A stretch of 64,000 nt of DNA from Haliotis rufescens (Eukaryota), in contig NW_025964112.1 in the NCBI RefSeq assembly GCF_023055435.1, positions 13,020,001 through 13,084,000 of the forward strand. Reading direction: 5' to 3'. The notes beneath the pieces are model-generated. The model did not search any database and was not told where the DNA came from. It was given only the letters and a program-made list of their open reading frames with translations. Of this stretch, positions 1 through 64,000 are shown piece by piece. How positions within the stretch are numbered: the stretch's first letter is position 1; every line of letters begins with the position of its first letter. The position numbers were made by a program, and so were the translations under genes.

Positions 1-281
1 CAGGTGAGGGGACATATATAGATGAGGAGAGACAGAGCACCTGTAAAGTCTGTCCTGCAGGTGAGGGGTGGGGGTGTGAGGGGACATATATAGATGAGGA
101 GAGACAGAGCACCTGTAAAGTCTGTCCTGCAGGTGAGGGGACATATATAGATGAGGAGAGACAGAGCACCTGTAAAGTCTGTCCTGCAGGTGAGGGGTGG
201 GGGTGTGAGGGGACATATATAGATGAGGAGAGACAGAGCACCTGTAAAGTCTGTCCTGCAGGTGAGGGGTTGGGGGTGTGA
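1..281 (+). repeat. Tandem duplication of an exon 3' end plus its donor (alternating 57/72-bp units)
   Basis: GGGACATATATAGATGAGGAGAGACAGAGCACCTGTAAAGTCTGTCCTGCAG|GTGAGG x4; GT at 4, 61, 133, 190, 262. Confidence 0.9.
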
Positions 282-499
282 GAGACACAATGCATGTGAA
301 GTCTGTCAGGAAATGGTTAGGGTCGTGATGGAGACAACCTAGTTGAGGAGAGATGGAGGGGGTTGTGCCAGGTCAGATTCCCTTACCTGATTTCAACTCG
401 CTTACAATACATCGCTGCAGAAACCATTAATCATATGTTACCAAATTGGATGAAATCATAATTGTTTCACAGAGTTAAATATTTCCATTGTGTTGCCAG

Positions 500-716
500 G
501 TTTCTACTGTGTGTCCAACTCCTCGGACTACCGGAACCAACCATGCCCCATGGGTCATTACTGCCCTGCAGGAACCATGCGCAAGGATGAAAACAAGTGT
601 CCAGTTGGAACGTTCAATCCAGACAACTCCTCCACCAATGCCTCTGCTTGTCTCCCATGCACAGCTGGTTTCTACTGTCAGACAGAAGGGTTATCTGACC
701 CTACTGGCCAGTGCAG
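500..716 (+). CDS. Exon 1 (in window), Cys-rich repeats
   Basis: ccag|GTTTC...TGCAG|gtagtg; GFYCVSNSSDYRNQPCPMGHYCPAG. Confidence 0.85.
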
Positions 717-3700
717 GTAGTGACCCTTTTGTCAGCTTAGTTCAGCTAATAAAGGAAGCCTGAAAATGATATAATAATGAGTTTTCCTTGGGCAGTGTGG
801 CAAAAGCACCAAAATTCTCTGTGCACTCTGAAGTATCAGGATCTGCTGATTGTGTGTTTAAATCCCAAATTGACAGTATTTGTCTTGTCAACACCATATC
901 CATGCTCATGAGTGTTATAGATAAAACTGAATGATCTTTCCCCTTTAACACAATATGACATGATAAAATTCAAGTATGGTTCAAAGTGTTGAGAACCCAA
1001 CTCACTAAAGATTTGCCAAATGGGTAAAAAATTGGTTCTTTTTTGCCCCAAATCCTTTTGTAAGTCTCATGTGTCATAATGAAAAGTTTGCTTTCTGCAC
1101 CTGGAGCGGTGGGGTTGCCTTGATGTTAAAGCATCCACTTGTGACACCAAAGACCCACATGATTTGCCCATATAGATACAATGTAAGAAACCCATTTCTA
1201 GTGTCCCCTACCATGATATTGCTTGTTTATTGCTAAAAGCAGCATATAGTCATACTTAGTCACTCACTCATAGCATTCTGCTCCCTTCATTCTCCATCGT
1301 TTTGTCCTAGTGTCGGATGGTTCTGCCTTGGTGGCGCTGTCCAGACTAAGCCAACTGACCCAGCTCAGGGCGGGAAGTGTCTACGTGGCCAGTATTGCCC
1401 TGAGGGAAGCGCCAACTATACTCTCTGTGATGGCGGCAAGTACTGTCAGCAGGAGAGACTGGGAGAACCCACAGGAAACTGTACACAAGGTGGGTGGGGC
1501 TCTCCCTGTCTGGTCACATGGCAGGACATGTCATTTCTTGAATGCCCTCAGGAAAATGTAGGCAAATTATTTTGTGTGTTTAAGACGTAAAGCGGTTGTC
1601 TATAATTTTGGCTGATACTTGATAGTAAACAATGGTGTCTATTCTTTATCAGAATGAGTTGCATCCCTTTGTTGTGCCATGATCTGATGAATTTTGAATA
1701 TGTCAAGGACCAAACTGTTCAAACAGCATCAGACAAATTATTAAAAAGCACTTCAGCAAGACAAAATTGTTTTTAGATGTGTATACTTATGATATACAGA
1801 TTTATTAACCGGAATGTTTCTCTGTACTTCCATTAAAATCTCCTTGAAATTAACCTATTATGCTTGTCGACTAATGGGATCGGGACTTTGATGCCAATTG
1901 CGTTGATTGATGCTCATGATATCAATGACTGGATTGTCTGGTCCAGATTCGATTATTTACAGACTGTCGTCATATAGCTGTAATATAGCTGAGTGTGGCA
2001 TAAAACAACAGAAAACATACAAACAAACCTATTGTAAATAAGTAATATTGGACCTGATGTTTGTACGTATGGTAAATACTGAATGGTGTACATACCGTTG
2101 ATGTGGTTGACAAGTGTCTCATGCTGGCTATGTCCTACCCCCCCAGGGTACTACTGCATCCAGGCAGCAGAGTTCTACCGCCCCACTGATGGAGTGACTG
2201 GGGATATCTGCCCCATGGGGCACTACTGTCCCGTGGGAAGCCCTGGGCCTGTACCATGTCCGATAGGCTACTACCTGGACAGCACACGGAACAGTGACCC
2301 TTCCGCCTGCAAGATCTGCACACCAGGTGAGATGGTCATTGTATGTTATAGTCTTTGGAACCTCAGCTACTATTGCAATTTCATTTAAGATTTAATTACT
2401 ATTTTTGTGAGGTTAAGGCATAATTTTGCTGCTATGAAACTTTTTGTGACTGCAGTTTCTCATTTCAAGAGAAAAATAGAAATAGAACTTTCCTTGCTCA
2501 CCTAACCATTGGTTCCAGTACTTGACCTTTATTTGCGACTACAGAAGTAGAAATTACCTAGGATATTACCAAGCGTTAGTCACGCATTCCACAACTGTCA
2601 TTGTGAGTCCAGTGTGAATTCACAAAAGTAATTTATAGGTCTCAAAATCATTTTCGACAACCAGTTATTATTGGACTCCATGTTCCCATGTTTAAGCATT
2701 CCACTGAGTTTCTGCAGCACACCATTGGTCCATCATGTCTCCCCCATGTTCTCTGCAGGCAAGTACTGTGAACAAGAAGGGCTAGAAACACCAAATGGGG
2801 ACTGTGCCCCTGGCTTCTACTGCCCAGCAGGGGCCATCGTGGCGACGCCCGGCAACAACTCCTGCCAACCCGGCTACTACTGCGTGGGCGGTAAAGAGGC
2901 TGCCGTTGCCTGCCCTGCCGGATCCTACCAGGTACACAATCAGCACATCGCCTTGCCTTGCTGTCACACCTGTCCTTAATCATCCTTCACTTGAAAGATT
3001 GATGTTACTTTTAATATAGCCAGAATGGACTCTGCTTATAGCCAAGATTTTTTATGATTATTATGGAATGACTTTTATAGCTTTTATTTACATATTGAAA
3101 CCCATTAAAGGCCACCAATAAGAATAAGAATGTTATCTGATATGGTATTATTTGTCTCCAAACATTTTTTACGTTTAAAAAACAACCTTAGGTACCTTTT
3201 TGAAATCAATTTCCAAATAAGTCTAATTGATACTTATTGTAATGATACCTATTGGTCTCCTTGCCCCTGCACATTGTTCCACCGTTTTTACCATTGTTCT
3301 ACCTGTTACAACCGTTGATCTACCTGCCATACTCATTGTTCTACCTGCCATGCTCATTGTTCTACCTGTTTTTACCACTGTTCTACCTCTTACAACCATT
3401 GGTCTACCTGCAATGCTCATTGTTCTACCTGCCATGCTCATTGTTCTATCTGTTTTTACCACTGTTCATCCTGTTATAACCATTGTTCTACCTGCCATGC
3501 TCATTGTTCTATCTGTTTTTACCACTGTTCATCCTGTTATAACCATTGTTCTACCTGCCATGCTCATTGTTCTACCTGTCTTTACCACTGTTTTTCCTGT
3601 TATAACCATTGTTCTACCTGCCATGCTCATTGTTCTACCTGTTTTTACCACTGTTCATCCTGTTATAACCATTGTTCTACCTGCCATGCTCATTGTTCTA

Positions 3701-6700
3701 CCTGTTTTTACCACTGTTCATCCTGTTATAACCATTGTTCTACCTGCCATGCTCATTGTCCTACCTGTTTTTACCACTGTTCATCCTGTTATAACCATTG
3801 TTCTACCTGCCATGCTCATTGTTCTACCTGCCATGCTCATTGTTCTACCTGTTTTTACCACTGTTCATCCTGTTGTTACCATTGTTCTACCTGCCATGCT
3901 CATTGTTCTACCTGTCTTTACCACTGTTTTTCCTGTTATAACCATTATTCTACCTGCCATGCTCATTGTCCTACCTGTTTTTACCACTGTTCATCCTGTT
4001 ATAACCATTGTTCTACCTGCCATGCTCATTGTTCTACCTGCCATGCTCATTGTCCTACCTGTTTTTACCACTGTTCATCCTGTTATAACCATTGTTCTAC
4101 CTGCCATGCTCATTGTTCTACCTGCCATGCTCATTGTTCTACCTGTTTTTACCACTGTTCTTCCTGTTGTAACCATTGTTCTACCTGCCATGCTCATTGT
4201 TCTACCTGCCATGCTCATTGTTCTACCTGTTTTTACCACTGTTCTTCCTGTTGTAACCATTGTTCTACCTGCCATGCTCATTGTTCTACCTGCCATGCTC
4301 ATTGTTCTACCTGTTTTTACCACTGTTCTTCCTGTTGTAACCATTGTTCTACCTGCCATGCTCATTGTCCTACCTGTTTTTACCACTGTTCTTCCTGTTG
4401 TAACCATTGTTCTACCTGCCATGCTCATTGTCCTACCTGTTTTTACCACTGTTCATCCTGTTATAACCATTGTTCTACCTGACATGCTCATTGTTCTACC
4501 TGCCATGCTCATTGTTCTACCTGTTTTTACCACTGTTCATCCTGTTGTTACCATTGTTCTACCTGCCATGCTCATTGTTCTACCTGCCATGCTCATTGTT
4601 CTACCCACTATGTTCCTGTAGGATCTGCCCCAGCAGACAGACTGTAAGGTGTGCCCTGCCGGCTTCTACTGCAATGCCACTGCAGGCCCCGTGGTCAGGT
4701 ACGATGGAACCATCTGCCCAGAGGGCTACTACTGCCCTAACGGCACACAGTATGCCGACCAGTATCCGTGTCCACTGGGAACATACAACAACAGGACAGG
4801 TAATGTCACTGATGGCAGGTCATTCTACTTACGATTATGTTCACTCAGTTTAATGACAGCAGAAACTTGCCGTGTTCAAGTAAATGGTAGCAGTCCAATT
4901 TGGGGTAACAAAACGCTTTAGGTGCAGCATAGCTGAAGGGCTACAGTTAAAGGATAGCTGAAGGATTTGGTAAGAGCTTTGCTGACGTCTTATGCTGGAA
5001 CATTGCTGGAGGGCTATGATAGAGCTGTGCTGTGGGGCCTTGGTTAGAGCTGTGCTGTGGGGCCTTGGTAAGAGCTGTGCTGAAGTCTATGCCGGAACAT
5101 TGCAGGAGGGCTATATTAGAGCTGTGCTGTGGGATCATGGACAGAGCTCTGCTGAAGTCTTATGTTGGAACATTGATGAAGGGCTATGTTAGAGCTGTGC
5201 TGTGGGGTAATGGACAGAGCACTGCTGAAGTCTTATGCTAGAACATTGCAGGGGGGCTATGTTAGAGCTGTGCTGTGGGATCATGGACAGAGCTCTGCTG
5301 AAGTCTTATGCTCGAACATTGTTGAAGGGCTATGTTAGAGCTGTGCTGTGGGGTAATGGACAGAGCTTTGCTGAAGTCTTATGCTGGAACATTGTTGAAG
5401 GGCTATGTTAGAGCTGTGCTGTGGGGTCATGGACAGAGCTCTGCTGAAGTCTTATGCTGGAACATTGCTAAAGGGCTATGTTAGAGCTGTGCTGTGGGGT
5501 CATGGACAGAGCTCTGCTGAAGGGTCTTATAAGAACATCACTGATAAGTTGTTGGTATTTCAGGCCTCACCAACGTGAGTGAATGCTCCGTGTGTGTCGG
5601 TGGAATGGCATGTGACATGGAAGGCCTCACCTACCCCATCAGACCTTGTGATGACGGCTACTTCTGCCGAGAAGGTGCAACATCAACAACTCCTAGTCAA
5701 GGTATGCAGCATTGTGTGACTAGCTTTACATATCTAAAGGCATACAGTTTTTAAAGAGTAAAGGAGACTGGGGTATAAAAGTTTCAAGCTAATCAATTCA
5801 TTTGAAACTATGTATTAAAATCACTGTCAGTGCCTGCATACACCATCTTTTGATATTTGAGGGAAGGCATTGTCAGATGTTCCTGGTTGTAATAGAATTG
5901 ATTTAGCTTATCATTGAGCAGTACTGACCATTGTTACAATGAAATGGCTCTTTTTACCATGACTTTGAACAATATTACGATAACATGAACACTTGTTGCT
6001 ATAACACTGACCTTTATATAATACCATTCTGTTGTCCTCCACCAGGAGTCCAGGCAGACATCTGTCCGACGGGCTACTTCTGTCCTCAGGGGACTGACGA
6101 CCCTCTGCCGTGTCCTCAGAGGACCTACAACCCAAACACCAACATCTACAGGGAGGACCAGTGTGTCAACTGTACTGGAGGATCCTACTGCAACCAAACA
6201 GGTGCTGTAGGCAAACAAAGTAGCCTGCCAGGCAGTGTCTGGAGTATAGTGATACTCACAAATATACATGTTTTAACATCATCATTACCAGGACAGCGAC
6301 AGGTCCCGGATTTCTCAAGAGTCGGGTGCACACTACCCAAGTTACTAGTATTTAAGATGTGGATGTTTAAGTTGCTAAGGTGCATCCCCTTGGTTTTAAC
6401 ATAGGAAGAGGGGAGTTGAGGAGGCACACACGGTTTGGGGGTGCTTATTAGGTTGAATACAGTAATGGCAAAATGATAGAGATTGCACACTTTGCTGTTC
6501 TTGCAGCCCTAGAAGAGACACAGTAAAACATGGTTGCTGTGGTTGTATGTTCACATTTTGTCAGGCTTGCTTTCACATGCCAGTTGGCATAACCATGGGA
6601 ACCTGAACAGCTTGAAAAAAATGTGAGATCTTCAACCCAGATTCCCTTTCATACCCCCTCATTCTAAGTACCAAAAACTTGCACTATAGATGGTGATAAA

Positions 6701-9700
6701 TGGAACACAATATAGCTTAATGTTGGAAGTTCACTAGTCATCAATCCCATTTATCCCTGAAATTGCTCTTCTTGTTGCTAAAGGTACTTTGATTTCAGGA
6801 CTGTCTGCTCCAAGCGGCCTATGCAACGAGAAATACTACTGCCCAAAAGGGTCCGAGGTGGCCACGGAGCTCGTATGTATCGAGGGCCACTACTGTGGCC
6901 TTGGCACTCACTACCCTGCTCAGTGCCCCAATGGGACCTACTCCAACCAGACTGGCTTGGCGTATGAGAGTGAATGTACCCCCTGCCTTCCAGGCTACTA
7001 CTGTAACGGCTTTGGGCTGACGGCCCTCAGTGGTCCTTGCAAGGAAGGTCAGTATCACACCAGTCAGGACCAGTGATAGTATTATGTAAAGATAATGGGG
7101 AAAATTAATGGTTTAACAAAATTTTGAGTAAATTCTTGGCAACAAGGTTTAATTGTTCTACAATGTGCCACAATGTCTTCACTTACAAGGCAATAAACAT
7201 GCGTAACAGTTGGGGTGCTGGAGTTCTTTTGACAGAGTTAGAATGGGTCCTCAGGAACCTGTGTAGGTCATAAAAGGCAACTTTATGAATCTGGTGGTCA
7301 GGCTCTGTGACTTGGCTGATCATATGGATCATTGCTAAAAATATCAGTCACTGGATTGTCTGGTCCAGACTTAATTATTTACAAGGAACCATCAAATAAT
7401 TTGAATATAGGAAAGTGCAAACTTCATATGAAAAAAAACAACCCTATTTGTACAGGCTACTACTGCCCTGCTGGATCGAGCGTGGAGACACAGATCGTCT
7501 GTCCTGCAGCCAAGCAGTGCCCTCTGGGCAGTGCAGCCCCTCAAGACTGCCCCGCTGGCTTCTTTGTGGATTATGATGGTGCTTCTGAGTGTCGGCCATG
7601 TCCAGAAGGTGAGCATTATTTAGTCAAAGATTTTCATTTGCTAAAAATGATTTAACTTATTGGGTGATAAAAAAATATGAAAGCCACAAATGTAAAGTGT
7701 ATGTAATAATGTAATACCTGTTACAACCATAGCTATGCAGTGATGCTAAAGCATGTCCCAACATTTATGTTGATATTCCCACCGGCTGGTAAACTGAAAT
7801 AAAGCCTGTCTGTCTGAATGGAGGGTGAAATATTGTGTACTCCCACTTTACACAAAAGTATTTACCAACCATTCAAACTGTGTACTTTGCTGGTCCTTTC
7901 TTTCACCTGGAACTATTTTTTGCTGGCAGAATTTTGAGATTGTTGGTTCATATCTCTCCCAACAGTTACGAGGGGTCTGCACCATCACTCAATGGGTTAA
8001 ATACACAGTTTGATTCTTCCCCACATCAGTAAAACACCTTCACATGACAACTGCTGGGAATGTTTGCTTCCTTTGGCCTGTCTTTCCATGTTTAAAGGGG
8101 TGGTCGGGTAGCCTAGTGGTTAAAGCGTCGCTCATCACGTCGAAGACCCGGGTTCAATTCCCGACATGGGTACAGTGTGTGAAGCCCATTTCTGGTGTCC
8201 CCCGCCGTGATATTGCTGGAACATTGCTGAAAGGGGCGTAATAACATACTCACTCACTCCATGTTTGAAAGGAATATCTTGACCTCAAATCAGTGTCTCT
8301 TCATCACTCGTGGCCAGTTACTTGGAATGTTGCAAGGAGATAAAGTGGAATGTCATTTGTCATAAAACTGTATTTTTGGAATTGGAATGTGACCTTTCAT
8401 TTATCTGACACTGATGTTGTTTTTTCCAGGGTATTACTGCATCCCAGAGTTGACAGTGGCAGGAGATGCAGCCTCCTCCAAACACCCCTGCCCTGAGGGA
8501 TTCTTCTGTCCGAATGGGACGGGTCACGACTGGCAGTCTTGCCCCGCCGGCACCTACAGCAGCGTGACTGGCCTGAAGGAGGCTGCGGAGTGCACCCCCT
8601 GTACTGGGGGCCAGTACTGCCAAGGTACGACCGCAGCCTGCAGTGTTAAGATGTTGGGGCTGCCTTGTAAACAAGGTGTTTGCATGTCATGGAGGATCAT
8701 GTTAGATACCACACATGGGTACAATGTTTGAACCCCAATTTCCATGTCCTCCCTCCATGATGTAGCTGGAATATTGCTAAAAATGGTTTTAAACTATTCT
8801 TGCTCATTATCTCAAGATGAATGTTCTTCATGTTGTTGTCATGAGCTAGCACATTTATATGCCCTCAGAAATGGGTGAAGCACACAATAAGACTGACATT
8901 TTACGTCACCTGTTCACTTCACTTCACCAAATATGGAATGATGCACAATCTGATTTCATCGCATACAAAATATCTTGGAAATAGCTATTTATTCTGCTGT
9001 TAGTATAACAACTTACCATCATGATAAAGTGCAATTTGCAGAAATATAGGGCATTCTTCCCTATAATCCCTGTGAATCCTTGTTTACCCTGATTATGTTT
9101 CTAACATTATCAGCACTATACCCATACTAAAGGGTTTCACCAAAGTGGTATAAAACATCTAAGACCTGCTTTCCTCATCAAACCAACATGCAGTGATATA
9201 ACTGAAATAGTGCTAAAAGCAACATTAAACCAGCCTCACTCACACAGTGGTAATAACATTTGATTGGATGTTGAGTGTACATGACTATGACCATTGTTTC
9301 TTCCATACAGGTTCCAACCTGACCACCCCATCCGGGCAGTGTAGCCCTGGCTTCTACTGTGTGTCCGGAGTGGACAAGGCAGATCCTGTCATGCTCGATG
9401 AGAACCAGTGCCCAAGCACAAGTGTCCATCCAATCATAGGACACATCTGTCCAACAGGACACTACTGCCCATTAGGTACAGAGTACCCCATTGGCTGTCC
9501 ACCAGGATCCTACAACGATTTACCCAATCAGATGGATTGTAAGATCTGTCCTGCAGGGTACTACTGCTTGGCTAACACGACAGACTATCTGCCATTTGTC
9601 TGTCCTTCTGGGTACTACTGTGAGAAGAACACCACTGATCCGAAGCAGTACCCCTGCCCCCCTGGGTCCATGAACAACCTCACCACACAGCAGACCATCG

Positions 9701-12700
9701 CTTCCTGCGTCCCCTGCACTCCGGGCAAGTACTGTGCGGGAGACGGCAACGCCTACCCAACCAATGACTGCAATGGGGGATGGTACTGTATAAATGGCTC
9801 CTATGAGGTACAGGTAGGTTGACTTTGAAATCAGTTATATTGAAGCTTTTGTCAGGCACAAACCCCTTAGTGAAACACCCAATCATAAGCACATCTATAT
9901 TGCCATATACAATGTGTGAAGCCCATTTCTGGTGTCTCCTGCCGTGACCCACTCACTCACTCACTCACTCACTCACTCACTCACTCACTCACTCACTCAC
10001 TCACTCACTCACTCACTCACTCACTCACTCACTCACTCACTCCGAAAAGCCAGGTTTGATTCCCCACACTGGTAGCTTGAAGTCTGAATCTGAATCTGGG
10101 TATCCCCTGTATCCTCATTTATCAGGGTATTATTTCTCCATTCTGTTACAATAAATACCCTAGACCCATTCTCCACAATAGTGTTTTGAGCCTGATTCAT
10201 ATTACATGGTCCAAAGAATACCCATCCAATCAAATAACACTACTGTGCTTAGTTATAACAGCGACTGAGATGGCACTTCTGAAATAAAGCTTTGGTGCCA
10301 AATTGTAATTGAGAATGTGCAAAAGCACACTCACTCACTCACTCTGCTGCTCAAAATGAGATAAATATAACTGTAGCATCTTCTCAGTTGAAACTTAACA
10401 AGAATAACAAGTGAATGTGTTTTACCTGGCCCTATCTGATCTTACAGCCATCATCGAATGGTGGTCGGTGTCAGCCGGGCTTCTTCTGCCCCGTGGGATC
10501 TTTCGAAATGACACAATGTACTCCTGGCAAATACTGCAAGACTGTTGGCCTGGCTGCACCTACTGGTGACTGTAACGAAGGCTACTACTGCCCCCTTGGT
10601 TCAACTGAGTTCTCACAGGAAAGGTGCCCTGTTGGTCACTACTGCCCAATCGGATCACCAGAACCCACAGCTTGTCGGAACGGAACCTATGGCCCAGTGG
10701 AGAGATTGCTATCTGAAGGAGAGTGTGAGGCGTGTGATGGAGGCTACTTCTGTAATGGCACAGGCCTCAGCGCCGTCACTGGGGAGTGTGATGCAGGTAG
10801 GTGGACATGCTTGTGTGAAATGTGAAAAATAAGATGTCTTGTCTTTGTATTTAGATTAAGATATAATGATATAATATGATCAGGGCCCTCCTGTATCGAG
10901 CATGGGTCAGACTAACATGGATTCAAGTACGCCGGATCATTGGAGATAACTCACATCATCGCTTCTCTATTTGAAGCTGCAGCACTGGTAGAGAAACTCA
11001 AAGTGTCTGAACATATTTTGGCTTAGATGAGTGTGCGAAAAAAATACAAACTGTAAATTATGTGGCATTTTGCCATTGAAATCAGATCACTTTTTTGTAC
11101 CTGTCAGTTTATTGTCTAGTCATCTGTCAGCCACGTTGTCCCACAGTATTCTTATATATTGCGTAACTCTATCAGTCAATGTATTGTCTAGTTATCTGTC
11201 AGCCACGTTGTCCCACAGTATTCTTATATATTGCGTAACTCTATCAGTCAATGTATTGTCTAGTTATCTGTCAGCCACGTTGTCCCACAGTATTCTTATA
11301 TATTGCGTAACTCTATCAGTCAATGTATTGCCTAGTTATCTGTCAGCCACATTGTCACACAGTATTCTTATACATTGCGTAACTCTATCAGTCAATGTAT
11401 TGACTGTAAAAACTATGAATATAACTCATTAATTTTCATGATATGTTAATACAACATCTATAGGCGGGGTAACACTTGTGTGCGAGACCTGACAAATATC
11501 AAGTCTTTCCTTTATGTTTGCGTTTAAGATTAGTGGTAGGATTATATTGACTAAAGTATGGGCAGTAACAAGTATATAGACATTTTGCATTCACAATCGG
11601 ACAATTCTGGCACGCAGACCGGTTTCTGAATCTTTGGTTAGCACTTTTTAAAGAAACAGCATTTTTTCAGAGTAGTACAAGCAGACAAATGCACACACAC
11701 ATGCATGCATGTCGCTATGTAAGTGCAATACTGTTTAACCCCATTTCACCTCTCCTATATATGTTGGAGCATGTCACGCAATTTACCAAACAGTGTGACC
11801 AATAAACAGATATTTAGACTATCTATACTATTACAAAAAAGGACACAAATATTTCTGAACATTCTGCTGACACATGCATGTACTCCTCTCCAGGGTTCTA
11901 CTGCCCCGGGGGTCAGACCATCCCCAGACCGTATGAGTATCTGTGTCCTGAGGGTCACTACTGTCTTCAGAAGACTGCCACACCCACACGCTGTGACCCA
12001 GGCTTCTACCAGGACGAGATGGGGAAAGACTCCTGTGACCCCTGCCCTCAAGGTGAGAATCTTGGAGTGTTACAAGCCTTGATTATCCCAGTATTATATC
12101 TTTATAGTAGGGGGTGGCACGGGTGGCACGGGTGGCCCAGTCGTCTAAGGCGCCATGATTCGCTGTGCAGAGTTGCGTCCCTTGGGCACGCCAGAAACCT
12201 ATGATTGTGGGTTCGAATCCCGGTTCGCCCTGATTATGTTTCTAGGTTTGTCAGCACCATACCAGTGCTCGTTGGTTTCACCGAAGTGGTAAACGTCTGA
12301 GACCTGCATCACTTCGGGCTTTCCTCCCACATTAAGCTGACATGCCGTGATATAACTGGAATACTGTTAAAAGCGGCGTTAAACCCGACTCACTCACTCA
12401 CTCACTCACTTTATAGTAGGGCTGTGATGGGTAACTCTGGTACTCAGGTCGGGTGGGTAAGGAGTAGGACCCACGTACCCACTAGGGGTACCTGGCTTGG
12501 TAGTAAACTTTGACTCATCCCAGCCCAACTTCATGCTATTGTGATAATACCCTGGACCCACTTGCCACCCAAGCTTTGTTTTGGAACGATGTCACCATCT
12601 CTATTTCACATATCAGAGTCATTTGATTACACAAATATTTTTATCGTCTTTCCATACAAATCATGCTCAGAACGAAGCAAAGTAGCAAATGGATCCATGC

Positions 12701-15700
12701 TATTTATTATAATAGAATGGAAATATAACCACTGCATTATTTAGGATGTGTTGTACAGAAACAAGTACTTGAAAAAATTAAATTAAAGATTACATTTTTT
12801 TTATTAATCACAAGTCAGAAGGTTACTTTGCCCTCCCAACATGCTCACTTTCTTCCTGACTGTAATTTAAGTTGTTTGTAAACTCATCTTCAGCGGAGAT
12901 GACTAACAAATATTACTTAATACTGAAAATAAAACTATATGGTATATGACTGTTGGTTGTGGAGGCGACTTCTACCTTTTAAAAATGTACACAGGTTACT
13001 TTTGTGACAACAACCTGGCCCCAGTGGGCAACCTGACCGACCATGAGTGTCCAGCCGGGTACTACTGTCCGCCTGAGACCAAGAGAGCCAACCAATACCC
13101 GTGCCCCAGCGGTACGTTCAACAACAAAACACACAGGGTGAACGCCAGCCAGTGCCAGGACTGCTCCCCAGGATTCTACTGTAAGAGCACTGGTCTGCCA
13201 GCACCGGAGGGTCTCTGCTACGCTGGGTGAGTGAATATTTTTGTTCAGATCTTGTCAGAGGTTCAGATCTTGATTGTGTACGAGCACTGGTCTGCTGTGT
13301 GCTATGCTGGGTGAGTGGATATTATTGTTCAGATCCTGTCAGAGGTTCAGATCTTGTTTGTGTACCAGCACTGGTCTGCTGTGTGCTAAGCTGGGTGAAT
13401 GGATATTTTTGTTCAGATCTTGTCAGAGGTTCAGATCTTGTTTGTGTACGAGCACTGGTCTGCTGTGTGCTAAGCTGGGTGAATGGATATTTTTGTTCAG
13501 ATCTTGTCAGAGGTTCAGATCTTATTTGTGTACGAGCACTGGTCTGCTGTGTGCTACGCTGGGTGAGTGGATATTTTTGTTCAGATCTTGTCAGAGGTTC
13601 AGATCTTATTTGTGTACGAGCACTGGTCTGCTGTGTGCTATGCTTGGTGAGTTGTCAGAGGTTCAGATCTTGTTGGTGTTAGTGAACCAGTCTGCCTGAA
13701 CCAGTGAGAGTGTGCTATGCTTGGTTTGTTATCACAGGATCAGATCTAGTTTGTGTACCAGCACGCTTGGTGCTGTGTGCTACGCTTGGTGAGTTGTCAA
13801 AGGTTCAGATCTTGTTGGTATTAGTGAACCAGTCTGCTGTATGCTATGTTTGGTAAGTTGTCAGAGGTTCAGATCTTGTTGGTATTAGTGAACCAGTCTG
13901 CTGTATGCTATGCTTGGTGAGTTGTCAGAGGTTCAGATCTTGTTGGTGTTAGAGCACCAGTCTGCTGGAACTGGAGAGAACATGCTACTTGGTGAGGGGA
14001 TATATGGACACTGGACTGCCCAAAACCAGAGAGCCTCTACTACACTGGAAGAGTGGACAGAAGGGTTGGGGCATTAAAGCATTTGCTTGAAGATCTGTGT
14101 TCTATTCAATACTTGGGTACTGTACAAGGCCATTTGAGGTGTCCTGCCATGATATTGCTGGAAGCTGCCTTAATGCCTTCTACTGTACATCATCTTACCA
14201 CTACTCTACTCTATATCAGTGTGAATGTGAATTCGAGACATAAACTTGTGTATGCAATATCTCCTAGTTACTACTGTGAGAGTGGGACAGTGGAACCAAA
14301 CCCGACCTCCACTGTCTGTCCTATTGGTAACTACTGCCCAGAAGGCAGCTACAAGCCCATCCCCTGCCCTGCGGGAACAATCGCCACCAGCACCGGCAAC
14401 ACCAACTACACTGACTGTGAACTGTGTAAACCGGGCCAGTACTGTACACCTGACAGCTCAGCAGCAGGTGAGTACATTTCTTCTCCCCTGGAAAGTGAAT
14501 TCTTTTTCAGTCAGAATTCTGTAACCCTGTGGTAATTCTGTGTTCAAATACATCCTCAGTAAGAACTGATTAAGCTAATTATACCCCTGTTTACGAAGTA
14601 AATCAGGAGTATATAGTGTTCTGTCTGTCCGTCCGTCCTTCCGTCCGAGCTTTTGTACGGCCCATAACTTTTAACCATGCACCCTAGCTTCACCAAACGT
14701 TCTACACCTGTTTACCACAATGAGTACTTGTGCCTTTTGCTACTTTGAAGATTCTGAATTTTTTAATTTTTGCCATTTCCATGGACACATTAAGAAATAT
14801 CAAGAATGTATGTTGTGCTAAGCATTGATTATCCCACACTAGATTGAAATATATTTGCAAAAACATGTGTTCATTTCAAACATAATGCATCCTCATGGGG
14901 TTACAAAGGAAAGGGTAGTTCCTCTGACTTAAAGCAACAGGTATATTTCATTAATTAACAAACTATTTACTATTAGTTGTTGACCAGCGGGGATAACAGG
15001 GGTATGTGAGCTTTGCTCACTTCTTTCTTGTTGGATGTCTCTTTTTATGTCTCACAAGAGTTGAAATTGATTTACTGAATTATATTTTCAGGACATAGTG
15101 ATCCGTGCGATGCTGGTTTCATCTGTCTGGTGGGATCTGACATCGCCAAGCCAATAAATGGCACACGGGGGTACATCTGCCCCATAGGCCACTACTGCCC
15201 CTCTGGGGCCGTCAAGGAGTCTCTCTGTAATAAGGGCACCTACGCACCAAAAGAAGGCCTGGGTAGGTGACATGACTTGCACACTTCACAATTTCATGTA
15301 TTTTCTAATTGAGAAATAGGAAACCCTGCCACTTGGAATATTGACCAAGTAAATCTTGGCAGTAGACTGGTCTGATCTTAAGGTGATATTTCTTACAACC
15401 AATTTTGTGCCTGTGGGTGTTTCAGCATCTTAGGAAAGGATAATATACATGCATACTTGTCTGTTGTCTTAAGGTTGAAATCAAATGACTGACAGATACA
15501 TGACTTGCAAGATGACCCAAACTTGATGTATTGAGAATGTTTGACAATGATCTGATTCCAACAGGTGAGTGTTTGCCATGTCCTGCTGGCCAGTCCTGCC
15601 CACAGTTGGGCATGAACGCCTCACTACCATGCACACCTGGCTACTACTGCCCCAATGGTACTGCCAACGAGGGCACACCATGCCCATTGGGAACCTTCAA

Positions 15701-18700
15701 TACCAAAGATGACCTTAGCTCAGTGGATCAGTGCCAGCCATGTCCCAGTGGCAAGTTCTGTAACGACACCGGCTTGAGTAGTCCCAGTGGTCCCTGCATT
15801 GGTGGGTACCTGTGTGTGGCTGGTGCAACCCATCCTGCCCCTGACGACGGAGTCAATGGACCATGTCCACCAGGACACTACTGTGAAGAAGGTGAGGCAG
15901 ATGGCTTACTTTCAATCTACGTCTTTGACTGGAAATCTGTTGTAACTTAAATAAGAATCAACAAGGTTAGAATTTTATTAAATGTGCCAATATATTGCTG
16001 AAATGCTACTTAATCCTGAATAATTGACTTTTTTTTATGACATCCACCAATCCAAAAGGTCATGTGTAAAATAAAATATGTATTTGTTTATGCTAATCTG
16101 TTTTTCTTTACACCATATCTGGTTATATGTTGTTGTCAGATTACAGACCCAGTGGTTCTGTATTTGGATTCACAGGCCTGACCATATACAGAATTAATGC
16201 TCTACAGTATTAGTTAAAGCTATAAGGAATGTCATCATGAAAATCTTTGACATTCTGAATCGGTGGGATAGAAAGCCATCCCTCGTACCTCCTGCTTGGA
16301 TGGTTACAATATATCACCTCTCTGATTGCGTGTAATTCCACTCCAAAAGATTGTTGTTCATCCATCCTACCAACCATTGGTTTGTCTGGGTTGACCTTAC
16401 AGGCAGTCATTATTCTGTTAGCTGCCATTCAAAACTATTCTCTCTCTCACATAATTGTTATTTACGATTGATAATCTGTCAGAACTAATCAAAACTCACA
16501 TCTGTTGACAGGCTAGAAGTGTGGTTTACGGGATCACTCTTTATGCCATAGAACTGAAACTATTTACTCACTTGGGTTCAATGTGGGAAGCCTATTCTTG
16601 TCCCCTGTTATTATGTTACTTGAATATTGTCGTAAAGTGACATCAAGTCTAACTCCCTTGCTCACTCGCTGTTCTCAGGGACTCTGAAGGAACAAGCCTG
16701 TCCCCAAGGCACCGCCCGGAATCAGTCAGGAGCAGCCAGTGACAGTGACTGCTGGGCGTGTCCAGCAGGCTACTTCTGTGCTCTGGAGGCGGGGCTGGGA
16801 CCCACTGGGGTGTGCGAGAGGACCTACTACTGCCCTGACTATGCCCGTATCAACTCATCAGCTCCATCAGCCTACAAGTGTCCAGCTGGATACTACTGTC
16901 CGGAGAAGACCGGAGTTCCGATCGGATGCCCCCCTGGTACTATTTCACTCATATAGAAATAGTTACAGTATGCCTTGTGCAATTAAAGAAAATAGTACTT
17001 ACGGTATAATTATATTAATCTGAATGGTTAGGCAAGGAGAGTTTTTTGCAATATTTGAGGCATTCCCTTCGCATGAAGCGGGGCAGTGGGGTAGCCTAGT
17101 GGTTAAAGCGTTCGCTTGTCACGCCGAAGACCCAGGTTCGATTCCTGACATGGGTACAAGGTGTGAAGCCCATTTCTGGTGTCCCTCTCCGTGATATTGC
17201 TGGAATATTGCTAAAAGCGGCTTAAAACCATACTCACTCAGGGGCAGTCGGTTAGCCTAGTGGTTAAAGCGTTCGCTCGTCACGCCGAAGACCCGGGTTC
17301 GATTCCCGACATGGGTACAATGTGTGAAGTCCATTTCTGGTGTCCCCCGCCGTGATATTGCTGGAATATTGCTAAAATCGGCGTATAACCATACACACTC
17401 ACTCACTCATACTCACTCACTCACTCTCAAGTGAAGCTGACATGTTGTGATATGAAGTACTGTTCAAAGCTGTGTTAAACACAACTCACTCCCTCACTCT
17501 TTCTGCCAGGTACCTACCAACCTCAAGAAGGAGCCTCCAGCTGTGAGCCATGTCCAGCAGGGAAGTTCTGTATGCTCAACACAAGCATTCCAGAGCCCTG
17601 CGAGGTCTTCTCGTACTGTCCCAACGGTAGTGTGTCGCCGACCTTGTGTCCCAATGGGACATACACAAATGTCACAGGATTGTCCGATCCTTATCAGTGT
17701 GAGCCATGTATCACCGGTGAGTCAGAGTCAAAGAACCCATTTTTTTCAGTTTTTCACTCAAATTGATCACATGAAATAGATTTGAAGTAATTTGATTAGA
17801 ATTATTTTTCATGTTTATGGACATAAGGGCACTTCAAGCACAGGTATTGTCTAAAAATAGATATAAAAAGTTTATGTTGGCTATTGATTGTTTGTTTACT
17901 TGTTGTTTTACGACACACTCAGTAATATCCAAACTGAGACTGTGGCTTGTAAATACTAGGGCCCGGACCAGATAAACCAGTGATTGATATTATGAGCAAA
18001 GATCCATGCCAACAGGGTACATTGACATGCATTGAACCAATGATTGTCTGGTATCCCCAGGAGAGGAAGGCTATTGCAATGCAAAGAGATAAGCAGCTTA
18101 TGTTAGAATGGGAAAGTAAACATGGTTGTATTGGTATAATGATCATATATTTATGAGAGACAGTTTCTGGATCCAGGACAGTCTTCTAGTGTGGATTCAA
18201 GCTTTAGACAATTTAACATTCTTTGTAGGTGCTGACTAATCATATATCATGGTAGACTTCTGTTTAGCTACTTCTGTATGATAGATTATTGTGCTACAAT
18301 CTGAACAGACATATACCCCTTTGTTCCCAGGCAAGTACTGTATAGATGGACGAATCACGGCAGATTGCGCTGCAGGCTACTTCTGCTTATCTGGAGTTGG
18401 CACGCCCACTCCCAATGGGACACTCTATCCCAATGGCACACTCTGTCCATACGGCTACTACTGTCCTCAAGGTAAGTTCTGAAGGATCTACCTGCTAAAC
18501 ATTGTATGGACATAGTAGCAAGCTTGGAAGTTCACACAGTTTGGCCCTCTATGAAGGTTGATACCCCAATAAACTCAAAGTGAAAGTCAATTCTTAAGTG
18601 TACAAAAGCTAAAACGTGTACACAGTGTTCGAAATAATTTTAAAACCCAACAGTATTGAAAAATTGCAAAAACCAAGAGACAAATCATGTCTTGATTCAG

Positions 18701-21700
18701 TTGAAATAATGCAAACAATTACTTGCAAAACTAGATGAGGTTAAAATAAAACTGAATACGTAAGTAGTCTTAAAATTATCTGCCAGATCGTCTGGTAGAT
18801 GGACAAAAATTTCATGCAGCCCGACAGAAAAGTTACCAGCCACTGGCAAACGGGCAGGCAGTTATTTCGGACATTGTGTGTACAGAGGTTATTACAATGC
18901 CTTCTCACCTTCCCCAGGTACGTTGATGCCACTGAAGTGTCCCGAGTCGCGGTTCATCAACAAGGAAGGAGCCAAGGATGTGTCTGAATGTGATGCTTGT
19001 CCTGGAGGTCGAATATGTCCCCAGAACTCCACTATCTCCGAGCCTTGCCTTGCTGGGCACTACTGTCCTGTTGGCCTGCCCATGGAGGTATGATGCTTAA
19101 CTCGATCTGAAAATTATTTTTAATTACTGATTAGAGAAGAAAGTTAAAAGAAGCTGCAACTTCTGCTTATATTTTAACCATCAAATTCAGACTTTATCAA
19201 CGTTTTTGTATCAGCTCTAGTAGGCTTTATTTATTCTCTTCCCAGGTAATAATTATCCCCTGCCCCAACGAAGTTGGCGGGGTATATAGAAATGGGTTCC
19301 GTCCATGTGTGTGTGCGTGTGTGTGCGTGTGCGTGTGTACGTGTGTGCGTGTGTGGATGTATGCGTCCCGAAATCGTTTCCGGAGCATAACTCAGAAACC
19401 GTTTAATATTTCGCTACGAAACTTTGCATGTCTATCAGACTCATGCTGAACTGGTGCCTTTTGCTATTTAGGAATTTTATAAATTTTTATTTTTTACGTT
19501 TCCATGGCAACAAGTTGGACTTAGGTTCTATAAGGGTGGTGTTCGTTTCCTGAGCGTAACACAAAAACCATTAAATACTTTCTTACAAAACTTTGCATGT
19601 CTACTAGGCACATACTGAACTGGTGCCTTTTGCTATTTAGGAATTTTATAAATTTTTATTTTTTATGTTTCCATTGCAACAAGTTTGACTTAGGTTCTAT
19701 AGGGTAGAGTTTGTTTCCAGAGCATAACTCAAAACCCATTCAATACTTTCCAACAAAAACTTTGCATGTTTACCAGACACATACTGGACTGGTGCCTCTT
19801 GCTATTTAGAAATGTTGGGTCAGTTACCTGGTTTGGGACCATAACATGTTAAAATGGGCGGGGGATATAGATGACTTTGTCATCTATACGCTTGTTAACA
19901 TTGATATGATTTTTGATGAATTTCTCATGTGATGATTGATTGAACACACTCTGGGAGCTTATTATATCTGGAGATGACTGTATATAAGGTCATAATTGAT
20001 TTTCAGAAAATTTTGTAATAATTGTATAGAGTTGTTTGGTTTTTACTGTCTTAGTCTTTGGCCTAAAATAATTTTGAGACAATCTCCAGTTCAAATATTA
20101 GAGAATGCTTCCTGAAAAACCTCTAAAATTAGATGTTGTTGTAAGTCCCAAACATTCTTACTGACACATCTGATAACTTTCAGCTGATTGGTTTACTATG
20201 TTTCTTAAATAATACAGTACTGTGGGCCGAAAAGTGTTCTTGTCATGCTCTGTCCTTGTACACATGGTACAGAGTGATGTCCCTTTGAATATATGTTGGT
20301 TGGTTGGTTTGTTGTTTAACGCCGCACTCAGTAATATTCCAGCTATTTGACGGCGGTCTGTAAATAATCGAGTCTGGACCAGACAATCCAGTTATTAATA
20401 TCATGAGCATCGATCCACGCAATTGGGATCGATGACATGCATCAACCAAGTCAGCGAGCCTGACCACCCGATCCCGTTAGTCGCCTTTTACGACAAGCAG
20501 AGTCCCCTTTTACTGCAAGCATGGGTTGCTGAAGACCTACCCCGGAATCTTCACGGGTCTTGAAAATATGGACAAATGCTCCAACAGTTATTGTTGGGAG
20601 GCAGCTTCTCTGAGCTAATGGTGTCCCGGCAAACAGGCGTTCACTGTATATCAAAACTGTTGAAATAACTGAAGTTTGTGGATCCCACAGAATTTGAATG
20701 GCAATAATCATTTTGTTTTCAGCCCTGTCCTCCAACAACGTACAACGATGAGGAGGGGGGTAAGGATATCAGCTGGTGTAAGGCGTGTCCCCCCGGCTAC
20801 TTCTGTAATGAGTCGGGGATGGCGGACTACACTGTGACCCCCTGTCCCCCTGGGTACTACTGCACCAACGCCACCACGGGTCCCGTCTCCTGCCCACGGG
20901 GGACATACAGGTAAGACTCATCCCTGGGTGGTGGGTATTGTTGGCTCATCACATCAAGACCCGGGTTTGAGTCATGGTGAACCTTATTCTTGGTGACCCC
21001 CGTGGCTAGAATATTGGTAGAAAGTGGTGGAAACTAAACTCACTGGCTGACTCACTCACTCACTAGAGATAAGTGATAACAGCATAACAACTGGAATTGT
21101 CATGAAACCGTCCGACGTTTGGGATGGCTCAGCCAACAAGAAAATGGTAATTGAATTTAGTGGATTTTTTTTATTGACAAGGGTATTTGTTTTAGATAAA
21201 TATTTATGTTCCGCCTTTCCAGAGATGCGATTGCTGCCGGGTCGGTGGACGACTGTACACTGTGTCCGGCCGGCTTCTACTGTCCAGAGGAGAACATGAC
21301 ATACTCCGGAATACAGTGCGACCAGGGCTATTTCTGCGACTTTGGTGCCCAAAACCAAACCTTGTGTCATGGAGGTCAGATTGTTTCCTTGGATACTGTT
21401 AATCTAGCCTTGTTGCTTTCAAACATGTGAGATCACCACAGACTACAGTGCACTAGGATAAATATTGTTTGGGACAAAACAAGATGCCAAAATGGTTGAT
21501 GATGCCATCCAGTGGCTTTTCTGTAAATATATTGTGAAAAGATCATCATGACATAAACATAAAACTACTAACATATTAAGAATAACAGTTGTTGAAAGTG
21601 TCATGATTGCAAATCCAAAATGTCTGAAACGGATGTATTCTATGCATAATTGATATTGTACATGTTTCCTCTTTTAATTAACATATGTTATTTCATGTTT

Positions 21701-24700
21701 AAAGGTTGATATTGAATTATGATTAGGTTTACTTAATTTAAGGACTCCATCATTTTCCCCTTAAATTTACCTTGATTCCAAGGAATCCAAACTGAAATAG
21801 TTTAGTGAATGTGTGAAGAAAGTGCTCTAACTACTTCCATTTTTCCAGGCTATTACTGTAACATGTCTATGACCATGAAGCCGTGCCCCCCGGGGTACTA
21901 CTGCCCCAATGGCTCCAGCTCCCCCCTGCCCTGCCCCAAGGGACATTACTGTGGCTCCCAGAATGACTGCAACATGACAGATGCTGGTGAGAAGTGACAG
22001 CTTTCATATAACTATACAGTTCCACATGCAGTACACCAAAGACATAGTCATGATAGGATATGATCACAATATATGTTGTAGGCTAGCTTATATCCCAGGG
22101 GGAATACGGGTCAATGTACCCTCTGTATAACCACACAAGAAAGTACCATATTCGACGTAATAAGCGCCCAGGGCGCTCTCAAAATTAGAAATAGGGGGCT
22201 CTTATTAGAACATCATTTTGGTGGAAAAAAACAGAGTTGAAAGATAAATTTCGTGGTTTAAGCTGACAGCCTGAAACGTTTATGGACGACAGATATATTT
22301 TTCCAGAATTTAATTGCCCATAATTAAGGGTGCATATAACACATGAGTACGTATCATACGCGAATAAATAAGTCTTGTGTACATTGATCAATCGGAAGAG
22401 GTGCTTATTGGGATTGTTCCCTAGCCAATATATTAGCAAATATTGCCGTGTGCGCTTATTAGAGCGGGGCGCTTATTACGTCGAATACGGTATATCAACT
22501 GTATTTTGCAGTGGATAAACCTACAATGAATTCATCTTAGTCATGTTTAGCGTTTACCAGAATTTGAAAACAAATTGAGATGGGAAAGCCAGATGAACTC
22601 AAGACAACAATTTACAGAGATCAGCAATAAGTATGTTGCCATGATGACGGGTTATTTTTTATTTTTTACAGTTGTACACCTCTGTCATTGGGTACTTGGA
22701 AATTGATCAAAATTTCCTTTCAACAATAAGCTTCAACATATATATATATGTATCAGTGCAATAATCTTTAATGCGATGTTAAATGTCATTTCACCTCACC
22801 TTACTTTTAATTTGTTATGTACTAATGTGGCCATTTGTCTTCAGGTGCTATTGAGCCGAAGAAGTGCCCTCTGGGATTCAAGGAATTTGATGGATCGCCA
22901 CGTCAGACCTTTGAAGACACATGTGAGCCTTGCAAACCTGGCACATATGGAGCTCACGAACATCGTGCAGTATGTGATGTTTGTAGAGCCGGAGTTGTCT
23001 GCCTTGCTGAAGCCACCACAGACAGGCCGGTGTACAATGACAGCGCACTAGCAGTCGCCATCGGTTTCCCAGCAACCAACTCTTATCCCTGTCCACCAGG
23101 TAGAGTACCCATTTTGTCTAATTTTAGTTGTCATTTGCAAGCATAAAGAAATACACATGAAGTCATGACAGAAAGAATCTATGTGTATATCTGTATAGTA
23201 AATATGTTTGTTATTTGCATGCCATGTTGGAATTGTTTGGGAAGGAAACCTCACCTCAATAGCTGTTGATATGGATAGTACAATGGATCGGGTTCGAAGG
23301 TTTCAAGGAAGGGACAACTCTCAGATTTGATCTAGGTTATTGTGCCTGATACCCATGTTTGTGGTTCGATCACCAAAGTGGAAAATGTTTGAAACCTGCA
23401 TCAATTCAGGCTTTTGTCCCACATGAAGCTGACATTCCATGACATAACTGGAGCACTGTTAAAAGNNNNNNNNNNNNNNNNNNNNNNNNNNNNNNNNNNN
23501 NNNNNNNNNNNNNNNNNNNNNNNNNNNNNNNNNNNNNNNNNNNNNNNNNNNNNNNNNNNNNNNNNNNNNNNNNNNNNNNNNNNNNNNNNNNNNNNNTCAT
23601 TTACAATACTGACCTCAGTTAAAGAGGGGGCGGTCGGGTAGCCTAGTGGTTAAAGTGTTCGCTCGTCACGCCGAAGACCTGGGTTCGATTCCCGACATGG
23701 GTACAATGTGTGAAGCCCATTTCTGGTGTCCCTCTCCGTGATATTGCTGGAACATTGCTAAAAGCGGCGTAAAACCATACTCACTCACTCACTCACTCAG
23801 TTAAAGAGCTATGATGTTTACTCATTCACTCAGTATTTTATTGTGAACCCCACAGGATACTTTTGCCCTGCTGGCAGCTTCGCACCGTCACCTTGCCGCC
23901 CTGGAACCTACCAACCCGATCAAGAGGCAGGAAGTGTGTACGACTGCCGAGCATGCCCAGTGAATCACTTCAACAACCTGGATGCACAGACTGGCTGCTT
24001 TGTGTGTGGAGGCGAGGCGTCCCAGGTGAACGCAGGATCCACCACCTGTGATTGTACTGGAGCTGGCCGAGACTTCCAGGTGAGACAAACATGATATCCC
24101 TCAGGTAACCAGGTGAGATAGACGTCATTCCAGGCGAGACAAATGTGACATACCTCAGATAAACAGGAGAGACAAACATATCATTCCTCAGATGAACAGG
24201 TGAGATAAACATGTCATTCCAGGTGAGACAGATGTGACATACCTCAGATAAACATGACATTCCTCAGATGAACAGGTGAGACAAGCATGATGTTCCTCAG
24301 ATGAACAGGTGAGACAAACATGACATTCCTCAGATGAACAGGTGAGACAAACATGACATTCCTCAGATGAACAGGTGAGACAAACATGACATTCCTCAGA
24401 TGAACAGGTGAGACAAGCATGACATTCCTCAGGTGAACAGGTGAGACAAACATGACATTCCTCAGATGAACAGGTGAGACAAACATGACGTTCCTCAGAT
24501 GAACAGGTGAGACAAACATGACGTTCCTCAGATGAACAGGTGAGACAAGCATGACATTCCTCAGATGAACAGCCTTTTAGAGTGAAACTGCATAAAGCAT
24601 TTGAGATTCTTCATACTGGAAGTGATATCATTAGAGCAAACAAGCTTCCATCATGTTATCAAGAGGCAAGGTCTTTTCATCTGTTTGCCCTAAAGTAAAG

Positions 24701-27700
24701 GTAATGGCATCAGATGCATGGTGGTTTCCATGGCCTGCAAGAAATGTCGATGAAGAGGTTACACACATGTAAACAGTGTTCTATAACAAAGGTGTATGTG
24801 CTGTTGCAGCCGAGTGACCGAACGTGCCCCTGTAAGGCTGGGTACCTGGAAGTGGACGGCCTTCAGGACTGCACCAAGCAGGTGTACGACCTGTGTGTGG
24901 AGGGGACATACAGAACACAGACCGGTCAGTGCCTCACAGAGGAACAATGGCAGACCTACTGCAGCGAAAAGGTGAGTATGGTAATAGAGATTGGATCGAC
25001 CATGGACATCTAAATTGATCTGGGTCTAGTTCCACCAAACAGTTTCACATAGTGTTTGTATTGTGGAACAGGGTACCATTGTACAAAACAACCTTAGCGC
25101 TACCACTGTCGCAAGTCAATGTTAAGGTATTGGAGTTACGATCACCTTAGCGGTAAGATTGCTTTGTACAGCGGCACCCTGGTCCCAGGTCAGATTAAAC
25201 ATTTTAGTGACTGTTGACATTACTATGTGAAACAATTCATATAGGGGATTGTGTGAGTGTGTATAGGTTTCTTTGTTTATGAAGAAACAGATGCAGAAAT
25301 AAGTTTTGTGTGTTTGTTTGGTTTTTGACAATGCACTCAGTAACAATCCAAATATATGACTGGCCTGTCAATAGTAGATTCTGGGTCAGGTATTTCAGTG
25401 ATTGTTGTTTTGAGAAACAATCCACACTGTCGAGGTATGATAACCCACCTTTGACCAAATCACTGGGCCTGACCACCCAATCTTACAACCAGCAGAATCT
25501 CCTGGAATAACATGAAATATGGTCAGGAGTATATTGAGATATATAGTGGACAATGACCTCCCCAGCTACAATTCCACACCTTTACATAGCACCATATTTC
25601 CCTCTGAGGGTGACAAGGGTGACAGTTGTCTCAGGTGTGGCAATTTGGAGTGCAGAGTTGCGGCCCTTATTCACACCAGAATGTGATGATCATGAGTCCC
25701 AGAATACCCCTGCACCTATGTATAATGTATTTCTATCTGCATTGAATATCTACTCACCGCCAAAAGAAACACGGACTATAGAAACATATAGAGAAGTATG
25801 TACATTAAGAAGAGATGTTTCCAATGTGTACCAATTAATGACAAACCTACAATCATCCAGGTGTCACCACAGAGTGACTTTATTCTTATCACGATATTTC
25901 ACTTGATTACCAAACTTCACACGCTAATCCTTCACAAGACAAATGGTGCATCTTGAGTCATGGATCTATGTCGTCCCATGTGATGCGTTTCGTGAGCGTC
26001 AGTTCACACAACATACCAGTTGGTTTGTGCATCGAACCAATCTAATATCTCTTGAATATGAGTAAGTCTTCCTATATTAACCAACATGTATAGTATTCGC
26101 TTTTCTTGTGGCGGTGAGTATATATTTCTTTGGTAGGCTTGATAGTTGTATGTAGTACAGAAGACAAGTGTATTTTGACACACCCTCAATGAATGGTCCT
26201 GCTGTAGGTGTGTGATGGTGTGACGAGCTACCGTGGCTTTGATAAGAGCCTTGGACTGTGCCTGTGTCAGTCTGATGACCTCGAGGTCCTGTGCAACCTG
26301 GAGTGTCGGCGAGCTCAGCGCACCAGGATCAAGTTCATTTGTGCAGAAAAACCACTGGAGACCCACATAGAGATAAGGAGCACGAACGGAACTTTAATGG
26401 TAAGAAGCTCTCAATATTCCACAGCACTCATAGACATTGCTTCACATTTGATTGAGAAAAGTCTACACACAGGCATGAACTTTTGTTACACCATCCATTT
26501 CTTACAAGGTGACTCAACAATGTGGAAAAAATATATTTATGACTTCTAAGGCTAAAAAAATAATAGTCTTGGTTCTCAGGCACCGCCTGCATCATCATAA
26601 AGTTCTGTCGCACATTTCATTTGATTTCCATTTTTTTTAAAAACAATTAAAAATCCTAAGAGTGATACTAAAAAACAATGTGATCCAATATAGCACACAG
26701 TTACTTCCCTTTACATGAACACTGCTTTACTGTGCAGCTCATGTTATGGTCATGGCAGCAATAGGAGTTTGTATGCTTGTTTTTGTTGGCCCTTTCCCAG
26801 GTTGATGGAACACAACTGTTTATTTGGTTACATACTAGTTTGAACAAGCTAAAAATATGAAAAAACACCACACACCCGCACTATATTTTCGAAAGATATT
26901 GCCCGAGAACCAATTCTTTTCTTTTTTTTAAGCCTAATATGAATCCAGGAAATGCTAGTGACTTAATGATTATCACAATTATGTTTTTTTTCCAGAGCCA
27001 GATTCCATCGAAGAACATGCTGACAGCCATTAACACCCGGAATGCCATCACAGAAGACGAATGTGAGAACCTTGATGGTTCCGAGATTACCATTCATGTC
27101 TGCGAAATGAGTGAAAATGGTTTCCTGGGTGTATACGAACCCGACCCTGTGCAGCTTTACAACTGGGTGGACGGCCACACCAAGGGAGACTACACCGGCA
27201 ACATCACCCTGGACACTGACTACTCCTCCGCCATACTTGGACGTAGACGTCTGCTCGCGGCCTCCTCTGTCAACAGCTCACTGTTCACTGGCGTTTCCAA
27301 CCCAACTGTCTGTCTGACCTATGGAGAGATCATGTTCTTCTATGTGACCAATGACCACTACCCAGTTTATGACAGGTAGGAACGACTTAATCTTTCTATT
27401 TATTAATACCCTGTACTCTTCCCCAACAAACCTCCTAAGAACAATTTATTTTGAAAAAAAACAAACAAGTTATTTACAGTTAATCCCTTTGATGACCTCA
27501 GCTCCTGTCTTATTTTCTACCATGATAAATTCAAACACAATTTGTAAATCATATAGTTCTTTTGTTTTTTTTACCAACTTGTTTCCTGCGCAATGTTTTA
27601 CAATAATATGAGACTGAATGGTGATTTATGATCTTATATGCAACTAGTATGGGTTTCCTTGTTTCAATCTCTGCGTGAAATAACAATTTTTGGTTGCGAT

Positions 27701-30700
27701 ATTGTGCATCCTAGATTTGCCAAGATAACCGAAATACTGTTCAAAGTGGTGTTAAACTAACCTCGCTCGCTCACTCACTCACTCACTCACTCATTACAGG
27801 AATAACCTCTACAACACCAACTCTGACTTTGACTACGGAGGTTTCCGAGCCCTGATCGAAGCCCAGGCTCAACTTTCGACAGCAACAACCCTTTTTGCAT
27901 ACAAGTTCACTGAGCCTGGAGTATATGTCTTCTACCTCAGCTCCAACACAGACAAGAAAATGGTGAGTACAGTAAATACAATGAAACAGCAGATTCTCTT
28001 CCCAGTTCTTCAGAGGGCAGTGGGGTGGCCTAGTGGTTAAATTGTTGGTTTATAAAACCAAAAACATGGTTTGGCTTTACCACATGCAGGCAATTTGTGA
28101 GGTCTTTTTGGGTGTCCACCTGCTGTGATATAGCTAAACGCTGTGAAAATCCCTGTTCACCCCACCAAACCATCCATTAACTTCCCTCCAATAACCTCCC
28201 TCCATAAATCCACTCACTCACTCACTCCTTCCCATCCTCCATTTGTCTTCTGTATCATTATCCTCATCAATGCCATGCTAGTTTAATGAGAGAGCTCATT
28301 TGAGGACAGTGATTATGTGGTCAAGTTTTAAGTATTTGTACATTTAGTTTGATAGTTTATATGTTTCAATACTGTACACTACAGACCCTTACAATTATAC
28401 AAGCCCCACCAACATCTCCCCCAATTTGTGTCCCAGCTCATTGTGTGACCATAACCAACTGGTGATGATTTTACTCATGCTATCAAGCACTGATTTGCTT
28501 GGCCAAGGCTTGAATGTTTACGGACTACTGTGATAAAGTTGGAATATTGCTAACTGTAGCTTAACACGTGTTTCAAATTTAATAATTAATTTTATATTGC
28601 ATTAACTTATTAATTGGTGTACGTATTATGGGAGACCTTGACACAAACAGGCATGTGAGCATATTCTTGTATTTCCTGTTTTGTAATGCTCCCTGCATTG
28701 GTTTCCTCTCCAGTACATCCGTGTAATGGCCAAGGACGCTCAGTGCACTGAGGATGGTCCCTACTTCCCGACCACGTCCCGATACATCATCCAGAATGGC
28801 ATCTCAGTGTCACAAGACATCCTGAAGGCTCCTGATTGGACAATCATCTTCATCTTGCTCGGAGCAGCATTCCTAGTCATGGTGCTCATGGTCATACTAC
28901 TGGTAAGAAAACTAGTTAAGATGTGAAATTTGAAAAGGTTAGTGTACCTGTGAGGATAGAGAAATCTTTGTACCCAAAGGGAATTAGTTTAAATACCACT
29001 GGTTTGTAAAGATGAGTGTCCCTGTGAGAGATATAGAATCTAGATACCCCCAGAAAATGTTGTGCACAACTGTGAAACACTTGTGGATCCTGTCAGAAAG
29101 AAAACCAACCTACCAGAGCGTTAAGGGGATCGTAACTGCCACACCTTAACATAGACTTACGATAGTCGTAGCACTTACGTTGTTTTGTACAACAGCACCC
29201 AGATACAAAAGCAATAATCCCGAACCCATTATTTGTTCATCCTGAAATTTGTTGAACTGGATGAATGAACAGTACAGTCTGGATTATCAGGTTTTCACAG
29301 GTCATCCAAACTGGGCTTCATATTTAATGGTATAAATGATACATTGATAGATGCATATGGACAATTTTAGTGTTTTTACCTGTTTGGTATTTGATATTTG
29401 ATCTGTCTTTTGGTGACAGGGTTTTATAACCAATTTCCTGTTCTCGTTCTATATGATAGAAATATGGGTGTTGCATTGGTAGTTCCACAGGGTCATTTCT
29501 AGATTATGCTATGTGGAAATGAGAATAGGAACTAGCTGTCTGCTCTGGTCTTTTCCATACCCAATCACAATAAGAGGTGACTCATGTTACGAGGTGATTT
29601 TCAAATTGAAATGTAAAGGTTCACCCAGAAAATGGTACTTACAGAACTAAATCGCGAAATCAGGAAACGAGCACACAAGATCAATGAATTATCAATAAAT
29701 TGTATTCACACATAGGTTAAGGTTAATACTATCATAACATTCAATACAATCAGTCAAATAAGTAGTGGCAGCAATGGGTAACAGGCCCTCGAATTAATGA
29801 CGTGCACTCATGAATGTCAAGTATTTCACCACAGTTGAATGCCTTGAAACAGGCCTGTCTCCATTCTTGAATATAGAATACTTTGTTGGAATCTACCAGG
29901 AATTTTGTTTATGTCACTGTAGGTATCTAATCAGCTCTTATTGCAAGTATACAACATGCAAGTCAGGTCGAAAAAGTATTTCTGCAGGTATCTGTGCCCC
30001 ATTTGTTCCAATCCTGATCACATGATATTGTTCTCTGCAGGTTCTCTTCAGGAAATATGGTTGGACAAAGACATCCTACCTCTTCCCCTTCTATCGACAT
30101 CTGGCTCAGCGCTTCAACTTCGACGACTACGCCAGCAAGGGCTCCACTGTTCATCCCGTGAAGAAGTACCACCGAAACTTCCAGGCTCTGACGTGTGCTC
30201 AGCCAGACATGGGCTCACATGCAGCCATCTTAGATGGTAGGAACATACTTAGCAACTTCTGATTAACGTTGTTTAGATGATATCTAGGCAAAGATAAAAT
30301 ATTTAATAACCATGGATAATTGCACAAGCTTCAGGACAAAGCTCTGTCACTCTTTCAGCACTCATTATTACATTAGAATTCACAAGTTCTTAAGTCCTGA
30401 TGCTTAATCCGACTGAAATTGCAATAATTAAATATTTTGACAAAGTAAGTTCATTAATGATACGTGGGTAAAACACTGTTTCTCTGTTTCAAGCTCTTGG
30501 TTTTCTGTTTTATACTTTGAGGGTAATGGGAGAATAATTACAAATAAAGTACTTTATGACCTAATTTTAGCTTCAGCAGTGGAAGTGAAGAATGATGAAT
30601 TCTGGGACTATGACAGACAGGTTGACCTGGAATCATTCAATGTGAAAACGCTCTACGACACCCTGTCAAAACAGTCAAGAAGTGTCACTCAGACAATTGG

Positions 30701-33700
30701 CAAACACAAGGATGAGATGAAACAGTCCTACCAAAGAATGGCCAATCAGAGCGAATCTCTCAAAGGCTTGTGGGCTGCCAAGATGAACCTGTCAGGCAAA
30801 TGTAGTCTGGCGACACAGGAAGATCTAGCCAGCTATGAGACCAAGCTGGAAGACTTGGAGATTGAGCTTGAGAGGAGGAAGGAAGTCGGCAGACGCTTTG
30901 CTGCCATCTTGGAACAGCAGACGACACTCATGACAGATGATGAGAAAGGGAGGGAAAACCACCAGGTAATAAACTTGCTGCAAAAGTCTTTTGGCAAAGA
31001 AAACATAAATTTTGTACCCAAAAGTGTGCAATTTAAAGGATGTTAATGATGTTATTGTCACTTATGTTTTCTTATATCAACATTACATGGGCATTTTAAC
31101 ATGTACTTGCCACAGATGGTACCTATTCACTGTGTATTCAGTCCTCTGCCTTTAATGTTTTACTCAAATAGGTATGTGTGACTATGAGCAAATATGTCTT
31201 ACTTATCTAGAATATATACTTCATAGAGGGTTTTTAGGTTCTTAGGGTGGATATGGTATACTGTAAATCACAGAACTCATGCATCACCAAAATAATGGTA
31301 TTGCCAACCCCAAGGTTTAGATGTGTCATGAAGTTAATAAGAGGTGACCAACTTTCGAATTTTACTCATGCTCATGATTAAAATTACCTCGTCAGCTAAT
31401 TCTACCAAACTTTTCCATAGGTGAATTACCAAGCGTGTCTGAGGGAGGGTACTCGTGTCCTGATGGATCACGCCAGCAGGATACAGAAGGGGCACCAGCA
31501 GGGAGATGGGGAGACAATGGAAGAGCTGCACAATGCAGTGGACAAGAGAGTCACTCTGTTGCTGCAGAAGATGTCAACTGAGGTCCGTGCAGAATGTCAG
31601 AGAATCGGAGCCTGGGGCATTCTGGGACAGGGAACTGGTGGACAGATTGTACAGTCAGGATCCCAGGAGCCTATGAACAGGAATGCGCTGATTGGTCAGT
31701 TGAAATTATATGTTATCATATATTCATGTGTTGCAAACAAAAGATGATTGTTTTGGTCTTTTGGACGAAATGCTGTTACTGGTAAATTGAATGATAAGAT
31801 ATTGTTGCTATGGTTTCTTCAGGTTGCCTTCTATTTCAGTGGTTGATGTTTGTGTGCTTTTAGCCAAGAGATATTTTCAGGTTTTGTGATGCATGGTTTC
31901 ATGTGCGATTTATGAAGAAGTTGTTTTGCTTTCCAACATCTCAATGTCAATAAAATTTTGTTTTGGTTCTAGTTCTTTTTAAATATTTTTTTATTCTAGG
32001 GTCTAACCATTCCATCAAGGCCTCAAACCTTCTTCAGTTTGACTCCAAGACTGGTTTGATCCGTCCCAAGCCTGGTACACGCATGCTGTTGGCGGATGGC
32101 ACTGTGATGGAGATCCCACCAGACTACTTCATGCATCCACAGACTGGTCGTGTCCTGCCCATACAGGGCAATGTTGCATACGACCCAATCACAACAAGAC
32201 TCGTCTTTGTGGTCGATTCAGCCACTGGTAAGATGATCCTTGTAACAAACGGAAAACAAACACATGATGATAACATGTTTTCCCGACACAGGAAAACTAT
32301 ATCATTTATCTCCAAGTGTTTTCGACAAAGGAAGAAAAAATAAAAATGACATAAGAAAAACAAAACAAATTCAACCTGATCAGTGAGAAAATCATGTCAT
32401 GAAGAGATGATAAAAAAAATAGTTTGTCTTGTAGAAAATTGCTTGGGATATGATGGATAGTTCTCTAACAGATCACAATTCAAATACAAATGTAGCAGAA
32501 AAGGGGTCAAAGATAACATAAGTCAGCAGGACTATAATTGTTTCAATAACTGAAATATGTGGTTGTGTGCTAGCTAACAAGTTTGTCCACTGTTTCTGAT
32601 CTTCAGGTGAATCTGCCCGATCAGAGGAGCCATACATCCCATACTTGCCCTACCCAACCAACCCGCACACTGGCGAACCTGTCAAGACCAAACTGCAGCC
32701 AATCGAGAACAAGAGTGACCTTCGACATGGAGCAGCCATCTCTGACCCAGCCTGTGGTCTCAAGGTGCCCATACTGGGCATGACCATTCATCCCAAGACT
32801 GGGCTGGTGCTCCCCATTGGTGGAATCCACACAGATCCAGTCACGGGTCTGCCAATCCCCATCGAGATTGGGTCCATCATGGTGGACCCCAATGGAGGAC
32901 AACCAGTACCTATCCTCTCAGTTGCCATTGACCAAGAAACAGGTAGATTTTAGTTCTGTAATATACTCTGCTTTGATTTTAGAGCAGAAAAGGTGGTAAA
33001 AATGTGCGACATGGCTGGTGGTGTGTCATCTTGGTTGAGTGTGATTATTGCTAATTCTAGGAACCATTACCTTGCCTTCCCCTACACAATTACTAACAGG
33101 CTGCCATGAAGTTTGCTGTTCACTCCAAAACAATAGCTTTTAATACCTACTGACCCTATCTTGTATAATGTTGCAGTTTGGTCAAAAAAAGTTTGATTAA
33201 AAAGGTAACATGTCTTGACAGATACAGTATCGCCGCAAATACAAGGTTTCAATAAAGCTACATTGACAGAATTGATGTCACCCTAATGAAGCATATATGA
33301 GTCATTTCATCACTAATGTGATCATTGTCACTGCAGGAGTGGTTGTACCTGTTGGAGGAACGAAGTCGGGGGATCATGGAGAAATTCCCATCATACCCGG
33401 GGACTCGTTTGTCGACTCCCTCAGTGGGAAGCTTGTGCGGATCCATAGCGGCTACCTGCGTGATGTGGTGGTGCTGCCCTCTGCTGGCGGCTATCAGTCA
33501 CTACTGGATTCAAGCGTGTTGGCCATCGAGGCTCGTGTGCAGGATGTGCTGCAGGAATACAAGGATGCTGTGTATGCTGCAGGTAGGACAATATTACATT
33601 GTAATCCTGGGATAAGGAAGAGGGAATTATTCCTTGCAAGTCGTACACTTACATTCCACATTGTGACATAGTCATCTGTCCTGTGTTTGATGACACCGGT

Positions 33701-36700
33701 TCTGTTGCAGGACAGGAGAACAGCAACGTCAGTGTCCGCCATGAGGAAGCAGCTCTGGAGTCCGCTGTGAAGGAGCTGGACAGAGCCAGAAACAGAATGA
33801 AGTCTCATCTCCTGAGAACTCAACATGATGTCACACGTCGCATGGAAAAGGCAACCATCTTGGCAGCTACAGGGGGATGTCCTGGTAAGTCAAACTCCAA
33901 AGTTTGACTGATAGAATTGTTACACAATTTGTAATGATTGAATATATGTTTCTGCAAAAAGTCCCAAAATGACTGTGTTTTACTCGCACATATTTATTTA
34001 AAGAGTAAATGAGTAAATTGGCTTTGATGCTTTGATAAGTTATTAAGTTTTATCACAGTGTTAATGCTTAATGTTGGAGGAGAGCCCATATTGATTCAGA
34101 TCCTTGATCAGTTTGGTGAAACACAATATTTGGGTGAAACTGGTGTAGAGGCAATGACCACCAGTCCCTGGCTCCCCTTGGCCACCCATGTCCCCTTTAT
34201 AAAGAATATAATAAGTGTTGGTTGATTGCTGCATTTCCACCTCGGCAGGTATGTACGAGTTCTCCAAGACAGGGCAGCTACTTCCTATCCTGATAGGTAC
34301 AACAATGATGGACCCTGCAGGCTCTAACCACCGAGTTCCAATACTTGGTGCCTCAAAACAACAACAGACAGGCAGAGTTATTCCCCTTGGAGGCACAATG
34401 GAGGACCCTGAAGGTGGAGGTGAGAAATTTGAATATTGTGGAACCTGGCTTGTTTAAAACCGATTTTTGTTAAAGATGACATAAGGTGTTCTTCATTTTA
34501 GTTAACCATACTTGAAGTTTATGAAGTGAACCAATCCTTATGTTGTGAACCATTATAAATAATGGAGATATTTTTGCATTCTCTGTTAAATCATAGGTTT
34601 ATTTATGCAGAGACGTTATTTATGAAATTGCTTCTGTAACTCGTAGGTCTCGTCCCAATCAACATCGGCAGGAAAGCAGTGGATCCTGTCACAGGGGACC
34701 TGAGTCCTGTCATTGGTGTAAGAGTAAACCCTGAAAACAAGATGGTGATTCCTGTTACCCTGGCAACAGGAGGCCACAGGAAAAAGAAACCACCTCCCGG
34801 TGCCCTTTCCCTGTTAGAGGAGGAGATCATAGCAAGACGTGGCTACTGGAGGAGGCAGCGACAGAAGGAACATGAACTCACTCAGAAGGAACATACACTG
34901 ACTCAGCAACTCATGTTTGAATTGAACACAGTGTCTACTAAACACCTACAACGAGTCCTAGAAGATGTTGATGCGCTTTCACATCAACTCAATGAGAATG
35001 CCAAACGTGAGGTTCAGCGTCGTGGAGCATCACAGCAAGACTACTCCACGGTCATTCCATCTGAAATCATCAGCATCCTGACAGAGGCTGACAGTTTAGA
35101 ACGAGAACACGAAGAGGCTCATGTCGTGGCCCATGTGAAATACACAGACACAGTTCGAAAGTTCTTCACCAAACTGCAGCAGGAGGAGAAGAGATACAGA
35201 GACAGGATGGATGATCTGGATGGTGCCATGAATCCTGAGGCAGAGGCTACAGCTCTCCAGCGCTACCACCAAGGGAAGGCCCGACTACAGGGTGAACTGC
35301 GGGACCAGATCACCAGCAAGCTAGAAGGTCTGGATGAGGAACACTCCTCTCTGGAGTATGCCAGACAGAGGTCGGAGCTCTGCTGTGAAGAGGCCAAGGT
35401 TGTGATCACACGGAGTGCCCTGCTGGCCGGGGACTATGACTCCCAGCTGAGCGGCGTGTATGGAGACTCAGATGAGACATCTAGTGACTCAGAACTGATC
35501 CCTCTCATCAGGCAGCTTATAGCCATGTTGGAATCTGGAGGCCCTTTCTACCTGTCCCCAGAACTCCTCAATCTCATTAAGGTTGGAGCCGGAGGATCAA
35601 ATACCAACATTACAAATGTCAACTTTAATCAAGGAGCAGCTGTCACTGGTGGTCAAGGTCAAGGACAACGACAAGGTGGACAAGGACAAGGTGGACAAGG
35701 ACAACCTCAGCATCCAGGTCGTGTTCAGTCACAGCTTGTGAAGAGTTCTGCTGGAACCTCCAGTGGGGACACTCAGAGTGATTCATCCATTGTGGCTGTG
35801 ATTGGTGACCCCAGCAAACTGAAGAGCTCTGGAAACCTTAGCGAGGAGGAGAAGAGACAACAGGAAAAATATCTCTTTGAGAAACAAGCTTATGAGGCAG
35901 CTCAGCTAGAAAACAAACTCAAAACAGAGGAAATTGACAGACTGAACCAACTTCTGGATGAATATGACCAGAAGAAACAGGACATGCTTGATGAAGTATC
36001 AGAGAACCTCCAGAAGAAGATGTCACAAGTTAAATCTGACCATGACAAAGAAAGACTTATTATTGACCATGCTGGCAACACACAGAAGCTCAGTGACTCA
36101 TTTGACAAATCCAAGCAGCAAGAGCTGGCCAACCTAAAGAAGAAACTGGCTGATCTTAGAAGACAGCGGAAGAAAGATCTCTACCGACAGCACATGATGG
36201 AAGCCAAGAACCAAGGCATACCTTCGGAGAGTGTCCCAGCCCAGCATGTCAAGTCCTTCGAGGACATGGTGAAGGAAATGATGCAAACTCAGCGAGAACA
36301 GGAACAAGTGAGGGCGGAGCTACAGAAGGCCACAGCTGCCAAAGCTGATGAGGAGGAACCTCTCATGGATGATGAGTTTGAAAAGTGGGTCAGCTCGCTT
36401 GACTTGACCCAGGAACAGAAGGATGCCTTGTTGAAGTCATTCAGGGAGGGGAAGACAAATCTTAACCAAGCAGCCAAGTCTCTCTTTGACAAGCTGCATC
36501 ACAGAAAGGGTCGGGAACAAGTGCGTCAGCTGAGTGAAGAGGAGCTCAAAGATCTGTCCGAGGAGGAGAGGAAACAACACCTGCAAGCTATTGAATCTCA
36601 GAACGAGGCTGACAGACTTCGAGAAGAAGCTGCTCTACTCAAGGCTTGGAAAAAATATGAAAAGGTTTGTATGTTGAACAGTGTAGTGCAGAAATTACCA

Positions 36701-39700
36701 ACATGTAGGAACTGTTGAAATTACTTCATCTTAATTTGTTGGAAAATTTCAGGTCCAACTTTAAGATGAACTTGAATTTTTGTTATCTGCATTTGTTATA
36801 AATATACTTTAAAATCAGTTGTCAGTTAATTAATGTCAGCAAGATCAACATCTTGTCTGTCTTGAACTCAGGTTGTCATTGCTTACATTAATTAAAGACT
36901 ACAAGAATAGTGTTTAATATCTTATATGTAATATTACTATTACTATAAGGTTGACCATTGCTATTCAGGATCAGCAACAGAAAGTCCAGGAGCAGGCTCT
37001 TCGAGAGATGCTGAAGAACTCCACTACAACTGAGCGTGACAGAATAATGTCCCAGTTCCATGATGAAGTCCACCGCATGGAGGCCAAGCACCAAGACCAG
37101 CGCAGTGGTGCCAATGACAAGCTGATGGCCAAGATTGCCGCACGGAAGCGCATGAGAGAGCAACTCACCAAGGACCAGGCAGTGGCCTCCGAACTGGACA
37201 GGATCACCAAAGCTCATGTACGATTTCACACTGCTTCTTGGGAATACTTTAAGAAAATCTATTACGTTCTGATTAAGAAATAATTCGGTATGATGTCACC
37301 ATCTGTCATAAGTTTGTAATTGGTTCATCTGGACATGATCACCTGTTTTTGACTGCTTCTTGAACGACAGTCAAGAAATGATAAACCCTGAGTGTTTAAC
37401 AGGCAACTTTGTTGTACGATTCCCAGGGAGGCGAGAGTGCATTTGGAATGCAGACTCATCTGTTGACGTGGTAAATGATGTCATACGTTTTGAGCATATG
37501 TGGTGTTTCATATGGGGTCTGACCCGTGAAGATTCCGGGGTAGAATAGGTCTTCAGCAATCCATGCTTGTCGTAAAAGGCGACTATGCTTGTCGTTAAAG
37601 GCGACTAACGGGATCGGGTGGTCAGGCTCGCTGACTTGGTTGATACATATCATCGATCCCAATTGCGTGGATCGATGCTCATGATATCAATCACTGGATT
37701 GTCTGGTCCAGAGTTGATTATTTACAGACTGCCGTCATATAGCTGGAATATTGCTGAGTGCGGCGTTAAACAACAAACCAAATCATATGTGGTCTTCTGT
37801 TGTTATTATTACATACTGAATAAAAAGCCTTACTAGTGTCAGGAATTGGGAAGGAAATCACCATCAATAATATCGGTTATGATTGGTTTTCAGCTACAGT
37901 TGGTTACAAATATTTGTTGGTTTCCAAAGTGTCTGCTATTGTTATGATTTCCTGTTGTATGAATCACATTTATGAAGAGAACATGGCCACACCTATCAGG
38001 TACTCAAGCTGTATGGACTAACATGTCATGTGAGCTTAGTTGCTAGGGTTGATTTAATGTCAGGTGTAATTTTACAGCAGTCAATGTCCCAAAGTTGACA
38101 CAATTTATGGATAACATCTTCTTTACTTACTGTAAAGGCGACGCTTCAGTATAGATCCTTATACCGTTGTTAAGGAAGACTGTCTTGCTTGTATAAGGAT
38201 CTATACTGATATGTCGCCTTAACAGTAATTTAAGAAGTTGTTATCTATAAAATGTGTCTACTTTGTCATCCGTCAACTTCTATGTAATTCCTATCAAACA
38301 GTTCAGTCAATGTCCCATCGTGACATATGACCATTAATCTAGAGAACGTGGCAGCAGGGTATCCCTGATTAAAGTGTTAGCTGGAAAGCATGGATTTGAA
38401 TCCCAAAATGGCTGAAATATGTGAAAGCTTGGTGTCCTTTGGTGTGTCATTGTTAGAGTAGGGCTAAAAGTGTCATGAATGGTCACCTTGTCACTCACTC
38501 ACTTTTACTGAAGAAAGCTTTCCTCACTGTCCAGGTGTCTGGTGGCAATGCTGCTGCTGCTGAGGTGATTACAGCCGTCAGTGACAAACTGAATGGTGAT
38601 GAGATGACGTTAGAGCAGCAGAGTCTGATTGATGGTCAGATGGAGAAACAGGCAGCGCTGGAGACTCAACAGCGAGACGAGGACCGCAAGATGAACAACG
38701 CCCTTGATGATGACAAGTACCATGACTCAAAGAACATGGATCACCAGATTGATGTGCAGAAGAAATTGGTGAGTTGTGATTAATCCCTTTGTATCATCTT
38801 CTGTTTGGGGAACAAAATACATCCTTATTTTAACTTGTTAATTGAAAGTTGAACACAACAGTAGTCTCAGGAGCACATGTGATTTACCTGGAACTGAAAC
38901 TGCTGTCTTGCTTGCCTGTGATTTGTTGATTATATATGCACTTAATGTCACATTCCTTTATTACTAAGAAACATGAAGTTGCCTGACGAGTTGATGTGTT
39001 ACATGTGTCATTGTGCCGTATAGCGATGATTGTTGCTATACTGAACAGAGGCATCTTTCTAAAACTTTCAATCACTTTTGATCCCCCGGCCAAATACACA
39101 TGGTAATGTTAATCCCTGCATAGAAAAAAATGCCTAGCAGAATAGGAAATGTCATTGAAATGGTTAATTATCATGTCTAGCGATGTTTTATCGCAATTTT
39201 CACATTTTCATGCTGTTTTTGACACCACTTAGCCTTATATTCGAATATGGAGGTAGGTGTCATTTCCAGAGCAGAACTGAAAAAATATTCAATATGTCTC
39301 ATCCAAACTTGCTATTTATAGATTTTTTTTAAATTTTATTTTTTCCGTTTCCTTGGCAACAAGTTGGACTTTGACTGTGCTCATATTGGTGTGTCCATAA
39401 CATAGAAATACAAAGTTCCAAATCCCAAATCCATGGTATTGTTTTAATAGCTCAGTAACAACTCTCGCATACGGACAGACAGATTAGATAGAAATTCTAA
39501 AATCAAGAACTTACTGTTACAGTCAGATGATTTGTTCTTTCGAATTTGTGGGGGATTTGTCGTTTTCTGATGACTCTTGTTCTTCACAGTTTTTGATGGC
39601 TTGTAAGTTCAAGAAGAATGACTGTCAAAGCATTTAGACTTACTCTGTTTACAAAGATCTCTCTCTTGATCTCTCTCTTGATCTCTCTCTCTCTCTCTCC

Positions 39701-42700
39701 GACCTCACCCCTCTTCACTCACTCACCCACTGCTTGTTGTGTGTGTTGCAGGCACTGGATGCCCTGAAGGACAAGCATGAGAGGGAGCTGGCTGTGAATG
39801 GTGGCAGTCTGTCCGAGGCTGAGATGCAGAAACTACTGGGCAAACACCGCAAGGAACAGGAAGCCATCGAGCGCAACCTTGAGTCTGAGCGGGACAGACA
39901 GAAGAAGGCATTAATGGACAAGGTTGGTAGTGCAGGCTATTAGGTGGAGTAGGAACCTAAATTGGATGTGTTCTTTATTTTTGTGTGTCACATGTACCTT
40001 TTTGTGAGAAGTATAGCCTTCAAAATTATGCTTGTCATCATGACTGTGATAGTGAATAGCAACACTGTGGACACATGAAATGCACAATGACTTTCAAATC
40101 ACCCAAAGGTCAGTGTGGGACGAAGTAACTGCTATTCCTATCAAGTTTGATTCAAGTCATTAATTTGAACATCAGCTAACTCAAATTTTATGATGTGTCT
40201 CAATCCACGGTTAATGGATAGCTTAATTACATCGAGACAATGCCTGTAATTGGTGTCTCTCCCTGGATCTCCCTCTTTCACTGACATTCTTAATGCAAGT
40301 TTTCCAGTCAGACCTTGCTCTGTTCATGGTTTGTTTGTGCCCAGATTGCCCTGCGTCGACAGCAGAAGATGCAGCAGCTGCAGAAGAAGCATGACCTGGA
40401 GATGTCGGAGGAGCTTGTGCGGCAACAGCAGGACAGAGACAAACTCAATGAGATCATCGCCAAGGATGTCGAGGGACGTGCCCTCAAGGACTCAATGAAG
40501 GTGACATTCTTATCATGCATCTCTTAGTGAACAAACAGCATGAGCAGGATATTAGTACAGAGATATTTGGTATATGTGAGCTTCAGTAGATAGGGTAGTG
40601 AACCACAATGTTAAAAAATCTGAAATCCTTTCTACCACTTGTATTCATATGTGTCTTCACGGGGCACAGGTGGCCCTATCGTCCAAGGTGATGAAATTTG
40701 CTTATTTCTCCTAGCATGACAGAACCCTATGATCATGTGTTTAAATCCCTGATTCGCCCTGATTATAATTGTTGGTTTGTCAGTGACCAGTGTTTGAAAT
40801 ATAATAAATTCCCAGGCTGCCATGAGGACCCATAGACTATAGAACCTGCAGGCACTGACAGGCATTTGAAAAAATGCAGCTTATTTTGACAAACTTATTG
40901 ATAAACAAATTTACTGCAGGCCATAAGGACCCATACAAATTTAGACTACCGTATTCGACGTAATAAGCGCCCAGGGCTTTATGCTGACAGCCTGAAATGT
41001 TTATATACGAGAGATATATTTTTCCAGAATTTGATTGCCCATAATTAAGGGTGCATATAACACACGAGTGCATAGTATACGCGAATAAATAAGTATTGTG
41101 TATATTGATCAATCGGAAAGGGTGCAAATTAGGATTGTTCACAAGCCAATATATAAGCAAATATCGCCGTGGGCGCTTATTAGAGCGGGGCGCTTATTAC
41201 GTCGAATACGGTATTTGCCCAACACGAGTTCTACCACCCACAGGCCTATGGGCAGGTGCTTATTTTGGTCACTGTTTGTCAGCACTATACCTGTCCTCAT
41301 GGGTTTTCACCAAAGTCATGAATGGTTTTGGGTTTCCTCTTACATAAGAAATACTGAAATACTGTTAAGAGTGGTGTTCACCCCACCTCATCATTCTTTA
41401 CATCAAACAAGTGAAACATTTCCGTTTAATAATCTGTGAATGATTTTCCACATGATAAGGGAGTGTTGTGTTCAGGGCAAGGACGGCCATGTGGCCGAGA
41501 ACATGATCTACACAGTGCTGAGACAGAGGCACATGAAGGAGGCCATCCACCTGGAGGAACAGCTGGCCCGGGAGCGAGACGCCGCACTGAAACGTGCCCT
41601 GGTGGAGGTCCAGGAAACTAGACAGGCCGAGAGAGACAAACTCACATCAGCATTTGAACAGGTAGTGTAGACTAGCACATCGTCACTGAAATATTGTTAT
41701 GTATGAGGGAATACTTTGAGGGAACCCTCATATAAAGAACCCTCAAGTCTAATAATTTCTGAGAACTGAGAAAGAGATGAAAATGGAATAGGAGTGATTT
41801 ATGATATATTTGCTCAGGATCTGTAAGAGATATGAGAGGTCCAGTACAAGTAGAAGTGTGACATTTTCAAGTAGGTGTATCTGTTATTCAGATCTGATCT
41901 TTTCATTAGTGAGTTGTATTTTGTTGCTTCAGGAGCTGATGGACCTTGTGGCCAATGCTGGGTCCATGTCTCATGCTGAACTGGCCCTGAAGAAGCAGCA
42001 GCTCCAGAAACAACAGGAGGTGAGTCATGTTGGGACAGGGTAGGATCTGCACCCTAACCTATGAATTGTGTATCTTGTGTGGATGCATGTGTGGTGAATA
42101 TTCCCCTTGTCAGTTCAAGCAAACTCAGTCCGGGGCCCACTTGCACAAAGCGATCTTAGCGCAAAGACTATTGTAACCATATGTTAAAATATGGGAGTTA
42201 CGATCATCTTAGCGCTTATATCGCTTTGTGCAAGTGGGTCCTGGACAATAAACACCAAGTCTATGTTAAGGTATGGGAGTTTACGATAACCTTAGCGCTA
42301 AGATTGCTTTGCACAATGGCACCCTGGAGACTTTAAACCTATTCTTCAGCACACCTGTAGAATATACAGCTACTCTTCCCTCACATCTGAGCAACCACTC
42401 ACATCTTAGGAATAGATCTGCATTCGCTCACCCTCAGCATGCATCATATACCTCCACACGAATAAAATGCATCTTCTCTGCCATTAAGATCTAAAGAATA
42501 TGTCTTCCTCCTGCTTGAGACCACTGTTAGATACATATGAATATTTCCAGAAACAACTTGAGGACTTTGACCAGCTGACAGTGACACTGTCAAGTCAGGC
42601 GGAGAAGCAGATGACGCCCCAGCTGGAGGTGCAGCAGACCCACGCCCGGCTGTCCCTGAAGGAGAAGCAGCTGGGAGACCTGGCCGATGCCATGAGGAAG

Positions 42701-45700
42701 TATTCCCCCACTGAGGCCCTCACCAAGCAGTATGAGGCCGAGGCACGCAAGGCTGCAGAGGAAGCCCGGAAGTACAAGGAGGACGTGATGAAGAAGATGC
42801 AAGCAGAGTTGGAGAGGAGGAAGAGAGAGCAGAAGGAACGTGAGGAAGAACGCAAAAGCAAGATTCTCAATCAGCTTCAGTAAGTTGTGATGTTTCTGCC
42901 TGCATTTTTTGTGTATATACTTTGTTTGTAATTGTTTCTACTTTGTGTAAGCATTATGATTTGATTAAGAAACGGGATGCATTTCTTATTGGAAAATAAA
43001 TGGTGAATAAAAGAACCATCTCAGGACAGAACAGGGTTTCGTCAACCTGTGGTTCAAGTAAGATGCAACTAAAATGTTGACTGGATGGTCACAACGAGAT
43101 TGGTAGGGAGTTAACAATATGAGAGACTCTGGTTGTTGATTCATTATCATTATGTTGGGGCAGTAGGTTAGCCTAATAGTAAAAGCACTGGCTGGTCAAG
43201 ACGGTAACCATGGTTTAATGCCCCATGTGAGTAAAATGTGTGAAATAATTGTTGTGTGTTGCTTGTATGTGACTGAATAGGGCTAAAAGGAGCTTATCAA
43301 GTTGAAACGCTTATGTGTTTGCAGACAGCTCGAGAAGGACTTGGAGGAGGAGCACCAGCGTGAAGTGAACCGTCTTCGAGAGAGGGAAGCAGACCGAGAG
43401 AAACTCCGCCAGCAGCAGATGGAAGAGAACGCCAGGAGACAGAAGCAAGAGATTGAGCAATCCAGTGCCAGTGAGCAGGAGAAGGCCAAACTGCTGAGGG
43501 AACACAACAAGAACATCGAGAAACTGGAGTCTAACTCCCAGAATGAGCGGGAACGGCACAGAGCTGCCTTACAGGCCAAGCTGGATGCCAGGAAGAAGCA
43601 ACGTATGGGAGCAGAGGTTGCCAAACTGGACAAACAGTCCCAGCTAGAAGCTGATGAGGAGATGAGGAACGAGATGGCTCAGAGACAGCAGGAGATGACA
43701 CTGCAGTCCGGGTTTACCTCACTGCAGGGCAGCACAACAACCGATCCTGTTCCTGACAGCGGGTTTGAGAGTACAGGGAACAGGGAACAGGACTGGGTGA
43801 ATCTGCTAATGGCTTCGCCTCTCTTCAAGCAGATCAACGATCTTGAGGCTATGTTGGACAAATCGAGTGGCACCGGATCTGGTCCAGCCACATCAGACAA
43901 GATACTGGGTAGGTTATGATCTGATGTAATTATTAAATAAATTATTGATTTGTTCATCATATATTTTTAATCAAACTTGAGATTTTATATGACAGTTATA
44001 TGTCTTTTAAAATAGAAAGGTCTTGATTTTGAGATTATTTGAATAAGAAATTTTTAAGTGGGCAAATGAACAGTTGATTGTTATATATTTTTACGTACAT
44101 GTACCTATATTAATACCTACAGATAGTGATGTACTGTGAAAACTTGTTCTGGAGACAAAAGTATTTGCACCAAAGTGGTCAACATCTGAGACCTCCATGG
44201 CTTTAGCTCTGCCTTTAGCTGACAAGCCTTGACTGAAATAGTGTTCAAAGTGGCCTTACACTTAAATCACTCACTCTTTGTTTGTACCTAGAGTATAGCT
44301 TTTGTCAACCATGTTGTTGCTGTAGCGCTATGTATTGTGTGTGTCCTCCAATAGACTGTGATCCCTTATGTGTGCCAGAATCCTATGATTTGGCCTGATC
44401 ATGTTTCTCGGTTTGTCAGCACCATACCTGGATTTCATCAAAGGGGTATATATAAAGAAAATACAGTTCAAAGTGACATTAAGCCAAACCTCACTCACTC
44501 ACTCACTCGGGGGCACAGTCGTCTAATGCGCCGTGATTCGCTGTGCAGAGTTGCGTCCCTTGGGCATGCCAGAAACCTATGATTGTGGGTTCGAATCCCA
44601 GTTCGCCCCAATTATGTTTCTAGGTTTGTCAACACCATACCCGTGCTCATGGGTTTCACCGAAGTGGTAAACATCTGAGACCTGCATCACTTCGGGCTTT
44701 CCTCCCGCATTAAGCTGACACACCATGATATAACTGGAATACTGTTAAAAGCGGCGTTAAACCCAACTTACTCACTCACTCACTCACTCACTCACTCACT
44801 CACTCACTCACTCTGTCCTTGCTTCCAGGTGGGGACTACAGCAAGCCGTACATTGACGTGAAGGATGCCCAGTGGTCCTGCAACGGGGACCTCAAGCCCA
44901 CAGACATCAATGGCATCAGTCCAAGTCAGTTCGTCATCTACAGGTTTGGCGTGTTCGTCATCAGACTCTTGAACCAGACAATCGGAACACCTGAAGTCAC
45001 TCTGCTCCTTGCCTCAAGTCTTCCAAAGAACAATTATGAGAGGAATGCTTTCAGGAACTCCATATTCTATGAGCATTCTCGGAAGATTTTGTTTGTGAGG
45101 AAGGAAAGAATGGAATCGATCGGGGACTTTGTTGTAGTAATTCTGCACTCCCTTGCTCACATCAAGGTTGGGGATATGACAGATGATGGAAATGTCCTCT
45201 TTATGAGAGAGTTCTATAAGGTGAGGTATCTCAGGAGGGTGTTTTCACCTATCGCAGACACCATTGTGTGTAATATGTTCTTGTGGATTAGTTTTCTTTA
45301 CCAAAGTAGTGACTACAAAAATGTGTTTAGTCATAAAGAACTCTGTGAGTTCAGAAGGAAACCCTTAAAATCATAACTCAGTAATAATTCATCTTTGATT
45401 TTCATGCTGTGTACGAAAAAAATGAAATGGTTAGCAACAGAACACGTTAAATTAAGATTTATCCTGCCTCCTCACTTTAGAATATAAACATCTGTGGAAC
45501 AATGTATCATTTTCTCCGGGGTTTTTTTCTTTCTTAGGCAATGAAGATCATGTGTCAAGACATGTTCTTCTCAAGAACACAGAACACAAGCCGAGCTCAC
45601 TCTCTGATTGGCTCATCCAGTCCCAGACCAGCCCTGGAGATGGCGCTGGCTGGCACCAAGAACCCTGATGACAGGATGAACGTCATCGGGGAGATGATTG

Positions 45701-48700
45701 ACATGAAAGTCGACAGTCCAGCCCGAACTAACTTCTCAACCCAGGTAAGACAATTTGAAATATTCTGTAGAGTGTTGTGGTCCCTTTCATACTTTGACCA
45801 CTTCTGGATTCCAGGACGGAGTAGGTCACAAGCAGTACATCTTTTGCAAGTTCATAACAGAGGAGCAATGTTGGAAGTAGACTGGTGCTTAGATTACACT
45901 TTGTTTTATTCATGGTCTACAGATGTTTGCTCTCCAGTTAGTTAGTTAGTTCAGTTGAATTGAGATTAAATTAATGATTTGTTGCAGATCATTATTTCTT
46001 TCTTTTTATTTTTCATGAAAATATTTTGGTCATTGCTTCCCGTAGGGAACAGTAAATGCTTATGACATTTAACATGCAGGATGTTGTGTTTTTAGGGCTT
46101 TAGAAGAGGCTTGCATAAGCCAGAGAATACCGTATTTTCTTGAGTATAGTGCTCATCCAAGTATAATGCGCACGCCACTCTAGCAAATTCTGTTTTGAAG
46201 GGAAAAAATCCAATATTATGTGCAGAAAAAAATTACACCGCATCTCTTCAGTGAACTCTGGTAAACAAACGGGTGAAACGAAACTTGGTCAGTACAAATT
46301 TGAATGCCTTTATCCAAGTATCATTTTTGAAATGTTACACATGTAGTTACTTTTATCCCTCGATATGCCAAGGAGAGGCGAGACATGGGCCACCAAGCTG
46401 TCGATGCCCATGCCTTTAATAAAACACAAGATGAGATTAAATGGCCGAGGGTGTGCAGGTACTACTGGGATACTAAGCTGCTAGTCGGGTATCCCAAAAT
46501 GCTACCGTTGCCATGGCCACTAGCGTGGCCAATGGGGATTAGCAGCAAGCGCTGCTGGCCTGAGACCGCTACCGCTGACCGGCCCCCATGGTAGCATATT
46601 TATATGCTACCATTGCTTGGCAACTACCACGCTGTCATAAGCAGCTAACGCTGCTGGCCTATGTCAGACTACCGCTGCCCGGCCCCATTAGTAAAACCAT
46701 TGTCATGACCACCACCGGGAGCCCAACTGTCAGCTACCGCTTGACAAGACGACTTCCGCCGCCGGGCCCATATACGTGGCAATTGGTTGCCCGACGTAAG
46801 CTATTTTACGATTCTCCAGGAAAACCAAGGTTCCCACTGAGAAGCAGTTAATCCCGGAAAGGTTCCCGCTGAAAGGCAGGTAGCCCTAAGTGCAAGTATT
46901 AATTTGGAAGCAAGTTAACTTGTTACTAGCAGTGTAGCCCACCCAGAACTCCACCACAAATTCCACTATTATGCGCAGACAAAAATTACACCACATCTCT
47001 TCAGCGAAGTCCGGTAAACGAACCGGTGGTAAGAAACTTGGTCAGTAGAAAATTGAATGCCTTTATCCAAGTATCATTTATAAAATGTTACACATGTAGT
47101 TACTTTTATTTGGTATGATTTTTGTAGTTGTATCTTTATATTTTTCCCAATAAATCTAACAAAGTTCAGACAAAAATAATTAATCTAAACTGGGTGACTG
47201 ACTACCTGATAACCTAACTCTTAGCTACAACAAAGTTGGTGTAGTGAGATGTGGTAGAGGCAGCCCTGTAGTTAAGGCACTTGCCTGTCTCATCGATGCC
47301 TGGGTTCAATGCCCACAATGTGTGAAGCCCTTAGTTGATGTTCTGCACTGTGCTTATAATGGGTGCCCGAAACTGAGATCCGTTTCTTGATTGATCTTAT
47401 TAATAAAGTGTAAATACCAATGTATTCACTCCTCCAGACAATCACACAGCGAATGTATGGCTACCAGGCCATGGCCAACAACGCCAGACTGCGGCAGTAC
47501 CTTGCTTCTAAGGGTGGTTTCATGACGTCAAGCGACATCATCAGCAGTCGGATGTCGGAGTTGCGGGGAGGCATTCCAAGTCCCTCACATACCCCACGAA
47601 GGTAGGACTGCATGGAGATAATATCTCATGGCTCTTTGATTAGTGGGCTTCTTAATTAATTTATGTGGCTAAATACAGTTTAATATGATGTCAAGGTGAC
47701 TAGGGGGGCAAATTGGCATGAAAAAGAGAGGGGAGGGAAGAAAGGGAGAAGGAAAGAGAGTCACAGAAATATACATACACAATTTATAAATATATGTAAT
47801 TGATATAATAAAAGTAACTATTGATCAGGTCAACTTCAATTTTGACCATTTCTCCTTGTAGCATTTGTTGTCTTTACCATATTGATATTTACCAAATGAT
47901 TTTCTAACTTGTTTGACTTGGGGTTTCTAAGTATAAATGACATTTGACATGTTTCTAAAGGTGTGTCAGTTATTCCTCAATAGCATTCTTCAAATGAATC
48001 TTATGATTATGTGAAATAGTAAATGTTCAAGTAAGATTATCGCTCAAATGCTGCTGGTGTGACTTAAAATTTCAATGCACTCACTATCTCTGGCTAATTT
48101 TTTATGCAGTATTTGTAGAAGGAAAAGATTGTAGAAGGAAACCTAGTGCTTAAAGCGTTCACTCGTCATGCCGAAGACCTGGGTTCAATTCCCGACATGG
48201 GTACAATATGTGAAGCCCATTTCTGGTGTCCCCCGCCATGATATTGTTGGAATATTGCTAAAAGCAGCATAAAACCATACTCACTCATTCATTAATGTTA
48301 AAAAGTTTTATGATATTATGCCAGCTTAGAGTACCTGTTTAAACACAATGATAGCATTGTTATTATGCTCCCTTGTCTTCAGAGTGGAAACCTAAAAATA
48401 ATCATTGAATTGCACTATGTCTTCCAGCCCCTTGAAGCGGCGCGGCATCCCAGCCCTATCTACAGTGAAGGATGTCCTGGACTCCCAGCTGCTGGAGCTA
48501 CAGACCAACAATGACTCCCTCAATGCTGAACTCATGCAGGTAAGGGGGTCATCAAGGACACTGTTGCCAATCATCTGGGTTTCTATAGTAACAAAGGGGG
48601 CCTAGTTGTCTAAGGCGCCGGAATAGGATGTGCAGAGTTATGTCCCATTCGCAAGTCAGAAACCTGTATTCCAGGGTTTAAATACTGAGGATTACATTTC

Positions 48701-49338
48701 TAGATTTGTGTACCTTACCATTGTGGTAAACATCTCAGTCTTGCATCGTTTCAAGCTTTCCTCCAACATTGAGCTGACATGGCGTGGTATAACTAAAATA
48801 CAGTTCAAAGTGACATTAAATCTCACACTCACTCACTCACTGTAAACAAAGCCCCTGTGGGGATTCAAGGGCAGAACATATCGCCATTTTATGTTAGATG
48901 TCACTGAATTGTCTCCCTTAGCCATGCCAGGATCTTTGGATGATGGGTACAAATCTCTTATTCACCCTACTTATGATCCTCGATTTGTCACCCTGCCCAT
49001 GTGGGTATTGTCAATGTCTGCACCTGCATCAGTTTGGGCTTTTCTTCCATGTTAGGCTGGCACGCCATGATTTGTCTGAACTACTGTTCCAAGCAGCAAA
49101 AAACAACAAAGAAGAGTCAGATGACATCTTTGTTTTCTTCTTGCAGACAATGAAAACAGAAGCTGAACTTCGTGCCGGAATCCAGAAACTGGAATCTGCA
49201 GGAGATAACGAACAGCTGACAGCCTCACATGAACAGCTGACTGGAATACTTGTGAAAAAGGAGACCCTGGTGAAGAAAATCTCTTACATTGAAGCTGACA
49301 TTGCTCAGAAAGAAAAAGCAGTTAAGAAGAAGAAGTAA
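500..49338 (+). CDS. Giant multi-exon gene (5'-partial, 53 exons in window, about 4,560 codons): Cys-rich GCC2/GCC3 (ephrin-receptor-like) repeat ectodomain, single TM helix, very large cytoplasmic region (PxTG repeats, coiled coils, zincin-like module)
   Basis: Hand-spliced AG/GT-bounded exons with matching phases. Exon lengths sum to 13,679 nt; adding the upstream G gives 4,560 codons ending KEKAVKKKK-TAA at 49336-49338. Confidence 0.9.
1311..1489 (+). CDS. Exon 2, Cys-rich repeats
   Basis: cctag|T GTC GGA...CAA G|gtgggt; (S)VGWFCLGG...KCLRGQYCPEG; this frame is not in the ORF track. Confidence 0.85.
2147..2326 (+). CDS. Exon 3, Cys-rich repeats
   Basis: cccag|...|gtgaga; GYYCIQAAEF...ICPMGHYCPVG. 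Confidence 0.88.
2759..2931 (+). CDS. Exon 4, Cys-rich repeats
   Basis: tgcag|...CAG|gtacac; GKYCEQEGLETPNGDCAPGFYCPAG. Confidence 0.85.
3270..4612. repeat. Intronic minisatellite of 21-bp variants forming 63/84-bp higher-order units
   Basis: cattgttctacctgccatgct / cattgttctacctgtttttac / cactgttcatcctgttataac. Confidence 0.95.
4622..4799 (+). CDS. Exon 5, Cys-rich repeats
   Basis: tgtag|...|gtaatg; DLPQQTDCKVCPAGFYCNAT. Confidence 0.85.
4965..5540. repeat. Intronic tandem repeat, about 73-bp unit, about 7 copies
   Basis: gggctatgttagagctgtgctgtggggtcatggacagagctctgctgaagtcttatgctggaacattg. Confidence 0.9.
5564..5701 (+). CDS. Exon 6, Cys-rich repeats
   Basis: ttcag|...|gtatgc; GLTNVSECSVCVGGMACDMEG...CDDGYFCREG; absent from the ORF track. 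Confidence 0.85.
6046..6201 (+). CDS. Exon 7, Cys-rich repeats
   Basis: accag|...|gtgctg; GVQADICPTGYFCPQG. Confidence 0.8.
6799..7047 (+). CDS. Exon 8, Cys-rich repeats
   Basis: ttcag|...|gtcagt; GLSAPSGLCNEKYYCPKG. Confidence 0.88.
7456..7608 (+). CDS. Exon 9, Cys-rich repeats
   Basis: tacag|...|gtgagc; GYYCPAGSSVETQIVCPA. Confidence 0.88.
8097..8259 (+). mobile_element. tRNA-derived SINE, family A
   Basis: A box (tagcctagtggt), B box (ggttcaattcc), tRNA-Asp-like gtcacg loop, (ACTC)n tail, approximate TSD tccatgttt(g)aaagg. Confidence 0.85.
8430..8624 (+). CDS. Exon 10, Cys-rich repeats
   Basis: tccag|...|gtacga; GYYCIPELTVAG...CPEGFFCPNG. Confidence 0.85.
9311..9813 (+). CDS. Exon 11, Cys-rich repeats
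   Basis: tacag|...CAG|gtaggt (an in-frame alternative GT lies 6 nt upstream); GSNLTTPSGQCSPGFYC. Confidence 0.85.
9951..10042 (+). repeat. (ACTC)n microsatellite expanded from the tail of a truncated family A SINE
   Basis: About 23 ACTC units, preceded by the SINE body fragment tacaatgtgtgaagcccatttctggtgtc (from about 9908). Confidence 0.9.
10448..10796 (+). CDS. Exon 12, Cys-rich repeats
   Basis: tacag|...|gtaggt; PSSNGGRCQPGFFCPVG. Confidence 0.88.
11110..11403. repeat. 72-bp tandem repeat x4
   Basis: attgtctagttatctgtcagccacgttgtcccacagtattcttatatattgcgtaactctatcagtcaatgt. Confidence 0.9.
11894..12052 (+). CDS. Exon 13, Cys-rich repeats
   Basis: tccag|...|gtgaga; GFYCPGGQTIPRPYEYLCPEGHYC. 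Confidence 0.88.
12113..12409 (+). mobile_element. tRNA-derived SINE, family B
   Basis: tRNA-Leu-like head (ggtggcccagtcgtctaaggcgcc...gtgggttcgaatccc), shared 3' tail, (ACTC)n, TSD ctttatagtaggg. Confidence 0.87.
12995..13226 (+). CDS. Exon 14, Cys-rich repeats
   Basis: cacag|...GG|gtgagt; GYFCDNNLAPVG...CPAGYYCP. Confidence 0.85.
13215..13965 (+). repeat. 84-bp tandem repeat containing the exon 14 donor, decaying toward the 3' side
   Basis: gctgg|gtgagtgg...ttcagatcttgtcagaggttcagatcttg...gagcactggtctgc; GT at 13227, 13311, 13395, 13479, 13563, 13647. Confidence 0.9.
14268..14467 (+). CDS. Exon 15, Cys-rich repeats
   Basis: cctag|T TAC...|gtgagt; (G)YYCESGTVEPNP...CPIGNYCPEG. Confidence 0.88.
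14579..15030 (+). mobile_element. Helentron-associated (HINE/DINE-1-like) non-autonomous element
   Basis: 5' atacccctgtt with a nearby inverted copy, (GTCC)n microsatellite, 3' aacaggggtat plus gtgagc-ttt-gctcac hairpin, T-rich flanks. Confidence 0.7.
15092..15262 (+). CDS. Exon 16, Cys-rich repeats
   Basis: ttcag|...|gtaggt; GHSDPCDAGFICLVG...CPIGHYCPSG. Confidence 0.85.
15565..15891 (+). CDS. Exon 17, Cys-rich repeats
   Basis: aacag|GTGAGT...|gtgagg; GECLPCPAGQSCPQLG. Confidence 0.8.
16679..16936 (+). CDS. Exon 18, Cys-rich repeats
   Basis: ctcag|...|gtacta; GTLKEQACPQG...CPAGYYCPEKTG. Confidence 0.83.
17080..17426 (+). mobile_element. Two head-to-tail family A SINEs (17080-17240, 17241-17426)
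   Basis: Two full copies; the second begins directly after the ACTC tail of the first. Confidence 0.88.
17510..17716 (+). CDS. Exon 19, Cys-rich repeats
   Basis: gccag|...|gtgagt; GTYQPQEGASSCEPCPAGKFC. Confidence 0.88.
18331..18471 (+). CDS. Exon 20, Cys-rich repeats
   Basis: cccag|...|gtaagt; GKYCIDGRITADCAAGYFC. Confidence 0.88.
18623..18876. mobile_element. hAT-type MITE
   Basis: TIRs cagtgttcgaaataa / ttatttcggacattg; 8-bp TSD (c/t)gtgtaca. Confidence 0.7.
18918..19087 (+). CDS. Exon 21, Cys-rich repeats
   Basis: cccag|...|gtatga; GTLMPLKCPES...CLAGHYCPVG. Confidence 0.85.
19253..19895 (+). mobile_element. HINE/DINE-1-like element with internal repeats of about 169 bp
   Basis: ttatcccctgccc...ggcggggtata, (GT)n, core repeats at about 19375/19544/19712, 3' gggcgggggata plus atagatgac-ttt-gtcatctat hairpin. 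Confidence 0.75.
20295..20559 (-). mobile_element. Family C element
   Basis: Reverse complement of the 37521 copy with the same 5' end. Confidence 0.82.
20723..20910 (+). CDS. Exon 22, Cys-rich repeats
   Basis: ttcag|...AG|gtaaga; PCPPTTYNDEEGG...CPPGYFC; absent from the ORF track. Confidence 0.87.
21223..21374 (+). CDS. Exon 23, Cys-rich repeats
   Basis: tccag|A GAT...|gtcaga; (R)DAIAAGSVDDCTLCPAGFYC. Confidence 0.83.
21849..21986 (+). CDS. Exon 24, Cys-rich repeats
   Basis: tccag|...|gtgaga; GYYCNMSMTMKPCPPGYYCPNG. Confidence 0.87.
22144..22492. mobile_element. Tc1/mariner(pogo)-type MITE
   Basis: TA-flanked TIRs cc(g/a)tattcgacgtaataagcgccc / gggcgcttattacgtcgaatacgg. Confidence 0.8.
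22845..23099 (+). CDS. Exon 25, Cys-rich repeats
   Basis: ttcag|...|gtagag; GAIEPKKCPLG...SYPCPP. Confidence 0.85.
23466..23596. other. Assembly gap (131 N) at the tail of a degenerate family B SINE
   Basis: N run directly after ...ataactggagcactgttaaaag. Confidence 0.95.
23626..23796 (+). mobile_element. SINE family A
   Basis: Full length; TSD ctcagttaaagag. Confidence 0.88.
23856..24079 (+). CDS. Exon 26, last canonical Cys-rich repeat
   Basis: cacag|...CAG|gtgaga; GYFCPAGSFAPSPCRPGTYQ. Confidence 0.87.
24077..24572 (+). repeat. 33-bp tandem repeat containing the exon 26 donor
   Basis: cag|gtgagacaaacatgacattcctcagatgaa repeated more than 10 times. Confidence 0.9.
24810..24971 (+). CDS. 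Exon 27, Cys-rich linker
   Basis: tgcag|...|gtgagt; PSDRTCPCKAGY...YCSEK. Confidence 0.87.
25751..26120. mobile_element. Tc1-type MITE
   Basis: tactcaccgccaaaagaaa ... tttcttgtggcggtgagta inverted termini with TA ends. Confidence 0.65.
26208..26399 (+). CDS. Exon 28
   Basis: tgtag|...|gtaaga; VCDGVTSYRGFDKSLGLCLC...CNLECR. Confidence 0.85.
26996..27375 (+). CDS. Exon 29, contains the GRRRLL motif
   Basis: tccag|...AG|gtagga; SQIPSK...GRRRLL...NPTVCL...HYPVYD. Confidence 0.87.
27800..27962 (+). CDS. Exon 30, juxtamembrane beta domain
   Basis: tacag|G AAT...|gtgagt; NNLYNTNSDFDYGGFRAL...FTEPGVYVF; absent from the ORF track. Confidence 0.85.
28714..28902 (+). CDS. Exon 31, transmembrane helix
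   Basis: tccag|...|gtaaga; ends WTIIFILLGAAFLVMVLMVILL. Confidence 0.88.
30041..30236 (+). CDS. Exon 32, end of TM and start of cytoplasmic region
   Basis: tgcag|...|gtagga; VLFRKYGWTKTSY...YASKGSTVHPVKKYHR (positive residues inside). Confidence 0.85.
30571..30965 (+). CDS. Exon 33, coiled coil
   Basis: tttag|...|gtaata; in-frame alternative AGs end at 30576 and 30579; DEFWDYDRQVDLE. Confidence 0.82.
31421..31694 (+). CDS. Exon 34
   Basis: catag|...|gtcagt; VNYQACLREG...RIGAWGILGQGTGG. Confidence 0.85.
32000..32227 (+). CDS. Exon 35, PxTG repeats
   Basis: tctag|...|gtaaga; DSKTGLIRP, HPQTGRVLPI. Confidence 0.88.
32607..32942 (+). CDS. Exon 36, PxTG repeats
   Basis: ttcag|...|gtagat; NPHTG, HPKTG, DPVTG, DQETG. 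Confidence 0.85.
33337..33582 (+). CDS. Exon 37
   Basis: tgcag|...|gtagga; GVVVPVGG...DSLSGKLV. Confidence 0.85.
33711..33884 (+). CDS. Exon 38
   Basis: tgcag|...|gtaagt; GQENSNVS...ATGGCP. Confidence 0.85.
34249..34419 (+). CDS. Exon 39, PxTG repeats
   Basis: ggcag|...|gtgaga; GMYEFSKTGQLLPILIG. Confidence 0.85.
34647..36664 (+). CDS. Exon 40 (2 kb), last PxTG repeats, coiled coils, GQ-rich linker
   Basis: cgtag|...AAG|gtttgt; corresponds to the 679-aa ORF 34679-36718. Confidence 0.9.
36969..37217 (+). CDS. Exon 41, coiled coil
   Basis: ttcag|...CAT|gtacga; DQQQKVQEQ...KLMAKIAARKR. Confidence 0.8.
37521..37781 (+). mobile_element. SINE-like non-autonomous retroelement, family C (no tRNA head)
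   Basis: Starts GACCCGTGAAG, ends gctggaatattgctgagtgcggcgttaaacaacaaacc; TSD tcatatg(g/t)ggtct. Confidence 0.82.
38535..38768 (+). CDS. Exon 42, coiled coil
   Basis: tccag|...|gtgagt; VSGGNAAAAE...VQKKL. Confidence 0.85.
39752..39922 (+). CDS. Exon 43, coiled coil
   Basis: tgcag|...|gttggt; ALDALKDKHE...RQKKALMDK. Confidence 0.85.
40345..40500 (+). CDS. Exon 44, coiled coil
   Basis: cccag|...|gtgaca; IALRRQQKMQQ. Confidence 0.83.
40947..41213. mobile_element. Second copy of the same MITE, internally deleted
   Basis: Same TIRs and interior as 22144-22492, lacking about 80 bp. Confidence 0.8.
41476..41661 (+). CDS. Exon 45, coiled coil
   Basis: ttcag|...|gtagtg; GKDGHVAEN...VLRQRHMKE. Confidence 0.85.
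41933..42019 (+). CDS. Exon 46
   Basis: ttcag|...|gtgagt; ELMDLVANAG...QKQQE. Confidence 0.85.
42132..42242. mobile_element. Short palindromic MITE (related fragments at 25070-25182, 29115-29201, 42262-42326)
   Basis: gggcccacttgcacaaagcgat ... atcgctttgtgcaagtgggtcc. Confidence 0.65.
42551..42879 (+). CDS. Exon 47, coiled coil
   Basis: tccag|...CA|gtaagt; KQLEDFDQ...REEERKSKILNQL. Confidence 0.85.
43325..43908 (+). CDS. Exon 48, coiled coil
   Basis: tgcag|A CAG...|gtaggt; QLEKDLEEE...LQAKLDARKKQR. Confidence 0.87.
44509..44813 (+). mobile_element. SINE family B nested in the tail of older degenerate copies (about 44160-44508)
   Basis: Near-identical to the 12113 and 56475 copies; long ACTC tail ends 15 nt before exon 49. 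Confidence 0.87.
44829..45220 (+). CDS. Exon 49, globular C-terminal module with HSLAH
   Basis: tccag|...|gtgagg; NAFRNSIFYE...ILFVRKERMESIGDFVVVILHSLAHI. Confidence 0.88.
45538..45744 (+). CDS. Exon 50
   Basis: cttag|...|gtaaga; AMKIMCQDMFFSR. Confidence 0.85.
47438..47601 (+). CDS. Exon 51
   Basis: tccag|...AG|gtagga; TITQRMYGYQ. Confidence 0.82.
48142..48290 (+). mobile_element. SINE family A (5' clipped)
   Basis: Matches the family A body and tail. Confidence 0.8.
48428..48539 (+). CDS. Exon 52
   Basis: tccag|C CCC...|gtaagg; (S)PLKRRG...DSLNAELMQ. Confidence 0.83.
48597..48841 (+). mobile_element. Degenerate SINE family B
   Basis: gtctaaggcgcc...tgtgcagagtt...gagctgacatggcgtggtataact...ctcactcac. 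Confidence 0.7.
49147..49338 (+). CDS. Exon 53 (terminal coding), ends KKKK-stop
   Basis: tgcag|ACA ATG AAA...AAG TAA. Confidence 0.85.
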   Translation, partial: TMKTEAELRAGIQKLESAGDNEQLTASHEQLTGILVKKETLVKKISYIEADIAQKEKAVKKKK

Positions 49339-50530
49339 ACGTTACGTAGTCAGCATTCCACTGTCAGGTCTTGCTGTATTTATGAATTGTAATCATCAAA
49401 AATAGAGATCTTAAATTATACTGAATGAAGACAGTAAGACAATTAAATTATCAAACATTAAAGAATATCAAACATGTCTTTATCTTTGTAATACTCAATA
49501 GATCAGCATTAGTAACACTACTTTCATTTACAATGAACTTTGATTTGAACATTTATTCTGTACATACTTACAGCATTATATTTGAGCATGTTTATTGCCC
49601 ACTGAGCATTGCAATGAAAATGTGTACATGAAGGTCAATATCAGCTTATCCAATGACAAGACCTCTCTGAGGTTAACTGTGATTTCTATATTGTTATTTC
49701 AAATTTATTAACTTTTGTTATTATTTATTTGTATGACATATTTTTTATATATCATGTCTTTTTTATGTTATGTCTTTTACGATGTCTCACAGTTCCGTCC
49801 AATGGGAAATGACAATATGTTACAACAAAAATGATGACGAGGCCATGCTAATTGTAGAATAGTTCAATATCCTTTATGGAGGTTGAGAACAGTTTGTTGT
49901 TGTAACAGTTGATTTGTAAATAATGGTGGATTGCTTTACATATTTTCTCTCTGAGAAAATGACGGATACAATTGCATTTCCGAAGTCAGTAATAATTCTA
50001 AATGTGATATTTAGCAAATTTATATTTTTTACTTCAGTGGAAAAGGGATTTATGTTTTGTGTTCTTTTTGTCAACTGACTTGTTTTTAAATGTTATATTT
50101 TTCTTACTGTCCTACTGTAATATGAGTTATATGTCCTGACACTATAGATCAGTAGAAGATATGGCATTGTATTGTCACAATGAGATGAAAACATATTATT
50201 CCATTGTTTTAAAGAATGTTGATTTTTTGCATATCAAATTTACAACTACACTGAGGTGTTATGTGCAGAATTTCTTAAAAAGGAACGATTTATCATGGTT
50301 ATCTCCCTTTATGGAATTCTCTCCTCTGTTTATGATGAGAAGTCGGTGTCCACGAAGCACATCTGTGATTGCCGGGGTTTCCAGCATTATGTATATTTCC
50401 AAAGAATTCCTTGTTGATAAGTGCCAGTTTTCTACAAGAGTTTTGTCTAAATATATAGTTTTGTATAGGTGAATGGTTGAGGTTATGACAATGCTCATAT
50501 TGACATAATGAAATGTTTTGATACATTTGA

Positions 50531-50572
50531 AATAAAGTCTATTTCTTAATGCAAAACTGTTGTGTGTGTTAT
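50531..50572 (+). terminator. Probable polyadenylation signal of the giant gene (3' UTR about 1.2 kb)
   Basis: AATAAA at 50531-50536 followed about 20 nt later by a GT-rich element (tgttgtgtgtgtt), after an AT-rich UTR-like stretch. Confidence 0.55.
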
Positions 50573-50964
50573 TAATTTCTTACCAAGGCATCACTTTCTT
50601 TAATCTTTCATTTAATAGATTGAACAACCAGAACCATAAGCCACCTTAAACTGTTTGAAAAACTATTTACTGCTGCAGAATGTAACAAAAAGCGAATTAA
50701 AATTAGTCACAAGTACTATTCAAATTCATATGTGTTTGCAGTGGCACAAAATAACACTAATATAGAAAACATACCTTTCTTGGAATGAAATATATATTCA
50801 TTAAGGTTAGAACTATTATTTTCTCTCAAAACAGATTGACCCAAATGATGCCAAATCTCAGCTCATTTGGAGGACGCAAAGTGAAAGTGAATGAAGCACT
50901 CAGTCAATCACTTGATAAAGACAACAACAAACAGTTGTAGGGCATTATAAATGTCACTGATATA

Positions 50965-51231
50965 GTTGGTTGGTTTGTTGTTTAACGCCCAACTCAGCAA
51001 TATTCCAGCTATATGACGGCGGTCTGTAAATAATCAAATCTGGACCAGACAATCCAGTGATTAATATCATGAGCATCGATCCACGCAATTGGGATCGATG
51101 ACATGGATCAACCAAGTCAGCGAGCCTGACCACCCGATCCCCTTAGATGCCTTTTGCGACAAGCAGAGTCACCTTTTACTGCAAGCATGGGTTGCTGAAG
51201 ACCTATTCTACCCCGGAAAATACCACGGGTC
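50965..51231 (-). mobile_element. Family C element
   Basis: Full length; TSD cac(t/c)gatatagt. Confidence 0.82.
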
Positions 51232-51709
51232 CACCGATATAGTGGGTAGATGGTCAAAGATATAACTATGAATGCAGAAACCTGTTTTAGTGATCTGGTA
51301 AAAAAGAATATTGTTGGAAATTTGTGCAAAAGGTAGCCACAAGGCTGTGTAGTTCACCTGAGCGTGTTTGTGGCCAGAGTCGGCCAGAGTCGCTACAAGA
51401 GAGGAATGGGGTTATTACAATGTGAGACCTGCTGGCCAGTTGGTTGTCATAGTACCCACAATGACATTGATGTTGCTCAACCTCCGGTCTCACTGACAAT
51501 CACTTCAAGTTTATATAGCTTGAATTTTGCTGATGGTACGTGACACACATGCTCACTTGCATATGGTTAGTCCCGACCATTGCTAGAATTAAAAAAAATA
51601 TTTATTATTTTTTTTAACTAAAAGCCTTGGCAAATGGATCAACGAACTAAATCTAATTTACTTGATTATGAAGGAAGTCAACAGTGGAGGAAAAGTTCCA
51701 TCGACAAGT

Positions 51710-51762
51710 GGGGGCACGGGTGGCCCAGTCATGTTAAACCCAACTCACTCACTCACTCACTC
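51710..51762 (+). mobile_element. Internally deleted mini family B SINE (head joined to tail)
   Basis: gggggcacgggtggcccagtc + atgttaaacccaac(tcac)n, TSD atcgacaagt. Confidence 0.75.
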
Positions 51763-52576
51763 TATCGACAAGTATATATTACACTTATGTTAAAGAAATG
51801 TTTTCCCAGACTAAGTGTTAGTCCAGCAAATGGTAACCATTCACTCGATAGTGTGTTGTAACATAATACACGTACTTTGCTAGGCTATTTGTTTAATGGC
51901 GTATTAACAACCTGTTTAACAAGCTTAAGGACCTATTCGTGCATACTTGTAATTATCTCGTGCTTGACTAACATTTAGTCTCGGAAATGTATTTTCTTTC
52001 AATTTCCTGTTCGTAAATAATAGAAAGAAGCACAGAGAATCTCTCCATTTGTAGAAAGTGGACAAATCTACACTTGCGAAGGTATTTAGACTTGCCTGGG
52101 AGTTTTCGCACGCGCACACACGCACACGCACTCCGTGAGTTCCGCTTAATAAAATATCTAAATCGCAGTTACACCCCAGGTCAAAGTATCGTTCAATTTG
52201 ACGAGCGTTACCTAGGCGATGTCGCCTTCCATCGACATATATAGTCATCTTTCGCCCCACCCCTTTTCCCCCCTCCTTCTGTTATCAGCGCCGGGTCAGG
52301 GGTGGCACTCTAATCGAGTTTCAAGGGACCAGTTTCCGGTGTATTGTATAACGGTGGCTCACTCGTCGGGGATACAACCGCCACCGAGGTGAGGCACGCC
52401 TGTGAATGGGACGTCGTGCGAACACTTTCAAAGCCTTTACATGTTTACTTAAATTACTATCTCAATGAGAAAGGGAACGTTTTACAAGGCGAATGGTCAA
52501 AGCGTGCTGACATGGCGCTGTTCATATACATTCTTAGTTTCTTAATAAGCCCATTCCAGTTATTCATTCACTAAAT

Positions 52577-52835
52577 GTTTGTTTGTTGTCACGCCGCACT
52601 CAGCAGTATTACAAATATATGGCGGCGGTCTGTAAATAATCAAGTCTGAACCAGACATTCCAGTGATTTACATCATAAGCATCGATCCACGTAATTGGGA
52701 TCGATGACATGCATCAACCAAGTCAGCGAGCTTGACCACCCGATCCCGTTAGTCGCCTCTTACGAAAAGCATAGTCGCCTTTTATGGCAAGCCTGGGTTG
52801 CTGAAGACCTATTCTACCCTGGATCCTCACGTGTC
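52577..52835 (-). mobile_element. Family C element
   Basis: Full-length reverse copy. Confidence 0.8.
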
Positions 52836-53700
52836 CATTAACTATACATGACTGAAACGGGTTTGTTCATATCTGTCATATTTCTACAGTTCATATCCTT
52901 TAATTTACGATTTATTTACTTGTCGGGATTTCCTTCAATTAATCTCGGTCGCTGACTAACACGACTTTAATGTTCCGAAGGAGAACACGATATACCACTA
53001 TTTATTTGCTCTCTCTGTAGAACATTAAATCTCTATCTCGGTTTATTATCACAGTTAACAGTTTGTTTATATGTTAGTCGACGATCATATATATCTACAT
53101 TGAGGAACTTCCGATAGAGCCAGATATGTGTTTAGACGCAGAGTAAACTCAATGTGTCTTGTTTGCAGTTCAGGTACCTGTTTATAGATTTTACGATTGT
53201 TCCAAACATCTACAAAATGGTCTCGAGGTTATCAGGCCTAAATGGTAAACACTACAAGTGGTTGTTAACTCGACTCCTTATCATCAAAAGCCGGGCCACT
53301 AGCAGACGCAACGCGGCGTTACGCATGACGATGGCAGTCGAGGGAGAGAGAGGTCACGTCGGGTATACAGGGCCCTAAATTTCAGTGTTGTTGACGTGAA
53401 TGTTTTTCCAAGGGGTTTGGTGAGAATAAAATATTGACATTATGTGTATATGAGTATACCCGTGTACATCAAAATGTGTTTGGTTAACGCCGCAATATTT
53501 ACAGCAGTCTGTAAACGATCTGCAAACCAGTGATCGATATTATGAGCAACGATCGACGCCGTCGTGGTAAGTCCGCACAAAGCTGACCCAGTCGCGAACT
53601 TGACCAACCGACGACAAGCAGAAGCTTCTAGGGATCAATTCTAACTTGGTCAAAATACGTGACAATCACTGCCTTCTGTACTTCTCCCATCACCTATCAT

Positions 53701-53983
53701 GGGGCTCGGTTGTCCTAGTCGTCTAAGGCGCCGCAATTCGCTGTGCAGAGTTGCGTCCCTTGGGCACGCCAGAAACCTATGATTGTGGGTTCGAATCCCG
53801 GTTCGCCCCGATTATGTCTCTAGGTTTGTCAGCACCCGCGCCCCGTGCTCGTGCGTTTCACCGAAGTGGTTAACCTCTGAGACCTGCATCACTTCGGGCT
53901 TTCCTCCCACATTCATCTGACACGCCGCGATATAACTGGAATACTGTTAAAAGCGGCGTTAAACATAACTCATTCACTCACTC
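53701..53983 (+). mobile_element. SINE family B
   Basis: Full length; TSD catcacctatc. Confidence 0.87.
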
Positions 53984-55119
53984 ATCACCTATCTAGATGA
54001 AGATAAATCCTCAAAGACACATTCTCCATGGCAATATGTGTCAAATATATTCCCTGTAAAGTGTGCATAGTCTCGTTCTAGATCGAAGGAAGGGAGACCG
54101 GGGCTTATTAAACTTCGAATGTACCCTTTGCAACTGACCGCTTGTGTTCAGTGCAAAACAGTTTTACCGTGATTGATGGCTATATAGTTAAGATTAATTT
54201 CTTGTACGTGTGTTTACTGCCCGGAAATAATTCCAAACATTCCATTTTCTTTGAACAGATAAACTTGGCAGCAGTGTCAGGGCCATATCTCTTTACCCAT
54301 TAACCCTTATGCGACTCCTCGACGCTGTAAGGAGATTGCTCTATCCACAGTCTTCTCACGAGATTTTGAAGACGGAACCCTTCCGTATGTCTGGAACTAA
54401 TCTGCCGGACCCAGGTCACTGATAATGTCACTATGCGCTGAGTTATTGGGTGTCAGGTGTCGAACCTGTAGCTTTTCAACCACGTCAGTCACTTATTTTC
54501 AAGTGTTTGTATTTATAATCGGCCCCGTTCTCTCATTGTCAATTAGGTGTCTCGCGAACCAGATGAGGATGTTATTGAGAGTGTTTACACCTTCATTCTG
54601 GACTGATATGTTGTCTGAGTGACACTAATAAATCTCTAAAATAAAATTTAAATATGAAACACTCGTCGACCATACTGTGGTCGTTGAAGTGTAGGTGTTG
54701 TCTCATTGACAATAACATATAAATCTCGAAAATATTTTATTAATATGAAATGCTCGTCGACCATACTGTTTCGATTAATTGTAGGTGCGTTTAATCTCAT
54801 TAAAATCAGATCTTCGTTCTCGCTACCGCAATGTTTAGCGGTAGCGAGAATTAAGATCTGATTTTAATGAGATTGAGGTGTGTTGGCCGTGTTTTAGCAC
54901 TATTATTTCAATAGTCTTTGTATGTGTGCGTGTTCACTGAGCTGTTTTGAGGTTTAACGCCGCACTCAGCATTATTCCACGGCAACCAGGAAAAATATCG
55001 AGTCTGGACCAGACAATCCAGTGATCGATATTGTGAGCAAAGATGCACGCCGTCGGTGTACGAAGACACTATCAAGTTTACAACAAATAAGACTCACTGC
55101 ATAGAGCGACCGAGTTAGA

Positions 55120-55325
55120 CTCGGTCTTCAGCAACCCATGCTTGTCGTAACAGGCGACTAACGGGATCGGATGGTCACTCACTGACTTGGTTTTATGCAT
55201 GTCATCGTATCTCAATATCGATGCTCATTATGTCAATCACTGGATTGTTTGGTCCAGCCTCGATTATTGACAGGCCACCTTCTTACAGCTGGAATATTGC
55301 GAAAAGTAGTAATAAATAACAAACG
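55120..55325 (+). mobile_element. Family C element (partial)
   Basis: ggtcttcagcaacccatgcttgtcgtaacaggcgactaacgggatc... Confidence 0.72.
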
Positions 55326-55528
55326 AATCAAAAACAATGTATAGTGCACTCAGCCTGAAATTTCCAGACGACATATTAAGTCTACATCACAGTTTACCTC
55401 AATATTATACAAATGTTGAATGAATTTTCGTCAAGAAAGAACTAAGACAATGTTTTGATTGTCACTGTAGGTCATGTGACATGTGACTTAATGCAACATG
55501 TTGGAATAAAGTATTTCACTATAAACTA

Positions 55529-55742
55529 ACCCGTGAAGATCCGGGTTAGAATGAGTCTTCAACAACCCATGCTAATCATAAAAGGTAACAAACAGGATGC
55601 ATGTCATCGTATCCCAATTGCGTGGATTGAAGCTCATGATGTCAATCATGGGATTGCCTTTTCCAGACTCGATTATTTAAAGACCGCCGTCATATGGCTA
55701 AAATATTGCCGAGAGCGGCGTTAAACACCAAACAAATAAACC
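55529..55742 (+). mobile_element. Family C element (internal deletion)
   Basis: acccgtgaagatccgggttagaat...gcggcgttaaacaccaaac. Confidence 0.72.
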
Positions 55743-56474
55743 ATAAACTGACATAGGGTTCGCTGCAAGCACGGGTTATTCAGAGTTACGAGTTGTCGCA
55801 GGTGGAACCGATTAGTGCACGTGCAAGGCGTTATTTCCGTCATGAAATTAATGAAATCGTCCGTGCACGAGCTGGGACCTCAGGAACAACTGCTGTGGAT
55901 AAATAACCGAAGGTCATCCAAAATATGTATACGGGTCTGAACAAGGCCCCTTGATAAGCTCCCAAACCCAAACTGGATGAGTTTCGTGCTAAAACCAAGG
56001 TGAGAATTATTTTATCGAGATTTATGATGCAGTCTGTCTGTTGACGTGTGTTGATAGCAGGAAAATGTTAGATACCCTTATTGTAAATAACACCACCCAC
56101 GCGGTTAGAAGGTACAACTGTGTTGTACATTATGGACTAACATACTTGTATATTCTATGAAATATTTTATTATCCAATAGCCGGCTTTCCTATTATGTTT
56201 TTCATGGCTATAATGCCATACTCGAAAACAGGTCCAAATATCGCAGCTATATGACATGTTGAATCTGAAATGTCGCAACACTTTTGGGCATCACTGATTG
56301 GCTACTCACAAAATTAAAGCGGAGTTAGCCGATAACTGGGTCGCCCTCACATAATAAAATGTAAGAAAATCAAACAAAGTGAGATAAATAACAACATTTT
56401 AATTGCATCCGTTGTAGTAATACAATGTGGAACAATGTTGACACAAAGGTGTGCCGATATATTCGTGAAAAGGA

Positions 56475-56764
56475 GGGTCACGGGTGGCCCAGTCGTCTAA
56501 GGCGCCGCGATTAGCTGTGCAGAGTTGCGTCCCTTGGGCACGCCAGAAACCTATGATTGTTGGTTCGAATCCCGGTTCGCCCCGATTATGTTTCTAGGTT
56601 TGTCAGCACCATACCCGTGCTCGTGGGTTTCACCGAAGTGGTAAACGTCTGAGACCTGCATCACTTCGGGCTTTCCTCCCACATTAAGCTGACACGCCGT
56701 GATATAACTGGAATACTGTTAAAAGCGGCGTTAAACCCAACACACTCACTCACACTCACTCACT
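56475..56764 (+). mobile_element. SINE family B
   Basis: Full length, CpG-rich, close to the family consensus. Confidence 0.87.
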
Positions 56765-57149
56765 GATTAAAAAGGTTTAGCCCTTCTATGTCAGACAATT
56801 TGAAATAGTATTTATGAAGTAGATTCCGCGCCAGAAAGATTTTTTTGCGGATATGCCCATGTCACTTAGGGGCAAGCTCGTCATTGGCTACAATGGGTTT
56901 GGTTTCATAAAGTACACATATATTCCACAATCATGGGGTTGGAATATGTATATAGCTATACTTTGAGTATTGGATAAAACACACACTCACTGCCTCAGTG
57001 AGATTCATAATCTGTGACTTTTATAATACAAGAACATAAATATGTTTACACTGCTATTCAACTTACGTATAGTGGAGAAGCACAACGTCACCGTCAGGCA
57101 CTCCTATCTTTAGACAGCATCTGAGGTTCAAAACACAAGACTTGGCACC

Positions 57150-57500
57150 AGTCCAGATTTCATCTGGACCGCTCTGATGGTCGTGCAAAGGTTTACAGGC
57201 TTCCGAGAGAACGATTAGCGACGCTTGCGTTACTCAACGTCGTCAGTTTGGGGGTGGAAGTGTAATGGTATGGGGTGGCATCACAACTTATGGGAGAACA
57301 CAACTTATTATTGTTAATGGCAGTTTGAATGGTGTGCACTAATTTACCTGGACGACATCGTCCGAGATCGTGTTCCACCCTTGGTGTAAATGCAGGCACC
57401 TAACGTCACATTGCAGCAGGATAATGCCCGTCCACATGTTGCACATATTGTCACAGTTGACCTTTTGATGCAGCATAACATTCCTGTACTAACAAGGACG
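57150..57500 (+). pseudogene. Tc1-family DDE transposase relic
   Basis: Frameshifted translation SRFHLDRSDGRAKVYR...RQFGGGSVMVWGGIT...LQQDNARPHVA. Confidence 0.8.
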
Positions 57501-57597
57501 TAACTTGATTATGACTCATACCGAAACGGTATTCCAAATTTATAACGAATTTTACCCAACTATTCTAGACTGGTTTGAGTTGCTGTTGAATATGCAT

Positions 57598-57755
57598 GGG
57601 TAAAACGTCCGCCCATAACACTTGCCACGATTTTATGTTTTTAAACTCATAACCCAGGCTAAAAGTAATAAAAAAATAATTTATGTAGGTTAGGTTGACT
57701 TTTACCTAAATCAGGCATAATTTTAGGCAGGGGTTATGGGCGGAAATTTTACCCG
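57598..57755. mobile_element. Small inverted-repeat element
   Basis: gggtaaaacgtccgcccataacacttgcc ... ggcaggggttatgggcggaaattttaccc. Confidence 0.55.
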
Positions 57756-58546
57756 CCTTTCTACTCATTTAGGGAGTTTAATTTGCGTAGACACGCTCGC
57801 AGTTATAATACAATCCTTGACTATTTCCGAACTGAAGGATGAGGAAATATTGCACCATAAATAGTCAAAGTGTGCATGTTCGCGCGTTTCTTAAGTCTGT
57901 CCATTTGCCAAAGGTCAAACCCCTGTTTATTTCACTGACTTTGCTCAGTTTGCCTAATTGACTAAATGGTTGTATTTTTCTGGATATACCGCTTATGGCA
58001 TCAGGTAATGTCCACAGCAAAAGATTTCACTATAACACGATTCCTTCTATGTGAGGCCTATGATGTATCAGTCAAGCCTTGAGACATGACGTACCATCAA
58101 TGACATGAAGTACCATCAATGACATGACGTACCATCAATGGCATGAAGTATCATCAATGACATGACGTACCATCAATGACATGAAGTACCATCAATGACA
58201 TGACGTACCATCAATGACATGACGTACCATCAATGACATGAAGTACCATAAATGACATGACGTCCCATCAATGACATGACGTACCATCAATGACATGAAG
58301 TACCACCAATGACATGAAGTATCATCAATGACATGACGTACCATCTGTGACATGACGTACCATCAATGACAGGATGTACCATCTGTGACATGACGTACCA
58401 TCAATGACATGAAGTACCATCAATGACATGACGTACCATCTGTGACATGACGTACCATCTGTGACATGTTGTACCATCTGTGACAGGATGTACCATCTGT
58501 GCTATGATGTACCATCTGTGTCATGCTGTACCATCTGACATGATGT

Positions 58547-58713
58547 GGGGCGGTTGGGTAGCCTAGTGGTTAAAGCGTTTGCTCGTCACACGGAAGACCG
58601 GGGTTCGATTCCCGACATGGGTACCATGTGTGAAGCCCATTTCTGGTGTTCCCTGCCTTGATATTGCTGGAATATTACTAAAAGCGGCGTAAAACCATAC
58701 TCACTCACTCACT
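58547..58713 (+). mobile_element. SINE family A inserted in the satellite
   Basis: Full length; flanked by tctgacatgatgt on both sides. Confidence 0.88.
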
Positions 58714-60860
58714 CTGACATGATGTACCATCTGTGACATGATGTACCACTTTGTGACAGGATGTACGATCTGTGTCATGATGTACCATCTGTGTCATGAT
58801 CTACCATCTGTGACAGGATGTACCACTTCGTGACAGGATGTACCATCTGTGTCATGATCTACCATCTGACATGATGTACCATCTGTATCATGATGTACCA
58901 TCCGTGTCATGATGTACCATCTGTGTCATGATCTACCATCTGACATGATGTACCATCTGTATCATGATGTACCATCTGACATGATGTACCTCTTTGAGAC
59001 ACGATGTACCATCTGTGCTATGCTGTACCATCTGACATGATGTACCATCTGACATGATGTACCATCTGTGACATGATGTACAATCTTACACATGATGCAC
59101 CATCTGTGACACGCTGTACCATCTGTGACACGATGTACAATCTGGCATGATGTACCATCAGACATAATGTACCATCTGTGACATGATCCACCACTTTGTG
59201 AGATGATGCACCATCTGTGACATGATGTACCATCTGTGACAGGATGTACCATCTGTGACTTGATGTACCATCTGTGTCATGATTTACCATCTGTATCATC
59301 ATCTACCATCTGACAGGATGTACCATCTGTGTCATCATCTACCATCTGTGTCATGATTTACCATCTGACAGGATGTACCATCTGTGAAATGCTGTACCAT
59401 CTGACATGATGTACCATCTGTGTCATGATCTACCATCTGACATGATGTACCATCTGTATCATGATGTACCATCTGTATCATGGTGTACCATCTGTGACAG
59501 GATGTGCCACTTTGTGACATGTGATATGATGTACTATCTTGACATGATGTAACATCTGTGACATGATGTACTACTTTGAGACACGATGTACCATCTGTGA
59601 CAGGATGTACCATCTGTGACATGCTGTGCAATCTGTGACATGATGCACCATCTGGGACATGATGCACCATCTGTGACATGCTGTACCATCTGTGTCATGA
59701 TCTACCATCTGACATGATGTACCATCTGTGACAGGATGTACCACTTTGTGACAGGATGTACCATCTTTGACAGGATGTACCATCTGTGACATGCTGTACC
59801 ATCTGTGACAGGATGTACCATCTGTGTCATGATCTACCATCTGACATGATGTACCATCTGTATCATGATGTACCAACTGTGACAGGATGTACAACTTTGT
59901 GACAGGATGTACCATCCGTGATATGATGTACCATCTGTGACATGATGTACCATATGTGACATGATGTACCATCTGTGACATGATGTACCATCTGTGTCAT
60001 GATCTACCATCTGACATGATGTACCATCTGTATCATGATGTACCATCTGTGACAGGACGTACCACTTTGTGACAGGATGTGCCATCTGTGACAGGATGTA
60101 CCATCTGTGACATGATGTACCATCTGTGACAGGATGTACCATCTGTGTCATGATCTACCATCTGACATGATGTACCATCTGTATCATGATGTACCATCTG
60201 TGACATGATGTACCATCTGTGACAGGATGTACCACTTTGTGACAGGATGTACCATCCGTGATATGATGTACCATCTGTGACATGATGTACCATATGTGAC
60301 ATGATGTACCATCTGACATGATGTACCATCTGTGTCATGATCTACCATCTGACATGATGTACCATCTGTATCATGATGTACCATCTGTGACAGGATGTAC
60401 CACTTTGTGACAGGATGTACCATCTGTGATATGATGTACCATCTGTGACATGATGTACCATCTGTGACATGATCTACCATCTGACATGATGAACCATCTG
60501 TGTCATGATCTACCATCTGACATGATGTACCATCTGTATCATGATGTACCATATGTGACAGGATGTACCATTTTGTGACAGGATGTACCATCTGTGCCAT
60601 GCTGTACCATCTGACATGATGTACCATCTGTGACAGGATGTACCACTTTGTGACAGGATGTACCATTTGTGCCATGTTGTACCATCTGTGACAGGATTAC
60701 CATCTGTCATGATCTACCATCTGACCTGATGTACCATCTGTATCATGATGTACCATCTGTGACAGGACGTACCACTTTGTGACAGGATGTACCATCTGTG
60801 ACATGGTGTACCATCTTGACATGCTTTGCCATCTGTGACATGGTGTACCATCTGTGACAT

Positions 60861-61029
60861 GAGTGAGTGAGTGAGTGAGTATTGTTTTACGCCGCTTTTT
60901 GCAATATTCCAGCAATATCACGGCGGGGGACACCAGAAATGGGCATACATTGTACCCATGTCGGAAATCGAACCCGGGTCTTCGGCGTGACGAGCGATCG
61001 CTTTAACCACTAGGCTACCCGACCGCCCC
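60861..61029 (-). mobile_element. SINE family A inserted in the satellite (reverse)
   Basis: Reverse complement of family A with (GAGT)n on the + strand; flanked by ctgtgacatga. Confidence 0.88.
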
Positions 61030-61566
61030 TGTGACATGATGTACCACTTTGTGATATGATGTACCATCTGTGACCTGATGTACCATCTGTGACAGGATGT
61101 ACCACTTTGTGACAGGATGTACCATCTGTGATATGATGTACCATCTGTGACATGATGTACCATCTGACATGATGAACCATCTGTGTCATGATCTACCATC
61201 TGACATGATGTACCATCTATATCATGATGTACCATCTGTGACATGGTGTACCATCTTGACAACCTGTACCATCTGTGACAGGATGTACCACTTTGTGACA
61301 GGATGTACCATCTGTGCCATGCTGTACCATCTGACATGCTGTACCATCTGTGACAGGATGTACCATCTGTGTCATGATCTACCATCTGACATGCTGTACC
61401 ATCTGTGACATGCTGTACCATCTGTGACAGGATGTACCATCTGACAGGATGTACCATCTGCGACATGATGTACCATCTGACATGATGTACCATCTGTGAC
61501 AGGATGTACCACTTTGTGACAGGATGTACCATCTGTGACATGATATATGATCTGTGACATGATGTC

Positions 61567-61812
61567 TTGTTAGTTGTTAAACGCCGCACTCAGCAATTTT
61601 CCAGCTATATGACAGCGGTCTGTAAATAATAGAGTCAATCCATGAGTCAATCAGGATTAATATCATGAGCATCGATCCACGCAATTGGGATACAATGACA
61701 TGAATCAACCAAGTCAGCAAGCCTGACCACCTGATCCCTTAATCGCCTCTTACAACAAGCACAGTTGCCTTTAACGACAAGCATGGGTTGCTGAAGACCT
61801 ATTCTACCACAG
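61567..61812 (-). mobile_element. Family C element at the end of the satellite
   Basis: Reverse copy abutting the array. Confidence 0.75.
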
Positions 61813-61829
61813 AATACCACTACTAGAAC

Positions 61830-64000
61830 ACAGAAACTATTCATATCAACTTTTTATTGCGTACAATAGCACCACAATTTCTTAAGTACCCATCATGTCT
61901 TCTTCCCCCCCCACCCCCAATATTTCAGTTCTTATGACAAAGCAGTAATGTCAACTTCACCAAATCCTCTACAAATTGTGAAAATTAAAGCTTAGTCTGG
62001 AAAACATTTAGCCTCGGATGCTAAAAATTGACAGCCAAACAAACAAAATGCCTTTCTTTCTGGTATACACTGGTATGTGTCAGATTTGTTGTCTTCAAGT
62101 TTTGTAACTTTAATGATATCAAAACATTTTCCATTGCAACACACTTTCAATAAAACAAAATAATTTCTGATATTTGGAATATGACAACAACCAAGACAAA
62201 GTAAAAATGGCAGTGATTGGCAGAAACAATATTTTGTGGGTTTGGGTCTCATAAAGCTGCATATATAAATGACTAAATACTAAAAACCAATACATGTTGT
62301 TTCTCATTATCACATATCACATTCAGATAAAATATGTATATTTGAATTGTAATGGCACTATAAAAAATTCTTCATTTGGACCATGGCATCTCAAAGAAGG
62401 AGACCGTTACTATATTTCTAGGTATGTAATGGCACTATGAAAAATTCTTCATTTGGACCATGGCATCTCAAAGAAGGAGACTGTTACCATATTTCTAGGT
62501 ATGTAATGGCACTATAAAAAATTCTTCATTTGGACCATGGCGTCTCAAAGAAGGAGACTGTTACCATATTTCTAGGTATGTAATGGCACTATAAAAAAAT
62601 TCTTCATTTGGACCATACGGCATCTCAAAGAAGGAGACTGTTACCATATTTCTAGGTATGTAATGGCAATATGAAAAGTTCTTCATTTGGACCATGGCAT
62701 CTCAAAGAAGGAGACTGTTACCATATTTCTAGGTATGAAATGGCACTATAAAAAATTCTTCCTTTGGACCATGGCATCTCTAAGAAGGAGACTTTTACCA
62801 TATTTCTAGGTATGGCAGCAGAACCATTCCTCAAAATAATCTATAATGTTATCAAAATCTTCATTTGCAAAGATTCTTATTGCAAGATTTCCTTAATTTC
62901 ATATAAAAATATGTACCTTTATTTGTTTTGATCTAAAACGAAAGTCACCATTACCACAAACATTCAAGGTTTTTCAGAGTCATTAAAATAATGCGTAAAT
63001 TAAAAACAAGATTTAAAACCTAAATCAAATGGGCTTGTTTATGTAGACAACCAAAATCAAAGGGCTTGTTTATTTAGACATTAAATTCTTATCTTCTTAA
63101 CTACATCAGCACTTAAATTGCCATTTGCAGACAAAGATTGTATATAAGTGTTCATTTTAAAATCATTTAACAAAACAACCAACAAATATCACATCATCAT
63201 TTAGCAACAAAACATAACCATGGCAACCAATGAAAGACCTAGTCTAAACGTCTTTATATGTACAAAATATACACTACTCAACAAGTTTCTACTAAAAAAC
63301 AATGATAAACAGTGTACAAGATATTTGTGAATATCTGCTTTGAAAACAAATTAAATTTGGTGCAGAAAAACAATTTTAAAAAACACAAATTAAATTTCAT
63401 AGATTCAGAAAGTTTCTTGCAAAAGAAAATTAAGGCATAGTGTGTGTGTAACTCGTTTCCTTTTTTTTTAAACAAAGTGACAGTATGAGATTCAAGAATA
63501 TTCCACTGAGCATGCTGAGGTGATGCTGACAAAAATGATGTTCATTAAAAATTCTAATAAAAGTACAAGTGATTGTATCAAGAAGAAAGATTATCTATGT
63601 ACATGAATAAAAGGTAGGTAAAAGATAACTTCATGTAGGCAGTTGTATCCAAATGGTTCTTCAAAGTAGTTTAAAATGGTTCAAAATACATTTGTATCAA
63701 AAGCCTATCTACCGTACATTAGAAACAGGGTTGTATCAAAAAGCCCACAAACGTGCTTAGTGGTGATGAGTTAAAGGTGTTTTTTTTTGTGCATACACAG
63801 AGCACTATGGTATTCTTTTCTTCTGAAATAAGATTTTCCAAGACTTGCTGTCATAAATCACATTACACTACCAAATTGACAGATAACCTTCAAATTCAAT
63901 CATCTAGCAACACCATTTTTGCATAAAGACTAAAAGCCTTAGTCGACTGTCAGTGTTCTAAATCCATTTACAACAAGCAATAACTAACCAACTTATTGTC
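61830..64000 (-). other. Possible 3' UTR of a convergent minus-strand gene lying beyond the window
   Basis: TTTATT at 61853-61858 (AATAAA on -) with a GT-rich element downstream on -; AT-rich, with no credible exons. Confidence 0.3.
62348..62815. repeat. 77-bp tandem repeat, about 6 copies
   Basis: gtaatggcactataaaaaattcttcatttggaccatggcatctcaaagaaggagactgttaccatatttctaggtat. Confidence 0.9.

What the first reader, a model, noticed from the sequence alone, without database searches (positions are those of the whole stretch)
500..49338. Giant uncharacterised single-pass receptor: Cys-rich repeat ectodomain linked to a modular cytoplasmic tail of about 2,360 aa
Seen: 53 in-phase exons give more than 4,500 aa with the N-terminus still missing. 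The order is about 1,900 aa of CPxGxYC repeats with many N-glycosylation sequons, RRRLL, a beta domain (YPVY..NLYNTNSDFDYG.F...F..PGVYVF), one TM, PxTG repeats, coiled coils and a zincin-like module. Known: GCC2/GCC3 (ephrin-receptor-like, PF07699) arrays occur in protist surface proteins such as apicomplexan/ciliate CRMPs, which act in sensing-triggered exocytosis but are multipass. Inference: this is an ancient, patchily retained receptor family with no kinase domain, possibly a ciliary or sperm-flagellar sensor or tether. I recognise no named gene with this layout.
Basis: partly seen in the sequence, partly recalled or inferred. Interest (0 to 1): 0.8.

Follow-up and report, generated by a model that had tools for sequence, protein, structure and literature searches.

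The report
Giant single-pass abalone membrane protein gene
The window holds the back half of one real, transcribed gene for a membrane protein of about 9,000 residues; it belongs to an unnamed family found from protists to birds, which nobody seems to have studied and which ends in a protease-like domain lacking the catalytic glutamate.

Summary
My own model gives 53 in-phase exons from 499 to the stop at 49336-49338. That is 4,586 codons with no internal stop, one transmembrane helix and a cytoplasmic tail of about 2,367 aa.

Spliced transcript contigs from four studies join the outer domain, the membrane exon and the tail, so this is one gene. The assembly gap lies in an intron.

The gene is much larger than reported. 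One transcript contig is 28.2 kb, and Cys-rich exons continue about 89 kb upstream. The whole protein is therefore about 9,000 aa.

The layout recurs in oyster, Lingula, a crinoid, an ichthyosporean, Fabomonas and Percolomonas. Non-mammalian vertebrates carry a version with a short ectodomain ('si:dkey-103g5.4'). All members are labelled uncharacterized, and I found no paper on them.

The C-terminal module is predicted with high confidence to have a zincin fold, closest to Wss1 (Z 9.3). It keeps H-x3-H...D but never has the catalytic Glu.

An RRLL motif outside the membrane is conserved back to protists and fits the site-1 protease consensus.

My reading is a cleaved surface tether or scaffold receptor. 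A role in cilia is untested. An earlier, unchecked note of this scan (s1-810389) reports another giant Cys-rich receptor elsewhere in this genome.

The parts
499..26399 (+). 28 exons of the Cys-rich repeat ectodomain (the part inside the window). The units are of the CPxGxYC type, about 10% Cys, with many N-x-S/T sequons. The array continues upstream of the window to about -88,600.
   Evidence: Pfam PF07699 scores 26.7 bits (cut-off 23.1) on exon 23856-24079 and is below the cut-off elsewhere.
23466..23596 (.). Assembly gap inside an intron. It is flanked by SINE-like repeat and no coding sequence is lost.
   Evidence: The exons on either side map to adjoining oyster residues, 3603-3694 and 3692-3768. 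The flanks were read.
26996..27375 (+). Exon 29. It marks the end of the repeat array and the start of the conserved domain next to the membrane, and it ends in HYPVYD.
   Evidence: It is collinear with oyster, Lingula, crinoid and protist proteins.
27242..27256 (+). RRRLL motif, a candidate site-1-protease-type (R-x-L-L) processing site outside the membrane.
   Evidence: R-[RK]-[LI]-[LI] is aligned in oyster, Lingula, crinoid, Fabomonas, Chromosphaera and Percolomonas. The match to the S1P consensus rests on my own knowledge.
27800..27962 (+). Exon 30, the second half of the domain next to the membrane (NLYNTNSDFDYG...PGVYVF).
   Evidence: RNA joints. It is conserved in vertebrates and protists.
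28714..28902 (+). Exon 31. It holds the last outer residues (ending in PDW) and the only transmembrane helix, at 28837-28899.
   Evidence: Mean Kyte-Doolittle hydropathy over 19 residues is 3.27 against at most 1.4 elsewhere. All 15 homologues checked have one internal TM preceded by a PDW-like motif (PDW in most).
30041..31694 (+). Exons 32-34, the conserved segment just inside the membrane. It carries R-K-x-G-W, YRHL (30092-30103, of the YxxPhi type), YASKGS, and EFWDYDRQVDLESF (30597-30638).
   Evidence: RNA joints. Conservation reaches Fabomonas and Chromosphaera.
32000..34850 (+). Exons 35-39 and the start of exon 40.
   Evidence: In the zebrafish homologue model the region is all short beta strands, with pLDDT about 80-90. 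It is conserved in protists.
34850..35600 (+). Conserved helical region after the repeats. It forms a four-helix bundle in the homologue model.
   Evidence: The fold matches are generic helical bundles.
35600..43908 (+). Charged spacer rich in Glu, Lys, Arg and Gln, of coiled-coil type with a Gly/Gln-rich stretch, spanning exons 40-48. Its end carries the conserved SPLF helix that leads into the module.
   Evidence: It is collinear with the oyster and Lingula proteins. No Pfam family matches.
44829..45220 (+). Exon 49, a zincin-fold module without the catalytic Glu. HSLAH is at 45146-45160 and the conserved Asp lies within 45176-45190.
   Evidence: 532 cluster representatives have E<=0.001. 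The motif was counted in 134 homologues. Model pLDDT is 95-98. All top domain matches are zincins, with Wss1 at Z 9.3.
45538..49338 (+). Exons 50-53 (45538-45744, 47438-47601, 48428-48539, 49147-49338). They hold the helices that follow the module, the terminal coiled coil and the stop codon.
49339..50590 (+). 3' untranslated region of about 1.2 kb.
   Evidence: The 28.2-kb contig runs 6,657 nt past 33583, against 5,426 coding nt. A polyadenylation signal lies at 50531.

Best explanation
What it is (shown). The window holds the 3' half of one transcribed gene. The gene spans at least about 138 kb and its mRNA is at least 28.2 kb. It encodes a type I single-pass membrane protein of roughly 8,900-9,000 aa.

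The protein belongs to an unnamed family that reaches across eukaryotes. Its vertebrate members are the short-ectodomain 'si:dkey-103g5.4' / LOC proteins.

Order of parts (shown):
- a very long, glycosylated Cys-rich rod;
- a conserved RRLL motif;
- a conserved domain next to the membrane, ending in PDW;
- one transmembrane helix;
- a conserved inner segment with a YxxPhi-type motif and EFWDY..DLE.F;
- about 19 beta-hairpin-like DPxTGxxxPIxG units;
- a four-helix bundle;
- a charged coiled-coil spacer of more than 1,000 aa;
- a zincin-fold module that keeps H-x3-H...D but has no catalytic Glu;
- a terminal coiled coil.

How it most likely works (inferred). The protein is made in the secretory pathway and cut at RRLL by a site-1-protease-type convertase. 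This would leave the giant rod attached to a membrane stub.

At the cell surface the rod binds matrix, particles or another cell. The conserved stub, helix and tail couple that contact to the cell cortex, acting as a scaffold rather than through an enzyme cascade.

The Glu-less zincin module would act as a metal-dependent peptide-binding or docking site, not as a standard protease.
For: One gene:
- Spliced contigs from runs of four studies join exons 27801-27961, 28713-28901 (TM), 30040-30235, 30570-30963, 31419-31693, 31999-32226, 32606-32939 and 33334-33583.
- One of these contigs is 28,231 nt long.
- The oyster protein (6,488 aa) and the Lingula protein (4,184 aa) are collinear with the gene across the membrane exon.

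Topology:
- The outer part has 213 Cys and 50 sequons in 2,133 aa. The tail has 10 Cys in 2,350 aa. There is a single hydrophobic peak.
- The same single internal TM is seen in all 15 homologues checked, and four of them also show an N-terminal hydrophobic peak that would fit a signal peptide.

Family:
- 532 cluster representatives match the C-terminal module, including proteins of 3,800-7,500 aa.
- The protist proteins also match the domain next to the membrane, the segment just inside the membrane, the repeats and the helical bundle.

RRLL: the motif is aligned from abalone to Fabomonas.

Module:
- The model has pLDDT 95-98.
- All top matches that cover the module are zincin catalytic domains. 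Wss1 gives Z 9.3, rmsd 3.0 over 106 residues. AQ_1354, YbeY, minigluzincins, SPRTN and M1 aminopeptidases give Z 6-8.
- In 134 homologues the first His is present in 133 and the second in all 134, and the Asp is present in 122. The residue after the first His is C, A, S or T in 129 of 134, and Glu is not among the residues counted there.

No enzyme output: Pfam finds nothing in the tail, in this gene or in the homologues.
Against: - No localisation, ligand, cleavage or metal-binding data exist. Every step of the mechanism is inference.
- The RRLL motif is not visibly kept in the vertebrate members. Percolomonas has RRII instead.
- The fold of the repeat domain could not be assigned. The large model's fold-search hits were taken up by the helical bundle.
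- The four-helix bundle matches are generic.
- A Glu-less zincin can still be a hydrolase, as YbeY is, so 'docking only' is not secure.
- The 28-kb contig is an assembly, not a single read.
Confidence: 0.5

Rival explanations
1. A sensor or tether of the ciliary or sperm-flagellar membrane. The rod would project from the ciliary membrane and the coiled-coil tail would dock on the axoneme or its membrane links.
For: By general knowledge, not tested here, the named lineages with a homologue bear flagella (Percolomonas, Fabomonas, Diphylleia) or make ciliated cells or flagellated sperm (the animals); the lineages come. Whether Chromosphaera has a flagellated stage I do not know. The transcript is present in many abalone RNA runs.
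Against: Nothing here points to cilia specifically. No conserved part matches any chain of the many solved axoneme structures by sequence or profile. No mammal is among the 120 listed of 132 relatives of the lungfish protein, although mammals have cilia. No tissue information was available for the runs.
Confidence: 0.15
2. A resident of the Golgi or of a secretory or regulated-exocytosis organelle. The Cys-rich part would face the lumen as cargo scaffold or matrix. The long coiled-coil tail would act like a membrane-anchored golgin that tethers vesicles or the cytoskeleton.
For: The very long coiled-coil tail. A YxxPhi-type motif conserved in most lineages about 16 residues after the TM. An RRLL motif that fits a Golgi-resident protease (consensus from my own knowledge).
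Against: A glycosylated rod of 6,000 aa that varies greatly in length between lineages (about 150-400 aa in vertebrates, above 4,500 aa in protists and molluscs) looks more like an exposed surface structure under diversifying pressure. No Golgi-targeting domain is recognised in Pfam.
Confidence: 0.2
3. A receptor with a non-canonical enzyme output. The Glu-less zincin module would be an active metal-dependent hydrolase (protease or nuclease) switched on by ligand binding or by pulling on the rod.
For: Both His and the Asp are nearly invariant across eukaryotes, which suggests selection on a metal site. YbeY-type hydrolases with H-x3-H and no Glu are among the structural matches (Z 6.5-7.8).
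Against: The general base of zincins is absent in every member. The third His of YbeY, WLM and metzincins is absent too. No sequence-level relation to any solved enzyme was found, even with a profile.
Confidence: 0.13
4. A gene-model artefact: two or more neighbouring genes (a secreted Cys-rich protein and a cytoplasmic coiled-coil protein) read as one.
For: Some database models hold only the tail, for example the lungfish and ray proteins and zebrafish isoform X1. The oyster model starts about 50 kb later than the abalone repeat array does.
Against: Spliced contigs from four studies cross the boundaries from ectodomain to TM and from TM to tail. All reading phases agree. The same joined layout occurs in transcriptome-derived protist proteins.
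Confidence: 0.02

Closest known systems
Vertebrate 'si:dkey-103g5.4' / LOC 'uncharacterized protein' genes (fish, lungfish, coelacanth, amphibians, turtles, lizards, birds), and invertebrate LOC134264959 (Saccostrea) and LOC106159584 (Lingula)
   Same: They are true family members. They share the domain next to the membrane, the PDW motif and TM, the inner segment, the DPxTG repeats, the helical bundle and the H-x3-H...D module, and they are collinear with this gene.
   Different: Vertebrate proteins are 1,100-2,500 aa, and their ectodomain is only a few Cys-rich units plus the domain next to the membrane. The abalone gene carries about 6,400 aa outside the cell, and its repeat array runs some 50 kb of genome (about 7.4 kb of mRNA) further upstream than the oyster model's first residues. 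None of these genes has a studied function.
Apicomplexan and ciliate CRMPs (cysteine repeat modular proteins), and other PF07699 (Ephrin_rec_like, GCC2/GCC3) proteins such as SVEP1, SCUBE and ELAPOR
   Same: They have long arrays of Cys-rich units of the same general type on the outside of a membrane. One exon here, and several homologues, pass the PF07699 cut-off.
   Different: CRMPs span the membrane several times (my own knowledge), whereas this family has one pass. None of the named proteins is known to have this tail. No sequence relation outside the repeats was seen.
Wss1 / SPRTN (WLM and SprT-like), minigluzincins (selecase, abylysin) and other minimal zincins
   Same: They share the fold: a helix, a small mixed sheet, an 'active-site' helix carrying two His four residues apart, and a following helix. 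Z is 9.3 to Wss1 and 7-8 to the others.
   Different: Here there is no Glu after the first His in any of 134 members, and no third His; an Asp nine residues after the second His is conserved instead. There is no sequence or profile match and no Pfam hit.
YbeY / AQ_1354 (UPF0054 metal-dependent endoribonuclease)
   Same: It has a zincin-like fold with H-x3-H and no Glu. Z is 6.5-7.8.
   Different: YbeY's third ligand is a His six residues after the second His (my own knowledge), which is absent here. YbeY is a small soluble enzyme of bacteria and organelles.
Substrates of site-1 protease (SKI-1/MBTPS1) with R-x-L-L sites, such as ATF6, and cleaved two-part surface proteins such as dystroglycan, Notch and transmembrane mucins
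   Same: This is a 'works like' comparison only. There is a conserved RRLL on the luminal or outer side at the border between the variable rod and the conserved membrane stub.
   Different: Cleavage has not been shown. There is no SEA, GAIN or Notch-type domain by Pfam. The motif is not obvious in the vertebrate members.

Membership tests
Unnamed eukaryotic family typified by 'si:dkey-103g5.4' / Saccostrea LOC134264959 | C-terminal module with H-[CAST]-[LM]-[AS]-H...D, matched end to end | tested here: met
   E-values reach 5.8e-58, with 532 representatives at E<=0.001. The motif was counted.
Unnamed eukaryotic family typified by 'si:dkey-103g5.4' / Saccostrea LOC134264959 | Collinear order: domain next to the membrane, PDW, one TM, EFWDY segment, DPxTG repeats, helical bundle, module | tested here: met
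   tblastn chains to oyster, Lingula, fish, bird, frog, Chromosphaera and Fabomonas.
Ephrin_rec_like / GCC2_GCC3 repeats (Pfam PF07699) | Score at or above Pfam's gathering cut-off (23.1 bits) | tested here: inconclusive
   One exon scores 26.7 bits. Two other ectodomain exons of the five scanned score 16.3 and 16.5 bits, below the cut-off; TNFR_c6 also appears weakly. The crinoid homologue scores 28.6 bits. PF07699 is precomputed for the Chromosphaera and Percolomonas proteins.
CRMPs of apicomplexans and ciliates | Several membrane passes (my own knowledge of the family) | tested here: not met
   There is a single hydrophobic peak in this gene and in all 15 homologues checked.
Zincin metallopeptidases | Zincin fold (helix, sheet, active-site helix) | tested here: met
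   The model has pLDDT 95-98. All top domain matches are zincins, with a best Z of 9.3. The model target was a close natural relative (P0005, 64% identical over the exon), not the abalone sequence itself.
Zincin metallopeptidases | HExxH with a catalytic Glu | tested here: not met
   The residue after the first His is C, A, S or T in 129 of 134 homologues, and Glu is not among the residues counted. Here it is HSLAH.
WLM / SprT-like (Wss1, SPRTN) | Third His ligand after HExxH, and a family-level sequence match | tested here: not met
   There is no His at that place. There is no Pfam hit and no profile match to the PDB chains of Wss1 or SPRTN.
YbeY (UPF0054) | H-x3-H-x5-H | tested here: not met
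   The third His is absent. The similarity is structural only, with Z 6.5-7.8.
Receptor kinases or other enzyme-linked receptors | A recognisable catalytic domain in the tail | tested here: not met
   There are no Pfam families in the 13 of the 22 tail exons that were scanned, or in the homologues.
Site-1 protease substrates | R-x-(hydrophobic)-L motif on the luminal side, actually cleaved | not testable with these tools
   The motif is present and conserved. Cleavage needs an experiment.
Ciliary or flagellar proteins | Presence only in lineages with cilia; localisation to cilia | not tested
   Only a handful of the 532 hits carry species names. No aflagellate lineage was seen, but none could be excluded.

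The most novel reading that the evidence does not exclude
This would be a receptor family dating back to the last eukaryotic common ancestor that signals in a way not yet described. Pulling on, or shedding, the giant rod at the conserved RRLL site would switch a cytoplasmic Glu-less zincin module. That module would be a non-canonical metal-dependent hydrolase or a metal-gated docking site. The DPxTG beta-hairpin array would be a new cytoskeleton- or membrane-binding fold.
Probability: 0.1. Interest if true: 0.85.

Novelty: new variant of a known kind. Interest (0 to 1): 0.62.

Why it matters
The gene belongs to a large, deeply conserved membrane-protein family that has escaped study, most likely because mammals, and probably the usual invertebrate models, lack it. 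No Pfam family covers the tail, no structure has been solved for it, and I found no paper on it. Even so, the same order of parts is kept from Percolomonas and Fabomonas to abalone and, in shortened form, to zebrafish, Xenopus and birds.

The work here makes the family testable in three ways:
- It gives a family signature: PDW, TM, EFWDY..DLE.F, DPxTG repeats, H-x3-H...D.
- It points to a candidate processing site.
- It names tractable model genes: zebrafish si:dkey-103g5.4 and Xenopus laevis LOC108696479.

The zincin module without its Glu, conserved across eukaryotes, is of interest on its own as either an ancient pseudo-protease or a new hydrolase type.

For genome annotation, the abalone gene is about twice as long as the window suggests, at about 9,000 aa.

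Tried and rejected
- Pfam on 20 exon translations and six homologues gave nothing in the tail.
- Sequence searches of the PDB with four exons and with a profile of the module found no relative.
- The ESM Atlas could not read the new sequence. With the lungfish homologue it gave only chance-level hits.
- Two paper searches for the zebrafish gene name gave 0 papers. A general word search gave nothing relevant.
- A word-index search with the Percolomonas C-terminus found only two close relatives, so it added nothing on distribution.
- Fold searches with the 1,089-aa zebrafish model were dominated by the generic four-helix bundle. The DPxTG repeat domain therefore has no fold assignment. Weak Foldseek rows to beta-propellers have probability 0.09 or less and I do not rely on them.
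- I tested for a regular super-repeat of the ectodomain with one exon against the 164-kb locus, and the result was inconclusive.
- I considered and rejected a two-gene artefact, CRMP membership (one TM only), and a standard metalloprotease (no Glu).
Searches were made exon by exon or with natural homologues.

Full report
**Observation**

The + strand of the window carries a long series of exon-sized open segments, and the first 27 kb are full of CPxGxYC-type units.

I then chose GT..AG sites that keep the reading phase.

The model has these features:
- 53 exons from 499 to the stop at 49336-49338.
- 13,758 nt, or 4,586 codons, with no internal stop.
- A cytoplasmic part of about 2,367 aa.
- The outer exons hold 213 Cys and 50 N-x-S/T sequons in 2,133 aa. 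The tail holds 10 Cys in 2,350 aa.
- Only one stretch is strongly hydrophobic, at 28837-28899.

**RNA evidence**

Public runs that hold about 28% of the words of 27700-33700 behave like transcriptome assemblies. I laid four of them, from four studies, on 27701-33700. Each has one contig that skips seven GT..AG introns. Each contig joins the last outer exon, the membrane exon and six tail exons.

My splice finder reproduced all seven joints, which lends some trust to the joints it predicts elsewhere. The ectodomain and the tail are therefore parts of one transcript.

One contig is 28,231 nt long. It has 19,547 nt upstream of 27801 and 6,657 nt downstream of 33583. Only 6,305 exonic nt lie between 499 and 27799, so about 13.2 kb of mRNA must lie upstream of the window.

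I fetched 100 kb upstream from the same contig of the genome. Cys-rich exons on the + strand, and none on the - strand, run back to about -88,600 in window coordinates. One more candidate lies at -94,700.

The arithmetic fits. The oyster protein's first residues map to -38.3 kb. The remaining 7.4 kb of the contig matches the roughly 26 further repeat exons between -88.6 and -38.3 kb.

The whole protein is therefore about 8,900-9,000 aa. The 3' UTR is about 1.2 kb, with a polyadenylation signal at 50531.

**The assembly gap**

The N run at 23466-23596 lies between exon 22845-23099 and exon 23856-24079. These map to oyster residues 3603-3694 and 3692-3768, and to adjoining Lingula residues. Nothing is missing between them.

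The letters on both sides of the gap are a SINE-like repeat that is common in this genome. The gap is intronic. I did not try to fill it.

**Relatives**

Pfam recognises almost nothing. PF07699 passes its cut-off on one exon (26.7 bits), and no family matches in the tail.

I searched exon 49 (130 aa) against 1.84 billion cluster representatives. It found 532 proteins at E<=0.001 and 42 at E<=1e-30. Several of these are 3,800-7,500 aa long, with the match close to their C-terminus.

Those that carry names are:
- Chromosphaera perkinsii, two proteins of 7,076 and 6,410 aa.
- Fabomonas tropica, 7,499 aa.
- Percolomonas cosmopolitus, 4,727 aa (taxid 63605).
- Diphylleia rotans.
- The crinoid Anneissia japonica, Saccoglossus and Branchiostoma.
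- Many vertebrates.

A search with the lungfish protein listed fish (as 'si:dkey-103g5.4'), coelacanth, amphibians including Xenopus, turtles, lizards and birds. All are 'uncharacterized'. No mammal is among the 120 listed of 132 hits.

Laid on the abalone locus, the protist and animal proteins match more than the module and the repeats. Several of them also match the domain next to the membrane, the segment after the TM, the DPxTG repeats and the start of the big exon, in the same order.

All 15 longer homologues I checked have one internal TM helix, preceded in most by PDW and followed by a basic G-W segment. Most also have a Y/F-R-x-L motif, and many have YSSKGS and EFWDY..DLE.F. Four have an N-terminal hydrophobic peak that would fit a signal peptide.

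The vertebrate members keep only a few Cys-rich units outside the cell. The conserved core is therefore the stub, the helix and the tail, and the rod varies by lineage.

The abalone genome has a second, distant copy of the module (37% identity), which also carries H-x3-H.

**The C-terminal module**

An alignment of 60 homologues has four invariant residues: a Pro, two His four residues apart, and an Asp nine residues after the second His.

Among 134 of the 150 best hits the motif is H-[CAST]-[LM]-[AS]-H, with the Asp present in 122. No Glu follows the first His in any of them.

I predicted the structure of a natural, correctly spliced close relative (P0005, 395 aa, 64% identical over the exon), because I was not to join exons. 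The module has pLDDT 95-98. Its order is a helix, three strands, the helix that carries the two His, and a following helix.

Foldseek's best rows are minigluzincins and Wss1, with probability 0.94-0.99 but a weak E-value of 0.045, because the model also contains long helices. An exhaustive structural comparison put Wss1 first (Z 9.3, rmsd 3.0, 106 residues). Next came AQ_1354 and YbeY, S. pombe Wss1, abylysin, selecase, SPRTN and the catalytic domains of M1 aminopeptidases. Every match that covers the module is a zincin.

A sequence profile finds none of them.

Membership of any peptidase family fails on the catalytic Glu and on the third His. The near-invariant His, His and Asp argue that a metal site is kept. 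Whether the module is a pseudo-enzyme or an unusual hydrolase remains open.

**The rest of the tail**

The 'PxTG repeats' are, by eye, about 19 units of 15-17 aa with the consensus DPxTGxxxPIxG. They are spread over exons 35-40.

In a model of the zebrafish isoform (1,089 aa, 44-sequence alignment, mean pLDDT 68.7) this region is made only of short strands, with pLDDT about 80-90. A helical hairpin splits it. A confident four-helix bundle follows, then a disordered spacer, and then the zincin-fold module again.

Fold searches with this large model were filled by generic helical bundles, so the repeat domain remains unassigned.

In abalone the spacer between the bundle and the module is a charged, coiled-coil-type stretch of more than 1,000 aa.

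**The RRLL motif**

RRRLL (27242-27256) lies at the border between the variable rod and the conserved domain next to the membrane. The aligned residues in other members are:
- RRRLL in oyster, crinoid and Fabomonas.
- RRLL in Lingula.
- RKLL in Chromosphaera.
- RRII in Percolomonas.

From my own knowledge, R-x-(hydrophobic)-L, and RRLL in particular, is the cleavage consensus of site-1 protease (SKI-1). That makes a processing step plausible, but it is not shown. The motif is not evident in the vertebrate members.

**Explanation and rivals**

Shown: one gene, type I topology, a conserved order of parts, a zincin fold without Glu, and no recognisable enzyme domain.

Inferred: a surface protein whose giant glycosylated rod is cut from, but stays attached to, a conserved membrane stub. 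Its tail would work as a scaffold that links outside contacts to the cortex.

I put about 0.9 on the description and about 0.4 on the mechanism.

Rivals:
- A ciliary or flagellar role (0.15). Nothing speaks for it beyond my general expectation that the named lineages build flagella or cilia, which I did not test. No mammal appeared among the listed relatives, and there is no match to solved axonemes.
- A Golgi or secretory-organelle resident with a golgin-like tail (0.2).
- An active non-canonical hydrolase output (0.13).
- A two-gene artefact (0.02).

**Novelty**

The gene itself is a member of a family that already sits in databases under placeholder names, so it is not an unknown sequence. 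As a kind of protein, however, the family is undescribed. There is no Pfam model for its tail, no structure, no name and no paper that I could find.

I rate it a new variant of a known kind (giant single-pass Cys-rich surface proteins), with a tail built from parts that have not been described.

**Context from the scan's notebook**

Earlier, unchecked notes call this genome red abalone. They also list another 'giant Cys-rich type I receptor' on a different piece. I did not test either point.

**Limits**

- Exons were never joined for a search or a fold.
- The two structure models are of natural relatives, not of the abalone protein.
- Only one 6-kb stretch could be laid against reads.
- Species names are known for only a small part of the 532 hits.

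Noticed in passing
window 3-278: About four nearly identical in-frame copies of a 22-24-aa Cys-rich unit (GEGTYIDEERQSTCKVCPAGEG) sit in one open segment at the window start, just upstream of my first exon. This could be a real tandem duplication of an exon end or an assembly artefact. The scan has a separate note on it (s1-816523).
   Followed up: no
window 3227-4621, 4986-5575 and 13185-13900: Long minisatellite-like tandem repeats lie inside introns. They are open in two or three frames at once (one gives a 464-aa 'ORF'). They are not collinear with any orthologue and are not part of the gene model.
   Followed up: partly
window about 1890-2030, and the flanks of the gap at 23380-23680: A SINE-like repeat is present. 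A 140-bp piece at window 1890-2028 has at least 40 copies of 84-92% identity across the genome. A similar-looking element flanks the assembly gap; it contains a tRNA-like GGGTAGCCTAGTGGTTAAAG stretch.
   Followed up: partly
G000:C1:54331111-54331434 (L014:1501-1824): There is a second, distant copy of the Glu-less zincin-fold module in the same genome (37% identity, motif HCLAH). It probably belongs to a paralogous gene. Chromosphaera and Diphylleia also have two family members.
   Followed up: partly
upstream loci L003-L012 and window 499-20000: Single ectodomain exons hit the oyster protein at several places roughly 680-690 residues apart. This hints at a higher-order super-repeat of about ten units. 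A direct test with one abalone exon was inconclusive.
   Followed up: partly
window 58962-61589, - strand: A cluster of overlapping ATG-started open frames lies on the minus strand downstream of the gene. None has a significant Pfam match. It may be a separate gene or a decayed mobile element.
   Followed up: partly
homologues P0159, P0160, P0181, P0253 (turtles, birds): Several sauropsid database models fuse the family member with ankyrin repeats and are named 'NF-kappa-B inhibitor zeta'. These are probably merged neighbouring genes, which would place the vertebrate gene next to NFKBIZ.
   Followed up: no
homologue P0244 (zebrafish isoform X1, 1,089 aa): This isoform starts inside the repeat region and has no TM helix or ectodomain. 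A soluble, tail-only form may therefore exist in vertebrates, or the model may be partial.
   Followed up: no
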